Part shown: positions 1 to 64,000 of the stretch, in pieces
Position numbering within the stretch: the first letter of the stretch is position 1
Layout of the letters: the number at the start of each line of letters is the position of its first letter
Assembly: GCA_041694935.1 (NCBI GenBank)
Contig: JBGFRW010000021.1
Coordinates: 22,171-86,170 of the forward strand
Direction of reading: 5' to 3'
DNA: 64,000 bases
From: Pseudomonadota bacterium
GTDB lineage: Bacteria; Pseudomonadota; Gammaproteobacteria; Burkholderiales; Rhodocyclaceae
Notes under the pieces: model-generated
Seen by the model: only the letters and a program-made list of their open reading frames with translations
Database searches by the model: none
What the model was told of the DNA's origin: nothing
Translations under genes and position numbers: made by a program

Positions 1-262
1 TGACACGGTGAAGGTCGGCGCCGCGTGCCAGGAAGAGTTCCATGAGCGGAATGTTGCCTTCCCAGGCGCCGATCATCAGGCCGGTGCCGATCAGCGCGCC
101 TTCGAAATTGGGGTCGAGCCCTTCGTCGAGCCAGGCACGCGCCTGGGGGAGATTGCCTACCTCCAGGATGACTGAAAAGCGCATCGCATCGGGCAACTCG
201 GCGCGGGCGGCCAGGGGGGAGAGGGCAAGGAACAGGCAGCAGGAGGCGATCAGGTGTTTCAT
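1..262 (-). CDS. Ankyrin-repeat protein, N-terminal part (gene continues beyond window start)
   Basis: Reverse-strand ATG at 262..260. My translation MKHLIASCCLFLALSPLAARAELPDAMRFSVILEVGNLPQARAWLDEGLDPNFEGALIGTGLMIGAWEGNIPLMELFLARGADLH is nearly identical to the first ~87 aa of the 380..1132 ORF. Not in the ORF track because it is truncated by the window edge. Confidence 0.7.
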   Translation of the reverse strand, partial: MKHLIASCCLFLALSPLAARAELPDAMRFSVILEVGNLPQARAWLDEGLDPNFEGALIGTGLMIGAWEGNIPLMELFLARGADLHRV

Positions 263-379
263 GGGGGATGCGCGGCGACAGAACAGGCGCGCAGTCTACC
301 CGTCCTGCGGCAGCATTGCCCCGTCACAGGGTAGGACGCGTTGCATTACGCCTATCGTGAGGCCGGAACGGACTGGTGT

Positions 380-1132
380 TTATGGCGAGTTTTGCCATTC
401 ATCTGGTATTGCGCTGTCCGGGGACGGCAGCGAACGGATGGGCGGTGATGAGACGGTGGCTGCCTGGCGCGCCAGTTCGGCGAAGTTTTCCGCGCTGGTA
501 AATGTTTTGGCAATGTCATGATTGCCCTGGCGCATCGCCCAGATAACGGCATCGTCACCGAGGTCGTTCTTCAGTACAGGATTGGCACCCGCTGCGAGCA
601 GGCGCTTGGCCACCTCAGCATGCCCTTCGCGGGCGGCCATCATCACTACCGTCGAGCCGTTCGTTGAGCGGGCATTGACGTTGGCACCTGCGGCCAGCAG
701 TACATCGACCACAGCGGCGTTGCCGACGAAGGTCGCGTAGTGCAGCGCGGTCCATTCGCGATCCTTATCACGGTTTGGTCGAGCTCCCTTGTCGAGCAGC
801 CAGCGCACTGCGGCTTCGTGGTTCTGCCAGGCGGCGAGCATCAGGGCGGTCTCGCCGAAGCGATTGGCGCGGTGGAGGTCGGCGCCGCGTGCCAGGAAGA
901 GTTCCATAAGCGGAATGTCATCTTCCCAGGCGCCGATCATCAATCCGGTGCCGATCAGCGCACCCTCGAAATTGGGATCGAGGCCCTCATCGAGCCAGGC
1001 ACGCGCCAGTGCGACATTGCCCACCTCCAGTTTTACGGAAAAGCGCACCGCGTCCGGCACCTGCACTTGGGCACAGCCTGCGAGCAAGGCGAAGCCGAGG
1101 ATCATGCAACAGCAAACGATCAGGCGTTTCAT
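380..1132 (-). CDS. Ankyrin-repeat lipoprotein/secreted protein
   Basis: 250-aa ORF with a lipobox-like signal (FALLAGC). Several ANK repeat signatures, e.g. FGETALMLAAWQNHEAAVRWLLDKGARPN, EWTALHYATFVGNAAVVDVLLAAGANVN, NGSTVVMMAAREGHAEVAKRLLAAGANP. Confidence 0.85.
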   Translation of the reverse strand: MKRLIVCCCMILGFALLAGCAQVQVPDAVRFSVKLEVGNVALARAWLDEGLDPNFEGALIGTGLMIGAWEDDIPLMELFLARGADLHRANRFGETALMLAAWQNHEAAVRWLLDKGARPNRDKDREWTALHYATFVGNAAVVDVLLAAGANVNARSTNGSTVVMMAAREGHAEVAKRLLAAGANPVLKNDLGDDAVIWAMRQGNHDIAKTFTSAENFAELARQAATVSSPPIRSLPSPDSAIPDEWQNSP

Positions 1133-1201
1133 AGTTGTTGCGATGAGAGGAGGACCAGAGACACTTACAGTCTAGACGCCATGCGGTAGCATTGCCTCAT
1201 C

Positions 1202-1777
1202 ATGGGATTGATCGCGTTGCGTTCCGGCTATCCGGGCGGCCGGCTCGGGTCGGCGCTCGCGATCAGCCTTGCCCTGCATCTGGCGCTGCTCTTTCCCCCG
1301 GGATGGCAGACTCCACCGTCCAAACCGGAGCCGCCGCCGCCGCTCCAGGCCACGCTGGCGATGCCCGAACAGACGAGCATCTTGGCCACCCAACCGGATG
1401 CCGAGCCGCCACCGGTCGCCGCGGCACCAGCCGAAACCCGAAAGTTGCCGGTGAAGGAGGAAGGTGCCGTCCCGCCGGCGCCGACTTTTCGCCCGCAGCC
1501 GCCGCGCGAGTTGAAGGGGCGAGAATTGAATGCGGCGCTGGCGGCGTTGTCGCGCGAGGAGTTCTATCCGCGCGAGGCCATCGAACGTGGCATCGAGGGG
1601 CGTGTCGTGCTGCTGCTGACGCTGAGCGAGACGGGGAGAGTGGTCGGTGTCGAAGTGGCCGGGAGTTCAGGCCATGCGATTCTCGATGCGGCGGCGGTGA
1701 AGGCCGCCGGACGCATCGGCGTTTTGCCCAGCGGCGGGCGTCAGGCGCTGCTGCCAGTGGAGTTCAGGCTGGAATGA
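1202..1777 (+). CDS. TonB C-terminal-domain protein (short TonB-like energy transducer)
   Basis: 191-aa ORF with an N-terminal hydrophobic segment and a Pro-rich spacer (KPEPPPPLQ, EPPPVAAAP). This is followed by a TonB_C-like segment YPREAIERGIEGRVVLLLTLSETGRVVGVEVAGSSGHAILDAAAVKAA. Confidence 0.7.
   Translation: MGLIALRSGYPGGRLGSALAISLALHLALLFPPGWQTPPSKPEPPPPLQATLAMPEQTSILATQPDAEPPPVAAAPAETRKLPVKEEGAVPPAPTFRPQPPRELKGRELNAALAALSREEFYPREAIERGIEGRVVLLLTLSETGRVVGVEVAGSSGHAILDAAAVKAAGRIGVLPSGGRQALLPVEFRLE
1463..1490 (-). repeat. Dispersed repeat copy j (antisense within TonB-like gene; read as GAVPPAPTF)
   Basis: Reverse complement GAAAAGTCGGCGCCGGCGGGACGGCACC. Confidence 0.85.
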
Positions 1778-1787
1778 GCCAACTCGA

Positions 1788-2096
1788 ATGACTTCGGTCG
1801 AGATTCGCTTGCATGCCGATGCGCCGGAGAAGCCGGCCGTCGGTGCAGTGTGCAACGGCTGCGGCGTATGCTGCAGCATCGCGCCTTGCCCGCTTTCGCG
1901 TGCGCTGCTCGGCCACCGGCAAGGAACCTGTCCCGCGCTGGAGTGGGCGGGAGAACGTTACGTGTGCGGACTGGCGACCGCACCGGGCAAGCATCTGCGC
2001 TGGCTGCCGGGGCGGTTCGCGCCGCTTGCCGCGCGTCTGGCGCGGCGGTGGATTTCATCGGGCAGCGGCTGCGATTGCGATGCGACGGTCGGTTAG
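1788..2096 (+). CDS. YkgJ/UPF0153-like cysteine-cluster protein
   Basis: 102-aa ORF with a CNGCGVCCS (CxxCxxCC) cluster plus further Cys residues, typical of the putative Zn/Fe-chelating YkgJ family. Confidence 0.5.
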   Translation: MTSVEIRLHADAPEKPAVGAVCNGCGVCCSIAPCPLSRALLGHRQGTCPALEWAGERYVCGLATAPGKHLRWLPGRFAPLAARLARRWISSGSGCDCDATVG

Positions 2097-2100
2097 ATAG

Positions 2101-2526
2101 TCAGCAGGCCTTGCAGGCTTCCACCGGTAGCCGGCGGGCTAGCCAGCCGGGGCCGGCGCCGCTTCCGGCCATGCCTTCGCGCACGTATACCTGCGTGAAG
2201 CCCTGGGCCTTCAGGAAACGGTGTACCTGGGTCGTGCGGTTGCCGGTACGGCAGATCAGGGCGATCGGCGCCGTCCTGTCGCCGCCGACTTTGGCCAGCA
2301 CCTCGTTGAGGAAGCCGGCCGCGCCCTGCGGATGGATCATGTTGATGAGCGTCGAACCTTCGGCGACGCCGGTTTCCTTCCATTCCGGCGGCGTGCGAAT
2401 GTCGATCAAGGTGATCTTGCCGGAGCGCACGGCCTCGTAGGCTTCGGGTGCGCTCATTTCCTGCGCGTGCGCAGGCAGGGCGGAGAGCGCCATCGAGATG
2501 GCGAGAATGCGGGAGAAACGGAACAT
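2101..2526 (-). CDS. Periplasmic rhodanese-domain sulfurtransferase
   Basis: 141-aa ORF with a signal peptide (MFRFSRILAISMALSALPAHA) and a rhodanese active-site loop CRTGNRT preceded by ...DIRTPPEWKETG. Confidence 0.8.
   Translation of the reverse strand: MFRFSRILAISMALSALPAHAQEMSAPEAYEAVRSGKITLIDIRTPPEWKETGVAEGSTLINMIHPQGAAGFLNEVLAKVGGDRTAPIALICRTGNRTTQVHRFLKAQGFTQVYVREGMAGSGAGPGWLARRLPVEACKAC
2267..2292 (-). repeat. Repeat-like segment k (sense in rhodanese gene; AKVGGDRTAP)
   Basis: Reverse complement AAAGTCGGCGGCGACAGGACGGCGCC, which matches 23 of 26 positions of the consensus. Confidence 0.55.
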
Positions 2527-2591
2527 CGGTTGTCCTCTGTCGTGGTTTGGATCAGCGGTATTTTAACGTCCCGCTTGGTATAGTCCGGCCG

Positions 2592-3569
2592 ATGCTTGCC
2601 TACCTGATCCGTCGCCTGCTCTATGCCTTGCCGATCCTGATCGGGGTCAACGTCATTACCTTCGCGCTGTTCTTCGTCGTCAATACCCCGGATGACATGG
2701 CGCGCATGCAACTCGGCGTCAAGCGCGTCACCCCCGAGGCGATCGAGAAGTGGAAGGCCGAACGCGGCTACGACAAGCCGTTGTTCTGGAATGGCGACGC
2801 GGGCGGCACGGACAAGCTGACGCAGACGATTTTCTTTTCCAAGTCGGTGAAGATGTTTGCGCTCGACTTCGGCCGCGCCGACGACGGGCGCGACATCGCG
2901 CGCGAGCTCGCCACGCGCATGGGGCCGAGCCTCGCGGTAGCAGTGCCGGTGTTCGTCCTCGGCTTGTTCGCCGCGATCTCCTTCGCGCTGCTGCTCGTCT
3001 ACTTCCGTGCCACCTATCTCGATTTTGCCGGTGTAGTGCTGTGCGTGGCGATGATGTCGATCTCGAGCCTGTTCTACATCATCGGCGGCCAGTGGCTGGT
3101 TTCCAAGGTATGGCACCTGGTGCCGATCTCGGGCTATGCGGAAGGGCTATCCGCCGCGAAGTTCATCGTCCTGCCGGTGGTCGTCGCGGTGCTCGCCGGC
3201 ATCGGATCCTCGGCGCGCTGGTATCGCACCATCTTTCTCGAGGAGTACACGCGCGACTACGTGCGCACCGCGCGTGCCAAGGGCCTTTCAGAAAGTCTGG
3301 TGCTGTTTCGGCACGTTCTGCGGAACGCACTGATCCCTATCCTCACCGGCGCGGTGGTGGTGATCCCGACGCTGTTCATGGGCAGTCTGCTGATCGAGGC
3401 GTTCTTCGGGATCCCTGGGCTCGGCAGCTACACCATCGACGCGATCAACGCCCAGGATTTCGCCGTGGTGCGCGCGATGGTGTTCATCGGCAGTGCGCTC
3501 TACATCGTCGGTCTGCTGCTGACCGACATCTCCTATACCCTTGCCGACCCCCGGATCAGGTTGCAGTGA
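2592..3569 (+). CDS. ABC transporter permease, Opp/Dpp/YejB family
   Basis: Start chosen at MLAYLIRRLLYALPILIGVNVITF, the typical N-terminus of this family. The upstream part of the 2448 ORF overlaps the rhodanese gene. The C-terminus ...DISYTLADPRIRLQ is family-typical. Confidence 0.85.
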   Translation: MLAYLIRRLLYALPILIGVNVITFALFFVVNTPDDMARMQLGVKRVTPEAIEKWKAERGYDKPLFWNGDAGGTDKLTQTIFFSKSVKMFALDFGRADDGRDIARELATRMGPSLAVAVPVFVLGLFAAISFALLLVYFRATYLDFAGVVLCVAMMSISSLFYIIGGQWLVSKVWHLVPISGYAEGLSAAKFIVLPVVVAVLAGIGSSARWYRTIFLEEYTRDYVRTARAKGLSESLVLFRHVLRNALIPILTGAVVVIPTLFMGSLLIEAFFGIPGLGSYTIDAINAQDFAVVRAMVFIGSALYIVGLLLTDISYTLADPRIRLQ

Positions 3570-4906
3570 TGGCATTCAAATTCGTCCTGCTTTGGTCCGA
3601 TGCATTGTTCTTCCTGCTGCTGGCGGGGGCTGTGATTGGCGGCATCTGGGCAAGCCGCGTCGAGCACTTGCGTGCTTCCTGGCGCAAGGTGGGTGAAAAC
3701 CGTGTTGGCATGGCGGCCGCGACGCTGCTTGCCGCCTTCGTCAGCATTGCCGTGCTCGATTCGGTGCACTACCGGGAGCGGCTGCCGGGCGAACAGGAGA
3801 GCTATGCGGTCGAGGTGCGCTCGGCCCTCGATGCGCTGCTCACCGGCCTGCGCACGCGTACAGAGAAGACCTACTCGGCGCCGATCGCGACGCATTCCTT
3901 CGCCAAGGAATCGATGGATGGAGAAGGCAGGGATTTCCCGCGCCTCAAGCATGGCGGCGCGCATCTCGGCGCGGATATTTCAGCTCAGGGAGAGGATGTT
4001 GCGGCCCGTACCGTGCAGGGGTTGGGCATGGGTGTGATTGTTTGGTTGCTGTTCTGGCTGGTGAGTGCCCCCTTGCGCCGCACCGCGCCCAGCCTCGCTT
4101 GGAACGCCGCACTCGTCACGCTGCTGCTGCTATGCCTGGCTGCCGGTGCGGTCGGCGTGCTGGCGCAGGGCTATCACGTGCTCGGTACGGACAAGGTCGG
4201 CCAGGACGTGCTGTATTTGACGCTGAAGAGCATCCGTACCGGCCTGCTGATCGGCACGCTCACGACGCTGATCATGCTGCCGGCGGCCGTGTTTCTGGGG
4301 TTGTTGGCAGGCTACGCGGGCGGTTGGATCGACGACGTGATCCAGTATCTCTACACCACGCTCAACTCGATTCCGGGCGTGCTCCTGATCGCGGCGGCGG
4401 TGTTGATGATGCAAGTGGTGATCGATACCCATCCCGAGTGGTTTGCTACCAGCGCCGAGCGCGCCGACGCGCGGCTCCTGGCGCTATGCGCGATTCTTGG
4501 CATCACCAGCTGGACAGGTCTGTGCCGTCTGTTGCGCGGCGAAACCCTGAAGTTGCGCGAGCTCGAATACGTGCAGGCTGCCCGGGGGCTCGGCGTCTCG
4601 GGGGCGCGCATCCTCTGGCGCCACATCCTGCCCAACGTGATGCACATCGTGATGATCGCGATCGTGATGGACTTCTCGGGATTGGTGCTCGCCGAGGCGG
4701 TGCTGTCCTACGTCGGCATCGGCGTCGATCCGAACACCATCAGCTTCGGCACCATGATCAACACCGCGCGCATGGAACTGGCGCGTGAGCCGATGGTGTG
4801 GTGGTCGCTCGCAGCTGCCTTCGCCTTCATGTTCGCGCTGGTTCTGGCGGCAAACCTGTTCGCTGACGTCGTTCGCGACGCTTTCGATCCGAGGATGGTC
4901 AAGTGA
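3569..4906 (+). CDS. ABC transporter permease, OppC/DppC/YejE family, with ~200-aa N-terminal extension
   Basis: ATG at 3569 overlaps the upstream TGA (GTGATG). The canonical GTDKVGQDVLY motif and the BPD_transp core come only after ~200 aa carrying extra hydrophobic segments. The long 2750 ORF is an in-frame upstream artefact. Confidence 0.8.
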   Translation: MAFKFVLLWSDALFFLLLAGAVIGGIWASRVEHLRASWRKVGENRVGMAAATLLAAFVSIAVLDSVHYRERLPGEQESYAVEVRSALDALLTGLRTRTEKTYSAPIATHSFAKESMDGEGRDFPRLKHGGAHLGADISAQGEDVAARTVQGLGMGVIVWLLFWLVSAPLRRTAPSLAWNAALVTLLLLCLAAGAVGVLAQGYHVLGTDKVGQDVLYLTLKSIRTGLLIGTLTTLIMLPAAVFLGLLAGYAGGWIDDVIQYLYTTLNSIPGVLLIAAAVLMMQVVIDTHPEWFATSAERADARLLALCAILGITSWTGLCRLLRGETLKLRELEYVQAARGLGVSGARILWRHILPNVMHIVMIAIVMDFSGLVLAEAVLSYVGIGVDPNTISFGTMINTARMELAREPMVWWSLAAAFAFMFALVLAANLFADVVRDAFDPRMVK

Positions 4907-6840
4907 GCCTATTGTCCGTCCGCGACCTGTCGGTTCAGATCGGTACCGCGAACCCCGTCGATGGGGTGAGCTTCGAGATCGCGCCGGGCGAGACCTTTGC
5001 GCTGCTCGGCGAATCAGGTTGCGGCAAGTCGATGACGGCATTGGCGCTGATGCGCCTCCTGCCGTCTGCTGCGCGCATCGCGGGGGGGCGGATCGAGTTC
5101 GAGGGAAAGGACCTGTGCGCCCTGACCGAAGCAGAAATGCGTCCCGTCCGCGGCGGCAGGATCGGCATGATCTTCCAGGAGCCGGCGACCAGTCTCAATC
5201 CGGTGCTGACTGTCGGTGAGCAGATTGCCGAAGCCTTGCGCCTTCACGGTGCTGCGGCGCGAGAGGAGCGCATTGTCGAACTCCTGGCGCAGGTGGGCAT
5301 TCCCGACCCGGCGCGGCGCGCGCACGAATTCCCGTTCCAGATGTCCGGTGGCATGAAGCAGCGCGCGATGATCGCGATGACGCTCGCCGGAGAACCGGAA
5401 CTGCTGATCGCCGATGAGCCGACGACCGCGCTCGACGTGACGATCCAGGCGCAGGTCCTCGCGCTGCTTCGCGACCTGCAGCGGCAGCGAGGCATGGCGT
5501 TGCTGCTTATCACGCACGACCTCGGCGTGGTGGCCAAAATGGCCGACCGCGTCGGCATCATGTACGCCGGCCAGCTCGTCGAGGTTGCGCCGCGTGAGGC
5601 CTTCTTCGCGGCGCCGGGGCATCCCTATGCGCGGCGCTTGTTCGCCTCGTTGCCCGAAGCCGCTTCGCGTCGGCAGCGGCTCGCCACGATTCCAGGCAGC
5701 GTGCCGCCGCTTGGTACGCGCTTCGCCGGCTGTCGCTTTGTCGAGCGCTGCGCCGAGGCGCTGCCGATCTGCCGCACCCAGTCCCCACCTTGGCGCACCT
5801 ATGCGGCAGGCCAGACGGTGCGCTGCCATCTGGAAGAAAGCCCCTTCCACCTCCAGTCCCGCCCTCTCGGGCGGGGAGACTTTGTGCTCGCTACGCCCGT
5901 CGAAAAAGTCGGCGCTGGCGGGACGGCGCCGCTGCTCGAGGCCGAAGGTCTCAAGGTGCACTTTCCGATCCGGCAGGGGATTTTCCAGCGCACGGTCGGC
6001 CATGTGCGTGCCGTCGATGGTATCGACCTGCGTTTGACGGCCGGCCGTACGCTTGCACTGGTGGGTGAATCGGGCTGCGGCAAGACGACCGTCGGCAAGG
6101 CAATCCTCGGCCTGCAACTGCCGACCGACGGAACTGTGCGCCTTGGCGGCGAACGGCTGGCGGGACTGATGCCGTCGCGCATGCAGATGGTGTTCCAGGA
6201 TCCGTTCGGCTCGCTGAATCCGCGCATGCGGGTTGGCGAGATCGTCGCCGAGGGCGATCGCACGGCGGATGTCATTGAGTTGCTCGAGCAGGTTGGACTG
6301 TCCGCCGAAATGGCCGGCCGCTATCCGCACGAGTTTTCGGGCGGCCAGCGCCAGCGCATCGCCATCGCGCGCTCACTCGCACCGCACCCGCAAATTCTGA
6401 TCTGCGACGAACCGACCAGCGCGCTCGACGTCTCGGTGCAGGCGCAGATACTCAACCTGCTTTCCGATTTGCAGGAGGGGCTGGGGCTTGCCTACCTGTT
6501 CATCACGCACAACATCGCAGTGGTGGATTACCTCGCGCACGAGGTGGCGGTGATGTATCTGGGCCGCATCGTCGAGCGCGGCTCGGCCGACGAAGTGCTG
6601 CGCTCGCCATGCCATCCCTACACCCAGGCGCTGCTCGCGGCGGTGCCGAAGATCGACGGCAGCGGGACGGAACGCCTGCTGGTGCCGGGCGATCCGCCTT
6701 CGCCGGCTGCGCCGCCGGCGGGGTGTCATTTCCATCCGCGCTGCCCGCGTGCGCAAGCGCGCTGCCGCGAAGCATATCCCGAGGTAGCGGCAATCACGGC
6801 GACGCATGCCGTGAACTGCTTTTTCGCCGGCAGGGAGTGA
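4903..6840 (+). CDS. ABC transporter ATP-binding protein with duplicated ATPase domains (YejF-like)
   Basis: 645 aa with two Walker A motifs (GESGCGKS twice) and two signature motifs ([16 protein letters not shown]). The GTG start overlaps the permease stop. Confidence 0.9.
5902..5930 (+). repeat. Dispersed repeat copy a (sense, in yejF-like ATPase; [10 protein letters not shown])
   Basis: GAAAAAGTCGGCGCTGGCGGGACGGCGCC. Confidence 0.85.
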
Positions 6841-6850
6841 AGCTGCGCCC

Positions 6851-9283
6851 TCAGGCGCCTACGAGCTTTTCGTACTCTGCCAAGGGTAGCGGTTTGGCGT
6901 AGTGATAGCCCTGGGCGAAATGGCAGCCGAGTTGCCTGAGGAAGCCCGCCTGCTCGCGGGTTTCCACGCCTTCCGCCACCACCTGCAGATTGAGGGCGTG
7001 CGCCACCTGAATGATCGCGGTGACGATCTCTTCATCTTCGCGGGAGGCGCCGATATCGGCGACGAAGGAGCGGTCGACTTTCAGCAGGTGGATCGGCAGT
7101 CGTTTCAGATAGTTGAAGCTCGAATAGCCGGTGCCGAAGTCATCCACTGCGATGGTGACGCCGAGGGCAGCGATCCTGCCCAAAGCTTCGATCGCCAGTT
7201 CTGGGTTGGCCATCACAGTGGATTCAGTCACTTCGATTTGCAGTTGCTGGCCGTCGAGTCCGTGGCGGCCGAGAATTTCTTCCAGGCGGCGAGAAAACTC
7301 CGGGTCGTTGAGCTGGCGTGCCGAGACGTTGACGGCAACCGGCCCCTCGATCTTGCCGGCTTCTAGCCAACGACGCATCTGGGCACAGGCGGCATCGAGT
7401 ACCCAGTCGCCTATCGGCACGATCAGGCCGGTTTCTTCGGCGAGCGGAATAAAGCTGGCGGGCGACACCAGCCCGAATTCTGGATCGTGCCAGCGGATCA
7501 GCGCTTCCATGCCGCAGTAGCGTTCGTCTGCCAGGCATACTTTTGCTTGGTAGAACAGCTCGAACTCCTTCTGTTCGATGGCGCGGCGCAGGGCAGCCTC
7601 AAGGCGCAGACGGTGCTGAGCCCGTTCGTTCATGCCTGTATCGTAAAGGCGCAAGGTGCCGCGCCCGGCCTGCTTGGCGGCGTACATCGCGACGTCGGCG
7701 CAGCGCAGCAGCGTGGTGGCATCGTCGCCGTCCTCAGGGAAGAGGCTGATCCCGACGCTCGCGCCGACGTGCAGCGCATGTCCCTGGATTGCGAAGGGTG
7801 CAGAGATGTCGGCGATGACTTTCTCGGCGATATGCGCGGCATCGGCGCTATTGGCGATCGTGGCGAGGATCACGAATTCGTCGCCGCCCTGGCGCGAAAC
7901 GGTGTCTCCGGCCCGCACGCAGTGGGTGAGCCGCTGCGCAGCCTGGCGCAGCAGTTCGTCGCCGATAAAATGCCCGAGGCTGTCGTTGATCACCTTGAAT
8001 CGGTCGAGGTCGATGAACAATAGTGCGAGCCGCATCATGTCGCGCTTGGCGGCCTTGAGCGCATGCTCTAGGCGGTTCTGCAACAGCATGCGGTTCGGCA
8101 GCCCGGTCAGCGTGTCATGGTAAGCCTGATGGCGGATATGCTCGTCCTTCCGGCGTATTTCGGTGACATCGCTCATCACCGAAATGCGGCGGTACGGCTT
8201 CCCTTCAGGGTCATTGATCGTGGTGATGCTGGTCCATTGCAGGTAGGCCTCTCCGTTCTTGCGGCGGTTCCAGAGTTCACCGCGCCACTCCCCGCTGACA
8301 TCGAGTTTCGACCACATCTCACGATAGAACTGCTCGTCCTGATGATGCGAGCGTAATAGACGTGGCGACTGGCCGACTGCCTCTTTAGAAGAATAGCCGG
8401 TGATTTCCGTGAATGCAGGGTTCACCGAGAGGATCGTGCCGGCGGCATCGGTGATCATGATGCCCTCGAAGGTGTGGGCGAAGACGCCAGCGGCAAGCTC
8501 GAGTTCCTCTGCGTAGGCGCGTATCTGCTGCAGCGCGATCTCCTTGGCAGCCACGGCTTCGCTGAGCTGGTCATTGGCCTGGCGCAACGCATCCTTGCGC
8601 TGCTTCAGGCGGGTGCGCATCGCTTCGAAAGCCTGCGCCAATGTGTGGATCTCGTCGTCAGGGCTCGACGGATAGCGTGCGGCCAGGTTCAGCGGTTGAT
8701 CTAGGCCATCGCCAGTCATCTGTTGCGTGTGACGATGAATCTGGCTCAACGGCTCGGTGACCATGCGGCGCACGAGCATCAGCAGCAGGAGGGCGATGAG
8801 GGCGACCTTGATGCTGTTGAGGGCGAGGATGAAACCGAGGCGCTCCCAAGTGCGCTTCAGGGCTCCAGCATTGCTGGCGGCCACCTCGAGCGTTCCGATC
8901 CGCTGGCTGACGCCGCGGTACTCATACTCGACAGGGTAGCTGTGGGTCATCGCCCCGCGAGCGGGAGGCGTACCGCTGAGGGCGACGCGTGTGCCTTCCA
9001 CATGAATCGCGGCATACTCGAAGTCGGGAAGGGCATGGATACCATCCACAAGCACCTGCAACGCCTGACGGTCCATGACCCAGAGCCCCTGCTTGACGCT
9101 GGGCAGATAGGCGATCTCTATCTCGGCGAAGCGTCTTTCGATCTCGTCCATCTCGCGGTCGTATTCGAGATAGAGCTGCGCCGCGGTGATGAAGGCGGCG
9201 ATCAGGCCGCTCGCCAGCAGCGTGAGCATTACCAGCCGCCTGGCGAGGCGTCGTTCTCCTCCCATGGCGGCTTGCTGAGTCAT
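6851..9283 (-). CDS. Membrane sensor diguanylate cyclase/phosphodiesterase (periplasmic domain-HAMP-PAS-GGDEF-EAL)
   Basis: 810 aa with two hydrophobic segments flanking a ~130-aa periplasmic region. It has a PAS-like block (ITDAAGTILSVNPAFTEITGY), a GGDEF motif (RQGGDEFVIL) and an EAL motif (MEALIRW). Confidence 0.9.
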   Translation of the reverse strand: MTQQAAMGGERRLARRLVMLTLLASGLIAAFITAAQLYLEYDREMDEIERRFAEIEIAYLPSVKQGLWVMDRQALQVLVDGIHALPDFEYAAIHVEGTRVALSGTPPARGAMTHSYPVEYEYRGVSQRIGTLEVAASNAGALKRTWERLGFILALNSIKVALIALLLLMLVRRMVTEPLSQIHRHTQQMTGDGLDQPLNLAARYPSSPDDEIHTLAQAFEAMRTRLKQRKDALRQANDQLSEAVAAKEIALQQIRAYAEELELAAGVFAHTFEGIMITDAAGTILSVNPAFTEITGYSSKEAVGQSPRLLRSHHQDEQFYREMWSKLDVSGEWRGELWNRRKNGEAYLQWTSITTINDPEGKPYRRISVMSDVTEIRRKDEHIRHQAYHDTLTGLPNRMLLQNRLEHALKAAKRDMMRLALLFIDLDRFKVINDSLGHFIGDELLRQAAQRLTHCVRAGDTVSRQGGDEFVILATIANSADAAHIAEKVIADISAPFAIQGHALHVGASVGISLFPEDGDDATTLLRCADVAMYAAKQAGRGTLRLYDTGMNERAQHRLRLEAALRRAIEQKEFELFYQAKVCLADERYCGMEALIRWHDPEFGLVSPASFIPLAEETGLIVPIGDWVLDAACAQMRRWLEAGKIEGPVAVNVSARQLNDPEFSRRLEEILGRHGLDGQQLQIEVTESTVMANPELAIEALGRIAALGVTIAVDDFGTGYSSFNYLKRLPIHLLKVDRSFVADIGASREDEEIVTAIIQVAHALNLQVVAEGVETREQAGFLRQLGCHFAQGYHYAKPLPLAEYEKLVGA

Positions 9284-10017
9284 TTCTTCCCGTAGTCGAT
9301 GAGACTCTGGACGACGATGCGCTGGTAGGTACCGTCGGCCTTCATTGCCCGCAGCGCCCGCGCTGCCGGTTCGGCCAGATGCGCGTGCTTCTTGTGGAGA
9401 TACATGAACATTTCGGTGGTGGCGAGGGGAGGCTGCAGCATATGCGCCTTGATGCCGCGCGTGCGCAAGAGATGGTTGCCCTGCCAGCGCTCGAACAAGA
9501 CGATGTCGGCGCGGTCGTGCTCGAGCAGGGAGAAGAGTTGCTCGGCCCCCTGGACCTTGGTGGTCGGGGTCCCGGGGGGCATGCCGGCCTCGAAAATCTT
9601 CCAGCCGTTGATGTAGCCCACCTGATAGTCCTTCAGGGTATCGAAGCTGGTGGTGGCGAACTGCACTTTCGTCGCATAGGCGACGAATTCGTTGTCGATG
9701 ATCTTCTCGTCGATGCGAACAAGGTTCGGATAGATCTTTTCCAGGCCGCGGATGCGGAGCACGACTCCGTCGTCGACACCGTCGTTGGCATTGAGCATCG
9801 CCCTTTCGGAGGCCGCATACTGGATTCCCTCGGCGGTCACGCCGATGCGCCGGAAGACTTCGGGGACGAGCAGATCGATGAAACCTTTCTTGTCCGGCTG
9901 GAAGTAGGGGGCGCCTACGCCGCTATTGAGGCGCAACGTCTCGCCTTGGGACACGCCGGCGACGGCCAGCAGGAAAGACAGTAGCCCGATCCTCAGCCAT
10001 TGCCCGGCATGTGCCAT
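9280..10017 (-). CDS. Periplasmic substrate-binding protein (family-3 / amino-acid-type SBP fold)
   Basis: 245 aa with a signal peptide (LLSFLLAVAGVSQG). Its stop overlaps the start of the downstream GGDEF/EAL gene (ATGA at 9280-9283). Confidence 0.7.
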   Translation of the reverse strand: MAHAGQWLRIGLLSFLLAVAGVSQGETLRLNSGVGAPYFQPDKKGFIDLLVPEVFRRIGVTAEGIQYAASERAMLNANDGVDDGVVLRIRGLEKIYPNLVRIDEKIIDNEFVAYATKVQFATTSFDTLKDYQVGYINGWKIFEAGMPPGTPTTKVQGAEQLFSLLEHDRADIVLFERWQGNHLLRTRGIKAHMLQPPLATTEMFMYLHKKHAHLAEPAARALRAMKADGTYQRIVVQSLIDYGKK

Positions 10018-10020
10018 CGT

Positions 10021-11436
10021 TCAGCTCTCCTTGGGTTTTGCGGCTTTCTTGTTGGCGGTCTTGTTCGCCGCCGTGCGGTTGATTCTAGGCGAAGTTTTCG
10101 CAGTCTTTTTCGTTGTAACCCCTTTTTTGTAGGTTTGCCCTTTCTTGGTCGCCAGCTTGGCCGGCGGTTCCTTGGGCAGGGCGCGCGCCATCAGGTCGGG
10201 ATTCGCCGCACTGCCCGGTTTCGGCACGAGCAGGTTGAAGCCGGGGCCGACCTTGACGTTGCGGGTAATGCCATTGATCTGCTGGAGACGCACAGTGCTG
10301 ATCTTATATTTCGCGGCAACCTTGGCTAGGGTGTCGCCACGTTTCATGCGGTAGGTCTCCCAGTTCGAGAGCGGCCGATCTTCCGCTTCGTAGCGTTCGA
10401 GATTGGCAAGGAACGTGTCGACCTTATCGGCCGGCAGCACCAGCGGCCCGGCCTGGTTGCCGTTGATTACCGGTCGATGGTAGGCGGGATTGAGCGAGAC
10501 GAACTCCTCGACGCTGATGTTTGCCAGTCGAGCCGCGACAGCGACGTCGATGCGCTCCGGCTTCATTACGGTCTCGAAGTAGGGCTGGTTGGGAATTGCC
10601 GCAAGATGGAAACCGAAGAATTCCGGATGGGCGATGATGTTTTTCAGCGCCTGCAGCTTCGGAACGTAGTAGCGTGTCTCGGCGGGCATCGTCAGGCTGG
10701 CGTAGTCAGTCGGCAGTCCCTTGGACTGGTTCTTCGCGATCGCGCGTGCAACCGCGTGTTCGCCCCAGTTGTACGAGGCCAGCGCGAGGTGCCAGTCGCC
10801 GTGCATCTCGTAGATGTTTTGCAGATAGGTGAGTGCGGCATCGGTCGAGGCGATGATGTCGCGGCGTTCGTCCACCCACCAGTTCTGGTCCAGCTTGTAG
10901 TTCTTGCCGGTGGACGGAATGAACTGCCAGATGCCCATTGCCCGTGCGCTCGACAAGGCCATCGGGTTGAAGGCGCTCTCGACCATCGGCAGCAGGGCGA
11001 GTTCGGTGGGCATGCCGCGCTTCTCGAGTTCGCCGACGATGTGGTAGAGGTAGCGGCCGCTGCGCTCGAAAATGCGGCGCAGCATGTCGGGCCGGTTCAA
11101 GTACCAGGACTGGCGGTCGGCGACCAATGGATCGTGCAGGTCGGACATGCCGAAACCGTTGCGGATGCGCTGCCAAAGATTGTCCGGCGGCACAGTGAGA
11201 TCGAGGAGCGGCGGCGCGTTCTTCTCCCGGATCGACTGAAGGGGTGCGGCGAGCGCAGGCAGGGAAACCCCTGCCGTATCCGCACCTGCGGCTGCCTGCT
11301 TCACCGAGGCAGCCGCAGGTGTAGCAGCGGCCGGAAAGTCGGTTGGCGACCGATCCACGGGTACGGTCGAGCAGGCTGCCGTGACGCCGAGAAGTGCGAA
11401 AGCGGACAGCAGCCGAATACGGGCAAGGAGGCTCAT
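10021..11436 (-). CDS. mltD: Membrane-bound lytic murein transglycosylase D-like lipoprotein with LysM domains
   Basis: Start chosen at MSLLARIRLLSAFALLGVTAACS (lipobox). SLT catalytic block ELALLPMVESAFNPMALSSARAMGIWQFIPSTG. C-terminal LysM repeats (RGDTLAKVAAKYKISTVRLQQINGI) and a Lys-rich tail. Confidence 0.85.
   Translation of the reverse strand: MSLLARIRLLSAFALLGVTAACSTVPVDRSPTDFPAAATPAAASVKQAAAGADTAGVSLPALAAPLQSIREKNAPPLLDLTVPPDNLWQRIRNGFGMSDLHDPLVADRQSWYLNRPDMLRRIFERSGRYLYHIVGELEKRGMPTELALLPMVESAFNPMALSSARAMGIWQFIPSTGKNYKLDQNWWVDERRDIIASTDAALTYLQNIYEMHGDWHLALASYNWGEHAVARAIAKNQSKGLPTDYASLTMPAETRYYVPKLQALKNIIAHPEFFGFHLAAIPNQPYFETVMKPERIDVAVAARLANISVEEFVSLNPAYHRPVINGNQAGPLVLPADKVDTFLANLERYEAEDRPLSNWETYRMKRGDTLAKVAAKYKISTVRLQQINGITRNVKVGPGFNLLVPKPGSAANPDLMARALPKEPPAKLATKKGQTYKKGVTTKKTAKTSPRINRTAANKTANKKAAKPKES
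11333..11366 (+). repeat. Possible degenerate repeat copy l (antisense within mltD; read as PTDFPAA)
   Basis: GGAAAGTCGGTTGGCGACCGATCCACGGGTACGG resembles variant c (GGAAAAATAGTCGGCGCTGGCGACACGGTACGG) but has substitutions and a ~6-nt insertion. Confidence 0.3.
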
Positions 11437-11577
11437 GGGGAGTGCGACGGGGCAGAAACGGTGAAGTTTACGGGAGCATGCCCGGGAAAGCCAGCCGTTG
11501 CCCGGCCAAACATGGATCGGATTCATGTCTTGATCGGGAGTTTGCGGAAATCCACAATGGCGTTTGGTGAGTCGAAA

Positions 11578-11591
11578 GGAATAGCCTTTGC
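11578..11591 (+). promoter_or_regulatory. Candidate sigma-54 (-24/-12) promoter for dctPQM
   Basis: AGGAATAGCCTTTGCTT has GG (11578-79) and GC (11590-91) separated by exactly 10 nt, as in TGGCAC-N5-TTGCW. The -24 half is a weak match. Confidence 0.25.
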
Positions 11592-11643
11592 TTGTAGACG
11601 CACCCGGCGGGTGCATGTTTTTATTCCAACAGGAGGGGATCCA

Positions 11644-12648
11644 ATGAAATTTCGTACGCTCATGATCGGTCTGGCCGCCGCCACCTTCTCGCTGTCAGCG
11701 TTTGCCGACCAGCCGATCGTCATCAAGTTCAGCCATGTCGTCGCCAGCGACACGCCCAAGGGCAAGGCCGCCGAGTTTTTCAAGCAGAAGGCCGAAGAGT
11801 TCACCAAGGGCAAGGTCAAGGTCGAGGTGTACGCCAACAGCACCCTCTACAAGGACAAGGAAGAGATGGAGGCGCTGCAACTCGGTGCCGTGCAGATGCT
11901 CGCTCCCTCGCTGGCGAAGTTTGGGCCGCTTGGTGTCAAGCAGTTCGAGCTGTTCGATCTCCCCTTCATCTTCGACAACTACGAAGAGCTGCACCGTGTG
12001 ACGCAGGGACCGGTCGGCAAGTCGCTGCTGAAGATGCTTGAGAATAAAGGCATCCTGGGACTCTCTTACTGGGACAACGGCTTCAAGGTGATGAGCGCCA
12101 ACAAGCCCCTGCGTATGCCGGAAGATTTCAAGGGCCAGAAGATGCGCATCCAGTCGTCCAACGTACTGGATGCGCAGATGCGCGCGCTCGGCTCGCTACC
12201 GCAGAAGATGGCCTTCTCGGAGGTCTACCAGGCGCTGCAGACCGGTGTGGTCGATGGCACCGAGAACCCGCCTTCCAACCTGTATACCCAGAAGATGCAT
12301 GAGGTGCAGAAGTACGTCACCTTGTCCGACCACGGCTACCTCGGCTATGCGGTGATCGTGAACAAGAAGTTCTGGGATGGTTTACCCGCCGACATTCGCC
12401 AGCAGCTCGAGAGCGCGCTGGAGCAGGCGACGCGCTACGCCAACCAGATCGCCAAGGTCGAAAACGACAACGCGCTGGCCGAGGTGAAGAAGTCCGGCAA
12501 GAGCGAGATCATCGCCCTGAATGCAGAGCAGAAGAAGGCCTGGAAGAAGGCGCTGGTCAAGGTGCATGAGCAGATGGGCGACCGCATCGGCAAGGATTTG
12601 ATCCAGTCGATCTACAAAGAGACCGGCTTCGACCCGGCCAAACTCTAA
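11644..12648 (+). CDS. dctP: TRAP transporter substrate-binding protein DctP
   Basis: ATG 11644 is preceded by AGGAGG (11631-36). Signal peptide MKFRTLMIGLAAATFSLSAFA. DctP-family sequence throughout. The 10477 ORF start is an artefact that runs antisense through mltD. Confidence 0.9.
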   Translation: MKFRTLMIGLAAATFSLSAFADQPIVIKFSHVVASDTPKGKAAEFFKQKAEEFTKGKVKVEVYANSTLYKDKEEMEALQLGAVQMLAPSLAKFGPLGVKQFELFDLPFIFDNYEELHRVTQGPVGKSLLKMLENKGILGLSYWDNGFKVMSANKPLRMPEDFKGQKMRIQSSNVLDAQMRALGSLPQKMAFSEVYQALQTGVVDGTENPPSNLYTQKMHEVQKYVTLSDHGYLGYAVIVNKKFWDGLPADIRQQLESALEQATRYANQIAKVENDNALAEVKKSGKSEIIALNAEQKKAWKKALVKVHEQMGDRIGKDLIQSIYKETGFDPAKL

Positions 12649-12658
12649 GAAAAACCCG

Positions 12659-12678
12659 CGGGGAGCTTCGGCTCCCCG
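12659..12678 (+). other. Intercistronic stem-loop between dctP and dctQ
   Basis: CGGGGAGC-TTCG-GCTCCCCG is a perfect 8-bp stem with a UUCG tetraloop, followed by ACTTCTTTC. It is a likely mRNA-stabilising or partial terminator element. Confidence 0.6.
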
Positions 12679-12700
12679 ACTTCTTTCAGGGGTGAGCCCC

Positions 12701-13396
12701 ATGAAAATTCTCGATCATCTTGAGGAATGGCTGATTACCTTCCTCATGGGCGCGGCGACGCTGATCATCTTCGTCTCCGTACTCCATCGCTATGCCTCCG
12801 GATACGCGATTCCCGGCCTGCAGGACTGGCTGATCAGCCTGAATGTTTCCTGGGCGCAGGAGTTGTGCATCATCATGTTCGTCTGGATGGCGAAATTCGG
12901 TGCCGCCTATGGCGTGCGCACCGGTATCCACGTCGGCGTCGATGTGCTGATCAACCGCCTGGAAGACCGGACGCGCGGCAAGTTCATCGTTTTCGGCCTG
13001 CTGGCCGGCGCCTTGTTCACCGGCATCGTCGGCTCGCTGGGCGCTCATTTCGTCTGGGAAAACGGCGCCCATTACAGCATCTTCAAGTTCCTCGGTATCG
13101 ATACCGGCGATCTGTACGAGGGGCCGACCACGCCCGATCTCGAATGGCCGACCTGGATCGTCTATTCGGCGATCCCGCTGGGTTCGTTCCTGATGTGCTT
13201 CCGCTTCCTGCAGGTCACGGTGGGATTCATCCGCAGCGGCGAACTGCCGCACCATGATCATGGCCACGTCGATGGCATCGAGGAAGAGAAAGTGCCTGTG
13301 GATACCAACCCCTATGGTATGGACGACAACCTGCATCCCCACGACATTAAGCACCATCGCATCGTGGAGCGCGAGCGGACGGGAGATGGCAAATGA
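12701..13396 (+). CDS. dctQ: TRAP transporter small permease DctQ (with His-rich C-terminal tail)
   Basis: Four hydrophobic segments in the position between dctP and dctM. The start may be ATG 12701 (MKILDHLEEW) or GTG 12692. Confidence 0.8.
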   Translation: MKILDHLEEWLITFLMGAATLIIFVSVLHRYASGYAIPGLQDWLISLNVSWAQELCIIMFVWMAKFGAAYGVRTGIHVGVDVLINRLEDRTRGKFIVFGLLAGALFTGIVGSLGAHFVWENGAHYSIFKFLGIDTGDLYEGPTTPDLEWPTWIVYSAIPLGSFLMCFRFLQVTVGFIRSGELPHHDHGHVDGIEEEKVPVDTNPYGMDDNLHPHDIKHHRIVERERTGDGK

Positions 13397-14676
13397 GCGC
13401 GGCGATCATTTTCCTCCTGCTCGCCCTGCTGATGTTGACCGGCATGCCGGTGTCCATCTCGCTCGGCCTTACCGTGCTGACTTTCCTGTTCGCCTTTACC
13501 GAGGTGCCTCTCGAATCGGTGGCGCTTAAGCTGTTTACTGGCATCGAGAAGTTCGAGATCATGGCGATCCCGTTCTTCATCCTCGCCGGCAACTTCCTGA
13601 CTCACGGTGGCGTGGCGCGGCGAATGATCAATTTTGCCACCTCGATGGTCGGGCATTTCCGCGGCGGCCTGGGTATGAGTTCGGTGTTCGCCTGCGCGCT
13701 GTTCGCGGCGGTGTCTGGTTCCAGCCCAGCGACCGTGGTGGCGATCGGCTCGATCATGCTCCCGGCGATGATGAAGGCCGGCTATCCGAAGCCCTTTGGT
13801 ATCGGTGTGGTTGCCTCTTCGGGCGGCATGGGCATATTGATCCCGCCATCGATCGTCATGGTGATGTATGCCGTATCGACCAACAGTTCGATCGGCGCAT
13901 TGTTCATGGCGGGGGTCATCCCCGGCCTGTTGCTAGCGTTCATGCTCGGCATGACGACTTGGTGGCAGGCGCACAAGGGCGGCTACCCGCGAGAGCGTCC
14001 TCATTCATGGAGCGAGCGTTGGCAGGCCTTCCGCAAGTCGGTCTGGGGGCTGCTGCTGATCATCGTTGTCATCGGCGGTATCTACAGCGGATTGTTTACG
14101 CCCACCGAGGCGGCGGCGATGAGCGCGGTCTACGCCTTCGTCATCGCGGTATTCGTGTACAAGGACTTGAAAGTCTCCGATGTGCCGAAGGTGCTGCTCA
14201 ACTCCGCGAACATGAGCGCGATGCTGCTTTACATCATCACCAATGCGGTACTGTTCTCGTTCATCCTGACCAACGAGCAGATTCCGCAGAGTATCGCCCA
14301 GTGGATTCTCGATTCCGGCATGGGCATGATCGGCTTCTTGGTTGCGGTCAACATTCTGCTGCTGATCATGGGCAGCTTCATGGAGCCCTCGTCGATCATC
14401 CTGATCACCGCGCCGATCCTATTCCCGATTGCCATGAAGCTGGGCATCGACCCGATTCATTTTGGCATCATGATCACTGTGAACATGGAAATCGGCATGA
14501 TCACGCCACCGGTGGGCCTGAACCTCTACGTCGCCAGCGGTATCGGCAAGATGGGCCTGACGGATTGCTCCAAGGCGGTTTGGCCGTGGCTGCTCACGAT
14601 GCTGGTCTTCCTGATGCTGATCACCTACGTGCCCGTGATCACCACTTGGCTGCCAAGAACGCTGGGAATGATGTAG
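13393..14676 (+). CDS. dctM: TRAP transporter large permease DctM
   Basis: 427-aa polytopic membrane protein, DctM-like throughout. ATGA overlap with dctQ. Confidence 0.9.
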   Translation: MSAAIIFLLLALLMLTGMPVSISLGLTVLTFLFAFTEVPLESVALKLFTGIEKFEIMAIPFFILAGNFLTHGGVARRMINFATSMVGHFRGGLGMSSVFACALFAAVSGSSPATVVAIGSIMLPAMMKAGYPKPFGIGVVASSGGMGILIPPSIVMVMYAVSTNSSIGALFMAGVIPGLLLAFMLGMTTWWQAHKGGYPRERPHSWSERWQAFRKSVWGLLLIIVVIGGIYSGLFTPTEAAAMSAVYAFVIAVFVYKDLKVSDVPKVLLNSANMSAMLLYIITNAVLFSFILTNEQIPQSIAQWILDSGMGMIGFLVAVNILLLIMGSFMEPSSIILITAPILFPIAMKLGIDPIHFGIMITVNMEIGMITPPVGLNLYVASGIGKMGLTDCSKAVWPWLLTMLVFLMLITYVPVITTWLPRTLGMM

Positions 14677-14704
14677 CGCCTAGACATTCGGTATTTCCTC
14701 ATCG

Positions 14705-14734
14705 AAAGCCCGGCTTCGGCCGGGCTTTTTTCTT
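14705..14734 (+). terminator. Rho-independent terminator after dctM
   Basis: AAAGCCCGGC-TTCG-GCCGGGCTTT followed by TTTTCTT. Confidence 0.75.
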
Positions 14735-14826
14735 CCAGCCGCGGGCGGGGGACGGCCATTCTGCGATAAAATCGCCAGTCCTTTGTTTTACTTATCAATC
14801 TGCTGCAGAAAAGAAAGGCTGAAAGA

Positions 14827-15255
14827 ATGGCAATTGAGCGCACCCTGTCGATCATCAAACCCGATGCCGTGGCTAAGAACGTGATCGGCCAGATTTATTC
14901 CCGTTTCGAGAATGCCGGTCTCAAGATCGTCGCCTCCCGCATGGCCTGGCTGTCCGAGCGCGAAGCCGGCGGCTTTTACGCCGTGCACAAGGAGCGTCCC
15001 TTCTTCAAGGATCTGGTCCAGTTCATGACCTCTGGTCCGGTGATGATTCAGGTGCTCGAGGGTGAGAACGCCATCGCCAAGAATCGCGAGCTGATGGGTG
15101 CCACCGATCCGAAGAAGGCCGACAAGGGCACCATTCGCGCCGACTTCGCCGAAAGCATCGACGCCAACGCAGTGCATGGCTCCGATGGTCCCGACACCGC
15201 TAAGGTCGAGGTCGCCTACTTCTTTCCGGAACTGAACGTTTTTTCCGGTCGTTGA
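14827..15255 (+). CDS. ndk: Nucleoside diphosphate kinase
   Basis: 142 aa: [15 protein letters not shown]...NAVHGSD (active-site His context). Confidence 0.95.
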
Positions 15256-15267
15256 TCTGAAGCCTGC

Positions 15268-16428
15268 ATGACGCGCATTGGTACGCTCACGAATCTGCTC
15301 GATTTCGATGCTGCCAGCCTGACCACTTGGTTCGCGGAGAAGGGTGAGAAGCCTTTCCGCGCGCGCCAGGTGCTGCGCTGGATGCACCGCTTCGGTGTCG
15401 ATGACTTCGGGCAGATGACCGACGTCGCCAAGTCCCTGCGCGCAAAGCTGACGGCGGAAGCGGAAATCTGCGGCCCTGTGCCGCTGCGCGACTCGACTGC
15501 CAACGACGGCACACGCAAGTGGTTGTTTGGTGTGGATCGCGAGGCAGGTGGCAGCAACGCTGTCGAGACGGTGTTCATTCCCGAGGCGAGCCGCGGCACA
15601 CTGTGCGTTTCCAGCCAAGTTGGCTGCGCGCTCGAGTGCTCGTTCTGCTCGACCGGCAAGCAGGGCTTCAACCGCAACCTGACGACGGCCGAGATTATCG
15701 GCCAGCTCTGGCATGCGAATCGGATGCTCGGGGCGGTGAAGCAGCCCGGCGTCGGGGATTCCGGTGAGCGAGTCATCAGCAACGTCGTGTTGATGGGCAT
15801 GGGAGAGCCCCTTGCCAATTACGATAACGTCGTCGCAGCGCTCAAGCTGATGCTCGACGACAACGCGTATGGCCTGTCGCGGCGGCGCGTCACGGTGTCG
15901 ACCGCTGGCATGGTGCCGGCGATGGATCGGTTGCGCCAGGACGTACCGGTTGCGCTTGCAGTTTCGCTACATGCCCCCACCGATGTGCTACGCGACGAGT
16001 TGGTGCCGCTCAACCGCAAGTATCCGCTCAAGGAACTGATGGCCGCCTGCCGACGCTACCTGGAAAGCGCCCCGCGCGATTTCATCACCTTCGAATATGT
16101 GCTGCTCGCCGGCATCAACGACAGCGATGCCGATGCGCGCGCCTTGATTGCCTTGGTGAGCGACGTGCCGTGCAAGTTGAACTTGATTCCCTTCAACCCG
16201 TTCCCGGGTTCCGGCTACCGCCGCCCTTCCGCGGAGCGGGTGCGTCGTTTTCAGGAAATCCTGATGGCGGCGGATATCGTGACGACCGTCAGGAAGACCC
16301 GCGGAGACGATATCGATGCAGCCTGCGGCCAACTGGCCGGGCAGGTCAAGGATCGTTCGAAACGGCAGGCTGCTGATCCTGCCGCATCTCGTAAAGTCGA
16401 ATTCATGCCAATGGAGGTGCGTGCGTGA
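15268..16428 (+). CDS. rlmN: 23S rRNA/tRNA (adenine-C2)-methyltransferase, radical SAM
   Basis: 386 aa with radical-SAM CxxxCxxC ([11 protein letters not shown]). Lies in the ndk-rlmN synteny. Confidence 0.9.
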
Positions 16429-17225
16429 CGCAGAAGTTCTCCTTGTTTGCCTTTGCTCTGTTGTTGGGGCTGTTGTCCGGTTGCGCGAGCGGTCCGAATC
16501 CTGTCGATGCTGGCGAGGTGGAGCAGGCGGTATCGCGTCAGGCGACGACGAATGATGATCGTCAGCGCGCCAAAGTTCATACCGAATTGGGCCGAATTTA
16601 CCTGATGGAAGGGCGCTACGAGGTTGCACTCGATGAAGCGAGGATTTCCATCGAGTCAGACCGAAACTATGCGCCAGCCCACAACCTGACGGCGCTGGTT
16701 TACATGGCCTTGCAGAAAAACGAACTTGCCGAGCAGAGTTTTCGTCGCGCGATTGGCGCGGCTGGAAAGGATCCGGAAATCAACAACGACTACGGCTGGT
16801 TCCTCTGTCAGACCGGAAAGGCGAAGGAGTCGATCCCGCACTTTCAGGTTGCTATTTCCAACCCCTTGTTCCATGCGCCGGTCAAGGCCCTGACCAATGC
16901 CGGGCTATGCGCGCTGATTGCCAAAGACGATCGACAGGCCGAGGGATATCTGATGCAAGCATTGCGGCTTGATCGTGGCAACCTCACGGCACTGTTCTGG
17001 CTGGCAGACATCGACTATCGCGGCAACCGTCTCAGGGAAGCCCAGCAGAAGATGAAGGATTTTCATGCCGCGTTCGATCCCTCTCCACAGTCCGCCTGGC
17101 TGGCTTTGCGTATCGATCGCAAACTGGGCGATCGGGAAGGCGAGGCGCGCTTCACCGGGGTCATGCGGCGCAAGTATCGCGATACGCCCGAATACGAAAA
17201 GATGATGCGCGGGGAGTTCGAGTGA
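16425..17225 (+). CDS. pilW: Type IV pilus biogenesis/stability TPR lipoprotein PilW (PilF)
   Basis: 266 aa with a lipobox (LLSGCAS) and TPR repeats. Position between rlmN and rodZ is conserved in beta/gamma-proteobacteria. Confidence 0.75.
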
Positions 17226-18079
17226 GCGAAGAGGTCGAGGATATCCAGCACGCCACCGAAACGGAAGCCGGCGGGAGAGAGACGGTCGGCCAGATTCTGC
17301 GTGCCGCGAGGGAGGCCGCCAGTCTGACGGTCACCGATGTCGCGCAATCGCTCAAGTTCAGCCCACGCCAGATCGAGCAACTCGAAGCAGACGACTATAC
17401 GTCCCTACCGGGTACGACCATTGTGCGCGGTTTCGCGCGCAGCTACGCCAGACTCCTGAAGCTCGATGCCGATGCGCTGCTGCGCATGCTCGACGACCTA
17501 TCCCCGAATTCCCCTGCGGATGTGCGTCCGCCCGACAACATGGGCGTTGCCAGCGAGCCAAGCGGTTTGCGCCAGATCAGCCCGCTCGCCTCGGTGGCGA
17601 TCGTCTTGATACTGGCCGCCCTGCTGCTCGCCCTCTGGCATTTCCTCGGCCCGAAGATGAGCAACCAGAGCGTCGAACCGGTCGCGGAAAACAACCAAAC
17701 TGTCATGCCGTCAGCAGCCGTTCCGGTTCCAGTGCCTGCCGCTCCACCAGAGTCGGCGGATCAACCGCAGACTGTTGCACCTTCGCCGGTGACTGATGCC
17801 GGTACAGCTCAGCCGCAACCGCAACCGCAGCCCCAATCTGTCGTACCCACGCTGGTTTTCTCGCTTGAAGACCGTTCTTGGGTAGAGGTGGTCGATAGCA
17901 AGAAGCAGGTGCTGCATACCGGGGAAAGTCCGGCGGGCAGCCGGCTGACGCTCAGCGGTCAGCCACCGTTCGATATCGTCATCGGCAAAGCCGGCAAGGT
18001 CAAGCTGACCTACGGCGAGCGTGAGATCGACCTCGCGCCTTATACGCGCGCTGATGTGGCACGCCTGAAACTCGAATAA
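17222..18079 (+). CDS. rodZ: RodZ-like cytoskeleton protein (HTH + TM + DUF4115)
   Basis: 285 aa with an N-terminal HTH ([21 protein letters not shown]), one TM segment, a Pro/Gln-rich linker (QPQPQPQPQ) and a C-terminal DUF4115-like domain. Confidence 0.8.
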
Positions 18080-19368
18080 TGAATTCTTCATCCAGCGCAG
18101 GACCCGTGCGCCGCCCAACGCGGCGCGTCATGGTCGGGAAGGTCGCCATTGGCGGCGGCGTGTCGAAAGTCGGCGCCGACGGGACGGCGCCGGAGGGGGC
18201 GCCTGCTCCGGTGGTGGTTCAGTCGATGACCAACACGGATACCGCAGACGTGTTCGCCACAGCGCAGCAGGTCGCCGAGCTGCACCGCGCCGGATCGGAG
18301 ATCGTGCGCGTTACCGTGAACACCCGCGAAGCCGCCGCGGCCGTGCCGAAGATCAAGGAGCGGCTGGAGCTTTTGAATCTGAATGTGCCGCTGGTCGGCG
18401 ACTTCCACTTCAACGGCCACAAGCTGTTGGCCGAAGTGCCCGAATGTGCGCAGGCGCTCGACAAGTTGCGTATCAATCCCGGCAACGTCGGCAAGGGAGC
18501 GAAGCGCGACGAGCAGTTCGCCAGTCTGATCGAGATCGCCTGCAAATACAAAAAGCCGGTGCGCATCGGCGTGAATTGGGGCAGCCTTGACCAGCAGTTG
18601 CTCGCGCGCCTGATGGACGAAAATGGCAAACGCGCAGCGCCGAAAGACGCAACGGGGCTGATGCGCGAGGCGATGGTCGCCTCGGCACTCGAATCCGCCG
18701 CCAAGGCCGAGGAACTGGGCCTGCCCGGCGATGCGATCATCCTGTCGTGCAAGGTGAGTAGCGTGCAGGATCTGATCGCGATCTACCGCGACCTCGCCGC
18801 GCATTGCGACTACCCGCTGCACCTCGGGCTCACCGAGGCCGGCATGGGCAGCAAGGGCATCGTCGCCTCGACGGCGGCGTTGGCCGTATTGCTTCAGGAA
18901 GGCATCGGCGACACGATCCGCGTTTCCCTGACGCCCGCACCACACGAGCCGCGTACCAATGAAGTCGTCGTCGCTCAGGAGATCCTGCAGACCATGGGCC
19001 TGCGCGCCTTCGTGCCGATGGTGGTAGCCTGCCCAGGCTGCGGGCGCACCAGCAGCACGGTGTTCCAGGAACTTGCACAAGACATCCAGGCTTACGTGCG
19101 CGCGAAGATGCCCGAATGGCAGCTCCTGCACAAAGGCGTCGAGAACATGACCGTCGCCGTGATGGGCTGTGTCGTCAACGGCCCGGGCGAGAGCAAGCAC
19201 GCCAATCTCGGCATTTCCCTGCCAGGCACCGGCGAGGAACCGGTCGCACCGGTCTATGCCGACGGCGAACGCATCACCACCCTGCGCGGCGACAATATTG
19301 CCGCCGAATTCAGAGCCATCATCGACGGTTACGTCGATCGCAAGTATCCGCTGCACCGAGATTCATGA
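18079..19368 (+). CDS. ispG: 4-hydroxy-3-methylbut-2-enyl diphosphate synthase
   Basis: 429 aa with [21 protein letters not shown], and a CPGCGRT...GCVVNGPGE Fe-S cluster region. The N-terminus carries an insertion that coincides with repeat copy b. Confidence 0.95.
18165..18191 (+). repeat. Dispersed repeat copy b (sense, in ispG; [10 protein letters not shown])
   Basis: GAAAGTCGGCGCCGACGGGACGGCGCC. Confidence 0.85.
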
Positions 19369-20669
19369 GCCAGACCCTGCAAGCCATCCGCGGGATGAAC
19401 GACATCCTGCCCGCCGACGCCGAGCGCTGGGAAGCCTTCGAGGAGCTGATCCGCGACTGGCTGTCCGCCTATGGCTACCGTCCGATCCGCATGCCGCTCG
19501 TCGAGCCGACGCCGCTGTTCTCGCGCGCCATCGGCGACGTCACCGACATCGTCGAGAAGGAGATGTATTCCTTCGAGGACCGACTGAACGGCGAACAGCT
19601 CACGCTGCGCCCCGAGGGCACTGCCTCGTGCGTGCGCGCTGTGCTGCAGCACAACCTGCTCTACGACGGTCCGAAGCGACTCTGGTACATGGGCCCGATG
19701 TTCCGCCACGAGCGGCCGCAGAAAGGCCGCTACCGGCAGTTCCATCAGGTCGGCATCGAGGCGCTCGGCCTGCCGGGCCCGGACATCGACGCCGAGCAGA
19801 TCATCATGTGCGCTCGCCTGTGGGACGATCTCGGCCTGAACGCTGACGGCAACATCAAGCTTGAGATCAACTCGCTCGGCCAGCCCGAGGAGCGCGCGCG
19901 TCACCGCGCCGAGCTGATCGCCTATCTTGAACAGCATCACGACCAGCTCGACGAGGAAGGGAAACGGCGGCTGCACACCAATCCGCTGCGCATCCTCGAT
20001 ACCAAGAACCCGGCGATGCAGGCGCTCGTCGAAGCTGCACCGAAGCTCATCGACTTTCTCGGTGCGGAATCGCTTCAGCACTTCGAAGGCGTGCAGCAAC
20101 TGCTCAAGGACGCCGCGATTCCCTATCGCATCAACCCGCGGCTGGTGCGTGGCCTCGACTACTACAACCTGACTGTGTTCGAGTGGGTCACCGACCAGCT
20201 CGGGGCGCAGGGCACGGTCTGCGCCGGCGGGCGCTACGACGGCCTGGTCGCGCAGCTCGGCGGCAAACCGGCGCCGGCCTGTGGCTTTGCGATGGGCGTC
20301 GAGCGCCTCATGGCGCTGCTCGAGACGCAGGGCAATCTCATCGAGCCTGCCGCGCCCGACGTGTATGTCGTACATCAGGGCGAGGCTGCGCAGCGCGTCG
20401 CCTTCCGCGCCGCCGAATTGCTGCGCGATACGGGCTGTGCGGTGCTCACGCACATGGGCGGCGGCAGCTTCAAGTCGCAGTTCAAGCGCGCCGACGCTTC
20501 CGGCGCGCAACTGGCGATCATCGTCGGCGACGAGGAGGCGGCGAACAACGAAGTGACGCTCAAGCCCCTGCGCGTGGAGGAGGCGCAGCGGCGCGTGGCG
20601 CTCGATCAACTGGCTGACACCGTCGGCGACTGGCTATACGGCGCGGACGAAGAACTTTCTGAGGAATGA
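19365..20669 (+). CDS. hisS: Histidine--tRNA ligase
   Basis: Start at [16 protein letters not shown]; ATGA overlap with ispG. Class-II motifs present ([16 protein letters not shown]). Confidence 0.95.
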
Positions 20670-20672
20670 CAC

Positions 20673-21347
20673 ATGGCGACCTACGATCTCGAAGAGCAGG
20701 AACAGTTAGAAGAACTCAAGACCTGGTGGAAGATGCACGGCACGCTCGTTACGGCGGTCATCGTCGCGCTGGCTATCGGCGTGGTCGGCTGGCAGGGCTG
20801 GCAATGGTGGCAGCGCGGCCAGTCGAGCCAGGCCGCCCAGTTGTACGCCGGCATGCAGCAGGCACTGGCCGGGCAGGACATCAAGCGTGTGCGCCAACTT
20901 GCGGGGGAACTGATCGACAAGTATTCCAGCACCGCCTACGCCGGCATGGCGGGAATGCTGTCCGGCAAGGTGCTCGTGGAGACCGGCGATCTCAAGTCGG
21001 CGCAGGCCCAGTTCGGTTGGGTCGCCGAGCATGCCAAGGATGACGGCCTGCGCGATCTGGCCCGCTTGCGTCAGGCGATCGCATTCGCCGAAGAGAAAAC
21101 CGAGCAGGGGTACGAAGAGGCGCTGAAGCTGCTTGCCGTGCCGCCGGCGCCGACCCTGATGGCACGCTACCTCGAGGTGCGTGGCGATATTCTGGCGGCG
21201 CAAGGCAAGGGGGCTGAGGCTGGCAAGGCCTATGACGAGGCCATCAAGGCACTGGAAGCGGCCCGCAAGGCCGAGGGCGACATGCCGGCGGGGCCGTACC
21301 TCGAAATTCTCGATGCCAAGCGGAGCGCTGCCGGAGGGCAGTCGTGA
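20673..21347 (+). CDS. yfgM: YfgM-like membrane-anchored TPR protein
   Basis: 224 aa with an N-terminal TM segment after EEQEQLEELKTWW. Position between hisS and bamB is conserved. Confidence 0.75.
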   Translation: MATYDLEEQEQLEELKTWWKMHGTLVTAVIVALAIGVVGWQGWQWWQRGQSSQAAQLYAGMQQALAGQDIKRVRQLAGELIDKYSSTAYAGMAGMLSGKVLVETGDLKSAQAQFGWVAEHAKDDGLRDLARLRQAIAFAEEKTEQGYEEALKLLAVPPAPTLMARYLEVRGDILAAQGKGAEAGKAYDEAIKALEAARKAEGDMPAGPYLEILDAKRSAAGGQS

Positions 21348-22510
21348 GATTGAGACTGATCGCGCTGGCCGGCGCTGCCGCCTTGGCGGCAACCGGCTGT
21401 TCGTCGATCGGTAATGCGGTCGACGCCATCAATCCGTTCAGCAAATCCGCACCCAAGGTCAAGCCGGCCGAACTGACTCCGATCCAATCGACGGATGAAC
21501 TCAGAGTCCAATGGCAGGCGAATGTCGGCAGTGCCGGCGAGCATGCCTTTACACCGGCGGTGGTCGGAGACAGCGTCTATGCAGCTGCCAAGGACGGTAG
21601 CATCGCTCGCTTCGAGGGCGGCCGTCAGGTTTGGCGCATCAGTGCCGGCCAGCCCCTCTCCGGCGGCGTCGGTTCCGATGGCAAGCTGGTGGTCGTCGGG
21701 ACGTCGAAGGGCGACGTGCTGGCTTTCAAAGCTACTGATGGCACGCCAGCCTGGCAGGCCCGGACGAGTTCGGAAGTCCTCGCCGCTCCCGCAGTTTCGG
21801 CCGGCCTCGTCGCGGTGCGGAGCGGCGACGCGCGGATCTTCGGCTTCGATGCCGCTGACGGCAAGCGACGCTGGGTCTATCAGCGCAGCACACCGGCACT
21901 GGCATTGCGTTCCCCGGTCGGTGTGACGCTCACTGGCAAGGCGCTCTACGCGGGGTTCCCCGGCGGCAAGCTGGTGGCGATTGCGCTTAACAACGGTGCC
22001 GCCCTGTGGGAATCCGCCGTCGCGCAGCCGCGTGGCGCCACCGAACTGGAGCGCATCGCCGACGTGGCGAGTGAGCCTGTCGTGGATGGCGGTTCGGTGT
22101 GTGCCGTCGCCTATCAGGGGCGCGTTGCCTGTTTCGATGCCGACAACGGCCGCCAGTTGTGGGCGCGTGAGATTTCCTCGGTCGCCGGTCTGGCCATCGG
22201 TAGCCGCTCGCTCTACGTGACCGACGAGAAGGGGGCGGTGCATGCCTTCGAACGCAGCGGTGGCGCCAGCCTCTGGAAGCAGGACAAGCTGTTCATGCGT
22301 GGCGTGTCGCGACCGCTCGTCGTCGGGCGCCGTGTTGCCGTCGCCGACTTTCAGGGCGTGGTTCATCTCCTTTCCGCTGAAGACGGCGCTTTCGCCGCAC
22401 GCCTGACGACCGACGGCTCGGCGGTGCTCGTGCCGCCGCAGCGGCTCGGAGAGAATGCCTTCCTCGTGCAGACCAGGAACGGCGGATTGCACGCCCTGAC
22501 GACGAAATAA
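21344..22510 (+). CDS. bamB: Outer membrane protein assembly factor BamB
   Basis: 388 aa with a lipobox (LAATGCSS) and PQQ-like beta-propeller repeats. Lies upstream of der. Confidence 0.9.
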
Positions 22511-22512
22511 TA

Positions 22513-23841
22513 ATGCTGCCCACGCTTGCTCTGGTCGGCCGACCCAACGTCGGCAAGTCGACGCTCTTCAACCGGCTGACGAAAACGCGCGATGCGTTGG
22601 TCGCCGATCAGCCGGGACTGACGCGTGATCGCCATTACGGCCACGGCCGGCTCGGCAAGCGACCCTTTCTCGTCGTCGATACCGGCGGCTTCGAGCCGCA
22701 GGCGAAAGACGGCATCGAGCATGAAATGGCGCGCCAGGCCGAAGCGGCGATCGCCGAGGCCGATGCGCTGATCTTTCTCGTCGACGGCCGCGCCGGGCTC
22801 ACGCCGCAGGACAAAGTGATCGCCGAGCGGCTGCGCCGCTCCGGCAGGCCGCTGCATCTCGCCGTCAACAAGGCAGAGGGCATGAACCGCGATGTCGTTG
22901 CGGCAGAGTTCCACGAACTCGGTTGCGGCGATCCGCTTGTCATCTCGTCGGCGCACGGCGATGGCGTGCGCGAGATGCTCGAGCTGGTGATGGAGGCCTT
23001 TCCCGAGGACGAGCCGGACGATGCCTCAGAAAGCGGGCCGCGCGTCGCCGTGGTCGGGCGGCCGAACGTCGGCAAGAGCACGCTGATCAACAGCCTGCTT
23101 GGCGAGGAACGCATGATCGCCTTCGACATGCCGGGTACCACGCGTGATGCGATTTCCACGCCGTTCGAGAAGAATGGCAAGCGCTACACCCTGATCGATA
23201 CGGCCGGCCTGCGACGCAAGGGCCGCGTTTTCGAGGCGATCGAGAAGTTTTCGGTGATCAAGACGCTGCAGGCGGTCGAGGCGGCCAATGTCGTCGTGCT
23301 GATGGTCGACGCGAGTCAGGATATCTCCGATCAGGACGCGCACATTGCAGGATTTTGCATCGAGGCCGGGCGTGCGCTGGTGCTGGCGGTGAACAAATGG
23401 GACGCCGTCGACCAATATCGCCGCGACCAGATCAAGCAGGACATCATGCGCAAGCTCAACTTCCTCGGCTTCGCACGCGTCCATTACATCTCGGCATTGA
23501 AGGGGCAGGGCGTTGCCAGCGTGCTCCAGTCAGTCGACAAGGCCTATGCCGCGGCGATGGTCAAGCTGTCCACGCCTAAGCTCACGCGCGTGTTGCTCGA
23601 CGCCGTTCAGAAACAGGCGCCGCCCAGACACGGCAATGTTCGCCCCAAGCTGCGTTATGCGCACCAGGGCGGCAGCAACCCGCCGATCATCGTGATCCAC
23701 GGCAATGCGCTCGAACACGTGCCGCCGGCCTACGTCCGCTATCTCGAGCACACCTACCTCGAGGCCTTCAAGCTGCAGGGCACGCCGCTGCGAATCCAGT
23801 TCAAGAGCAGCAAGAATCCCTACGTCGACAAGGAAAAATAG
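22513..23841 (+). CDS. der: Ribosome-associated GTPase Der (EngA)
   Basis: 442 aa with two GTPase domains (GRPNVGKST twice) and a KH-like C-terminus. Confidence 0.95.
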
Positions 23842-23864
23842 TCGGCGCTGGCGACACGGTACGG
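23833..23864 (+). repeat. Dispersed repeat copy c (variant, spans the der stop codon)
   Basis: GAAAAATAGTCGGCGCTGGCGACACGGTACGG. The extra T creates the der TAG. Confidence 0.7.
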
Positions 23865-23892
23865 TTGAATCCGCGGGCCAGGCGGCTATACT
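23865..23892 (+). promoter_or_regulatory. Candidate sigma-70 promoter for fdxA
   Basis: TTGAAT (23865-70), a 16-nt spacer, then TATACT (23887-92). It starts immediately after repeat copy c. Confidence 0.4.
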
Positions 23893-23925
23893 TGAGTCGA
23901 AAACTCGGGAAAGGGAGCTAGTGCG

Positions 23926-24249
23926 ATGACCTACGTCGTGACCGAAAACTGCATCAAGTGCAAATACACCGATTGCGTTGACGTCTGTCCGGTGGATTGC
24001 TTCCGCGAGGGGCCGAACTTTCTCGTCATCGATCCCGAAGAATGCATCGATTGCACGCTGTGCGTACCGGAATGCCCGGCAGAGGCGATTTTCGCCGAGG
24101 ACGACGTGCCGGTGGATCAGCGCGACATGATTGCCTTGAACGCCGAACTGGCCAAACAGTGGCCGGGGATCACCGAGCGCAAGACGCCGCCCGCCGATGC
24201 GGACGAGTGGCGAGGCAAGCCCGGCAAGCGCGCCTTGCTGGAACGATAA
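23926..24249 (+). CDS. fdxA: 7Fe ferredoxin (Azotobacter-type FdxA)
   Basis: 107 aa: [26 protein letters not shown]...[12 protein letters not shown]. Confidence 0.9.
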
Positions 24250-24272
24250 ACCCGACGGAGAAGGAGAGAACG

Positions 24273-24740
24273 ATGCAAGTCAGGCAGATTCTCGATATCA
24301 AGGGTACGGTGCTCTATACGATTTCTCCCGACAAGAAGCTCGCCGAAGCGGTGGCGGTGATGAGCGAGCAGGACGTCGGATCGCTGGTCTGCTTCGAGGG
24401 CGGCCGCATGGTCGGCATGCTGACCTTCCGCGAAGTGGTGCGCACGCTGCATGCCGAAGGTGCGGCATGGGGCGGCATCCCAATCCGCGATGTGATGGTG
24501 AAGAACCCGCGCACGGCAGATCCGTTCATGGACGTCGACCAGTTGCGCCGGTTGATGATCAGCGAGCATATGCGTTACTTGCCAGTGATGGACGGCTATA
24601 CGCTGCTCGGGGTGATTTCCTTCCACGACGTCGCCAAGGCGGTGCTCGAGGAACAGACCTTCGAGAACCGCATGCTCAAGGCCTATATCCGCGACTGGCC
24701 TGCCGAGCAGGCGGAACAGGAAGCAGCGCACGGTTCCTGA
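24273..24740 (+). CDS. CBS-domain pair protein
   Basis: Start at MQVRQILDIKG, preceded by GGAGAG. Two CBS-like modules (…RDVMVKNPRTADPFMDVDQLRRLMISEHMRYLPVMD…ISFHDVAKAV). Confidence 0.8.
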   Translation: MQVRQILDIKGTVLYTISPDKKLAEAVAVMSEQDVGSLVCFEGGRMVGMLTFREVVRTLHAEGAAWGGIPIRDVMVKNPRTADPFMDVDQLRRLMISEHMRYLPVMDGYTLLGVISFHDVAKAVLEEQTFENRMLKAYIRDWPAEQAEQEAAHGS

Positions 24741-24765
24741 AAGTCGGCGCCGGCGGGACGGCGCC
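24739..24765 (+). repeat. Dispersed repeat copy d (fills the gap between convergent CBS and GGDEF/EAL genes)
   Basis: GAAAGTCGGCGCCGGCGGGACGGCGCC. Its first two bases are part of the CBS-gene TGA. Confidence 0.85.
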
Positions 24766-24766
24766 T

Positions 24767-27457
24767 TCAGCGCCGGCCGAGCAGCCAGGCGTCGAACTCG
24801 GCGAGCGGCATCGGGCGCCCGAAGTGGTAGCCCTGCAGGTAGTCGACGCCCATCGACGTGAGCAGTTCCGCCGTCCTCTGGTCCTCGACGCCCTCGGCTA
24901 TCGTCGCCAGTTCCAGCGCCTTGGCGAATTGAATGATCGCGCGCACGATCGACTGGCCCGAGTTCTCGTGGATGCGACGCACGAAGGAAATGTCGATCTT
25001 CAGTTCGTTGACGGGCATTTCATGAAGTTGCGATAGCGCCGAGTAGCCGGTGCCGAAGTCGTCGATGGCGATATGGAATCCAATGCTATGCAGATCGTGG
25101 AGCCGCTGCGGCGCATTGGCGGCCTCCAGCAACGCGATGCTCTCGGTGACCTCGATCGTCACGGTATCCATGGCAAAGCCGTTCTTCGCGAGTTGGCCGA
25201 CCATTTGTTCGGCGAAATGTTCCGAGAATAGTTGGCGCTTGGAGATGTTAAGTGCTGGCCGAATATTTAGCCCTCGCTCGCGCCAGTGAATCATCGCGGC
25301 CAGCGTCTGTTCCCAGATCTGTTGGCCGACCTCGCGGATCAGGCCGGTGCTCTCTGCGATCGGGATGAAGGTCGCAGGGCTGACCCAGCCGAACTCTGCA
25401 TCGTGCCAGCGCGCCAGAACCTCCACTAGGTGGCAATCCCCGCCATCGGCAGTGAGAATAGGCTGGAACCAGGCCTGGATACGTTTTGAGACCACCGCTT
25501 CCGCCAGTTTGTTCTGAATGTAGAGTTCCTGGCTGCTGCTGCCCTTGTCGCTGATCTCACCAAAGAAGCAGGTTTGGTTGCGCCCTTGCGTCTTCGCGTA
25601 GAACATTGCGCGATCGGCGTGCGCCAGCAGCGTTTCTGGATTCGTGGCATCGTGCGGGTACAGTGCGATACCCATGCTGAAAGTCACGACGTATTCTGCG
25701 TCGTCCAGAGGCACAGGATTCTTCAGGGCGACTTCGATCTTGCGCGCTACGTCGCGCGCGTCGTGGGTATCGGCCAGTTCGGGCAGCAACAGGACGAATT
25801 CGTCGCCGCCCCAGCGGGCCAAAGTGTCGCCTGCGCGCAACTGGTTGCGCAGGGCGATGGAAAATGCCACCAGCAGACGGTCGCCAGCCTTGTGGCCGAG
25901 GGTGTCGTTGATCTTCTTGAAGTGGTCGAGATCGATGAAACAGATCGCCACGCTGCGGCTGCTGCGGCTGGCCATGCGTAGGGCAATCTTGATACGATCC
26001 TCGAGCAGTACACGGTTGGGCAGGTCGGTCAGCGCGTCGTGTAGCGCCATATGGGTGATCTGCTGCTCGTGCAGGTAGGTTTGGGTGATGTCGCGCAAAA
26101 CGCCGCGGATGCCGCTCAGAGTGCCGTCCGCGTCGTGTTGGGCGATCAGACGGCATTCCGCCCATTGATCGTTGCCCTTGTCGTTGCGCAAGCGCAGCCG
26201 CAACTGCGCCTGGCTTTTGTCGCCCAGCTTGAAGGCTTCACCCAGTGCCCGGACGGCACTTGCATCGTCGCGATGGATGAATTCCGTCAGCGAGATACCT
26301 TCGATCTTGTCCTGGCAGTGGGTGAGGCGGTGCCAGCCAGGGCTGGCGAGAACGATGCGTCCTTCGGGATCGAGTTCCAGCACCGCTTCTTCCAGCATGG
26401 CCAGCGTGTCCAGATAGCTGCGCTGTTCGCTTTCACGCGCGTTGAACCGCTGCATCATCGTTTCCATCGCCCCAGCGACGTCGCCGATCTCGTCCTGTTT
26501 GGCGTGCGCAGCAACGAGCAGCGCAGTCGATGCTTCAACCGAAGAGCTGTCGGCATAGGCATGAGCCGCCGAGCCGAGTGACTCGATGCGGCGGACAGTA
26601 TGCGTCAGCCAGCGGCCGAGACCCAGCCATAGCATGAGGGTGATCAGCGCGATCGCGCCCAGTGGACGCAGTATGAACTCTTTGACGGGCATGCTGTCGT
26701 GGAACTCGCGGTGGATCACGAGCGTCGGTGCGTTCGGGCTGTCGTGTGGCCAGCGCAGTTCGATCTGGATGAAAGCTGGGTCGGTGTTTTGGTGCAGGCC
26801 TTCCTGGCCGGGACGAAACTCGTCGGTGAGCAGTGGATCGGAGTCTGCGATCAGCTTGCCGAAGCCATGAAGGTGGAGGTGAGTCTCCGGAGTGAGCAAT
26901 TCCTTGAGAGTGCCGGTATTGATTTCTTTGTACAGCAGGAGTTGTCCTTCGCCATCGTCGCCGAGCCAAAGGGGAACTTTGAAGACCCGGAAAAGCTCCT
27001 GTGTGGTGCTGTCGAAATGCCAACCCGGAATGCCCTTCTTACCTGTGAGCATGAGACGTTCGGATGCAATTCCGTAATGGAATAGGATGGTGCCGTTGCT
27101 GCTGATGATCAACAGATTCGAAAAATCCAGGAAATCCCACTGGGCGGTCAGGAAAGTGTTCAGCTTGGCGGTGCGCCTGTCGTCGCGCTCTTCGAGGATG
27201 CGTGTGAACTCGATGCGTTCGCGGAGCTGCTCGGCATGGATGCGCCATCGATCTTCTACTCTCGGCAGTAGATCGGCATAGAAGCTGCGTGTCACCTCGA
27301 TCTTCTGGGCGATTTCCTTCTGCTGACGGGTCTGAAAGGTGTTCAGGCCTATCAGTGAGATGCCGATGATCAGGAGAAGGATGACGCCGGTGAACCGGCT
27401 GACTGCCTGGCGTCGTATGGAAATGCGATCGGCAGGGGGGGGGAGCTTGTTAGTCAA
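24767..27457 (-). CDS. Membrane sensor diguanylate cyclase/phosphodiesterase (large periplasmic domain-HAMP-PAS-GGDEF-EAL)
   Basis: 896 aa with TM segments near residues 25-45 and 265-285. It has a PAS-like block, GGDEF (RWGGDEFVLL) and an EAL-type domain (EVLARW...DDFGTGYS). The apparent start is TTG, overlapping the upstream stop. Confidence 0.9.
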   Translation of the reverse strand: MTNKLPPPADRISIRRQAVSRFTGVILLLIIGISLIGLNTFQTRQQKEIAQKIEVTRSFYADLLPRVEDRWRIHAEQLRERIEFTRILEERDDRRTAKLNTFLTAQWDFLDFSNLLIISSNGTILFHYGIASERLMLTGKKGIPGWHFDSTTQELFRVFKVPLWLGDDGEGQLLLYKEINTGTLKELLTPETHLHLHGFGKLIADSDPLLTDEFRPGQEGLHQNTDPAFIQIELRWPHDSPNAPTLVIHREFHDSMPVKEFILRPLGAIALITLMLWLGLGRWLTHTVRRIESLGSAAHAYADSSSVEASTALLVAAHAKQDEIGDVAGAMETMMQRFNARESEQRSYLDTLAMLEEAVLELDPEGRIVLASPGWHRLTHCQDKIEGISLTEFIHRDDASAVRALGEAFKLGDKSQAQLRLRLRNDKGNDQWAECRLIAQHDADGTLSGIRGVLRDITQTYLHEQQITHMALHDALTDLPNRVLLEDRIKIALRMASRSSRSVAICFIDLDHFKKINDTLGHKAGDRLLVAFSIALRNQLRAGDTLARWGGDEFVLLLPELADTHDARDVARKIEVALKNPVPLDDAEYVVTFSMGIALYPHDATNPETLLAHADRAMFYAKTQGRNQTCFFGEISDKGSSSQELYIQNKLAEAVVSKRIQAWFQPILTADGGDCHLVEVLARWHDAEFGWVSPATFIPIAESTGLIREVGQQIWEQTLAAMIHWRERGLNIRPALNISKRQLFSEHFAEQMVGQLAKNGFAMDTVTIEVTESIALLEAANAPQRLHDLHSIGFHIAIDDFGTGYSALSQLHEMPVNELKIDISFVRRIHENSGQSIVRAIIQFAKALELATIAEGVEDQRTAELLTSMGVDYLQGYHFGRPMPLAEFDAWLLGRR

Positions 27458-28497
27458 GACTTCTCCCCGGCCCAGCGCATCGACACCATTCCCATTGCAG
27501 AAGCGAATTGCTGGCCGGGGTGCGCGGCTTGGAGAAATCGATCGGTTTCCTCGATCTGACGCCTGACAAAACGCGCATCGGTACTATAGATTCCGGGAAT
27601 GGTCTTCAGCAGCATGGCGATGTCTTCGCGTTCCATCTCCGAGCGAACCTTGGCCTGACGGGCGACTGTCTCGGGAGAGGTGGCCTGAAGCCAGACGAGT
27701 GTACGGCGCAGCATGCGCACCATCAGCTCCGCTTTTTCCTGAGTTTCAGGCAGATCGAGCGTATTGCGTGGCGTGATTACGGCACTGCGCAAGGCGCTGA
27801 TACCGGGGACCTGCGCTTGGATTTTCGGATCATTGAGGTCGGCCAGCGAGATGCCGAGCCCCGCACGCATCAATTTGAGCGGAAAGGGCTGTTCGCACAG
27901 CACCGCATCCGCTGCTTGGCTGATGAATGCACCACTGATGCTTTCCCAGTTCTGGCCGGCGGGCAGCCAACGCACCTGATGGCCGCCGACGCCATGCGTG
28001 CCCAGGATGATCTCGCAGAGCATCTGCATGTAGGTCTTGCTGCTGGGACTGCCAGTGGAGATGGCGATCGTGCGGCCCTTCAAGTCGCCGATGCGGCGGA
28101 TCTGCTTCACCAGATCCTTGCGTACCATCAATTGGAAGGAATGGCTGATGCCGGCGAGCGGGGCGATGGCAACGGCGTCCTTGCCGCTGGCGTGCATGAC
28201 CGGCAGCGTAGGAAAGCCGAGTGCGGCGAAATCGGCATTGCCGAGCAGGGTATCTTCCAGCGCGCGGATCCCGCTCGGATGGTAACGCAGCAACAGGTGA
28301 GCGCCCATTTCACGGTCGAAGCCGAGTGCGGGAATCAATTCGAGAGGGAGGAAGGGCAGCGAACCCGGGCCGGGAAGATTGAGCCGGATCAGCTTCGTAA
28401 CGCCGCCAGCGCCGGGAGGCTCCGCCAGCGCTTCGAGTGCGGAGAGCAGCGGAGCAAGGGCCGAATACAACAAAAACTTGCGGCGAGTGCGCTGCAT
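27454..28497 (-). CDS. Periplasmic substrate-binding protein (NMT1/sulfonate-nitrate-type SBP fold)
   Basis: Start chosen at MQRTRRKFLLYSALAPLLSALEALA (Tat-like signal). The 5' extension of the 28761 ORF would overlap aroC. Its stop overlaps the start of the downstream GGDEF/EAL gene. Confidence 0.7.
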   Translation of the reverse strand: MQRTRRKFLLYSALAPLLSALEALAEPPGAGGVTKLIRLNLPGPGSLPFLPLELIPALGFDREMGAHLLLRYHPSGIRALEDTLLGNADFAALGFPTLPVMHASGKDAVAIAPLAGISHSFQLMVRKDLVKQIRRIGDLKGRTIAISTGSPSSKTYMQMLCEIILGTHGVGGHQVRWLPAGQNWESISGAFISQAADAVLCEQPFPLKLMRAGLGISLADLNDPKIQAQVPGISALRSAVITPRNTLDLPETQEKAELMVRMLRRTLVWLQATSPETVARQAKVRSEMEREDIAMLLKTIPGIYSTDARFVRRQIEETDRFLQAAHPGQQFASAMGMVSMRWAGEKS

Positions 28498-28596
28498 GTT
28501 TCCCTCTCCTACGTTGTATTGCCTGTATGGCTTGGCCGACAGGGGCTTTTCTCCCCATGGTAAACTCGTTGCAACAAAATTCAAAGGCATCACGGC

Positions 28597-29706
28597 ATGT
28601 CCGGCAGCAGCTTTGGCACGTTGTTTCGCGTGTCCTCCTTTGGTGAATCCCACGGTCCTGCGATCGGTTGCGTGGTCGACGGCTGTCCTCCGGGCCTGGA
28701 AATCAGCGAAACGGATATCCAGGCAGAACTCGATCGACGCAAGCCGGGCACCTCGCGCCACGTGACCCAGCGGCGCGAGGAAGACAAGGTCGAAATCCTC
28801 TCTGGCGTGTTCGAAGGCAAGACGACCGGTACGCCGATCGCGCTATTGATTCGCAATACCGACCAGCGCAGCAAGGACTACGGCAGCATTTCCCAGACCT
28901 TTCGTCCGGGCCATGCCGACTACACCTACTGGCAGAAATACGGCATCCGCGACTATCGCGGCGGCGGTCGCTCTTCCGCGCGCGAGACGGCGGTGCGCGT
29001 CGCCGCCGGGGCGATCGCCCGCAAGTGGCTGAAAGAACGATACAACGTGACGGTGCGTGGCTGGATGAGCCAGCTCGGACCGATCGAAGTGCCCTTCGTC
29101 GATGCGGCGGCGATCGACGCCAATCCGTTCTTCGTGCCGAACGCGGAGATCGTGCCCGAACTCGAGGCCTATATGGACAGCCTGCGTAGGGATGGCGATT
29201 CGGTCGGTGCGCGCATCGAGGTCACAGCGACTGGCCTCCCGCCGGGCTGGGGTGATCCGGTCTACGAGCGGCTAGATGCGAAGATTGCCCATGCAATGAT
29301 GGGCATCAACGCGGTCAAGGGTATCGAGATCGGTGCAGGATTCCGCTCGGTCGCCCAGCGCGGCAGCGAACACGGCGACGAGCTGACTCCGGAAGGGTTT
29401 TTGAGCAACCACGCCGGAGGCATCCTCGGCGGCATCTCCTCGGGGCAGGACATCACCGTCTCTATCGCGATCAAGCCGACCTCGAGCATCCGCCTGCCGC
29501 GCCGCTCCATCGACCTGGCCGGCCAGCCGGTCGTCGTGTCCACCGAGGGACGCCACGATCCCTGCGTCGGTATCCGTGCGACGCCGATCGCCGAGGCGAT
29601 GTTGGCGCTGGTGCTGATGGACGCGGCGCTACTGCACCGTGCGCAGTGCGCCGACGTGCGCTGTCCCACGCCGGTGATTCCTGGCAAGGCGCCTGGTATT
29701 GCCTGA
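28597..29706 (+). CDS. aroC: Chorismate synthase
   Basis: 369 aa: [33 protein letters not shown]... [11 protein letters not shown]. Confidence 0.95.
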
Positions 29707-29755
29707 TAGAATTTGCTCCGACTTTCAAAAAACACGAGATACACAGGGAAAAATC

Positions 29756-30019
29756 ATGCACGTCGATCACCACGATCTTTATTCCGAATTCCCCGACATG
29801 CGCGACGCCATCGACGCGCTCAAGTCGGGTTATGGTTACTTTGCCGCCATGTGCGCCCGCTACGATCGCCTGACCGGCAAGGTCGAAGATCTCGAGGAGC
29901 ACGACATGCCCGTCGGCGACTTCACGATAGAAGACATGAAGAAGGCGCGCGTCAAGCTGAAGGACGACATCTACCATTACCTCCAGGCTTACCGCGTCGG
30001 CCAGAAACACCCGGCCTGA
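29756..30019 (+). CDS. DUF465 (YdcH-like) small protein
   Basis: 87 aa: MHVDHHDLYSEFPDMRDAIDALK...FAAMCARYDRL...EDMKKARVKLKDDIYHYL, typical of the YdcH family. Confidence 0.65.
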   Translation: MHVDHHDLYSEFPDMRDAIDALKSGYGYFAAMCARYDRLTGKVEDLEEHDMPVGDFTIEDMKKARVKLKDDIYHYLQAYRVGQKHPA

Positions 30020-30038
30020 GTAGTTTTCAGGCGGTAAA

Positions 30039-31184
30039 GTGAGCCCTTTGGGGCGGCTGGCCGCCTGGTATTTCTTCTATTTCGCTTTCGTCGGCGCATT
30101 CGCGCCGTATTTCACTCTTTATTTGCAGGACATCGGCCAAAGCGCCTGGGAAATCGGCGTGCTGATGTCCGTGCCCCAGGTGATGCGCCTGTTGGCGCCG
30201 AACCTCTGGGGCTGGCTGGCCGACCATTTCGGACACCGCACGGCGATCGTGCGGCTGGCCGCAGCCTGTTCCGCGCTCGGCTTCATCGGCTTCTTCTTCA
30301 CGCAAGACTTCGCGCTGATGCTCGCAGCGATGGCGCTCGTCTGGTTCTTCTGGAGCGCTGCGCTTCCGCTCGTCGAGGCGATGACGCTCGACCGGCTCGC
30401 CGGCCGGACCGAGCGCTATGGCAGCATTCGTCTCTGGGGGTCGGTCGGATTCATCGTCAGCGTGCTGGTTATCGGCGCAATCCTCGACTATGTTCCGGCG
30501 GATGCGATTCTCTGGGCCTGTCTGTTCATTCTTGCCAGCGTGCTGGCCAGCGCGCTGACCCTGCCGGAGACGAAAGTCGCTGCCGGCGTTGCGGCGCCTC
30601 CACTCGGCAGTCTGATCATGCGCCCGGCGGTACTTGCGCTGCTGGCTGCCAGTTTCTTCATGTCCATGGCCCATGGGCCGCTCTATATCTTTTTCTCAAT
30701 CCATCTGGTCGACCACGGCTACGACAAGACGGCAGTTGGTCTCTACTGGTCGCTCGGCGTATTGGCCGAGATTGTGGTGTTTCTTTACATGCCGCGTCTG
30801 ATGAAGCACGCGTCGTTGCGAGCTATCCTATTGGCCAGTTTTGCGCTTGCCGTCGTGCGCTTCCTTTTGATCGGCTGGGGGACTGCTTCGGCGACCATGC
30901 TGCTGTTCGCCCAGATCTTGCATGGCGCGACCTTCGGGGCCTACCATGCAGCTTCTGTAGCGGTGCTGACGCAGTGGTTTCCCCCGCAACAGCAGGCACG
31001 CATGCAAGGGCTCTATGGCAGTTTGTCTTTCGGAGCGGGCGGCATGGTAGGCGGTCTGATCAGCGGCCAAGCCTGGGATAGTCTCGGTGCCGGAATGACA
31101 TATACCCTCGCAGCGCTGTTCGCGGCTTGTGGCTGGTTGCTTGTGTGGCGCTGGCTGTCATCCAAATCATTGGAGTGCCGTTGA
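30039..31184 (+). CDS. MFS transporter (HcaT/PPP-like)
   Basis: 381 aa with ~12 hydrophobic segments and the N-terminus AAWYFFYFAFVGAFAPYFTLYLQ. GTG start. Confidence 0.75.
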   Translation: MSPLGRLAAWYFFYFAFVGAFAPYFTLYLQDIGQSAWEIGVLMSVPQVMRLLAPNLWGWLADHFGHRTAIVRLAAACSALGFIGFFFTQDFALMLAAMALVWFFWSAALPLVEAMTLDRLAGRTERYGSIRLWGSVGFIVSVLVIGAILDYVPADAILWACLFILASVLASALTLPETKVAAGVAAPPLGSLIMRPAVLALLAASFFMSMAHGPLYIFFSIHLVDHGYDKTAVGLYWSLGVLAEIVVFLYMPRLMKHASLRAILLASFALAVVRFLLIGWGTASATMLLFAQILHGATFGAYHAASVAVLTQWFPPQQQARMQGLYGSLSFGAGGMVGGLISGQAWDSLGAGMTYTLAALFAACGWLLVWRWLSSKSLECR

Positions 31185-31192
31185 TTCAGACC

Positions 31193-31966
31193 ATGAAGAA
31201 AGTTTTGACCGCGGTTCTGTTCGCAACCCTGCTGGCGGGCTGCCAAAATGTTCCCCTAACGGGGCGTTCCCAGTTGTTGATGATTTCGGAGAGCCAGGAA
31301 ACGCGCATGGGGCTCGCGAGCTACCGCGAAATCATCGCCAAGGAAAAGCTGAGTCACGACCCCGTGCTCAATGCGCGCGTGCAGCGTATCGGATCGCGCA
31401 TCGCCGCGGCGACCGGTCGCACCGACTACCAGTGGGAATTCAAGGTGATCGACGACGAGGCGGTCAATGCCTTCTGTCTGCCCGGCGGCAAGGTGGCGGT
31501 ATATACGGGGGTGCTACCGATCGCCCAGGACGATGCCGGACTCGCAGCCGTGATCGGCCACGAGGTGGCGCATGCGATCGCACGCCATGGCGGCGAGCGG
31601 CTCAGCCAGGAAATCCTCGTCGCTGGCCTGACCGTTGCGACGGTAGTCGCCACTAGCGACTCAAATAATCGCAACCTGTATGCAGGCCTGCTGGGCGCGG
31701 GTGCTGCGGTCGGCTTCCTGTTGCCTTATTCCCGCCTGCATGAATCCGAAGCCGACCGCATGGGGCTGATCTACATGGCCAAGGCAGGCTACGATCCGCG
31801 TGCCGCCGTCGGACTTTGGCAACGCATGGCAAAGGTTGGCAAGGACAAGGCGAAGATGCCAGAATTTCTCTCGACCCATCCGGCTGACGAGACGCGCATC
31901 AAGGAGATCGAGCGCTGGTTGCCCGAGGCGCTGAGCCATTATCAGCCCATGCGGCCTGTGCCATAA
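31193..31966 (+). CDS. M48-family zinc metalloprotease lipoprotein
   Basis: Start at MKKVLTAVLFATLLAGC (lipobox). HEXXH motif (IGHEVAHAIARH) with a downstream E (ESEADRMG). Confidence 0.85.
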   Translation: MKKVLTAVLFATLLAGCQNVPLTGRSQLLMISESQETRMGLASYREIIAKEKLSHDPVLNARVQRIGSRIAAATGRTDYQWEFKVIDDEAVNAFCLPGGKVAVYTGVLPIAQDDAGLAAVIGHEVAHAIARHGGERLSQEILVAGLTVATVVATSDSNNRNLYAGLLGAGAAVGFLLPYSRLHESEADRMGLIYMAKAGYDPRAAVGLWQRMAKVGKDKAKMPEFLSTHPADETRIKEIERWLPEALSHYQPMRPVP

Positions 31967-31993
31967 TTCCGCTCTTCCGACGGAAATTCTCCA

Positions 31994-33400
31994 ATGCCGA
32001 AAACGCTTTACGACAAATTGTGGGAGAGCCACGTCGTCCGCACCGAGCCGGACGGCACCGCGCTGCTCTACATCGACCGCCATCTGGTACATGAGGTGAC
32101 CAGCCCGCAGGCCTTTGAGGGGCTCAAGCTCGCCGGCCGCAAGCCATGGCGCGTGTCCTCGATCGTCGCCACTGCCGACCATAACACGCCGACCGACCAC
32201 TGGGAACGCGGCATCGAAGACCCGGTATCGCGCCAGCAGGTCGAGACGCTTGACGTCAACATCCGCGAGGTTGGCGCCTTGGCCTATTTCCCGTTCAAGG
32301 ACGCCCGTCAGGGTATTGTCCATGTGGTCGGTCCGGAGAACGGTGCAACGCTGCCGGGCATGACTGTCGTCTGCGGCGACTCGCACACCTCGACCCACGG
32401 CGCCTTCGCCTGCCTGGCGCACGGCATCGGCACCTCTGAGGTCGAACACGTGATGGCGACGCAGTGTCTGCTGCAGAAGAAGATGAAGTCGATGCTGATT
32501 CGCGTCGAAGGAAAAGTCGGCGCTGGCGTGACGGCGAAGGACATCGTGCTGGCCATCATCGGCAAGATCGGCACGGCCGGCGGCACAGGTTACGCCATCG
32601 AGTTCGGCGGCAGCGCTATCCGCGCGCTGTCGATGGAAGGGCGTATGACGGTCTGCAACATGGCGATCGAGGCAGGCGCGCGTGTCGGCTTTGTCGCTGT
32701 CGACGACACCACCATCTCCTATCTCAAAGACCGTTCCTTCGCCCCAAAGGGCGAGCAGTGGGATCGCGCCGTCGCCTACTGGCATACGCTGACGTCCGAT
32801 CCGGGCGCGCAGTTCGATGCCGTCGTCGATCTCGATGCGTCGGCGATTCAGCCGCAGGTCACCTGGGGCACCTCTCCCGAGATGGTGGTGCCCGTCGACG
32901 GCCGCGTGCCGGCGCCGGAGGACTTCGTTGATCCGGTCAAGCGTGAAGGCGTCGCTCGCGCATTGCAATACATGGGGCTGGCCCCGCGCACGCCGATCAA
33001 GGAGATCAAGGTCGACCAGGTCTTCATTGGCAGTTGTACCAACTCGCGCATCGAGGACCTGCGAGAGGCGGCTTTCGTCGCCCGTGGCAGGCATAAGGCG
33101 GCGAATGTGAAACGGGTGCTTGTCGTGCCGGGTTCCGGTCTCGTCAAGAAGCAGGCCGAAGCTGAGGGGCTCGACAAGATTTTTACCGCCGCAGGTTTCG
33201 AGTGGCGCGAGCCTGGTTGCTCGATGTGCTTGGCGATGAATGCTGACCGGCTCGAGCCCGGTGAGCGTTGCGCCTCGACCTCGAACCGTAATTTCGAAGG
33301 CCGCCAGGGTAATGGCGGTCGTACTCACCTTGTCAGTCCGGCCATGGCTGCAGCCGCAGCCGTCGCTGGACATTTCGCGGATGTCAGAGACATTCTTTAA
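31994..33400 (+). CDS. leuC: 3-isopropylmalate dehydratase large subunit
   Basis: 468 aa: [15 protein letters not shown]...[12 protein letters not shown]...[12 protein letters not shown]. Confidence 0.95.
32511..32536 (+). repeat. Repeat-like segment e (sense, in conserved part of leuC; [10 protein letters not shown])
   Basis: GAAAAGTCGGCGCTGGCGTGACGGCG. The similarity stops at ...GCGAAGG, and there is no length change relative to LeuC as I recall it. Confidence 0.5.
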
Positions 33401-33411
33401 CGGAGACGATC

Positions 33412-33534
33412 ATGAAAAAACTGCTGTTCCTCATTGCCGCTGCGATGGTTGCCTTGACTGGCTGCAACACCGTCCAGGGTATCGGCAAGGATATCGAGAA
33501 GGGCGGCGAAGCGATCCAGAAGGCCACCAAGTAA
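33412..33534 (+). CDS. Entericidin-like small lipoprotein (40 aa)
   Basis: Not in the ORF track (<60 aa). ATG 33412 is preceded by GGAGA. MKKLLFLIAAAMVALTGCNTVQGIGKDIEKGGEAIQKATK has a lipobox LTGC followed by the NTxxGxGxDI...G motif typical of the EcnA/B family. Confidence 0.7.
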   Translation: MKKLLFLIAAAMVALTGCNTVQGIGKDIEKGGEAIQKATK

Positions 33535-34173
33535 ATGCGCGCTTTCACGCAACTCGACGGATTGGTTGCGCCGCTCGACCGTGCCAACGTCGATACCGAC
33601 GCGATCATCCCCAAGCAGTTCCTCAAGTCGATCAAGCGTTCCGGTTTCGGCCCGAACGCCTTCGACGAGTGGCGTTACCTCGACCACGGCGAGCCGGGCA
33701 TGGACAACAGCAAGCGCCCGCTCAACCCTGATTTCGTGCTCAACCAGCCGCGCTTCCATGGCGCCTCCATCCTGCTGACGCGCGACAACTTCGGCTGTGG
33801 CTCCTCTCGCGAGCACGCCCCCTGGGCGCTCGAGGATTACGGCTTCCGCGCACTGGTCGGCACCACCTTCGCCGACATCTTCTACAACAACAGCTTCAAG
33901 AACGGCCTGCTGCCGATCAAGCTGCCAGCCGCCGAAATCGACGAAATGTTCGCCCAGGTCGCAGCGACACCGGGTTACCGGCTGAAGATCGACTTGGCGT
34001 CTCAGACCGTGACGCGGTCCGACGGCAAGGTGCTGAGTTTCGACATCGATCAGTTCCGCAAGGAATGCCTTCTCAACGGTTGGGACGACATCGGCCTGAC
34101 GCTGCGCCATGCCGACGAGATCCGCGAGTTCGAGGCAAAACGCCGCATCGAGCAGCCCTGGTTGTTTGCATAG
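33535..34173 (+). CDS. leuD: 3-isopropylmalate dehydratase small subunit
   Basis: 212 aa: [31 protein letters not shown]...[11 protein letters not shown]. Confidence 0.95.
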
Positions 34174-34183
34174 GAAAAACAAA

Positions 34184-35236
34184 ATGAAGATTTGCGTATT
34201 GCCGGGCGACGGCATCGGACCTGAAATCACAGCGGAAGCGGTGCGTGTGCTCGAAGCGCTCGACCTGAAGATGGAGATGGAAGAAGCGCTGCTGGGTGGC
34301 TGCGCCATCGATGCTGCGAAGGATCCCTTCCCCGAGGCGACGCAGAAGCTCGCCAAGGCGGCCGACGCCGTGCTGCTCGGCGCTGTCGGCGGTCCGCAAT
34401 GGGACAACAATCCGCGCGAACTGCGCCCCGAGCGCGGACTTTTGCGCATCCGCAAGGATCTAGGCTTGTTCGCCAATCTGCGCCCGGCGATCCTCTATCC
34501 CGAGTTGGCCAACGCCTCGACGCTCAAGCCCGAGGTGGTTGCAGGTCTCGACATCCTGATCGTGCGCGAGCTGACCGGCGACATCTACTTCGGCCAGCCG
34601 CGCGGCATCGAAGTCAGGAATGGGGAGCGCTTCGGCTTCAACACCATGCACTACACCGAGAGCGAGATTCGCCGCATCCTGCGCGTCGCCTTCGACGCGG
34701 CCAGGAAGCGCAACAAGAAGGTCTGCTCGGTGGACAAGATGAATGTGCTCGAATGCACCCAGTTGTGGCGCGACGTCGCCATCGAGGTGGGCAAGGAGTA
34801 CCCGGACGTCGAACTGACCCACATGCTGGTCGATAACGCGGCGATGCAACTCGTCAAGAATCCGAAGCAGTTTGACGTGATGGTCACTGGCAACATGTTC
34901 GGCGACATCCTCTCCGACGAAGCCTCGATGCTGACAGGCTCGATCGGCATGCTGCCCTCCGCTTCGCTCGACGAGAACAACAAGGGCCTCTATGAGCCGA
35001 GCCATGGCTCAGCCCCGGACATAGCCGGCAAGGGCGTGGCCAACCCGCTGGCGACCATCCTGTCGGCAGCGATGATGTTGCGCTATACCTTCAACGAGGA
35101 GGCGGCAGCACAACGTATCGAGGGCGCGGTGAAAAAAGTGCTGGCGCAAGGCTACCGTACGGGCGATATTTACGAGCCGGGCATGAAAAAGGTCGGCACG
35201 AAGGAAATGGGCGACGCGGTGCTCGCGGCGCTGTGA
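34184..35236 (+). CDS. leuB: 3-isopropylmalate dehydrogenase
   Basis: Start at [15 protein letters not shown]; ...[26 protein letters not shown]. Confidence 0.95.
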
Positions 35237-35261
35237 GATTCAATACTTGAGGTAATCGGAA

Positions 35262-36383
35262 ATGAAAAAGGTAGGTCTGGTCGGTTGGCGCGGCATGGTG
35301 GGTTCGGTGCTGATGCAGCGCATGCGCGAAGAGGGCGATTTCGCCCTGATCGAGCCGGTGTTCTTCACGACGTCGAATGTGGGTGGCAAGGGGCCGGCAG
35401 AAGCCGGCGGTACGCCCCTCAAGGACGCCAAGGACATCGAGGCCCTCAAGCAGATGGACGTCATCATCACCTGCCAGGGCGGCGACTACACCAAGGAGGT
35501 CTTCGGCCCGCTACGCGCGGCCGGCTGGAACGGCTACTGGATCGACGCGGCATCGAGCCTGCGCATGGCCGACGACGCCATCATCATCCTCGATCCGGTT
35601 AACCTCGACGTCATCAAGGCCGGTCTGGCCAAGGGCATCAAGAACTACATCGGCGGCAATTGCACCGTCTCGCTGATGCTGATGGGCCTCGGCGGACTGT
35701 TCCGCGCCGACCTGGTCGAATGGATCTCGGCGATGACCTACCAGGCTGCCTCCGGCGCCGGTGCGCAGAACATGCGCGAGCTGCTTTCCCAGATGGGCGT
35801 GCTGCACGACGCAGTCAAGGCCGAGCTGGCCGATCCCGCCTCGGCCATCCTCGACATCGACCGCAAGGTAGCCGAGACGATGCGTGCTTCATCCTTCCCG
35901 ACCAAGAACTTCCGTGGCGTGCCGCTCGCCGGCAGCCTGATTCCCTGGATCGATGTGCCGGTCGAAGGGGGCCAGTCGAAGGAAGAATGGAAGGGTGGCG
36001 CCGAGTGCAACAAGATTCTTGGCAAGCCGGCGTTCCGTTCCCCCGGCAGCATTCCGATCGACGGCCTGTGCGTGCGCGTCGGCGCGATGCGCTGCCATTC
36101 GCAAGGCCTGACCATCAAGCTGAAGAAGGATGTGCCGTTGGATGAGGTCAGCGACATCATCGCCAAGGCGAATGACTGGGTCAAAGTGGTACCGAACGAG
36201 CGCGAGATTTCCGAGCGCGACCTGACGCCTGCCGCGGTCACCGGCACGCTGACGGTGCCGGTCGGCCGTCTGCACAAGCTGGCGATGGGGCCGGAGTATC
36301 TCGGTGCCTTCACCTGCGGCGACCAGCTGTTGTGGGGGGCGGCGGAGCCATTGCGCCGGATGTTGCGTATTTTGCTCGGATAA
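35262..36383 (+). CDS. asd: Aspartate-semialdehyde dehydrogenase
   Basis: 373 aa: [17 protein letters not shown]...[11 protein letters not shown] (active-site Cys). Confidence 0.95.
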
Positions 36384-36479
36384 GCCAATCCGGGAGGTAA
36401 AGCAAAGGTTGAGCTTGCGCCATTAACTCTATGATGTTATTTTGAATACCGTAAAGCAAATCCCTGGCCGGGAGGCAAA

Positions 36480-39326
36480 GTGAATAAACCGGGTAAATCA
36501 TCGATATTCAAGACGTCGCTGTTGGTGGCCTCGCTGTGTGCAGCGCTTGGCGCTCAGGCAGCAGGCGTTGGCAAGCTTTCGGTGTATTCGGCCATCGGAC
36601 AGCCGTTGAATGCCGAAGTGGCGTTGACGGCTACGCCGGAAGAATTGAACTCCCTGACGGCGCGACTGGCTTCGCATGAAGCGTTCAAGGAGGCGGGCAT
36701 CGAGTTCACGCCCGCGCTTACCGGCTTGCGCTTCAGCATCGCCAAGTCACCGAGCGGCCAGTCGATCCTGCGGCTGACAACAGACGCTCCGCTCAACGAG
36801 CCTTTCCTGCATTTTCTTGTAGAACTGAACTGGACCTCCGGCCGGATGGTGCGGGAATACACCTTCCTGCTCGATCCTCCTGAGATGCTGAAGGCTGCCA
36901 AGCCGGCTTCGATTGTCAAGCCGGTTGCACCCGCGATCGAAACCACCCCTTTGCCTCCTCAACCTACCAAGGCGGCAAAGCCAGCAAAGGCTACTGCTGG
37001 AGCGGCTGAGCCTGCTCCCAAGGCGCCGGAAGCCAGGACGCCAGCCAAGAAGTTTGCAGCCGAGCCGGGCGAGGAGGTGCAGGTCAAGGCGGGCGACACG
37101 CTGAGCAAGGTCGCGCGCGAGCACATGCCCGAGTCGGTGACCCTGGATCAGATGCTGGTGGCCCTGTTCAACACCAACCGCGAAGTTTTCGACGGCGGCA
37201 ACATGAACCGCCTGCGTGCAGGCAAGATCCTGCGCTTGCCCGATCCGGCCGAAGCCGCAAAAGTCGATCCGGGCGAGGCACGCAAGCTGATCGTCAGCCA
37301 GGCGGTCGATTTCAACGCCTACAAGCGCCGGCTGGCCTCGGCCGCTGCTGCGGCACCCGCACCCGAAAGCGCACCGCAGCAGCAGGTCGCCGGCAAGATC
37401 AAGCCGCAGGTCGAGGAAAAGGCACCTCCAGCCCCTGCGAAGGACAAGCTCGAGGTGTCGCGCACGGAAACCGCCAAGACGGCGAAAGCCGATGCAGGCA
37501 AGGTAGTCCTCGAAGAAGAGTTGATTGCGCGCGACAAGGCATTGCGTGAGGCATCGGACCGCATCGCGCATCTCGAGAAGAATCTTGAGAACCTCAAGCA
37601 ACTCGCCGAACTGAAGAGCGAAAGCGGCGCAAAAATCCAGCAACAGGCTCAGTCAGCCGCAGCGCCGGCTGCCCCTGCGGCGGAGAAGCAAGCTGAACCT
37701 CCCGCGGCCAAGCCGGCAGAGCCCGTGCCGCCTGCCGCTCAAGCGGCGCCACCTGTCACGGAACCTCCGCCGCCCGACCAGAAGCCGGCAGAACCGGTGC
37801 CGGAGGCAGCCAAAGTGCCGCCACCGCCCAAACCTGCCTTGAAGAAGGCTGTCCCTCCCCCACCGCCACAGCCTGAGCCAAGTTTTGTCGAAGACAACCC
37901 GGAGTTGGTGTTTGGTGGCGGCGGTCTGATCGCACTGCTGCTCGGTTACCTCGGATATTCGGCTTGGCGCAAGAAAAAGCAGGCGAAGGAGGCTGAGACG
38001 GAACTGCAAGAGCCGCCCAGCAGCATGCGCTTCGAGACCGCCAAACCCTCCGAGCCCAGTGTGGCCCAGAGCGTGGCAGCCAGCACGGCCCTCGAAGAGA
38101 GCGACGTCTCGATTCTCGGCGATTTCAGCAGCACCGAAGGCGCGCTGTCCGCAGAGGGCGGTGTGGATCCCGTTGCTGAGGCAGATGTGCTGATGGCCTA
38201 CGGCCGTGATGCGCAGGCCGAGGAAATCCTGCTCGAAGGCTTGAAGGACGATCCACAGCATGCAGGCATCCATGCGAAGCTGCTCGAACTGTATGCAAAT
38301 CGCCAGGATAAAGCGAAGTTCGAGTCGACTGCCAGGGGGCTGCACGGCATCAGCAAGGGACAGGGCGAAGCCTGGGACAATGCGGTCAAGCTTGCCGCAG
38401 GACTAGGCATTACCGGTGGCGTATTCGCTGCAGCGGGAGCCGCTGAAACTGGCCAGGTGCTCGATAAAGCAGCGAAAGTCGAGGCTGCTCCTCCAGCGGA
38501 AGTTCAGCCTGAACCAGTCGCTGCAGAAGAGATGGCGCGTCCGGCAGCGTCTCCTGCAGAAGCTGAAGCGGATTCACTCGACTTCGATCTCGATCTGGGT
38601 ACCACCACCAGCATGCCGGCTGCAATAGCGGCCGCTGAGAAGGCTGCCGCGCAAGCGGCCAGCGAAGCGGCGCTCGATTTTGACTTCGACCTGGGCACGC
38701 CCGAGCCGTCTCGTCAAGCCGAGCAAGCTCCTGCAGCCCCCGCTGACGAAGTGCCGCAGACTGGGGCCGAGGCGGGCGACGGCAACGTCATCGACTTCTC
38801 GCTCGATATCGGTGAGCTTGCTGTGCCCCCGGTTGCTGAACCGGAGCAGAGCAATCTGGCTGCAGAAGATACCAACGTGCTCGACTTTGATCTCGATCTC
38901 GGTTCGGTAGAGCCGGCTGTGGAGTCTGCTCCAAGCACTGAGGCTGTCAGTGCTCCCTCGCCCGCCTTTGATCTGGCCGATATCAGCCTGGACCTGGGGG
39001 AACCCGAGGGCGAGCAGAAACATGAGGCGGCATTGCCGGACATCGACTTGGATGTCGGCTTGGATATCGGCGAGTTGGAAACAACTGCCGAATCTCAGCC
39101 TTCCCTCGAAATGCCTGTTAGCGAAGCAGTTGCCGGCACCGAGGCGTCAGTAGCCGCGGAAGAGGTCGATGACCCTGAAGTGGCGACTAAGCTCGAACTG
39201 GCTCAGGCATATGAAGAGATGGGGGACCACGAGGGCGCACGCGAATTGCTCAACGAGGTCCTCAATGAGGGCAGCACCGCACAGCAGGAAATGGCCCGCG
39301 CTCGCCTCGATCGTTTGAACGTTTGA
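36480..39326 (+). CDS. fimV: FimV-like peptidoglycan-binding pilus assembly protein
   Basis: 948 aa with a signal peptide, a LysM domain (VKAGDTLSKVAREHMP...), one central TM and acidic (L/I)DF(D/S)LDLG repeat modules. The C-terminus has a FimV TPR-like motif (ATKLELAQAYEEMGDHEGARELLNEVL). Lies in the asd-fimV-truA synteny. Confidence 0.85.
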   Translation: MNKPGKSSIFKTSLLVASLCAALGAQAAGVGKLSVYSAIGQPLNAEVALTATPEELNSLTARLASHEAFKEAGIEFTPALTGLRFSIAKSPSGQSILRLTTDAPLNEPFLHFLVELNWTSGRMVREYTFLLDPPEMLKAAKPASIVKPVAPAIETTPLPPQPTKAAKPAKATAGAAEPAPKAPEARTPAKKFAAEPGEEVQVKAGDTLSKVAREHMPESVTLDQMLVALFNTNREVFDGGNMNRLRAGKILRLPDPAEAAKVDPGEARKLIVSQAVDFNAYKRRLASAAAAAPAPESAPQQQVAGKIKPQVEEKAPPAPAKDKLEVSRTETAKTAKADAGKVVLEEELIARDKALREASDRIAHLEKNLENLKQLAELKSESGAKIQQQAQSAAAPAAPAAEKQAEPPAAKPAEPVPPAAQAAPPVTEPPPPDQKPAEPVPEAAKVPPPPKPALKKAVPPPPPQPEPSFVEDNPELVFGGGGLIALLLGYLGYSAWRKKKQAKEAETELQEPPSSMRFETAKPSEPSVAQSVAASTALEESDVSILGDFSSTEGALSAEGGVDPVAEADVLMAYGRDAQAEEILLEGLKDDPQHAGIHAKLLELYANRQDKAKFESTARGLHGISKGQGEAWDNAVKLAAGLGITGGVFAAAGAAETGQVLDKAAKVEAAPPAEVQPEPVAAEEMARPAASPAEAEADSLDFDLDLGTTTSMPAAIAAAEKAAAQAASEAALDFDFDLGTPEPSRQAEQAPAAPADEVPQTGAEAGDGNVIDFSLDIGELAVPPVAEPEQSNLAAEDTNVLDFDLDLGSVEPAVESAPSTEAVSAPSPAFDLADISLDLGEPEGEQKHEAALPDIDLDVGLDIGELETTAESQPSLEMPVSEAVAGTEASVAAEEVDDPEVATKLELAQAYEEMGDHEGARELLNEVLNEGSTAQQEMARARLDRLNV

Positions 39327-39331
39327 TCCGG

Positions 39332-39359
39332 GGCGCTACGGTTTGTATGCCGTAGCGCC
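39332..39359 (+). other. 10-bp perfect hairpin after fimV (no U-tract)
   Basis: GGCGCTACGG-TTTGTATG-CCGTAGCGCC, followed by GATCCC, so it is not a canonical intrinsic terminator. Confidence 0.4.
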
Positions 39360-39379
39360 GATCCCTCTAGTCAGCTCCG

Positions 39380-39982
39380 ATGTTCCATCCGGCGTCATTG
39401 TTGCTGTCTTGGATGGCCTACGCGTTATTCCTGCAGTGGGTCCCGCTACCCTATCTGCTTGCCCTTGCAGCGCTCGCGTTGATTCTTGCATCGGCATTCG
39501 CACCGCTGCGCAGCCGCAACCTGCTTTGGCGCTCTCGTTGGCTGCTGTTTTCATTGGCTGTCTTTTTTCTTTTTTTCACGCCTGGTGAGTTTCTTCCGGG
39601 CGTGGCGGGATACATGGGAGTGTCATACGACGGCCTGGCGCAGGCAGGAGAGCATCTCGGGCGCTTGCTGGCCTTGTTGGCCGGATTGGCCATTCTGCAT
39701 GAACGAATCGGCACGGACGGCATTCTCACAGGTCTCTATTGGCTCTTGAGGCCTTTCCGCTGGCGCGAGACCACGGTGGTACGTCTGATACTCGTGTTGG
39801 AGTACGTCGAGCAACGCGGCAGGATTGGCTGGCGTGAATGGCTGGCGAGTGGCGATGGCGTCGCTACAGACCAGGACGGGCGCACGTGCATTTCCCTCGC
39901 AATGCCCGAGTTGCAGGCGAAGGACAAATGGCTTATCGGCGGTATGCTGGCCGCGGGAATGGGATTCGTGGTGCTTGCATGA
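39380..39982 (+). CDS. Hypothetical integral membrane protein
   Basis: 200-aa ORF with ~5 hydrophobic segments. Its stop overlaps the truA start (ATGA at 39979-82). I cannot assign a family. Confidence 0.5.
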   Translation: MFHPASLLLSWMAYALFLQWVPLPYLLALAALALILASAFAPLRSRNLLWRSRWLLFSLAVFFLFFTPGEFLPGVAGYMGVSYDGLAQAGEHLGRLLALLAGLAILHERIGTDGILTGLYWLLRPFRWRETTVVRLILVLEYVEQRGRIGWREWLASGDGVATDQDGRTCISLAMPELQAKDKWLIGGMLAAGMGFVVLA

Positions 39983-40773
39983 GAGTTGCGTTGGGCTTGG
40001 AGTACGACGGGACGACCTTTTTCGGCTGGCAGTCACAGCCGGGTGGCAATACCGTGCAGGATGCATTGGAGGCTGCCCTAACGAGCATTGCCGCCATGCC
40101 TGTCCGCGTTGTGTGCGCGGGACGTACCGATGCCGGCGTCCATGCGCTCGCCCAGGTCGTGCATTTCGATACGGAGGTGCAACGGCAACCGACAGCCTGG
40201 GTGAGGGGCGTCAATGCGCACTTGCCACCGACGGTAGCGGTGCGCTGGGCGACATCCGTGACCGAGGATTTCCATGCCCGCTTCTCAGCCCGCGGACGCC
40301 ATTATCGATACGTGCTGCAGAATCGTCCCGAGCGCCCTGGGCTTCTGGCAGGCAAGGTCGGATGGTGCCATCGTCCCCTGGATATCGAGGCCATGCAACA
40401 GGCGAGTCGATCCCTGTTGGGTGAGCAGGACTTCTCTACATTCCGGGCAGCCGAATGCCAAGCCAAATCTCCAGTCAAAATCCTGCATCGACTACAAATC
40501 TCCGTAGAAAACGATCTGATTCTCTTCGATCTTCATGCCAACGCATTCCTGCACCACATGGTGCGCAACATCGTCGGCGCCCTTGTGTATGTCGGCATGG
40601 GGCGCCAGCCGCCAAGCTGGATCGGTGAATTGCTGGCGGCGCGCGATCGCAGTCGCAGTGCGCCGACGTTTTCCCCTTCTGGCCTATATCTGACCGGCGT
40701 CGATTACGATCGTGAGTGGGGGTTGCCGGACGAGGGGCGTATCATGGCGCAACCCCGCTTTCCGTTCTTCTGA
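39979..40773 (+). CDS. truA: tRNA pseudouridine(38-40) synthase
   Basis: Start at MRVALGLEYDGTTFFGWQSQ; catalytic GRTDAGVHA. Confidence 0.95.
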   Translation: MRVALGLEYDGTTFFGWQSQPGGNTVQDALEAALTSIAAMPVRVVCAGRTDAGVHALAQVVHFDTEVQRQPTAWVRGVNAHLPPTVAVRWATSVTEDFHARFSARGRHYRYVLQNRPERPGLLAGKVGWCHRPLDIEAMQQASRSLLGEQDFSTFRAAECQAKSPVKILHRLQISVENDLILFDLHANAFLHHMVRNIVGALVYVGMGRQPPSWIGELLAARDRSRSAPTFSPSGLYLTGVDYDREWGLPDEGRIMAQPRFPFF

Positions 40774-40774
40774 G

Positions 40775-41404
40775 ATGACCCGCACTCGCATCAAGATTTG
40801 CGGTATCACCCGTCCTGCCGATCTAGCCGCTGCCGTGACTGCCGGTGCGGATGCGATCGGCTTCGTGTTCTATCCGCCGAGCCCGCGCGCCTTGTCTCTC
40901 GAGCTTGCGGCGACCCTCTCCCTGCAGGTTCCTCCCTTCGTCACGCGGGTGGGACTGTTCGTCAATGCCGAACCCGGGCAGGTAAGGGAAACGCTGGCGG
41001 CCGTGCCGCTCGATCTGCTGCAATTCCACGGTGAGGAGGAGGTTGCCTACTGCGAGCAATTCGGTCTTCCTTACCTCAAGGCGGCCAGAGTGAGGCCTGG
41101 AATCGATCTGTTAGAATTCGCGCGCTCGTATCCGACGGCGCAAGGCCTGTTACTCGATGCCTGGGTCGAAGCCTATGGGGGGGCAGGACAGACATTCGAC
41201 TGGTCGTTGATTCCGGAACGTCTGCCCAAGCCTGTGGTGTTATCTGGTGGGCTTCATGCAGGTAACGTTATAGAAGCTGTCGCTAAATTGCAGCCTTGGG
41301 CAGTGGATGTCAGCAGTGGAGTCGAGGTTGCCAAGGGCATCAAGGATGCCGACAAGATCGCCGCTTTCGTAGCGGCAGTGAGAACAGCAGATGCCAGTCG
41401 ATAA
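40775..41404 (+). CDS. trpF: Phosphoribosylanthranilate isomerase
   Basis: Start at [13 protein letters not shown]; ...[10 protein letters not shown]...[10 protein letters not shown]. Confidence 0.9.
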
Positions 41405-42596
41405 GTACAAGTTGCCAGACGAACATGGGCATTTCGGTAAATTTGGTGGGATATTCGTTGCCGAAACCCTGATGCCAGCGCTGGCGGAGCTGAATGAGGC
41501 CTACGAGGCCGCGAAGGCCGATCCGCAATTCCGTGCCGAGTTCGAATACGAGCTGGCCCACTACGTCGGCCGCCCCAGCCCGATTTACCATGCCAAACGC
41601 TGGTCCAATCAACTGGGCGGCGCGCAGATTTATCTGAAGCGCGAGGATTTGAACCATACCGGCGCGCACAAGGTGAACAACTGCATCGGCCAGGCGTTGC
41701 TTGCTCGCCGCATGGGCAAGCCGCGCGTGATCGCGGAAACCGGCGCGGGTCAGCATGGGGTGGCCACGGCCACCGTCGCGGCGCGCTACGGCATGGAATG
41801 TGTCGTCTATATGGGCAGCGAGGATGTCAAACGCCAGGCGGCGAACGTCTATCGCATGAAGTTGCTCGGCGCGAAGGTCGTTCCCGTCGAGTCCGGCTCG
41901 AAGACGCTCAAGGATGCGCTCAACGAGGCGATGCGAGACTGGGTGACAAACGTCGGCAACACCTTCTACATCATCGGTACAGTCGCCGGCCCGCACCCCT
42001 ATCCGATGATGGTGCGCGATTTCCAGTCGGTGATTGGCCGCGAGTGCCTCGGCCAGATGTCGACACTGGCGGGACGGCAGCCAGACCAGGTGATCGCCTG
42101 CGTCGGCGGTGGTTCGAACGCCATGGGCATCTTCTACGACTACATCCCCCATTACGAGGTCAAGTTGGTCGGCGTCGAAGCTGCAGGACACGGACTGTCC
42201 ACCGGCCAGCATGCCGCGTCGTTGACGATGGGACGTCCCGGCGTGCTGCACGGCAACCGTACCTATCTCTTGCAGGATGACAACGGCCAGATCATCGAGA
42301 CCCATTCGGTTTCCGCAGGCCTCGACTATCCCGGTGTCGGACCCGAGCATGCCTGGCTCAAGGACTCCGGCCGCGCGGAGTACGTGACCGTGACCGACGA
42401 GGAAGCGCTCGCCGCCTTTCACGATCTTTGCCATTACGAGGGAATCATTCCGGCGCTCGAGTCGAGCCACGCGCTGGCCTATGCGACACGGATCGCGCCG
42501 ACCCTGCCACAGGACAAGATCCTGCTCGTCAATCTTTCCGGCCGCGGCGACAAGGATATGCACACTGTCGCCGAGCGCTCGGGCATCCAGTTTTGA
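41391..42596 (+). CDS. trpB: Tryptophan synthase beta chain
   Basis: 401 aa: ...[16 protein letters not shown] (PLP Lys)...GGGSNAMG. Confidence 0.95.
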
Positions 42597-42610
42597 TTCG
42601 GCCGCCAGCC

Positions 42611-43429
42611 ATGTCGAGAATATCCGCAAAATTCGCCGAGCTTCAGTCGAGCAAGCGCAAGGCGCTGATCCCTTTCATTACTGCTGGTGATCCAGAGCCG
42701 GCACAGACTGTGCCCCTGATGCATGCGCTGGTGGCGGGGGGCGCAGACATCATCGAACTCGGCGTGCCGTTTTCCGACCCGATGGCCGACGGCCCGACAA
42801 TCCAGCGTGCCTCGGAACGTGCGCTGGCCTACGGCGTGTCCCTGCGGCTGGTGCTAGGCATGGTGCATGAGTTCCGCAAGTCCGATGCGACGACGCCAGT
42901 GGTGCTGATGGGTTACGCGAACCCGGTCGAGGCCTACGGCCATGAGGCCTTCGCCCGAGATGCGGCGGCGGCCGGCGTCGATGGCGTGCTGACCGTCGAT
43001 TACCCGCCGGAGGAGTGCGCGGTCTTCGCCGAGACGCTGCAGGCGGCAGGGCTCGATCCGATCTTTCTGCTGGCGCCGACGTCGCTCGAGTCGCGTTTCA
43101 CCGACGTCGCCGAACTCGGCAGCGGCTATATCTACTATGTTTCGCTCAAGGGCGTGACGGGGTCGGCTACGATCGACCTCGACGAGGTCGCCCGGCGCAT
43201 TCCGCTGATCCGCGAGAAAGTCGGCATGCCGGTCGGCGTGGGCTTCGGCATCCGTGACGCGGCCAGTGCGGCGAAGATTGCACGCGTTGCCGACGCCGTG
43301 GTGATCGGCAGCAAGATCATCGAGACCATCGAACAGAGCCCGGCCGGCGAAGCGCCGGCGAGGGTGACCGCCTTCCTGCGCGAAGTGCGCAGTGCCATGG
43401 ATGCAACGAATGGGGAGGTGCAAACATGA
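42611..43429 (+). CDS. trpA: Tryptophan synthase alpha chain
   Basis: Start at [12 protein letters not shown]; ...[18 protein letters not shown]...[10 protein letters not shown]. Confidence 0.95.
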
Positions 43430-44286
43430 GCTGGCTCCAGAAACTGCTGCCGCCTAAGATCAAGCGCGCCGAGGGCGTCAAGAAATCTATTCCAGAGGGG
43501 CTGTGGAGCAAGTGCCCGGCCTGCGAGGCGGTGCTGTATGCCTCGGATCTCCAGCAGAACCTCAATGTCTGCCCGAAATGTGGGCACCATCATCGCCTGA
43601 AGGCGCGCGAGCGCCTCGACTTGCTGCTCGACGCCGAAGGGCGTTTCGAGATCGGTGCGGAGGTGTTGCCGCTCGACGCCCTCAAGTTCAAGGACAGCAA
43701 GCGCTACCCCGATCGCCTCGCTGCCGCCAATGAGGAGACCGGCGAATCCGACGCGCTCGTGGTCATGCAGGGAGCGATCAAGACGCTGCCGGTGGTGGTC
43801 GCCTGTTTCGAGTTTGATTTCATGGGCGGCTCGATGGGATCGGTGGTCGGCGAGCGCTTTGTGCGCGGCGTGAATGCTGCCATCGAAAACCAGGTACCTT
43901 TCATCTGCATCACTGCCTCGGGCGGTGCGCGCATGCAGGAAGGCCTGTTGTCGCTGATGCAGATGAGCAAGACCACTGCGGCGGCCAAGCGCCTGGCGCA
44001 TCACAAGCTGCCCTTCATCACCGTGCTGACCGATCCGACCATGGGCGGCGTGTCGGCCTCGTTCGCTTTCGTCGGCGACGTCGTCATGGCCGAGCCGGGT
44101 GCGCTGATCGGTTTCGCCGGTCCGCGCGTGATCGAGCAGACGGTGCGCGAGAAGCTGCCGGAAGGCTTCCAGCGCGCCGAGTTCCTGCTCGAGAAGGGCG
44201 CGATCGACATGATCGTCGATCGCCGCGAGATGCGCGACCGGCTTGCTGCCACCCTGACCTTGCTGCTGCGCGTGCCGGCCGTTTGA
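43426..44286 (+). CDS. accD: Acetyl-CoA carboxylase carboxyltransferase beta subunit
   Basis: 286 aa with a zinc ribbon, CPACEAVLY...CPKCGHH. Confidence 0.95.
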
Positions 44287-45581
44287 TGGCGGATATGTCT
44301 GGCCGCAGCCTGCAGGACTGGCTCGGCCATCTGGAAAGCCTGCACCCGCGCGGGCAGGCCGGCATCGAACTCGGGCTCGAACGCATCATACGGGTCAAGA
44401 CAGCGCTGGGACAGCGCCAGACCTGTCCGGTCATCACCGTCGGCGGCACCAACGGCAAAGGTTCGGCTTGTGCGATGCTAGAGCGCATCCTGCTGTGCGC
44501 AGGCTACCGTGTCGGCCTCTACACTTCCCCCCATCTGTTGAGCTACAACGAGCGAGTGCGTGTCAACGGCGCCGTCGTGAGCGATGAGGAATTGTGCTCG
44601 GCTTTTGAAAGGGTCGAGGGAGCGCGCAACGATGTGTCGCTGACCTATTTCGAATTCGGGACCCTCGCGGCGTGGGAGGTGTTTGCCGCGGCGGGGCTCG
44701 ACGCCATCATCCTCGAAGTCGGGCTCGGCGGACGCCTTGACGCGACGAATGCCTATGATGCCGATTGTGCAGTCGTCACGACGATCGGTCTCGACCATAT
44801 GGACTACCTTGGCCCGACGCGAGAAACGATCGGCCGCGAAAAGGCCGGCATCTGCCGGGCAGGCCGGCCACTGATCTGCGGCGACGACGATCCGCCGCAG
44901 TCGCTCGCAGAAGCATGCCGTGTCGCCGGCGCCGACTTTTGGCGCATCGGCCGTGATTTTGGCTTCGTGCGCCAAGAAGGTCAGTGGCAGTTCTGGACAA
45001 AGGGTGGCCGCAAGCTCGGCGGACTGGCCTTTCCTGCGTTGCGGGGGGGGTATCAGCTGAACAACGCGAGTTGTGCGCTGGCGGTGCTCGACGCCTTGCG
45101 CGAACGCCTGCCGGTCGCCGCGCAGGATGTTCGGCGCGGCCTCGCCGAGGTCGAGGTGGCGGGACGCTGCCAGGTGCTGCCGGGACGGCCACAGATTGTC
45201 CTCGACGTCGCCCACAACCCGCAGGCGGCAGCGGCGCTTGCGGCGAGCCTGGGCGACATGGGTTTCTCGCGCGCGACCTGGGCGGTGTTCGGCATGATGG
45301 CGGACAAGGACATCACGGGCGTCGTCGACGCGCTGCAATCCCGCATCGATCGCTGGCTGGCCTGCGACCTGCCCGGAACCCGTGCAGCCAGTGCCGAACA
45401 GCTTGCGGCGGTCATCGAAAAAGTCGGCGCTGGCAAGACGGCGCCGGTGTGCTTCGCTAGCCCCGCCGCAGCGCTTGCCTATGCTCAGGAGAACGCAGAG
45501 GCCGATGATAGAATCCTCGCCTTCGGATCGTTCCTGACGGTGGCGGACGTGATGCGTTCCCTGGGTCGCAAGGCTGGCTGA
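44286..45581 (+). CDS. folC: Bifunctional folylpolyglutamate synthase/dihydrofolate synthase
   Basis: P-loop VGGTNGKGS; Mur-ligase family. ATG 44286 overlaps the accD TGA (the ORF track begins at TTG 44283). Confidence 0.9.
   Translation: MADMSGRSLQDWLGHLESLHPRGQAGIELGLERIIRVKTALGQRQTCPVITVGGTNGKGSACAMLERILLCAGYRVGLYTSPHLLSYNERVRVNGAVVSDEELCSAFERVEGARNDVSLTYFEFGTLAAWEVFAAAGLDAIILEVGLGGRLDATNAYDADCAVVTTIGLDHMDYLGPTRETIGREKAGICRAGRPLICGDDDPPQSLAEACRVAGADFWRIGRDFGFVRQEGQWQFWTKGGRKLGGLAFPALRGGYQLNNASCALAVLDALRERLPVAAQDVRRGLAEVEVAGRCQVLPGRPQIVLDVAHNPQAAAALAASLGDMGFSRATWAVFGMMADKDITGVVDALQSRIDRWLACDLPGTRAASAEQLAAVIEKVGAGKTAPVCFASPAAALAYAQENAEADDRILAFGSFLTVADVMRSLGRKAG
44913..44940 (-). repeat. Dispersed repeat copy i (antisense within folC; read as CRVAGADFW)
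   Basis: Reverse complement AAAAGTCGGCGCCGGCGACACGGCATGC. It shares the GCGACACGG variant with copy c. Confidence 0.6.
45417..45445 (+). repeat. Dispersed repeat copy f (sense, in folC; EKVGAGKTAP)
   Basis: GAAAAAGTCGGCGCTGGCAAGACGGCGCC. Confidence 0.85.
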
Positions 45582-45591
45582 TAGGCTGCAG

Positions 45592-46317
45592 ATGGCACAA
45601 CAAGACAAGCGCGGTGAAAATCCGGCTGACGAACTGGCTGACGAGAATACGCTGCTGAAGAAGCGCGCCCGACGCCGGCTGATCGGCGCGGCGGCGTTGG
45701 CCCTGCTTGCCGCAATCGTGCTGCCGATGGTCATGGATCATCAGCCGGCGCCGCCGATCCGGGACATTCAGGTGCGCATCCCCAGCCCGGAAGAAGGCGC
45801 CAAACAGCGTCTTGCAGCAGTTCCAGCGCCTGCACAGCCTGCCGCAACTCGCAAGGAAGAAAAGGCTGCCGAGCCGGCCCCGTCGGCCGATGTTTCCAGC
45901 CACGCGGCAAAAGCGGAAAAGAAAGCCGAGCCGAAGGTCGAGGTAAAACCCGAACCTAAAACGGAATCCAAGCCGGAATCGAAGCCAGAATCCAAGCCGG
46001 CGGTAGAGAAGCCCGTCGCCGAAAAACGTACTGTCCAAGAGACGGTACGTGCCCAGGAAGCTCTCGAAGGCAAGTCGGCGGCCGGCGAAGCCTGGGAAGT
46101 GCAACTGGGTGCCTACCAAAACCCGGTCAGCGTGACCAACCTCGTTGGGAAGCTCAAGCAGCTTGGCATTCCTACTTATACCGAGAAGATCGAAACCCCG
46201 AGCGGTCCGCGCACGCGCGTGCGTGCCGGTCCGTTCCCGAGCCAGGAAGCCGCGGAGAAGGCGCGTCAGCGCGTGAAGATCGTGGGCGTCGATGGTCCGG
46301 TGGCGAAGAAACCATGA
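45592..46317 (+). CDS. dedD: SPOR-domain cell-division protein (DedD-like)
   Basis: 241 aa with one TM, a Lys/Pro/Glu-rich repeat linker (ESKPESKPESKP) and a C-terminal SPOR domain (WEVQLGAYQNPVSVTNLVGKLKQLGIP...RVRAGPFPSQEAAEKA). Confidence 0.8.
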   Translation: MAQQDKRGENPADELADENTLLKKRARRRLIGAAALALLAAIVLPMVMDHQPAPPIRDIQVRIPSPEEGAKQRLAAVPAPAQPAATRKEEKAAEPAPSADVSSHAAKAEKKAEPKVEVKPEPKTESKPESKPESKPAVEKPVAEKRTVQETVRAQEALEGKSAAGEAWEVQLGAYQNPVSVTNLVGKLKQLGIPTYTEKIETPSGPRTRVRAGPFPSQEAAEKARQRVKIVGVDGPVAKKP

Positions 46318-46335
46318 CGGAGCTACACGACGACC

Positions 46336-46827
46336 GTGACGATGTTCGACTATGCGGTGCTGGCAGTGATCGCACTTTCCCTCTTGATCGGGGGCTGGCG
46401 CGGTGTGGTGAGCGAGATATTGGCCCTGGCCGCCTGGGTGGCGGCATTCTTTGCATCTCGCGCCTGGGGCGTGGAGGCGGGGGGCATTGTGGCGACTGGA
46501 CTTGCCGACCCGCTGTGGAGGTTAGTGGCGGGCTTCGCGACGGTCTTTATCGCAGTGCTCATCCTGTTCGCACTGGGGCGCTGGCTCGCTTCGTTGCTGC
46601 TGAAGGCAGTGGGACTGAGGCCGCTGGATCGCATGCTGGGAGCAGCCTTCGGCATCGTGCGCGGCGTGCTGGTGGTATGGGTGCTTGTCCTGCTGGCAGG
46701 GCTGACCGCCTTGCCGCAGCAGGCGTGGTGGCGGCAGGCCATGCTGGCGCCGCCGCTCGAGACGTCGGTGGTGGCGGCCAAACCCTGGCTGCCGCCCGAC
46801 TTGGCAAAACGGATTCGCTACCGATAG
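46336..46827 (+). CDS. cvpA: Colicin V production membrane protein CvpA
   Basis: 163 aa with four hydrophobic segments. Lies in the folC-dedD-cvpA-purF synteny. The start may be GTG 46336 or ATG 46342 (MFDYAVLAVIAL). Confidence 0.85.
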   Translation: MTMFDYAVLAVIALSLLIGGWRGVVSEILALAAWVAAFFASRAWGVEAGGIVATGLADPLWRLVAGFATVFIAVLILFALGRWLASLLLKAVGLRPLDRMLGAAFGIVRGVLVVWVLVLLAGLTALPQQAWWRQAMLAPPLETSVVAAKPWLPPDLAKRIRYR

Positions 46828-46836
46828 GGTGATCAG

Positions 46837-48351
46837 ATGTGCGGGATCTTGGGCGTGGTAGGTACCGCGCCGGTAAATCAGTTGCTTTACGACGGACTAC
46901 AGGTGCTCCAGCACCGTGGTCAGGATGCCGCCGGCATCGCTACCGCCGCGGGCGGCCGTTTCCACATGCATAAGGGCCCCGGCCTGGTGCGCGACGTCTT
47001 CCGGACGCGCAACATGCGCAATCTGATCGGCAACTGGGGCATCGGGCACTGCCGCTACCCGACCGCAGGCTCCGCCTACAACGCCGCCGAGGCCCAGCCG
47101 TTCTATGTGAATTCGCCGTTCGGCCTGATGCTCGCACACAACGGCAACCTCACCAATTCCGAGCAGCTCAAGCGCGACATGTTCCTGCAGGATCTGCGGC
47201 ATATGAACACCAACTCGGATTCCGAGGTGCTGCTCAACGTGCTGGCCCACGAACTGCAGGCGGCGTCCACGAAATACCAGGTTGATGCCGAAACCATCTT
47301 CAAGGCGGTCGCCGGAGTGCACCGCCGCGTCAGGGGTGCCTATGCCGTGGTGGCGATGATCGCCGGCTACGGCTTGCTGGCCTTCCGCGATCCCTACGGC
47401 ATCCGTCCGCTGGTGGTTGGTCGCAACGAGACGCCGCAGGGCATGGAGTACCTGGTGGCTTCCGAAAGCGTCACCATCGACACGCTCGGCTTTAAGTTCC
47501 TGCGCGACGTCGAGCCGGGCGAGGCGGTGCTGATCGACACGCAGGGCAACTTCGTCAGCCGCCAGTGCGCCGAGCAGACCATGCATGCGCCCTGCATGTT
47601 CGAGTACGTCTATCTGGCGCGTCCCGATTCGCTGATCGACGGCATTTCGGTGTATGAGGCACGCGTCAAGATGGGCGAGTTCCTCGCCAACAAGATCCGC
47701 CATACGATGCCGCACCTCGCGATCGACGCGGTGATTCCGATCCCGGACTCAAGCCGGCCGGCGGCTCTGGAGCTCGCCTCGCAATTGAACGTTCCCTACC
47801 GCGAGGGTTTCGTCAAGAACCGCTACATCGGCCGCACCTTCATCATGCCCGGACAGGCTTCGCGCAAGAAGTCGGTGCGCCAGAAACTTAACGCCATCTC
47901 TCAGGAATTCAAGGGCAAGAACGTGCTGCTGGTCGACGATTCGATCGTGCGCGGCACGACGAGCAAGGAAATCATCCAGATGGCGCGTGAGGCGGGTGCG
48001 AAGAAAGTGTATTTCGCCTCGGCCAGTCCACCGGTGCGCTTCGCCAACGTCTATGGCATCGACATGCCGACGCGCGCCGAGTTGATCGCCGCGCATCGCA
48101 ACGACGAGGAGATTCGCCGCGAGATTGGTGCCGATGCGTTGATCTACCAAGATCTCGACGCGCTGAAACAGGCGATGCACGCCGTCAATCCTGCATTGAC
48201 CCAGTTCGATACTTCCTGCTTCGATGGCCGCTACATCACCGGCGACGTCAGTGACGCCTATCTCGCCAGCGTCGAGAGCGAGCGCAGCAAACCGAGCAAG
48301 GACGACGGCGAGGGCGGCCAGATGGATCTCAACCTCGTCGCTTCCGATTGA
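46837..48351 (+). CDS. purF: Amidophosphoribosyltransferase
   Basis: 504 aa: MCGILGVVG (N-terminal Cys nucleophile)...[10 protein letters not shown]. Confidence 0.95.
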
Positions 48352-48404
48352 CCGATAGGACGGATGGATTGACGCGGACCAACGGTCCGTGTAGCTTATC
48401 TGTT

Positions 48405-48454
48405 GCGCCGATTTGAGTTCAGCTTGCGGGCGCTTAACAAATCCAGCTAAAGCG
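48405..48454 (+). ncRNA. Candidate SAM-II-like (metA-element) riboswitch aptamer in the metZ leader
   Basis: GCGCC-GAUUUGAGUUCAGCUUGCG-GGCGC-UUAACAAAUCCAGCUAAAGCG. The P1 stem GCGCC/GGCGC encloses a loop with GAUUU and GCUUG. A 3' tail AAAGC can pair with loop GCUU to form a pseudoknot. These are hallmarks I recall for SAM-II, and the element sits upstream of a methionine-biosynthesis gene. Confidence 0.4.
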
Positions 48455-48466
48455 AACGAGGCAGGA

Positions 48467-48505
48467 AGCCCGGTTCGCGCAAGCTGACTGGGCTTTTTGC
48501 TTTTT
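48467..48505 (+). terminator. Intrinsic terminator/attenuator in the purF-metZ spacer
   Basis: AGCCCGG-(14-nt loop)-CTGGGCT is a 7-bp stem including one G-U pair, followed by TTTTTGCTTTTT. It lies 11 nt upstream of the metZ ATG. Confidence 0.6.
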
Positions 48506-48515
48506 GGAGATTGCG

Positions 48516-49691
48516 ATGGACGACAAGTTTCAGTTGGATACCCTGGCGGTTCGTGCCGGGCAGGAGCGTAGCCAGTTCGGCGAACACAGCGAGGCGCTTT
48601 ACCTGACCTCTAGCTACGTCTTCGAGAGCGCGGCCCAGGCAGCGGCGCGCTTCTCAGGTGTGGAGGCGGGCAACGTCTATTCGCGCTTTACCAATCCCAC
48701 CGTCACGATGTTCCAAGAACGGCTCGCCGCGCTTGAGGGCGCGGAGGCCTGTATCGCCACGGCTAGCGGCATGGCGGCGATTATGTCGACGGCCATGGGC
48801 TTGCTCAGCGCCGGTGATCATATTGTTGCCGCACGCGGCATCTTCGGGGCGACGCAGCAGCTGTTCGGCAACATCCTGCCGCGCTTCGGCATCGAGACGA
48901 GCTTCGTCATCGGCAGTGATCCAGCTGCCTATCGGGAGGCCATGCGACCGAATACCAAGCTTTTGTTCATTGAAACGCCCTCGAATCCGCTGACCGAGGT
49001 CTACGACATCGCTGCGCTGGCTGCCGTCGCCCATGAGGCGGGGGCACTGTTGGTTGTCGACAACTGTTTCTGCTCGCCGGCGCTACAACTGCCCTTGCGA
49101 TTCGGCGCCGATCTCGTCGTGCATTCGGCGACCAAATACCTCGATGGTCAGGGGCGCGTGCTTGGCGGTGCGGTCTGCGGTGGTAAGGCGCTCGTCGAGA
49201 AAGTTTTCCTGTTCCTGCGCACGGCAGGGCCGACGCTGTCGCCCTTCAACGCTTGGATCATCCTCAAGGGACTCGAAACGCTGAAGATCCGCATGCAGGC
49301 GCAGTCGGCTAACGCTCTCGAACTGGCTCGCCGCCTCGAGGCTCATCCTAAGGTGGCACGCGTCTTCTATCCCGGCCTACCATCGCATCCTCAGCATGCA
49401 CTCGCGATGCGTCAGCAGGAGACAGGGGGCGCGATCGTCGCCTTCGAAGTGAAGGGGGGGCGGGAGTCAGCCTGGCGTGTGGTGGACAACTGCAGGCTCC
49501 TATCGATCACCGCGAACCTGGGCGACACCAAGACCACCATCACCCATCCGGCCAGCACCACGCACGGTCGTATCACACCGGAGGCGCGTGCCGAGGCGGG
49601 AATCACGGAAGGATTGCTGCGCATTGCCGTCGGTCTCGAGGCGATCGAGGATATCGAAGCCGATCTGCGGCACGGACTTTCCGACGCCTAG
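48516..49691 (+). CDS. metZ: O-succinylhomoserine sulfhydrylase (Cys/Met-metabolism PLP enzyme)
   Basis: ATG 48516 with GGAGA at 48506-10. PLP-lysine context HSATKYLDGQG. Follows purF as in Pseudomonas and betaproteobacteria. The exact family member (MetZ vs MetB/MetY) is inferred from synteny. Confidence 0.8.
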   Translation: MDDKFQLDTLAVRAGQERSQFGEHSEALYLTSSYVFESAAQAAARFSGVEAGNVYSRFTNPTVTMFQERLAALEGAEACIATASGMAAIMSTAMGLLSAGDHIVAARGIFGATQQLFGNILPRFGIETSFVIGSDPAAYREAMRPNTKLLFIETPSNPLTEVYDIAALAAVAHEAGALLVVDNCFCSPALQLPLRFGADLVVHSATKYLDGQGRVLGGAVCGGKALVEKVFLFLRTAGPTLSPFNAWIILKGLETLKIRMQAQSANALELARRLEAHPKVARVFYPGLPSHPQHALAMRQQETGGAIVAFEVKGGRESAWRVVDNCRLLSITANLGDTKTTITHPASTTHGRITPEARAEAGITEGLLRIAVGLEAIEDIEADLRHGLSDA

Positions 49692-52606
49692 CTTTCCAGG
49701 TAGCTGCGCAATTCGGTCGCGACCGCTTCATATTCGGTGCGCAGCGCGGCAATGGCGGTCTCTGCACCAGCGAGCTTGCCTTCTGCGGCGTCCTGCTCGA
49801 GCATGCGAGCCATGGCCGACAGGTGCATCGCCCCGTAGGTCGCTGCAGAAGACTTGAGGCTGTGCGCATGGCGGCGAAGCGTGGGCGCATCGTTTGCAGT
49901 CAGAGCGCTGGTCATCTCGTCGAATAGCGGCGGAGTCGATTCAAGGAAGACATCGATCAGCGAGGCGAAGTCGCTGCCGAACTGAGTACGGAAATTGTCC
50001 AGCGGCTTGCGGTCGAGGTGCGTTTCGGCGGAGCTTGAGTGAGCCTCCTTGCTTGATGCGCCGCCAGTGCTGGCAGCTGGAACTGTGGGTAGTGGCAGGG
50101 TGAACCAGAAAGTCGAGCCTCTGCCGACGGCACTTTCGGCATCCATGGTCCCGCCCATCAGCTCGACAAGACGCTTGGAGATGGTTAGCCCGATCCCTGT
50201 CCCGCCGACCTTGCGAGTATTGCTCGTATCGCCCTGCGAGAAAGGTTGGAACAGTAGGTCCAGTTTCTCCCGCTCGATGCCGACTCCGGTGTCACGCACT
50301 GCAATGCGAAGCTGCGGCGTTCCGTCCACTTTATTTCCGACGTTCTTGACATCGACTTCGATATGCCCCGCGTCGGTGAATTTGACGGCGTTGCCAAGGA
50401 GGTTGAGCAGAACCTGTCGGATGCGTCCTGCGTCACCGATGACCAAACGCGGGCAATCGGAGGCATAGTGCATGCGCAATTCCAGTCCCTTTTCCGCAGC
50501 ACGTGCCGCCATCAGACCGATGATTTCTGACACGCTTCCCTCAAGGTCGAACGTGGCAGAAAGAATCTCCATATGGCCGGCGTCGAGATTCGAGAAGTCG
50601 AGGATGTCGTTGAGGATGGTCAGGAGAGCGCTGCCGGATTTCATGAGGGTCTGGGCATACTCTTCCTGTTCCTGAGAGAGTCCGGATTGGGAAAGGATCT
50701 GCGCCATGCCGAGAATGCCATTCAATGGCGTGCGAATTTCATGACTCATGGTGGCAAGGAAATCGCTCTTGGCGCGCTCTCCGGCCTCGGCGCTCAGGCG
50801 TGCCTCTTCGAGAGCTGCGCGGGACTGGCGAGCCGCGATGCCTAGGGCGAGAATGTCCGCTACCTGAGACAGGAATTCGCGTTCGCCGCCTTTTTCTTCG
50901 TAGTCGTGCGGCAGATAAAGCACCAGTACGCCAAGCAAGGCTTCGCCGTGAAGGATCGGCAGGTTGTAGTGGCCGTGCGGCGCCATGTCATCAAAGGAAA
51001 TATCGTGACGCTCGTCGAGGCAGCGGGCGAACTGGATCTTACGGGTCGCCGCGGCACGGCCGCAGAGGCACTTCCCGTGCGGCACACGGGCGCAGAGAGT
51101 CAGCAGCGGTGCAGAAAGATTGCGTTCGGCGGCCAGTATCAACTCCGGTGCCGTCCCGCTAGTGCCTACCTTTTCGAGAAAGATTGCTCCCTTGGGCAAA
51201 AGCGTCAACCAAGGAACGCTATCGAGCAGGGTATCGATGCTCAGTTGCAGGTATTCAGGCATCGGCATCGGTTGCAGCGATAGACGCAGCAGCGCGGCAA
51301 GGGTGCGCGCCTGCTTGGCGTCGAGCTCGGCGACTGCCTTGGCTTCGATCAGCACTTGGCTTGCACGGCTATCCGCTTCCAGGTTAGTGCGGGCGCGCAC
51401 GTCGTTGCGCATGTGTTCAAAGGCGCGGGCAAGTGTGCCGATTTCGTTCGCTTCCCCGGTCGGCAAGGGAAGGTCACGGCCCGACTCGGCAAATGCCCGC
51501 ACTGAGGCAGTCATGCGGCGCAGAGGACTGGTCAGTGTCGCGGCGGCAAGGAAAGCGAGAGGAATAGCGGCGAGGGCAACGACATAGAGCATCGGCAATA
51601 GGGCTGCGCTCGCTGCCTTCGCGCTGGCCTGGGCGCTGGCGTAGGTCTCGGTGACGGCAACCGTGATGTAGCGTTGTGTTTGGCGGCTATCGAAAGGCAG
51701 GCGAACCACGCCGGCGATGACTTCGCGTCCGCTGCTTTCCTTGTCATGGACACTGAATGCATCCTGATTGAGGAAATCAATCTCGCGGTGCACTGCCGGC
51801 AAGAGGGTGGGTAACTCGGGATCTGCCGCATTGCCGGGGAACTCGAATCCGTAGCTGCAGGTGATGGAAGGCGGAGCCGTCAGGCAATAGCCGTCGGAGT
51901 TGAATAGATAGAGCGACTGCCCCTCGCGCAAGCTACCACGCATGATGCCGAGCACTTTTGCAAGGTCGAGTTGCAGCACCAAGATGCCCAGAGATTCCCC
52001 CTTGGCATCGTGCAGCGGGGCAAGCGCATGGATAACGGGCTGAAATGGCTCGAGGATGTTGCCGTTCTTTCGTTTCAGTTGGGTTGCACTCAGGTAGGTC
52101 TGTCCGGATGACAAGCCACGGCCGATACGATACAGGGAGCTGTCGGCGAAACTTTCTTGGAGATCGGAGTCATCAGCGGATGGTGGCTGGCCTTGCTTGG
52201 CGCGAACCAGCACCCGGCCGGGTTGGACGGTGCTGACCAAGAAGGCCTCAGCATAGTTCGTGTTGCTGAGCAGAAAGGTAACGAGATCGTTGTGTGCCCG
52301 CTCGCGTGAGGTATCTCTACTACGCGTGTCTGCGAGCGCAAGCAGTGAAGGAAAAGAAGCCATCGTGACCGCGTCGTGGCGCAGGTGCTCGAGGATGTTG
52401 ATGCGCAGATGCTCCGCCAAACCATGCACTGCATTGACGAGGGCGTGGCGCTCGGTTCTTTCCAATTGTTGGCCGAACTCCCGCTGGGCTAGGTGGGCGG
52501 TCAGGCCGATGAGAACCAGTACCAGCAGCACGATGCCCAGTGTGATCCGTGCAGTGAGGCTGCGGGGAAAGAGAGCAATACCGGAAGGACTTGCCGAGCG
52601 TGTCAT
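49688..52606 (-). CDS. Membrane sensor histidine kinase (periplasmic domain-HAMP-GAF-HisKA-HATPase-Hpt, no receiver)
   Basis: 972 aa. H-box SDFLATMSHEIRTPLNG, N/G boxes (LLNLLGNAVKFT, DTGVGI, GGTGIGL), a GAF-like region, and a C-terminal Hpt (RRHAHSLKSSAATYG). Confidence 0.9.
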   Translation of the reverse strand: MTRSASPSGIALFPRSLTARITLGIVLLVLVLIGLTAHLAQREFGQQLERTERHALVNAVHGLAEHLRINILEHLRHDAVTMASFPSLLALADTRSRDTSRERAHNDLVTFLLSNTNYAEAFLVSTVQPGRVLVRAKQGQPPSADDSDLQESFADSSLYRIGRGLSSGQTYLSATQLKRKNGNILEPFQPVIHALAPLHDAKGESLGILVLQLDLAKVLGIMRGSLREGQSLYLFNSDGYCLTAPPSITCSYGFEFPGNAADPELPTLLPAVHREIDFLNQDAFSVHDKESSGREVIAGVVRLPFDSRQTQRYITVAVTETYASAQASAKAASAALLPMLYVVALAAIPLAFLAAATLTSPLRRMTASVRAFAESGRDLPLPTGEANEIGTLARAFEHMRNDVRARTNLEADSRASQVLIEAKAVAELDAKQARTLAALLRLSLQPMPMPEYLQLSIDTLLDSVPWLTLLPKGAIFLEKVGTSGTAPELILAAERNLSAPLLTLCARVPHGKCLCGRAAATRKIQFARCLDERHDISFDDMAPHGHYNLPILHGEALLGVLVLYLPHDYEEKGGEREFLSQVADILALGIAARQSRAALEEARLSAEAGERAKSDFLATMSHEIRTPLNGILGMAQILSQSGLSQEQEEYAQTLMKSGSALLTILNDILDFSNLDAGHMEILSATFDLEGSVSEIIGLMAARAAEKGLELRMHYASDCPRLVIGDAGRIRQVLLNLLGNAVKFTDAGHIEVDVKNVGNKVDGTPQLRIAVRDTGVGIEREKLDLLFQPFSQGDTSNTRKVGGTGIGLTISKRLVELMGGTMDAESAVGRGSTFWFTLPLPTVPAASTGGASSKEAHSSSAETHLDRKPLDNFRTQFGSDFASLIDVFLESTPPLFDEMTSALTANDAPTLRRHAHSLKSSAATYGAMHLSAMARMLEQDAAEGKLAGAETAIAALRTEYEAVATELRSYLES
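51147..51175 (-). repeat. Dispersed repeat copy g (diverged; sense in histidine kinase GAF region; EKVGTSGTAP)
   Basis: Reverse complement GAAAAGGTAGGCACTAGCGGGACGGCACC. Confidence 0.65.
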
Positions 52607-52743
52607 CCTGTTTTCGAACGCGTCACCCTAGCGGCGATGTTAGCAGGATTGTCGGCAGGATCGCCGTGGGTCGCAAGAGGGCAGTTTTCTCGAACTGCTA
52701 AAATCCCAAGACTTAGCATATATCCGACAGGCAGCATTAACCG

Positions 52744-53931
52744 ATGGCTATCAAACGTTCACGCTTTTCCCGCCGCACGAAACAGACCCCGGACACCGAG
52801 GAGCTTATCCGCCTGGCCACGCAGTTGAGCCTCTCGGGCAGCCGCATCGAGGACTCGTATTGGGAAAGACGTCTGGCGGCGGTCGCCGACCGGCTGCTGG
52901 ACGGCAACGACGAAGCCGCGCTAAATGCCGCGCTGGATCACCTGTATGGTGCAGGGGGGCGCGCATACGACGAACTGGCCGACATGGTCGAGTTTCGCGC
53001 CGAAGTTCGCCATCATCCAATGGCGGGCCAGGCGACCGGGCTGGATGTACTGCTGTTCGCTGCACCGGTGTTGACCTGGTCGCGCTATGCGATCCCTGCC
53101 GGCCCGATCGCTCCCGAAGTGATAGCGACCCTGAGGGTGCAGTTGCAGGCTCATGTGCTGGCGGCCGATGTTCGTTTCGGCTTGGCCGATTTTCTCTACA
53201 GTCCCGATCAATTGCCGCAGAGTTACTGCGAGACGGCGGCACTTGCCGAAAAGCTGGCAAAGGCTGCCCTCCACGGTCGCGACCTCAAGCTCGACCCCGG
53301 ACAGATGCCGGAGACCATGAATTTTCTTTCCGATACCCGCTATCTGATTGGCGCCATCTGTGTGCCGGCGGGCGGCCCCCTGTTCCGCTGGCAGGAGGAA
53401 GACGGCAGCCGCACCGAGGCCACCAAACAGTGGCGTGCCCAAGGCGGCGAGGCCTTGAGGCCGTTGTTGCCGGCCTGCGCCATCGAGCCCTTGCTGCCTC
53501 AGGCGTTCCATGCGGCGGTGCGCGAGGCGGATCGCGCATCGCGCCCTTATTCCTTGCGCGCGGCGGTCGCCTTCCTGCAGACTACCCTGAACATTTCGGC
53601 CGGTAATCTGCGGGCCGTAGTAGCGCCGTACTACGACCGCCAATTGGAGGAGTTTCGCATCGGCTTCACGCTCGGTGATGCCATCGAGGTGATCCATGGC
53701 GTCGTCTGGCCGTTGCTCGAGAACGAGGACGAGGCGGCGGAAATTCCAGGCCAGATAGAGAATGTGCTGCGCGAGGTCGGTGTGCGCGAGGTGCTGGTCC
53801 TCGATCACCGCTTCCCGCTCGAGTATTGCGACGACTGCGGCGCTCCCCTGTATCCGAATCCCGAGGGTGAGCCGGTGCATGCCGAGTTGCCGGAGCAGGA
53901 AGAGGAATCGATGCCGCGGCACCTGCACTGA
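52744..53931 (+). CDS. Hypothetical protein (395 aa)
   Basis: Long ORF with coding-like composition and no motif I can assign. C-terminal [16 protein letters not shown] segment. Lies upstream of recR. Confidence 0.55.
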
Positions 53932-53939
53932 GCCCTGCC

Positions 53940-54536
53940 GTGGCCGTTCCATCGAGCCTCGACGAACTGATTGGCGCGCTGCGCTGCCTGCCGGGCGTCG
54001 GACCGAAGTCCGCGCAGCGTATGGCCTACCATCTACTGCAGAATGATCCTCGCGGTGCAGCGCGGCTGGCGGCCGCCCTCGATGGTGCGCTGAAAAACCT
54101 GCGTCGCTGCAGTCGCTGCAACAGCTTCACCGAAGCCGAGACCTGCGAGCGCTGCCTTTCGCCGAAGCGTGACCCTGCGCAGTTGTGCGTGGTCGAAATG
54201 CCTGCCGACATGAACATCATGGAGCAGACGCACGCCTACAATGGCCTTTATTACGTGCTGATGGGGCGGTTGAGCCCTCTCGATGGTGTCGGGCCCAGAG
54301 AACTGGCTTTCGACCGCCTGCTGGCGCGTGCCGGAGACGGTGTGGTGAAGGAGGTCATTCTCGCCACCAATCTGACCCATGAGGGCGAGGCTACGGCGCA
54401 TTACTTGTCCGAAATGCTGCATGCCCGAGGCATCAAGGTCAGCCGCATCGCACGCGGCCTGCCTATCGGCAGCGAGCTCGAATACTCGGATGCCGCCAGC
54501 GTGGCGCAAGCGCTGCTGGAGCGGAGGGACTACTGA
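53940..54536 (+). CDS. recR: Recombination protein RecR
   Basis: 198 aa: [24 protein letters not shown] (HhH), a C4 zinc finger [16 protein letters not shown], and a Toprim domain. GTG start. Confidence 0.95.
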
Positions 54537-55735
54537 TGAAGCCGCTGGAGGGGGTGCGTGTCGTCGAACTCGGTACCCTGATCGCCGGGCCGTTCTGCAG
54601 CCGCATCCTGGCCGAGTTCGGCGCCGAGGTCATCAAGATCGAGGCACCGGGGGAGGGCGACCCGCTGCGCAAGTGGCGCAAGATGTATCCCGATGCGGCA
54701 AACGGGACATCTTTGTGGTGGCTGGTGCAGGCCCGCAACAAGAAGTCCGTGACGGCCAACCTGAAGCATCCCGAGGGACTGGCGATGGTTAAGCGCCTGA
54801 TCGAGCGGGCCGACATCGTCGTCGAGAATTTCCGGCCGGGAGTCCTCGAGAAACTTGGCCTGGGATGGGAGATACTGTCCGCCGTGAATCCTGGCTTGGT
54901 GATGGTGCGCTTGTCGGGTTTCGGTCAGACGGGGCCGATGGCTCAGCAGCCAGGCTTCGGCGCCATTGGCGAGTCGATGGGCGGGTTGCGCTACGTAACC
55001 GGGTTTCCGGATCGCCCTCCGGTCAAAACCGGCGTTTCGATTGGCGACGGCATCGCTTCTCTGTGGGGAGCGATCGGCGCCCTGATGGCCTTGCGACACA
55101 AGGAAGTGAATGGCGGCAAGGGGCAGATCGTCGATGTCGCCCTCTACGAGGCCGTATTTGCGATGATGGAAAGCATGGTGCCCGAATTCGATGTCTTCGG
55201 CTTCGTGCGCGAGCGTACCGGCAATGTCATGCCGGGGATCACCCCTTCGAATACGCATACAACCAAGGATGACAAGCACGTCATCATCGGTGCCAACGGC
55301 GATGCGATCTTTCGCCGCCTCATGCTGGCGATCGGCCGGCAGGATCTGGCAGAGGATCCTGGACTTGCCGATAATGCTGGACGCGATGCGCGTTCTGCCG
55401 AGCTTTATGGCGTCATCGACGCCTGGGTGGCAACGCAAGATGCCGATGACGTCTTGAAGCTGGCTGCCGAAGCAGGAGTTCCGGCGAGCCGCATTTTCTC
55501 GGTTGCCGATATGTTCTCCGACCCCCAGTATGCAGCCCGCACCATGCTTGAGTGGGCAGCGCTGCCCGACGGCAAGCGCTTCCGGATTCCCGGCATTGTT
55601 CCCAAGCTAGGCGCCACTCCCGGCTCCACCGAGTGGTTGGGGCCGGCCCTTGGCGAACACACGGATGCCGTGTTGAGCGAACTCGGCTATTCCCGCGAAG
55701 AAATCCAAAGGTTGCACCATGATGGTGCAATTTGA
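54536..55735 (+). CDS. CoA-transferase family III protein (CaiB/BaiF-like)
   Basis: 399 aa: [36 protein letters not shown]...ENFRPGVLEKLGLG...GEHTDAVL. Confidence 0.85.
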   Translation: MKPLEGVRVVELGTLIAGPFCSRILAEFGAEVIKIEAPGEGDPLRKWRKMYPDAANGTSLWWLVQARNKKSVTANLKHPEGLAMVKRLIERADIVVENFRPGVLEKLGLGWEILSAVNPGLVMVRLSGFGQTGPMAQQPGFGAIGESMGGLRYVTGFPDRPPVKTGVSIGDGIASLWGAIGALMALRHKEVNGGKGQIVDVALYEAVFAMMESMVPEFDVFGFVRERTGNVMPGITPSNTHTTKDDKHVIIGANGDAIFRRLMLAIGRQDLAEDPGLADNAGRDARSAELYGVIDAWVATQDADDVLKLAAEAGVPASRIFSVADMFSDPQYAARTMLEWAALPDGKRFRIPGIVPKLGATPGSTEWLGPALGEHTDAVLSELGYSREEIQRLHHDGAI

Positions 55736-55843
55736 GGTTTGGGGCCGATAAGCAGGCGGCTGCAGGGCTTTAATACTGAACCTGACTCGGGTACAATTGA
55801 CAGGTTTTCGCATTTGCATTTTCTCTTTCCAGGAAGCCCCACC

Positions 55844-56440
55844 ATGAGTTGTGACCATCAAGTGGATTGCGGCAGACGTCGTTTGCTGGTTGCAACGTCG
55901 GTAGCCGGGGGAGTGGCTGGCGTTGCTGCCGCTATCCCTTTTGTCAGCACCTTTGCCCCCTCGGAACGAGCCAAGTCTGCCGGCGCCCCTGTCGAAGTTG
56001 ATGTTAGCAAGCTTGCTCCCGGTGAAATGATGACGGTCGAGTGGCGAGGCAAACCGGTGTGGATCATCCACCGTACCAAAGAGATGCTCGACGGACTGGC
56101 AAAACTGAACGATAAGATGGCCGATCCGAAATCCGACCGCCAGATGCAGCCAGCGTACGCAAAGAACGAGCACCGCTCGATCAAGCCGGAGTACATGGTG
56201 GCCATCGGCATTTGTACCCATCTGGGCTGTTCCCCGAGCGAAAAATTCAAGACCGGTGCTGAATCTGGCATCGACGCAGATTGGCAAGGCGGTTTCCTAT
56301 GCCCCTGCCATGGCTCGACCTTCGATCTGGCAGGCCGTGTGTACAAAAATAAGCCTGCGCCGGACAACCTTGAGGTTCCGCCGCACTTTTACCTGTCCGA
56401 TGCCAAGATCCTGATTGGCGAAGACAAGAAGGGAGCTTAA
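55844..56440 (+). CDS. petA: Ubiquinol-cytochrome c reductase Rieske iron-sulfur subunit
   Basis: Start at MSCDHQVDCGRRRLL (Tat signal). Rieske boxes CTHLGC and CPCHGS. Confidence 0.95.
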   Translation: MSCDHQVDCGRRRLLVATSVAGGVAGVAAAIPFVSTFAPSERAKSAGAPVEVDVSKLAPGEMMTVEWRGKPVWIIHRTKEMLDGLAKLNDKMADPKSDRQMQPAYAKNEHRSIKPEYMVAIGICTHLGCSPSEKFKTGAESGIDADWQGGFLCPCHGSTFDLAGRVYKNKPAPDNLEVPPHFYLSDAKILIGEDKKGA

Positions 56441-56443
56441 GGC

Positions 56444-57739
56444 ATGGGTGCCGCCACCGAAAAGTATAAATCCGACGGCACGACCGCCGGAAACCTGCTG
56501 GAGTGGGTTGATGCCCGCTTCCCGCTGATGGCTCTGTGGAACGACCATCTGGCTAAATACTATGCGCCGAAGAACTTCAACTTCTGGTACTTCTTCGGCT
56601 CGCTCGCGCTACTGGTGCTGGTGATCCAGATTGTTACCGGCATTTTCCTGGTGATGCATTACAAGCCTGACGCGTCCCTGAACGCATCTGGTGTACCGGT
56701 TGCCTTCGCCAGCGTCGAGTACATCATGCGCGACGTGCCCTGGGGTTGGCTGATTCGCTATTTCCATTCGACGGGTGCATCCGCCTTCTTCATCGTCGTC
56801 TACCTGCATATGTTCCGCGGCATGCTCTACGGTTCTTACCGGAAGCCGCGCGAACTGGTATGGATCTTCGGCGTGCTGATTTTCCTGTGCCTGATGGCCG
56901 AGGCCTTCATGGGCTACCTGCTGCCCTGGGGACAGATGTCCTACTGGGGCGCTCAGGTAATCGTCAACCTCTTCACGGCGATCCCCCTGATCGGTCCCGA
57001 TCTGGGCGTTTGGATTCGCGGCGACTACGTGATCGGCGACGCGACCCTCAATCGCTTCTTCTCCTTCCACGTCATCGCCGTCCCGCTGATCCTGGTAGGC
57101 CTGGTGGCTGCACACATCATGGCGCTGCACGAGGTAGGCTCGAACAACCCGGACGGTGTCGAGATCAAGAAGAAGAAGGACGCGAATGGCATTCCGCTCG
57201 ACGGCATCCCCTTCCACCCGTACTACACGGTCAAGGATATCGTCGGCGTGGTCGTCTTCCTGATGGCGTTCTCCGTCGTCGTGTTCTTCATGCCCGAGGG
57301 AGGTGGTTACTTCCTGGAATTCAACAACTTCTTCCCGGCCGATCCGATGGTGACGCCGCCGCACATCGCGCCGGTCTGGTATTTCACCCCCTTCTACTCG
57401 ATCCTGCGCGCGAATACGATCAACTTCTTCTGGATCGATGCGAAGCTGTGGGGCGTGATCTTCATGGGGCTCGGCGTAGTGATCTTCTTCTTCCTGCCCT
57501 GGCTCGACCGCAGCCCGGTCAAGTCGATTCGTTACCGCGGGCCGCTCTACAAGGGTGCGCTGGCGATCTTCATTGTCTCCTTCTTCATTCTCGGCTACCT
57601 CGGCATGCTGCCGCCGACCGATGGGCGTACCCTGGTTTCGCAGATTTGTACCATCATCTACTTTGCCTTCTTCCTGCTGATGCCGATCTACACATCGCTC
57701 GACAAGTGCAAGGCTGAACCGGAAAGGGTGACGGGATAA
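56444..57739 (+). CDS. petB: Cytochrome b
   Basis: 431 aa: ...IRYFHSTGASAFF...WGAQVI... typical of bc1 cytochrome b. Confidence 0.95.
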   Translation: MGAATEKYKSDGTTAGNLLEWVDARFPLMALWNDHLAKYYAPKNFNFWYFFGSLALLVLVIQIVTGIFLVMHYKPDASLNASGVPVAFASVEYIMRDVPWGWLIRYFHSTGASAFFIVVYLHMFRGMLYGSYRKPRELVWIFGVLIFLCLMAEAFMGYLLPWGQMSYWGAQVIVNLFTAIPLIGPDLGVWIRGDYVIGDATLNRFFSFHVIAVPLILVGLVAAHIMALHEVGSNNPDGVEIKKKKDANGIPLDGIPFHPYYTVKDIVGVVVFLMAFSVVVFFMPEGGGYFLEFNNFFPADPMVTPPHIAPVWYFTPFYSILRANTINFFWIDAKLWGVIFMGLGVVIFFFLPWLDRSPVKSIRYRGPLYKGALAIFIVSFFILGYLGMLPPTDGRTLVSQICTIIYFAFFLLMPIYTSLDKCKAEPERVTG

Positions 57740-58450
57740 ATGAAAAAGCTGCTTCTTGCGCTCCTCAGCGCGCCTCTACTCGCATTTGCAGGCGGTGCCG
57801 AACTGCATTTGGACAAGGCACCCGATCGCTCGCGCGATTTCGCCGCCTTGCAGAATGGCGCCAAGGTGTTCGTCAATTACTGCCTGAACTGCCATTCGGC
57901 GTCCTACTTCCGCTACAACCGTCTGATGGATATCGGCCTGAGCGAACAGCAGATCAAGGACAACCTGCTGTTTACCGCCGACAAGGTTGGAGAGCCGATG
58001 ACCATTGCGATGCGTCGTGCCGATGCCAAGCTTTGGTTCGGAGCGGCTCCGCCTGACCTGACGGTGATCGCTCGTGCGCGCTCCTCTGAGTTTGGTTCCG
58101 GTTCCGACTGGCTGTATACCTACCTGCGCGGCTTCTATCGCGACGATGCCCGTCCCACCGGCTGGAACAACACAGTGTTCGCGAACGTCGGCATGCCGCA
58201 TGTGCTCTGGGAGTTGCAGGGCGAGCAGGCCATGGGCGCAGATCATAAGCTTTCGCTGGCGAAACCCGGCTTGATGAAGCCGGCGGAATACGACGCCATG
58301 GTTGCCGACCTGGTCGGCTTCCTCGCCCATATAGGCGAGCCAATGGCCAACTTCCGCAAGCAGCTTGGCGTCATCGTCCTGATTTTCCTTGCAATCCTGT
58401 TCGTCTTCTCCTATGCACTGAAGCGCGAATACTGGAAAGACGTTCATTAA
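57740..58450 (+). CDS. petC: Cytochrome c1
   Basis: 236 aa with a signal peptide, haem motif CLNCHS and a C-terminal TM anchor. Confidence 0.9.
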   Translation: MKKLLLALLSAPLLAFAGGAELHLDKAPDRSRDFAALQNGAKVFVNYCLNCHSASYFRYNRLMDIGLSEQQIKDNLLFTADKVGEPMTIAMRRADAKLWFGAAPPDLTVIARARSSEFGSGSDWLYTYLRGFYRDDARPTGWNNTVFANVGMPHVLWELQGEQAMGADHKLSLAKPGLMKPAEYDAMVADLVGFLAHIGEPMANFRKQLGVIVLIFLAILFVFSYALKREYWKDVH

Positions 58451-58549
58451 AGTAGAAAGAATGACAAAACAGCCATGGGGCATCGAGATATGAATCCACC
58501 CGTCCGACGCGTGGTGCGTGATTCCGATTATTCCTGGGGAACGAGTGCC

Positions 58550-59146
58550 ATGATGAACTTGTACTCAGGCACTACCTGTCCTTTTAGCCATCGTTGCCGC
58601 ATCGTCTTGTACGAGAAGCAGATGGACTTCCAGGTCATTGACGTTGATCTCTTCAACAAGCCTGAAGACATCGCCGTCATCAACCCTTACAACCGTGTGC
58701 CGGTGCTGGTGGATCGTGATCTCGTGCTTTACGAGTCGAACATCATCAACGAATACATCGATGAGCGCTTTCCTCATCCGCAGCTGATGCCACCCGACCC
58801 CCAGACCCGGGCCAAGGCGCGCCAGTTGCTGCACACGATGGAAATTGAGCTGTTCAGTCACATCGATGCGCTCGAGCGCAACCTCAAGTCGGCTGACAAA
58901 TCCCGCGCGCACATTCGCGACCGGCTGGTCGAACTGGTACCTCTCTTCGCGAAGCAGAAGTTCCTGCTCGGCGACGATTTCTCCATGCTCGATGTCGCCA
59001 TTGCCCCCCTGTTGTGGCGCCTCGACCACTACGGTATCGAGCTGCCCAAGTCGGCGGCCCCGGTCATGAAATTTGCCGAGCGCATCTTCTCGCGCCAAGG
59101 CTTCATCGACGCACTCACGCCGTCTGAAAAGGTGATGCGCCGCTGA
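58550..59146 (+). CDS. sspA: Stringent starvation protein A (GST-like)
   Basis: Start at MMNLYSGTTCPFSHRCRIVLYEK; GST fold. Followed by sspB. Confidence 0.9.
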   Translation: MMNLYSGTTCPFSHRCRIVLYEKQMDFQVIDVDLFNKPEDIAVINPYNRVPVLVDRDLVLYESNIINEYIDERFPHPQLMPPDPQTRAKARQLLHTMEIELFSHIDALERNLKSADKSRAHIRDRLVELVPLFAKQKFLLGDDFSMLDVAIAPLLWRLDHYGIELPKSAAPVMKFAERIFSRQGFIDALTPSEKVMRR

Positions 59147-59170
59147 TCCGCGGCGCATTACCCTTTTTCT

Positions 59171-59596
59171 ATGGTTTCAACCAAGCCGTACTTGATCCGC
59201 GCCATTCATGAATGGTGCTCGGATCAGGGCTTCACGCCCTATCTGGCTGTGCAGGTGGATGAGCGCACGCGCGTCCCGCGCGAATTCGTGCGCGACGGTC
59301 AGATCGTGTTGAACATCAGCCTCGAAGCGACCCATCAACTGGTGATGGGCAACGATGAGATCACCTTTCAGACCCGTTTCAGCGGCACGACTTTCCCGGT
59401 CGTGGTTCCGGTCGATGCCGTTGCAGCTATCTACGCACGCGAAAACGGGCAAGGCATGGCCTTCGAGCCGGTCGCCAGTCCGGCAGGAATGAGCGAGGAA
59501 AAAGTCGGCGCCGGCGATACGGCGCCTGGCGAGCCCGCAAGCCCCGACGAGGGGGGGGGCGGCCGCCGCGGCGGTCATCTGACGCGCATCAAATAG
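59171..59596 (+). CDS. sspB: ClpXP adaptor SspB (stringent starvation protein B)
   Basis: 141 aa: STKPYLIRAIHEWCSDQGFTPYLAV...VLNIS. It has a flexible Gly-rich linker and a short basic C-terminal tail (HLTRIK). The linker contains repeat copy h. Confidence 0.9.
   Translation: MVSTKPYLIRAIHEWCSDQGFTPYLAVQVDERTRVPREFVRDGQIVLNISLEATHQLVMGNDEITFQTRFSGTTFPVVVPVDAVAAIYARENGQGMAFEPVASPAGMSEEKVGAGDTAPGEPASPDEGGGGRRGGHLTRIK
59498..59526 (+). repeat. Dispersed repeat copy h (sense, in sspB linker; EKVGAGDTAP)
   Basis: GAAAAAGTCGGCGCCGGCGATACGGCGCC. Confidence 0.85.
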
Positions 59597-59645
59597 GCCG
59601 GACTTGCCCGAACGGGCTGGACGGCTCTACTATGGCAAAGTAGGG

Positions 59646-59721
59646 TGGCGCCCAAGACAGGAATCGAACCTGTGACCTACCGCTTAGGAGGCGGTCGCTC
59701 TATCCACTGAGCTACAAGGGC
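59646..59721 (-). tRNA. tRNA-Arg (anticodon CCU)
   Basis: Reverse complement folds by hand as a 76-nt cloverleaf: GCCCTTG-TA-GCTC-AGTGGATA-GAGC-G-ACCGC-CTCCTAA-GCGGT-AGGTC-ACAGG-TTCGATT-CCTGT-CTTGGGC-G-CCA. D, anticodon and T arms are canonical and CCA is encoded. The acceptor stem has U5-U68 and U6-U67 mismatches. Confidence 0.85.
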
Positions 59722-59754
59722 GGGATGCTTCGTATTCTAACGGGAACGACTTGT

Positions 59755-59943
59755 ATGGCCCACAACAATGCAACGGATACGCCGGATGAGTCGGTGGGGA
59801 AGGGCGCATCTAACCGAGTCGGGCATCTCGTAGGCTGGGTAGTGCTGGGGATTCTGTTGGGTCTTCTGCTGGTAGCCTTGTTCTTCGCGTATGGCCAACC
59901 CGAGTTGCTGCTCGAACAGATGAATCTGCGCTACTGTGGCTGA
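59755..59943 (+). CDS. Hypothetical small single-pass membrane protein
   Basis: ORF 59725..59943; ATG 59755 (MAHNNATD...) is more plausible because 59725 abuts the tRNA. One TM (LVGWVVLGILLGLLLVALFFAY). Its 3' end overlaps the convergent HDOD gene by 13 nt. Confidence 0.3.
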   Translation: MAHNNATDTPDESVGKGASNRVGHLVGWVVLGILLGLLLVALFFAYGQPELLLEQMNLRYCG

Positions 59944-60818
59944 TCTCCTGCCGGCGCTTGTTCGAGATTGGGAGGAAAGATTGCCTCCAAGTCGAGTCGA
60001 TGGATCAGGGTCTCGTGATTCATGTGCAGCAACTCCTCGATGGCCTTGAAGTCGTCGGGGATTGCTGCGTCGTCCCATCCATTGGCGGAGTGGCGCGCCA
60101 AGTCGACGGCTAACTTCACATTTCGGACCCGCGGGTGCTCAGCATGTTCTGGATCCATCAGCGTGGTCAGGAGGCGCGGCAGGTGCCATGCTTCCGCGAG
60201 TGCCGCCTTGAGGGCATAAAGCGGTACGTTGTAGATCTCGGTCTGAACTGCGACTGAGCGCAGTGTCCGGTCTGCCTTCTGCCTCTCGACGACCCGCAGG
60301 GCAAGCTCAGGCGCGAAACTCCACATGAGGATCTCAACGAAATCGTACAGCAAGGTGGCAACGCTGATTTCATCGACATCGAGATCGTGGCGGTAGATGG
60401 CCCAGTCGCGCGCCCAATGCGTAGCTTTGCGCGCCCGGTTGATGACCTTGAGGAGGCCGAGCAAGGCGCGCGGCTGCGACTTCAGGTGGTCTTCGATGAG
60501 GGGCAGATTCTGGAAATCCTTGAAGAAAGGCTCCATACCGATCATCATCAACGCGCGTTCGATCGTGGTGATGTCGGTCAGCCGGCTCTTGCTGCGCTTC
60601 GATTCGATGTAGGCCAACATCCGCAGCGTCATCATCGGGTCATGCAGGATGACCGAGGAGATCACGCGTGCGTTCGACTTGTCCGCGTTCTCCCGCAATT
60701 CGGCCAGTTGCTGGACTGTATGGCGCAGCACAGGGATATCCGCCTGGACGAAATAAGCGATCCAGGAGTCTTGGTCCGGGAGCGGTGAGGAGATCATTGG
60801 GGCGGCAATCATCTGCAC
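59931..60818 (-). CDS. HDOD-domain signal-transduction protein
   Basis: 295 aa: ...ISSVILHDPMMTLRMLAYIESKR... and HD-related helices (HWARDWAIYRHDLDVDEISVATLLYDFVEILMW), typical of the HDOD family. Confidence 0.75.
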   Translation of the reverse strand: MQMIAAPMISSPLPDQDSWIAYFVQADIPVLRHTVQQLAELRENADKSNARVISSVILHDPMMTLRMLAYIESKRSKSRLTDITTIERALMMIGMEPFFKDFQNLPLIEDHLKSQPRALLGLLKVINRARKATHWARDWAIYRHDLDVDEISVATLLYDFVEILMWSFAPELALRVVERQKADRTLRSVAVQTEIYNVPLYALKAALAEAWHLPRLLTTLMDPEHAEHPRVRNVKLAVDLARHSANGWDDAAIPDDFKAIEELLHMNHETLIHRLDLEAIFPPNLEQAPAGDQPQ

Positions 60819-60883
60819 ATTATCTGTGAAGAAAGGGGAGAGCGGATTAAGCGATCAGCCCGGTTTTGCCTCGGCAGATTCCC

Positions 60884-60912
60884 TTGATATTTGGTGCATC
60901 AAAAGATACAAT
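60884..60912 (+). promoter_or_regulatory. Candidate sigma-70 promoter of the rpsF operon
   Basis: TTGATA (60884-89), a 17-nt spacer, then TACAAT (60907-12). About 75 nt upstream of the rpsF ATG. Confidence 0.5.
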
Positions 60913-60985
60913 TACCGGCTTTTCATCCTTGCCCTACCCGGACCGCATGCGGGGGGGCTCTAACTCAGACCCAAAAGGAGCGTGC

Positions 60986-61369
60986 ATGCGACACTACGAA
61001 ATCGTTTTTATCGTTCACCCGGACCAGTCCGATCAGGTTCCTGCCATGGTCGAGCGCTACAAGTCGCTCGTCACCGGCCGCAGCGGTGCTATTCATCGTC
61101 TCGAGGATTGGGGCCGCCGTCAGCTGGCCTACCCGATCCAGAAGGTGCACAAGGCACATTACGTGCTGATGAACATCGAGTGCGATGGCGAAACGCTGGC
61201 CGAGCTCGAGAACTCCTTCAAGTTCAACGACGCAGTGCTGCGCCATCTGACCGTCAAGATGGACAAGGCCGAGACTGTGGCGTCCCCGATGATGAAGGAA
61301 GAGAAGGCGCGTTCTCTCACGGCTCAAGGCGAAGGCAAGCCAGCCGAGGAAGCAGCCGCTGCCGCCTGA
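60986..61369 (+). CDS. rpsF: 30S ribosomal protein S6
   Basis: Start at [18 protein letters not shown], preceded by AAGGAG. Confidence 0.95.
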
Positions 61370-61381
61370 GGTCCGGGCTAG

Positions 61382-61699
61382 GTGAGTGCGGCGAACCGCA
61401 CCGAGCTTTCAGGGGTGCTGGCGGAGCGGGGCAGCCTGCGTTACACGCCAGCTGGTGTTCCGGTGATCGAATTCCGGATTACCCACAGCTCGGAGCAGAT
61501 CGAAGCCGAACTGCCGCGCCGCGTCGAATGCGAACTGGCTTGCGTGTCCTTGGGAAACATGGCCCTGCTGCTCAAAGATGTGCAGCCCGGTATAGCCCTG
61601 ACGGCAAGCGGATTTATCTCCGCACGCAGCCTGAAGCAGAAAACGCCCGTACTGCACGTCACTTCGGTCGAATTTACGGAAAACATTTGTACAGATTAG
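61382..61699 (+). CDS. priB: Primosomal replication protein N (PriB)
   Basis: 105-aa OB-fold-like ORF between rpsF and rpsR (NRTELSGVLAERGSLRYTPAGVPVIEFRITH). GTG start. Confidence 0.85.
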   Translation: MSAANRTELSGVLAERGSLRYTPAGVPVIEFRITHSSEQIEAELPRRVECELACVSLGNMALLLKDVQPGIALTASGFISARSLKQKTPVLHVTSVEFTENICTD

Positions 61700-61714
61700 G
61701 AAAGGGATATTGAG

Positions 61715-61987
61715 ATGGCATTCAAGTCCGGCAACAAAAAGAAGGATGATCGCAACAAGAGCCGCAACCTGTTCAAGCGGCGCAAGTTCTGCCGCTTCTC
61801 CGCCGAGAAGATCGAGCAGGTGGATTACAAGGATGTCGACCTGCTGCGCGACTTCATCACCGAGAACGGCAAGATCATGCCGGCGCGCATCACCGGCACC
61901 AAGAGCCGCTTCCAGCGCCAGCTGTCGACCGCGATCAAGCGTGCGCGCTACCTGGCGCTCCTGCCCTACACCGACCTGCACCAGTAA
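61715..61987 (+). CDS. rpsR: 30S ribosomal protein S18
   Basis: 90 aa: ...[41 protein letters not shown]. Confidence 0.95.
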
Positions 61988-62002
61988 TCGAGGAGTCAAA
62001 CC

Positions 62003-62452
62003 ATGCAAGTGATTCTGATGGACAAGGTGGTCAACCTCGGCAATCTCGGCGACGTCGTCAAGGTCAAGGAAGGCTATGCCCGCAACTACCTGATTCCGAA
62101 AGGCTTCGCCAAGCGCGCCACCGCCGAGAACATGAAAGTGTTCGAAGAGCGTCGTGCTGAACTCGAGCGCATTTCCGCCGAGAAGCTTGCCGCTGCGCAG
62201 GCCAAAGCCGCCAAGCTCGAGGGCCTGCGGCTCGATATCGTCCGCAAGGCAGGCGTCGATGGCCGCCTGTTCGGTTCCGTGAGCCCGGCTGACGTCGCCG
62301 AGGCGCTGACCGCGCAAGGCATCGAGATAGAGAAGAGCGCCGTGCGCATGCCCGAAGGCCTGCTGAAGATGATCGGCGAGTTCACCCTCGAAGTTGCACC
62401 GCACGCAGACGTTGTCTCGAGCGTTACCGTTTGCATCGTCGGCGAGCAATAA
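62003..62452 (+). CDS. rplI: 50S ribosomal protein L9
   Basis: 149 aa: [34 protein letters not shown]. Confidence 0.95.
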
Positions 62453-62474
62453 GCCCACCCGACACGTTCTCGAA

Positions 62475-62514
62475 GGGGCTGCCCATGGATCATGGGTAGC
62501 CCTTTTGCTTTCTT
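62475..62514 (+). terminator. Rho-independent terminator after rplI
   Basis: GGGCTGCCCATG-GAT-CATGGGTAGCCC is a 12-bp stem with one G-U pair, followed by TTTTGCTTTCTT. Confidence 0.8.
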
Positions 62515-62676
62515 GGCAGGGAATATTTTGGACGGGTGAAATTCCAACAGGAATTCCACAAGATACTCACAAACATTCCACCGCATTTCCACAGTTTGTT
62601 CACTCGCCAGCGCGTTTAGCCGAGGGTACACTTGTACGGATTTGTAGGATAGCGAACACGGAGCGAGGAGACCTGT

Positions 62677-64000
62677 ATGGCGCAGCTTCAATCAGTCCCG
62701 TCTTATTCCCCATTTGCCGGCAACGGTGACGCCCAAGTCGCAGCACTCAAGCTGCCGCCCCATTCGATCGAGGCGGAGCAGTCGCTGATCGGCGGGCTGC
62801 TGCTCGACAACAACGCCTGGGACCGCATTGCTGATATCGTCAGCGAGTCGGACTTCTATCGCGACGACCACCGCCGCATCTTCGGCCATATTCGCCGTCT
62901 GGTGGAAACCGGCCGGCCTGCCGACGTAGTGACGGTCTTCGAATCGATCGAGAACGCGAACGAGACCGACCAGACCGGCGGGCTGGCCTATCTCGGCGAG
63001 ATTGCCAATGCCACGCCTTCGGCTGCAAATATCCGCCGCTATGCCGAGATCGTCCATGAGCGGGCGGTGCTGCGCAAGCTGGTCAGCGTCGGCGACGAGA
63101 TCGCCGGTTCGGCACTGAACCCGGCCGGCCGAGACGTCAAGACGCTGCTCGACATGGCTGAGCAGAAGGTGTTCGAGATCGCCGAGGCAGGCAGTCGCTC
63201 CGTGCAAGGCTTCGACAAGATCGATCATCTGCTCGGGGAAGTAGTCGATCGCATCGAAGTGCTCTACAACCGCGAGAACCCCTCCGATATCACCGGCACG
63301 GCGACCGGTTTCCACGACCTCGACCACATCACCTCCGGCTTGCAGCCGGGCGACATGATCGTCGTGGCCGGCCGCCCCTCGATGGGCAAGACGGCGTTCG
63401 CGCTCAACATCGCCGAGTATGTCGGCATGGAGCTCAAGAAACCGGTGGCGATCTTCAGTCTGGAAATGTCCGGGCCGCAACTGGCGATGCGTTTCCTGTC
63501 GTCGGCCGGCCGGCTCGACCAGACCAAGATTCGCACCGGCAGGCTCTCGGACGAGGACTGGGAGAAGATGTCGGTGGCGCTCGGCAAACTGCACGAGGCA
63601 CCCATCCACATCGACGAGACCGGCGCGATCAACGCCTCCGACCTGCGTGCGCGGGCGCGGCGCCTGCACCGCCAGTGCGGCCACCTCGGTCTGATCGTCA
63701 TCGACTACCTGCAGCTGATGACCTCGGTGAAGGACAACGAGAACCGAGCAACCGAGATTTCCGAGATTTCGCGCTCGATCAAGGCGCTCGCCAAGGAACT
63801 GCAGGTGCCGGTGATCGCGCTCTCGCAGTTGTCGCGCAAGGTCGAGGAACGCAACGACAAGCGTCCGCTGATGTCGGACTTACGCGAGTCGGGCGCCATC
63901 GAACAGGACGCCGACATCATCCTCATGATGTACCGGGACGAGTACTACAAGCCCGATACTACTGAGAAGGGAATCGCTGAGGTCATTATCGGCAAGCACC
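62677..64000 (+). CDS. dnaB: Replicative DNA helicase DnaB (3' end beyond window)
   Basis: Frame is open from ATG 62677 (GAGGAG at 62665-70) to the window end, so it is absent from the ORF track. My translation gives MAQLQSVPSYSPF...LKLPPHSIEAEQSLIGGLLLDNNAWDRI, Walker A GRPSMGKTAFALNIAEY, and IVIDYLQLM. Confidence 0.9.
   Translation, partial: MAQLQSVPSYSPFAGNGDAQVAALKLPPHSIEAEQSLIGGLLLDNNAWDRIADIVSESDFYRDDHRRIFGHIRRLVETGRPADVVTVFESIENANETDQTGGLAYLGEIANATPSAANIRRYAEIVHERAVLRKLVSVGDEIAGSALNPAGRDVKTLLDMAEQKVFEIAEAGSRSVQGFDKIDHLLGEVVDRIEVLYNRENPSDITGTATGFHDLDHITSGLQPGDMIVVAGRPSMGKTAFALNIAEYVGMELKKPVAIFSLEMSGPQLAMRFLSSAGRLDQTKIRTGRLSDEDWEKMSVALGKLHEAPIHIDETGAINASDLRARARRLHRQCGHLGLIVIDYLQLMTSVKDNENRATEISEISRSIKALAKELQVPVIALSQLSRKVEERNDKRPLMSDLRESGAIEQDADIILMMYRDEYYKPDTTEKGIAEVIIGKH

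Follow-up and report, generated by a model that had tools for sequence, protein, structure and literature searches.

A clade-specific 24-26-bp DNA word in Rhodocyclaceae and its possible role as an uptake-signal-type motif

What is the GC-rich sequence that recurs through a 64-kb stretch of Rhodocyclaceae DNA, largely inside unrelated genes and in one reading frame? In this stretch, referred to here as the window, we found 13 good copies and one degenerate copy of AAAGTCGGCGCYGGC-NNN-ACGGCR(CC), where shuffled sequences predict none. A 23-mer search allowing at most three mismatches returned 8 matches, compared with 0 across 100 dinucleotide-preserving shuffles, and the word is very strongly over-represented. 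Likewise, the 10-mer AAGTCGGCGC occurs 10 times in the 64-kb window versus 23 times in 962 kb of outgroup loci. Eleven of the 12 copies in a preliminary description of this DNA were confirmed in position and strand. The twelfth, at 11333, shares only GGAAAGTCGG and is not a copy, and three had been missed, at 22326 (-), 30573 (+) and, in degenerate form, 21132 (-).

The word and its distribution

The consensus, R-AAAGTCGGCGC-Y-GGC-NNN-ACGGC-R, spans 24-26 bp and is extended by CC in the window organism. It is bipartite and asymmetric, consisting of an 11-bp block, a variable 3-bp spacer and a 5-6-bp block, with about 20 near-invariant positions and an information content of about 40 bits per site. 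Dialects are apparent: the 3′ CC is present in 69% of window copies versus about 32% elsewhere, position 12 is C in the window versus mostly T in relatives, and positions 25-26 are unconserved among the relatives. The two 9-nt half-sites and GGCGCC hairpin proposed earlier exist in the window dialect, which can form a 6-8 bp hairpin (-12.5 kcal/mol, z -2.6), but not across relatives; the family consensus folds no better than shuffles (-5.8 kcal/mol, z -1.2). As previously reported, the window copies show neither target-site duplications nor similarity between their flanks. Terminal or flanking repeats around copies were not found.

A genome scan yielded more than 119 blocks in about 77 species-level assemblies, nearly all from Rhodocyclaceae (Sulfuritalea, Sulfurisoma, Rugosibacter and others). 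Because the motif recurs in well over 100 independent assemblies, an assembly artefact, raised as a concern in the preliminary description, is excluded. Copies occur at about 2 per 10 kb in unrelated genes of the Sulfuritalea-like window organism and its relatives. When loci were picked solely by Der homology, those with Der at least 80% identical carried about 2.2 copies per 10 kb, while those with Der at 76% or less gave one weak match in about 960 kb. The motif is thus a genome-wide word, with dialects, restricted to a single Rhodocyclaceae clade (Sulfuritalea, Sulfurisoma and allies). Several copies each are also present in integron cassettes and in genuine phages (Mu-like L239 and podovirus-like L260), and mobile DNA has 0.57 extra copies per 10 kb versus 1.38 in the host chromosome. 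No associated gene family or recurrently linked transposase-type gene was found beside copies.

Frame, codons and placement

All eight sense genic copies in the window read AAA GTC GGC GCY GGC xxx ACG GCR, or K-V-G-A-G-x-T-A, in frame 0 of genes for a rhodanese, an ABC ATPase, IspG, an MFS transporter, LeuC, FolC, a histidine kinase and SspB, extending from seven to eight the common frame noted earlier. The ABC copy (5905..5930, +, 1 mismatch) lies in the linker joining both ATPase halves of an oligopeptide-type protein (4903-6840, +), and the degenerate kinase copy (51147..51172, -, 6 mismatches) is read EKVGTSGTAP in a hybrid histidine kinase (49688-52606, -). Of the four antisense genic copies, two are read in one frame as AVPPAPTF and two in another as RVAxADF. 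The lysine codon of the motif is AAA in 8/8 copies, versus 22% usage in window genes, where it is the rare lysine codon, and the probability of the motif codons given the peptide is about 0.0037 per site. Because synonymous positions are fixed, the data support a motif that acts or is held at the DNA level and not as a peptide, as had been argued before.

The settings of other copies agree with that conclusion: they occur on both strands, in several frames, across stop codons, between genes and just downstream of genes. The copy at 23838..23863 (+), with the variant sequence ATAGTCGGCGCTGGCGACACGG, runs across the der stop codon (TAG, 23839-23841), and a copy just downstream of der is also present in four relatives (L121, L124, L127 and L129). 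A perfect copy (24740..24765, +) sits between convergent genes, a CBS-domain gene ending at 24740 and a GGDEF-EAL gene ending at 24767; the last base of the TGA stop is also the first A of the copy, and there is no terminator-like T-run at this copy.

About half of all copies are genic. Among 115 copies with confidently called frames, 45 were sense-0, 32 antisense-1 and 16 antisense-0, and arginine-rich frames were rare; certain frames are thus strongly favoured, though others are used as well. The earlier estimate of (1/3)^6 for chance agreement in frame is numerically sound but has an ordinary cause, because copies originate and persist at sites whose native peptide is already similar to K-V-G-x-G-x-T-A. 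Non-coding copies lie in convergent gaps more often than in divergent ones (15 versus 4), and copies showed no consistent placement around promoters. By local GC skew, 117 copies versus 67 (64%) are on the G-rich strand, a mild orientation bias. Inverted pairs are limited to 1 in 291 copies, a doublet in L113.

Origin of copies at orthologous sites

We examined eight orthologous or homologous sites (BamB, YfgM, LeuC, rhodanese, TonB, two in FolC, and IspG in relatives). At these sites the motif overlays a similar pre-existing peptide with no or minimal change in length. Six of them, including the antisense site in FolC, differ from homologues by an indel of at most one residue. The BamB copy (22326..22351, -, 4 mismatches; antisense in 21344-22510, +; RRVAVADF) shows no indel against about 70 BamB orthologues (AVAVGDY), and a graded DNA series leads from outgroup to motif. 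The degenerate copy in the YfgM-like TPR_21 gene (21132..21157, -, 6/26 mismatches; antisense in 20673-21347, +; AVPPAPTL) is perfect in the L122 orthologue and near-perfect in L121, L123 and L124, and outgroups have AAHAPAF without an indel. In the catalytic domain of LeuC (31994-33400, +), the copy at 32513..32538 (+) aligns without gaps to solved homologues (GDLQPYVTSKD and GSLSGWTSPKD). The rhodanese copy (2267..2292, -, 3 mismatches; gene 2101-2526, -) is read AKVGGDRTAP, where sister genomes have AKTGGKMNAP of equal length and a PDB rhodanese has SKVGKDKT--I. In the proline-rich linker of TonB (1202-1777, +), the antisense copy at 1463..1488 (-, 1 mismatch) is read AVPPAPTF, and relatives have AVPPAPTI (L076) and MRPAPTI (L022), a local difference of at most one residue. 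The antisense copy in FolC (44914..44939, -; gene 44283-45581, +; CRVAGADFW) shows no indel against E. coli FolC (QEKGALLQR).

At the two remaining sites, the motif overlays a native peptide resembling K/x-V/L-G-x-G-x-T. The sense copy close to the FolC C-terminus (45420..45445, +, 3 mismatches; EKVGAGKTAP) coincides with LEHLGNGKS of E. coli, and the alignment has a 4-residue gap where the sequence is variable. The copy in the N-terminal region of IspG (18166..18191, +, 1 mismatch; gene 18079-19368, +) corresponds in L127 and L122 to a motif over native GKVGVGG-TAP, and IspG of the window and L123 has an additional 15-residue segment resembling a local duplication. Two further copies were followed in relatives. 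The one in the central loop of the MFS transporter (30573..30598, +, 5 mismatches; gene 30039-31184, +; TKVAAGVAAP) is perfect in L122, and the one in the flexible linker of SspB (59501..59526, +, 2 mismatches; gene 59171-59596, +; EKVGAGDTAP) is retained in the syntenic relative L041 (about 80% nucleotide identity) despite an 11-residue indel directly after it in the linker.

Relatives show graded, stepwise DNA intermediates, and among close relatives copies at orthologous sites decay and re-form. In these alignments, copies originate at their present positions through base substitutions, at sites whose DNA and peptide were already similar to the motif.

Candidate functions and known motifs

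The best explanation, to which we give about an even chance, is that the repeat is a DNA-uptake-signal-type motif spread by molecular drive, by analogy with known systems. Competent cells of the clade would bind and take up word-carrying DNA preferentially, by means of a receptor for this sequence on the type IV pilus or competence machinery, and homologous recombination would then swap weaker alleles for better-matching ones. The word would therefore accumulate by molecular drive wherever the peptide is tolerated (KVGAGxTA in sense; AVPPAPTF or RVAxADF in antisense), and resident prophages and integron cassettes would be swept along. This candidate, already named in the preliminary description, agrees with every feature that could be tested. 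Over-representation, clade specificity, origin by substitution, DNA-level constraint and a frame and location pattern like that of the known signals favour it, as do the lack of an associated gene family or transposase-like partner and the lower copy density of mobile DNA. In the literature searched, neither natural competence in Sulfuritalea or its relatives nor the motif itself was described.

The DNA uptake sequences (DUS) of Neisseriaceae are 10-12 bp long (AT-DUS ATGCCGTCTGAA and dialects) and are read by the minor pilin ComP. Like the motif, DUS form a clade-wide word with dialects in a betaproteobacterial lineage, arise by substitution, reach hundreds to thousands of copies, and occur on both strands, both downstream of genes and, with a bias towards certain frames, inside them. 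The sequences are unrelated: GACGGC(A) is all that the motif has in common with the reverse complement of DUS, and it lacks the essential CTG. The motif is also sparser by about 5-fold, with about 1 copy per 5 kb versus about 1 per 1.1 kb for DUS (PMC2817400). The uptake signal sequences (USS) of Pasteurellaceae have a 9-bp core, AAGTGCGGT or ACAAGCGGT, in an extended motif of about 30 bp. The overall span, about 25-30 bp, is similar, and the 5′ block AAAGTCGGCG of our motif superficially resembles AAGTGCGGT, but our motif has its near-invariant positions where USS have the core with weak AT-rich flanks, and its hosts are Beta- rather than Gammaproteobacteria. A role in uptake is suggested by analogy with both systems. 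The share of USS in ORFs is 49-65% (PMC2817400), comparable to that of the motif. USS favour certain frames and tend to lie at poorly conserved positions (Findlay & Redfield, PMC2817400), and uptake signals are biased towards gene termini (van Passel, PMC2346458); the frame and location biases of the motif are, by this comparison, of the same kind.

Other observations count against an uptake signal. In both length and information content the word greatly exceeds DUS and the USS core, which makes gradual origin by drive harder and gives it a more operator-like look. Inverted terminator pairs, common for DUS and USS, are nearly absent, and the mild orientation bias also fits poorly. Phages and integron cassettes bear copies, although USS are reportedly not found in genes that lack homologues in related genomes (PMC2817400).

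The main rival, distinctly less probable, is that the copies form a binding-site array for a sequence-specific DNA-binding protein of the clade, candidates being a factor that organises the nucleoid and a repair or defence nuclease that reads the word as a 'self' mark. The sites would be kept by selection, and phages would have acquired the mark for the advantage it gives them in this host. The long, bipartite, highly specific motif, its multiple copies in real phages and cassettes and its mild strand bias fit such an array, as does the presence of GCTGGCGG, a 7/8 match to E. coli Chi (GCTGGTGG). However, several hundred sites of such information content, mostly within unrelated genes, would be hard to keep by per-site selection, and their decay and regeneration better suit a drive-mutation balance. 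Nor does the array readily account for the absence of a promoter-relative pattern, the depletion of divergent gaps or the lack of a linked gene. Chi and KOPS, also over-represented chromosomal words, are 8-mers with strong replication polarity, which the 64% bias of the far longer motif does not approach. HIP1 (GCGATCGC), the highly iterated palindrome of cyanobacteria, is similarly a hyper-abundant word embedded in genes by substitution; it is 8 bp long and linked to a methyltransferase, and its function is debated. Our motif, by contrast, is asymmetric, 24 bp long and far rarer per kb.

Templated writing independent of DNA uptake, by ectopic gene conversion or, for example, by a short single-stranded DNA template editing near-matching sites, seems unlikely. 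It would explain why existing sequence is replaced at unchanged length, why the motif has sharp boundaries, and why any cell-resident DNA is affected, phages and cassettes included. RecA-type conversion, however, depends on homology at the flanks, absent from a 24-bp island, and cannot begin from a partial match. Gene conversion alone, one of the earlier candidates, cannot make copies out of non-homologous sequence. In addition, the graded intermediates at BamB and YfgM resemble single substitutions rather than one-step pasting, and no retron-like or other template locus was seen within the window.

A miniature mobile element inserting in frame, like Rickettsia palindromic elements (RPE) or MITEs, or a REP/REPIN moved by a RAYT transposase, is very improbable. 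The dispersal within genes in one frame, the hairpin of the window dialect and the single inverted doublet recall such elements. The earlier RPE-like proposal is nevertheless contradicted by the unchanged length at most orthologous sites, where the motif replaces existing sequence; RPE are 100-150-bp insertions that add residues to the unrelated proteins in which they lie in frame. REP/REPIN and the NTS/SRM hairpin repeats with Ssn nucleases (PMC11893778) share with the motif a short, GC-rich, lineage-specific dispersed form. They fold into hairpins, are extragenic, and are often paired as inverted doublets and located beside a cognate gene, whereas the motif has no conserved hairpin, terminal repeats, target duplications or linked transposase-type gene, is half genic and is almost never paired. 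Finally, protein-level selection of a convergent or ancient peptide, K-V-G-A-G-x-T-A-P, is scarcely credible despite the shared frame and the similar loop native to several host proteins, being contradicted by the fixed synonymous positions (the disfavoured AAA included), by the same DNA in antisense, other frames, stop codons and intergenic sites, and by the lack of the peptide in orthologues outside the clade.

The uptake-signal reading would place this clade beside Neisseria and Haemophilus, whose uptake signals likewise originate by point changes, and the motif may therefore mark a third, undescribed uptake-signal system.

Copies of the word in the window

The GC-rich word was over-represented by orders of magnitude in the window and in the loci of its relatives. 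When the window was searched with a 23-mer consensus and up to 3 mismatches, 8 sites were found, versus 0 in 100 dinucleotide-preserving shuffles. A 26-mer Hamming scan recovered 11 of the 12 copies listed in the preliminary description, each at its reported position, and added copies at 22326 (-) and 30573 (+) and a degenerate one at 21132 (-). The twelfth, copy l at 11333, was rejected because it has only GGAAAGTCGG in common with the word. The total was 13-14 copies in 64 kb, where shuffles gave 0. Comparison of the copy flanks upheld the initial observation that they share no similarity and show no target-site duplications; terminal repeats were also absent.

The window derives from a 129.7-kb contig of JGI metagenome 3300045950 (GC about 62%), and its gene content is that of ordinary betaproteobacterial core genes, including those for TonB, rhodanese, an oligopeptide-type ABC ATPase, chorismate synthase and a hybrid histidine kinase, together with ispG, a yfgM-like TPR gene, bamB, der, leuCDB, asd, fimV, trpFBA, folC and sspB. 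When the window was scanned for Rfam families and tRNAs, tRNA-Arg alone was returned, and no RNA family overlapped the copies. Eight sense copies lie in eight unrelated genes and all read AAA GTC GGC GCY GGC xxx ACG GCR (K-V-G-A-G-x-T-A), bearing out the single frame first described for the sense genic copies. Of the four antisense genic copies, those in TonB and YfgM encode AVPPAPTF in one frame and those in BamB and FolC encode RVAxADF in another. One copy runs across the der stop (23838-23841, TAG within the variant AAATAGTC). A perfect copy lies between convergent genes, where the CBS-domain gene ends in a TGA whose last base is also the first A of the copy (stop and copy together, 24738-24765). 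Several copies in other genomes were located directly 3′ of a stop (TGA AAG TCG ...). Public gene calls for the contig also contain a 40-residue entericidin-family ORF between leuC and leuD (33400-33540). A nine-G run at 59551-59559, 25 nt downstream of copy h of the original list, encodes GGG in the flexible C-terminal linker of sspB and could favour slippage or sequencing error.

The proposal that the element is maintained at the DNA rather than the peptide level was supported by codon usage: AAA accounts for 22% of the Lys codons in window genes versus 8/8 in the sense copies, and the probability of the motif codon set given the peptide is about 0.004 per site. Copies of the DNA word are likewise found in antisense orientation, in further frames and outside coding sequence. 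These copies, together with the codon usage, contradict a peptide-motif reading.

The family consensus is AAAGTCGGCGCYGGCNNNACGGCR. At positions left free in the search pattern, the copies agreed on R-AAAGTCGGCGC-Y-GGC-(G)(R)(G)-ACGGC-R, with sharp boundaries and unconserved flanks. The dialect of the window has a 3′ CC in 69% of copies versus about 32% elsewhere, and C as frequently as T at position 12. Folding gave -12.5 kcal/mol (z -2.6) for the window dialect versus -5.8 kcal/mol (z -1.2) for the family consensus, so the hairpin suggested earlier was retained for the former and not for the latter. A hairpin or RNA-structure reading of the word was rejected because the fold is stable in the window dialect only and positions 12 (C/T) and 24 (G/A) vary without compensating changes.

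Origin of copies at orthologous sites

In BamB, RRVAVADF aligned gap-free with AVAVGDY-type sequences in about 70 orthologues, and the DNA formed a graded series from the outgroup sequence (GTAATCGCCGACGGCGACA...) to the motif. In YfgM, AVPPAPTF was present in place of an AAHAPAF-type sequence with no indel, and the five closest genomes carried perfect, one-off and decayed versions of the word at this site. An ancient protein motif shared by distant orthologues, considered in the preliminary description, is contradicted because outgroup BamB and YfgM carry other peptides at the same sites. No indel was seen at the FolC antisense site, and the FolC sense site overlays native LEHLGNGKS in a variable stretch. 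In rhodanese, sister genomes have AKTGGKMNAP where the window has AKVGGDRTAP, and a solved rhodanese has SKVGKDKT; in TonB, AVPPAPTF is matched by AVPPAPTI and MRPAPTI among relatives. LeuC, whose gene is outside the reach of the Der-anchored loci, was compared with PDB homologues, and its 11-residue copy peptide showed no gaps versus these solved proteins. The SspB copy was kept in a relative at about 80% nucleotide identity despite an 11-residue indel in the adjoining linker.

The only sizeable length difference among the sites compared was at the IspG N-terminus (window 18079-18240), where 15 extra residues, ahead of a conserved stretch, were present in the window and in the compared locus L123, 6 in L122 and none in outgroups. 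The extra residues resemble a local duplicate of the motif-carrying native segment GKVxxGG..AP. In L127 and L122, the word overlays native GKVGVGG-TAP in IspG.

Judged from these alignments, the copies arise in place through base substitutions where the sequence was already word-like, and they turn over between close relatives. Such an origin excludes an inserting element. Most of the orthologous sites compared showed substitution without indel, with no empty-site insertions, terminal repeats or target duplications, and the suggested miniature mobile element, whether a MITE or one of the Rickettsia palindromic type, was discarded. The origin by substitution also explains the frame bias, since the peptides encoded in frame 0 and in two of the antisense frames are small, flexible or Pro/Ala-rich ones, natural in loops and linkers.

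In a larger sample, genes were called by a codon log-odds caller that left about half of the copies unclassified, and a confident frame call was obtained for 115 of 262 copies. These comprised 45 in frame sense-0, 32 in antisense-1 (AVPPAPTF), 16 in antisense-0 (RRxASADF), 14 in sense-1 (several right after a stop codon), 5 in antisense-2 and 3 in sense-2. By the same calls, about half of the copies were clearly genic. Non-coding copies were found in convergent versus divergent gaps at 15 versus 4. A close inverted pair occurred once in 291 copies, at L113:1360-1412 in a compared locus, where AAAGTCGGCGCTGGCGGTACGGCG ATAAT CGCCGTACCGCCAGCGCCGACTTT forms a hairpin with a perfect 24-bp stem (-37 kcal/mol as DNA) that recalls the terminator pairs formed by the uptake sequences of Neisseriaceae (DUS) and the uptake signals of Pasteurellaceae (USS). 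No terminator-like site was found at the intergenic copies of the window, and with a single such pair a terminator role was rejected.

Distribution across the clade, phages and integron cassettes

A scan with AAGTCGGCGCYGGCNNNACGGC of one genome per GTDB species returned at least 119 motif-bearing blocks from about 77 assemblies. Among the matches listed, nearly all were from Rhodocyclaceae or Sterolibacteriaceae, and the carriers included Sulfuritalea, Sulfurisoma (including the isolate S. sediminicola BSN1), Rugosibacter and MAGs labelled Methyloversatilis, Propionivibrio and Azonexus. An unbiased sample was provided by 80 metagenomic loci picked by Der homology alone. Relatives whose Der protein was at least 80% identical to that of the window contained 21 copies in 93.5 kb, versus one weak match in the 71 outgroup loci (~960 kb) with Der at most 76% identical, corresponding to about 2 versus about 0.01 words per 10 kb. 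Sub-word counts were consistent with this clade-restricted distribution. The word is common to a family-level clade, within which it has dialects, and neighbouring clades lack it.

The word was also present in at least 120 IMG/VR stretches, with an extra-copy density of 0.57 per 10 kb versus 1.38 in genome blocks and about 0.01 in outgroups. Two of the stretches, L239 and L260, are real phages from the same metagenome as the window; each has several copies, some in frame within phage genes, and the word tied both to the lineage of the window. L239 (1-10649) is a Mu-like phage encoding a transposase, a MuB-type protein, Gam and a late activator, with 3 copies in 10.6 kb. L260 (1-14992) is podovirus-like and encodes a tail spike, an endolysin and a 2,095-residue virion protein, within whose ORF a copy lies in frame 0 by position arithmetic.

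Three further loci are integron cassette arrays (attC, with RYYYAAC ... GTTRRRY cores) and were unusually motif-rich. L061 (1-6122) contains 9 copies in 6 kb, and L253 (560-2300) consists of 316-bp cassettes in tandem, apparently non-coding, with one copy per cassette. In L220 (4500-8608), 5 of the 6 copies directly abut attC core sites, in short untranslated cassette ends. IMG/VR files the L253 and L220 arrays as viral; L220 was rejected as a phage because its PHROG annotation was not clearly phage and the locus is an array of integron cassettes.

A possible uptake signal and its rivals

Biased DNA uptake with subsequent recombination, as it operates on DUS in Neisseriaceae and on USS in Pasteurellaceae, builds up one asymmetric word to hundreds of copies inside unrelated genes by substitution. 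Because uptake drive is the known process that gives substitution-built, clade-specific, dialect-forming words, we ranked first the reading of the word as a motif of the DNA-uptake-signal type, a reading by analogy for and against which we are about evenly balanced. DUS and USS are biased in reading frame, toward poorly conserved positions and gene termini, with 35-65% of copies in ORFs (PMC2817400, PMC2346458). The word resembles them in its point-substitution origin at tolerated positions, its frame bias and its occurrence in both orientations (cf. PMC2817400), and also in being a clade-wide word with dialects that is missing from neighbouring clades. Unlike DUS and USS, it all but lacks inverted terminator pairs (1/291 copies), and it is twice as long as the DUS or the core of USS, and far more information-rich. 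In addition, the consensus matches neither ATGCCGTCTGAA nor AAGTGCGGT, the DUS and USS consensus sequences, so the word could at most found a new uptake-signal family. The earlier comparison with uptake signals is therefore sustained by over-representation, clade restriction, substitution origin and frame bias, and not by consensus or terminator pairs.

The type IV pilus assembly factor FimV was the only pilus- or competence-related product encoded in the window; the cognate uptake receptor in Neisseria is ComP. Literature searches found no report on natural competence in Sulfuritalea or its relatives, and exact-sequence and topic searches brought up neither a description of the word nor any uptake sequence beyond those of Neisseriaceae and Pasteurellaceae. 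The chance that the word is without precedent is sizeable.

That phages and cassettes are well populated with copies counts against the uptake reading. The main rival, which we consider unlikely, is that the word forms a binding-site array or 'self' mark for a clade-specific candidate protein. In the family consensus, word positions 10-17 (e.g. window 5914-5921) read GCTGGCGG, one base from E. coli Chi (GCTGGTGG; 7/8 positions), in place of which the window dialect often has GCCGGCGG. Against a Chi-like role, Chi and KOPS are 5-8 nt long and strongly co-oriented with replication, whereas the word is 24 nt long and its orientation relative to local GC skew was 117 to 67 (64%), an approximate test because replication direction was taken from skew in 8-kb blocks. 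In the window, the good copies were oriented 8 to 5. A related view, which appears doubtful, is that the word is not an uptake signal but a genome-wide 'self' tag, a 24-bp bipartite site read or written by a clade-specific system. It is a similarly tentative idea that such a tag is imposed on every resident replicon, namely the chromosome, the Mu-like and podovirus-like phages and the integron cassettes near attC borders, and we would lend little credence to the corollary that phages gain the word to pass as host DNA. Spread of copies by templated conversion seems improbable.

Partner genes were sought by the logic of RAYT-, Ssn- and ComP-type systems among 1,706 clustered ORFs from the 119 motif-bearing blocks. 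No recurrent motif-adjacent gene family was found; the largest cluster covered just 11 blocks, so no dedicated partner gene is indicated. NTS/Ssn hairpin repeats (PMC11893778) are a different kind of element. Like the mobile-element and peptide-motif readings, a REP/REPIN origin is contradicted, as the word has no conserved hairpin, is half genic, forms one inverted pair and has no linked RAYT-type gene.

As far as is known, sequence-specific DNA uptake is confined to two bacterial families, the Neisseriaceae and the Pasteurellaceae, which are both host-associated, and this restriction has limited tests of how uptake signals and their receptors evolve. By analogy with those families, the word may represent a third uptake specificity, evolved independently in free-living Rhodocyclaceae and marked by a signal of unusual length, a prospect we place midway between acceptance and rejection. 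If true, this third system would have an unrelated and much longer sequence and would belong to sulfur-oxidising and denitrifying Rhodocyclaceae that are widespread in the environment. It could serve to test if a signal of about 40 bits is within the reach of molecular drive, and it would lead to a new receptor and bring to light cryptic natural transformation in the communities of groundwater, lakes and wastewater. If uptake were refuted, a hyper-abundant 24-bp word, substitution-built in genes by no known mechanism, would be more surprising still. Whatever its function, the word is a compact taxonomic watermark that assigns metagenomic contigs, phages and integron cassettes to the clade, and it could serve as a host-assignment signal for the phages of the clade.

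Follow-up and report, generated by a model that had tools for sequence, protein, structure and literature searches.

The ispG (gcpE) gene at 18079-19368 (+) of the window, the whole 64-kb stretch of Rhodocyclaceae DNA analysed here, encodes an essential enzyme in which a conserved N-terminal block is interrupted by codons that match a repeat found elsewhere in the same DNA. The locus raises the question of whether a mobile element entered the gene, or whether the repeat is a motif that can be formed and maintained in genes by other means.

The extra segment of IspG

The ORF translates into 429 amino acids and reads as IspG, as the preliminary description had it. The gene caller's product (P0001) is shorter and starts at M18; the residues RRPTRRV, encoded 5' of M18, are conserved and common to IspG homologues. 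Homologues of the window protein carry Pfam PF04551 (GcpE) / PF26540, and in a PDB search residues 35-423 matched Thermus thermophilus IspG (2Y0F/4S38; E = 1e-154). The cluster cysteines C318, C321 and C364, together with E371, are invariant in 40 IspG sequences. Judged by its sequence, with the GcpE TIM-barrel domain and the three cysteines and glutamate of a C-terminal 4Fe-4S domain, the product is IspG/GcpE (HMBPP synthase).

Relative to the outgroup block VG.V.(V/I)GG.AP(V/I)VVQSMTNT, the window protein has 15 extra residues, in keeping with the interruption of about 13-15 residues proposed earlier. The outgroups are 80 other Betaproteobacteria and relatives among the matches listed, all with at most 82% identity, and 79 of these 80 IspG proteins are without an extra segment, the exception (L002) having six additional residues. 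The block is likewise contiguous, and 15 residues shorter, in the Thermus structure. The extra residues are therefore not shared by all orthologues, since distant ones do without them, and the view that they are lineage-specific and not native to IspG is borne out by the alignment.

Two parts can be told apart within the segment (Table 1). Copy b, the extra in-frame unit, matches the repeat consensus at 25 of 26 bases (one mismatch, 18166-18191) and supplies nine of the 15 extra residues. The core of the segment is thus the repeat, as had been suggested, but the other six residues (EGAPAP) are a separate extension, which is common, as D/E-G-x-P-S/A-P, to relatives without the extra unit and absent from basal ispG forms and outgroups. 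The neighbouring native unit, KVAIGGGVS, is ancestral-like (outgroups: VAIGG) and, with 10 mismatches, is not repeat-like.

AlphaFold assigns residues 27-43 a pLDDT below 50, between strands 17-19/22-24 of the N-terminal hairpin and strand 48-50, and so agrees with the earlier placement of the segment right before the start of the TIM barrel, in what is predicted to be a disordered loop ahead of the first barrel strand. Barrel topology puts this modelled loop, before strand β1, on the non-catalytic face. IspG may tolerate the segment because it occupies a disordered loop on that face of the barrel.

A dispersed DNA word

The repeat is a 26-base word, AAAGTCGGCGCYGGCGGGACGGCGCC, with the fuller consensus (G)AAAAGTCGGCGCYGGCGrGACGGCGCC (26-27 nt, about 20 near-invariant positions). 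It is the most over-represented k-mer in the window, where 10 matches to a 23-nt core occur at ≤3 mismatches (0.00 expected from shuffles) and 15 copies at ≤6 mismatches to the 26-nt consensus (Table 1). Ingroup DNA (213 kb) has 43 sites at ≤4 mismatches; 1.43 Mb of orthologous loci from the 80 listed outgroups has zero at this threshold, two with five mismatches and two with six. The 15 copies in 64 kb amount to about one every 4 kb, and the density of the word is put at about 1 per 4-8 kb. Its borders are sharp and its flanks unrelated (190 contexts on more than 120 metagenome contigs), and its positions are kept across lineages of about 80% nucleotide identity while the flanks diverge. The plasmid collection gave nothing beyond isolated partial matches, due to chance, in GC-rich genera. 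A complete ingroup genome of 3.05 Mb, GCA_942493065.1 / OW818671.1, does carry the word.

The word folds into a 7-8-bp GC stem with a 6-nt variable loop (dG -8.8 to -12 kcal/mol, z-score -2 to -3) and has the dyad symmetry GGCGCY-N8-GGCGCC. Its architecture is 7-6-7, with variation mostly in the spacer.

By hand annotation, 13 of the 15 window copies are coding. All six reading frames are used, the frame classes being crude, GC3-based and probably inclined to over-call "no clear ORF", and read directly the word has zero stop codons in six frames. Nine window copies lie on the (+) and six on the (-) strand. Polar chromosomal motifs such as Chi and KOPS are strongly co-oriented with the leading strand of replication. 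Among metagenome loci the orientation of the word relative to local GC skew (45 vs 37) would suggest no strong polarity; the strong ingroup copies divide 22 (+) to 9 (-), a count that is not independent because many of these copies are orthologous. The GC skew of the window itself is mostly positive. A peptide motif is ruled out as the basis of the repeat, as copies lie between genes as well as in each of the six frames, and the positions that vary are non-synonymous. The maintained entity would appear to be the DNA word and not the peptide. A simple intrinsic terminator is also ruled out, since most copies lie in genes in either orientation and a T-run is present on the reverse strand only.

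Rfam gave no match at any of the word copies. Elsewhere in the window it identified one tRNA, at 59649-59721. A literature search with the word sequence found nothing, and one for uptake sequences in Rhodocyclales found none.

Table 1. Copies of the word in the window, with the units that make up the N-terminal region of ispG.
Feature	Position	Strand	Remark
TonB, Pro-rich linker (GAVPPAPTF)	1463..1488	-	strand opposite to gene
Rhodanese-domain gene, interior (KVGGDRTAPIALIC)	2267..2292	-	gene's own strand, frame 0
ABC protein, linker joining two ATPase halves	5905..5930	+	word match
ispG, native unit K21-S29 (KVAIGGGVS)	18139..18165	+	N-terminal beta-hairpin motif
ispG, extra in-frame 27-nt unit K30-P38 (KVGADGTAP), copy b	18166..18192	+	word match
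ispG, six-codon extension E39-P44 (EGAPAP)	18193..18210	+	from comparison with relatives and outgroups
yfgM, degenerate copy (LAVPPAPTLM)	21132..21157	-	opposite strand; no indel vs outgroups
bamB, degenerate copy	22326..22351	-	opposite strand; kept in most ingroup loci
der stop codon, overlapped by copy (GAAAAATAGTCGGCGCTGGCGACACGG)	23838..23863	+	word match
Gap between stop codons of converging CBS-domain (+) and PAS-GGDEF-EAL (-) genes	24740..24765	+	perfect copy filling the gap
MFS transporter gene, degenerate copy	30573..30598	+	4 mismatches in the L209 orthologue
leuC	32513..32538	+	gap-free alignment to solved LeuC and aconitase-family chains
trpB, degenerate copy, frame 2	42056..42081	+	gap-free alignment to solved TrpB
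folC, degenerate copy	44914..44939	-	opposite strand; no indel vs E. coli FolC
folC, C-terminal domain (IEKVGAGKTAP vs E. coli LEHLGNGKS)	45420..45445	+	small indels nearby
Hybrid histidine kinase gene, HAMP-GAF interval (EKVGTSGTAP), degenerate copy	51147..51172	-	word match
SspB gene, directly after Pfam SspB domain match (EKVGAGDTAP)	59501..59526	+	word match

Copies formed with and without length change

Comparison with orthologous sites shows no length change at the word in the basal IspG forms, LeuC, TrpB, YfgM and the FolC copy at 44914; at trpB, the L102 orthologue is a better copy of the word than that of the window. Chance resemblance is ruled out for the LeuC, TrpB and YfgM sites by the outgroup background counts, and an inserted mobile element cannot explain the indel-free copies in LeuC, TrpB, YfgM and FolC. 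The proposal of a mobile-element insertion therefore holds in part: the extra ispG unit does belong to a repeat family, but that family includes indel-free copies in conserved proteins. Relative to empty sites, only the extra ispG unit and a tandem copy in the ABC protein have extra length.

The linker of the ABC protein carries two tandem copies in L081, and in L082, L205 and L208 the word stands elsewhere in the same linker; the position of the word turns over and the word is kept locally. Larger blocks are also found in association with it. In L081 a 3.5-kb three-gene block (one ORF of 47 aa) lies between two direct copies with the spacer variant GCGACA, and the window has one copy with this spacer at the place matching the block. 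In L106 a 1275-bp block with two toxin-antitoxin-like gene pairs is flanked by an 80-nt direct repeat that consists of the word and the fliE 3' end.

Word and length at ispG among relatives

Every ingroup ispG allele examined has one word-like unit (1-5 mismatches) right before the first barrel strand, and this is achieved in two configurations. In single-unit forms the native GKVGVGGTAP codons are themselves the word, with 1-3 mismatches and no length change. Two-unit forms, the window included, keep the ancestral-like KVAIGG and have the word as an extra 27-nt in-frame unit, the distal unit showing 1-5 and the proximal unit 6-11 mismatches. Native sites of the 80 listed outgroups have 7-14 mismatches. 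The preliminary description had singled out ispG as the cleanest case of insertion; this could not be upheld, since in relatives the native codons form a near-perfect word at unchanged length and the locus always holds one good copy in either configuration.

Across sister lineages the site has 0, +6, +15, +20 or +24 extra residues, and +6 and +15 alleles differ by exactly 27 nt. The IspG protein-only NJ tree was too poorly resolved for mapping the insertion states. In a lineage tree from a 5.2-kb nucleotide alignment, L208 (0) pairs with L205 (+24) and L207 (+6) with L206 (+20), each with 100% bootstrap, and there were at least three independent length changes between sister lineages, the eight loci compared giving no order of events at ispG. 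In the L205 allele, unit 2 is a unit 1/unit 3 hybrid, the mark of a 27-nt tandem duplication of recent date; an additional, partial duplication is present in L206. Given the L205 duplication and the recurrent length changes, local duplication or unequal exchange at a hot spot is at least as likely as transposition. At the same time, codon 4 of the distal unit is GCY (Ala) in all two-unit alleles, where a duplicate of the native unit would give GTT (Val), which makes import from the dispersed family a slightly better fit than a local duplication. Recurrent change at this locus could also be mimicked by the exchange of alleles between lineages.

Discussion

The data allow a model to be put forward in which the word is kept by selection or by a copying bias and is nearer to an uptake signal than to a REP, copy b being one member of the set; we regard this as probable, with some reserve. 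This model proposes that an uncultured Rhodocyclaceae clade keeps the word at the DNA level genome-wide, about once per 4 kb, mostly in genes, on both strands and in all reading frames. Some genomes have rewritten native ispG codons into the word (KVGVGGTAP) at the same length, and in others the extra unit may have arisen, and been repeatedly gained and lost, through 27-nt tandem duplication or unequal exchange. The word would then act like a motif under selection or copying bias, unlike a cut-and-paste or copy-and-paste REP/MITE; that related genomes hold it in ispG by rewriting native codons argues against a simple inserted element. The most likely single function would be uptake or self-recognition, put forward as a candidate on sequence grounds. 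It is a tentative, and in this full form doubtful, suggestion that the word is an undescribed uptake or self-recognition signal of the clade, which would stand beside those of Neisseriaceae and Pasteurellaceae as a third type, independent of them and much longer. Its copying bias would then be strong enough to turn a conserved motif of an essential enzyme (IspG GxVxIGGxAP) into GKVGVGGTAP or else to give that enzyme a 9-residue loop, and LeuC, TrpB, YfgM and FolC would be rewritten by it as well.

Like the USS of Pasteurellaceae and the DUS of Neisseriaceae, the word is short, hugely over-represented, lineage-specific, present on both strands and mostly intragenic. Likewise it arises in situ, unconstrained codon positions being rewritten, it favours frames that give harmless peptides, with the best copies in poorly constrained segments, and its orthologous positions are conserved with variant forms between lineages. 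However, it is much longer, more information-rich and sparser than the known uptake sequences, which have a core of 9-12 nt and occur about once per kb, where the word has 26-27 nt and a density of about 1 per 4-8 kb. It also differs from them in multiplying by unit-length tandem duplication. Also against the preferred model are the ability to form a 7-8-bp hairpin, which is REP-like, and several features that resemble insertion or recombination events, namely the unit of +9 residues, the copies in tandem and the L081 and L106 cassettes. To our knowledge few processes yield such a word; uptake-signal drive is the best understood of these, and we know of none described for Rhodocyclales.

An alternate scenario treats the word as a REP/MITE-like miniature hairpin element, mobilised by a transposase in trans, one copy of which entered ispG in frame, where the loop was tolerant. 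Sharp borders with unrelated flanks, the hairpin, the length step of exactly 27 nt from the +6 to the +15 alleles, the tandem copies and the lack of a stop codon in six frames would all suit such an element, as would the unconverted, outgroup-like proximal unit of the window, which is expected if the word came from elsewhere. The word also resembles REPs and REPINs in being a GC-rich imperfect palindrome (REPs 20-40 nt) with many copies, some of them between converging genes or near stop codons, and in-frame intragenic REPs are documented, including in Thauera (PMC3733652). However, REPs, the intragenic ones included, are defined by a GTAG or CGTC tag at one end (Di Nocera et al., 2013, PMC3733652). 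The word, with consensus ends AAAGTC... and ...GGCGCC, has neither tag and no conserved flank, and whereas REPs are mainly extragenic, 13 of the 15 window copies are coding. Unlike the REPs of REPINs or BIMEs, its copies are singletons or direct tandems and not inverted doublets, the sole nearby inverted pair (44914 and 45420) being 480 nt apart within folC. No target-site duplication was seen; word positions are kept across lineages of about 80% identity whose flanks have diverged, and at least five conserved proteins hold copies at unchanged length, which therefore cannot be insertions. The scenario thus appears unlikely. Rickettsia palindromic elements (RPE), selfish DNA 100-150 bp long, are true in-frame insertions in protein genes. 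Copy b is superficially like them, as a translated repeat in a tolerant surface segment of an essential protein, but the word, at 26-27 nt, is far shorter and in many cases forms in place.

The blocks in L081 and L106 could instead suggest that a tyrosine-type site-specific recombinase uses the word, with its 7-bp inverted arms and 6-bp spacer, as a core site at which cassettes insert, the ispG copy being a by-product. The 7-6-7 layout with its variable spacer agrees with this, and both blocks are bounded by direct repeats. The dRS3 repeat of Neisseria (20 bp, with inverted 6-nt ends and eight variable bases) is intergenic and serves as an integration site for phages and islands; the word is similar in its short inverted termini, variable centre, many copies and bounded gene blocks, but is not restricted to intergenic DNA, and the likeness is one of repeat layout. 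However, hundreds of sites evolving in place in conserved coding sequence would not be expected of a recombinase, no recombinase gene was seen beside the cassettes, the examples are just two, and homologous (Campbell-type) integration would account equally well for the 80-nt duplication of L106, so that this origin is highly improbable. Improbable, too, is that the word might be a binding site of an abundant chromosomal protein (nucleoid, segregation, or a self/foreign nuclease marker) whose site density is selected. In-place evolution in genes, conserved positions, local turnover, the dyad GGCGCY-N8-GGCGCC and the occurrence of copies that run with as well as against local GC skew are compatible with such a site, but the known examples are shorter and occur in far smaller numbers in a genome, and no candidate protein is known; sequence alone gives no separation of this possibility from an uptake signal. 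Lastly, the extra unit could be a local tandem duplication of native codons with a coincidental likeness to the repeat, or the whole segment could be ancestral. The native and word peptides are indeed near-identical (KVGVGGTAP vs KVGAGGTAP) and tandem duplication does happen at the site. However, copy b agrees with the consensus at 25 of 26 bases against 10 mismatches in its native neighbour, the 80 listed outgroups are without the extra segment of the window (L002 having +6), and the chance expectation of such a match is zero; by word counts and outgroup comparison, a pure local duplication or ancestral segment is effectively refuted.

If the word is indeed a signal for uptake or self-recognition, the phenomenon would be extended to environmental Betaproteobacteria, and the word would illustrate clearly how a bias acting on DNA can shape conserved motifs in proteins. 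Should it be a mobile REP instead, it would be unusual in taking the place of native sequence. The result for IspG itself is more modest: a disordered loop on the non-catalytic face that varies by 0-24 extra residues among close relatives marks a spot of the enzyme that is tolerant of insertions.

Results

The N-terminal segment of IspG

The open reading frame at 18079-19368 (+) encodes an IspG of 429 residues, homologues of which carry GcpE Pfam domains. Residues 35-423 match Thermus thermophilus IspG (2Y0F/4S38; E = 1e-154), and the cysteines that bind the cluster do not vary across the 40 close homologues aligned. Translation of this frame returned the N-terminal sequence given in the preliminary description, which had proposed that a copy of the dispersed repeat, hereafter the word, is inserted ahead of the barrel. 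In the 80 outgroup genes the block reads VG.V.(V/I)GG.AP(V/I)VVQSMTNT, equal in length to that of the Thermus protein, and the extra residues are absent, the sole exception being a +6 form in L002. Because these distant orthologues lack the segment, the extra residues stand as lineage-specific. Of the extra residues, one nine-residue unit is the repeat; the six codons that follow it form a separate extension. The site is a hot spot of length variation in the closest homologues (78-91% identity; Rhodocyclaceae MAGs, Sulfuricystis and Sulfuritalea), which show several lengths beyond those tabulated.

Segments of the IspG N-terminus and length forms among IspG homologues (P, database homologues; +n, extra residues relative to the basal form)
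Feature	Position	Strand	Location, sequence or carriers
Native unit K21-S29	18139-18165	+	IspG N-terminus
Repeat unit K30-P38 (copy b)	18166-18192	+	IspG N-terminus
Extra six-codon extension E39-P44	18193-18210	+	IspG, after repeat unit
Length form basal			GGTAP-VVVQ
Length form +6			GGTAP-DGxPSP-VVVQ
Length form +15			window, P0003, P0005, P0015
Length form +20			P0004
Length form +24			P0022

An AlphaFold2 model built from a 40-sequence alignment (mean pLDDT 74) predicts strands at residues 17-19 and 22-24, forming an N-terminal hairpin, and at residues 48-50 (VQS, strand β1), and places the segment in coil just before β1 (residues 27-43, pLDDT < 50). In a (β/α)8 barrel, the loop entering β1 lies on the N-terminal face, opposite the catalytic face. 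The insert would thus be predicted to sit away from the catalytic face, where it is expected to be tolerated; taken by itself, this expansion of a tolerant loop is a modest finding.

Two ways of carrying the word at ispG

Comparison of ispG DNA in eight loci of the window and its close relatives places the insert in another light. In single-unit alleles the native motif itself is the word, down to the less common codons AAA and GGG, with 1-3 mismatches to the consensus: the basal allele L208 reads GGA AAA GTC GGC GTT GGC GGG ACG GCA CCG, and the +6 allele L207 reads the same but with GCG. The same site in the 80 outgroups has 7-14 mismatches. In two-unit alleles, the proximal native unit is ancestral-like, with KVAIGG as in outgroups L001 and L036, and mismatches are outgroup-like in the window (10), L081 (7) and L206 (11), with 6 in L083; here it is the additional, distal unit that is the word (window, 1 mismatch; L081, 2; L083, 5; L206, 5). 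All ingroup alleles examined therefore hold one word-like unit, realised in either of two ways. The case is thus not one of clean insertion as opposed to native sequence: the extra length is lineage-specific, but the word as such is carried by single-unit relatives in their native motif; the original observation is confirmed and its interpretation partly supported.

In the +24 relative L205, the gene contains three consecutive 27-nt units (L205:10028-10108), the second an exact hybrid of the first and third. This middle unit marks a very recent 27-nt tandem duplication and shows that local duplication certainly occurs at the site; L206 has an additional 15-nt partial duplication there. A bootstrapped NJ tree of 5.2 kb (ispG-hisS-yfgM-bamB-der) recovered the pairs (window, L081), (L208 [0], L205 [+24]) and (L207 [+6], L206 [+20]), each with 100% bootstrap. 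Since sister lineages so supported differ in length, the length state has been altered at least three times between sisters. Codon 4 of the distal unit is GCY in every two-unit allele, against GTT in single-unit alleles, which leans slightly towards import or homogenisation of the distal unit from the dispersed family.

The word as a dispersed family

The word is the most over-represented 10-14-mer of the window. Its 23-nt core occurs 10 times with ≤3 mismatches (0.00 expected), and AAAGTCGGCGCYGGCGGGACGGCGCC has 15 copies with ≤6 mismatches (9 on +, 6 on -). Across 1.43 Mb of orthologous DNA from the 80 outgroup species (L001-L080), sites with ≤4, 5, 6 and 7 mismatches numbered 0, 2, 2 and 20, whereas 213 kb from the window and close relatives gave 43, 7, 11 and 4; within the lineage, practically every match with ≤6 mismatches is therefore a genuine member of the family. 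A metagenome scan found the word in at least 120 contigs, and 190 distinct metagenome contexts have sharp unit borders and wholly unrelated flanks, with variation centred on three middle positions. The predicted fold is a stem of 7-8 bp (CGGCGCYG / CGGCGCCG) with a 6-nt loop, and no frame contains a stop codon. The word had no match in Rfam, and was found neither in plasmid records nor in the literature searched. As a family it has not been described before, and it behaves unusually.

Annotation based on Pfam assigns 13 of the 15 copies in the window to coding sequence; of the others, 23838 overlaps the der stop codon and 24740 occupies the whole interval separating two converging stops. Strong copies (≤3 mismatches) fall mostly in inter-domain or poorly constrained segments (the TonB Pro-rich region, an ABC inter-domain linker, the region after the SspB domain and the IspG loop); weaker copies occur at constrained sites. 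Several are accommodated without change of length. In LeuC the segment aligns gap-free to the solved protein (GDLQPYVTSKD), matching the word at free positions and deviating only where conserved residues demand it, and the TrpB copy, in frame 2, likewise aligns gap-free to solved TrpB (QILEKEGRLPD), the TrpB orthologue in L102 being a still closer match to the word. The YfgM copy, on the opposite strand (LAVPPAPSFM), has no indel against 50-odd outgroups, which natively hold the ...EPAPAF half only. In FolC, comparison with the E. coli protein shows no indel at the 44914 copy, and that at 45420 gives IEKVGAGKTAP in place of LEHLGNGKS, the lysine being retained. By a crude frame call, 138 metagenome copies use all six frames, same-strand frame 0 being the commonest.

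Words at ispG, yfgM, bamB, an MFS gene and a CBS/GGDEF gap are orthologously placed across loci only ~79-87% identical in nucleotides. The ABC linker word holds one position in the window and L081, where there are two tandem copies, and lies ~20 residues upstream in L082, L205 and L208. Such conservation of position combined with turnover is the behaviour of a motif kept by selection or copying bias, unlike that of decaying insertions. L209 (GCA_942493065.1, OW818671.1; a 3.05-Mb contig) is a near-complete public clade genome carrying the word in ispG (rewritten native codons, 3 mismatches), the MFS gene, bamB and yfgM.

Discussion

These data allow a model in which the object maintained would be the DNA word. 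In this genome the extra ispG unit may stem from duplication of word-like units or unequal exchange between them, or may have been imported beside the native motif, and the two configurations would interconvert. That the word is selected or driven, and is not a transposing REP, is probable. In-frame REPs within genes are already documented (PMC3733652), so that finding a palindromic repeat in an essential gene is by itself no novelty. Of the five REP features compared, the word shares only the hairpin; it lacks the extragenic location, the GTAG or CGTC end tag, the inverted doublets and the insertion-only origin.

Among known processes, uptake-signal drive best explains how a long word comes to be written in place in conserved genes, on either strand, at conserved positions and with a bias in reading frame. 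The word resembles USS/DUS in these qualitative respects, but far exceeds any USS or DUS in length, is much less dense, and differs in having a hairpin. A function in uptake or self-recognition, though less likely than not, would be the likeliest single one. The strand of the word relative to GC skew in metagenome loci (45 against 37) is of weak polarity, which argues, though not decisively, against a Chi- or KOPS-like role. That the word is a recombination site is a minor reading, favoured by gene blocks between direct word copies at two loci, L081 and L106.

Additional observations

In L081, the closest relative, der and the ferredoxin gene are separated by a 3.5-kb block (L081:15705-19225; cf. 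window 23838-23925) with three gene calls, for a 47-aa ORF, a Vgb_lyase/PEP-CTERM protein and a TPR protein. Two direct word copies flank the block, both with GCGACA as their spacer variant; in the window there is just one GCGACA copy and no block. In L106, a 1275-bp segment (L106:1359-2713) with two toxin-antitoxin-like gene pairs, presumably DUF4160/DUF2442 and DUF433/DUF5615 by sequence resemblance, is flanked by an 80-nt direct repeat (89% identity) in which the word is joined to the final 40 nt of fliE. Just upstream is a RelE/Phd-like pair, and within its 4.8 kb the contig carries the word 6 times.

The word at the der stop is followed immediately by a predicted sigma-70-like promoter (TTGAAT-N17-TATACT, 23864-23895), upstream of a 7Fe-type ferredoxin gene (23926-24249). 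The window and L081 share this combination of word and promoter, L082 has a degenerate form of it, and it is absent from L205 and L208, in which no more than 4-15 nt separate der from fer. In metagenome loci L096, L103, L123, L152 and L171, in one recurring gene context, the word in another frame (KSRRWRDGA) directly precedes a hydrophobic WVLLALA stretch and seems to serve as the positively charged N-region of a signal peptide; at L166:7150 the word starts at ATGAAAAAGTCGG, the start of an ORF of this kind.

Paralogous PAS-GGDEF-EAL signalling genes at 6851-9283 (-) and 24767-27457 (-) share stretches 71-78% identical, the latter ending against a perfect word copy. Upstream of the TonB gene is a 198-nt direct repeat with 86% identity, its copies (1-198 and 865-1062) spaced 864 nt apart; neither of the two + strand ORFs compared with Pfam in this region gave a match, and the repeat may reflect paralogous genes on the other strand. 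A tRNA gene (59649-59721, -), the sole Rfam hit in the window, lies ~50 nt downstream of sspB.
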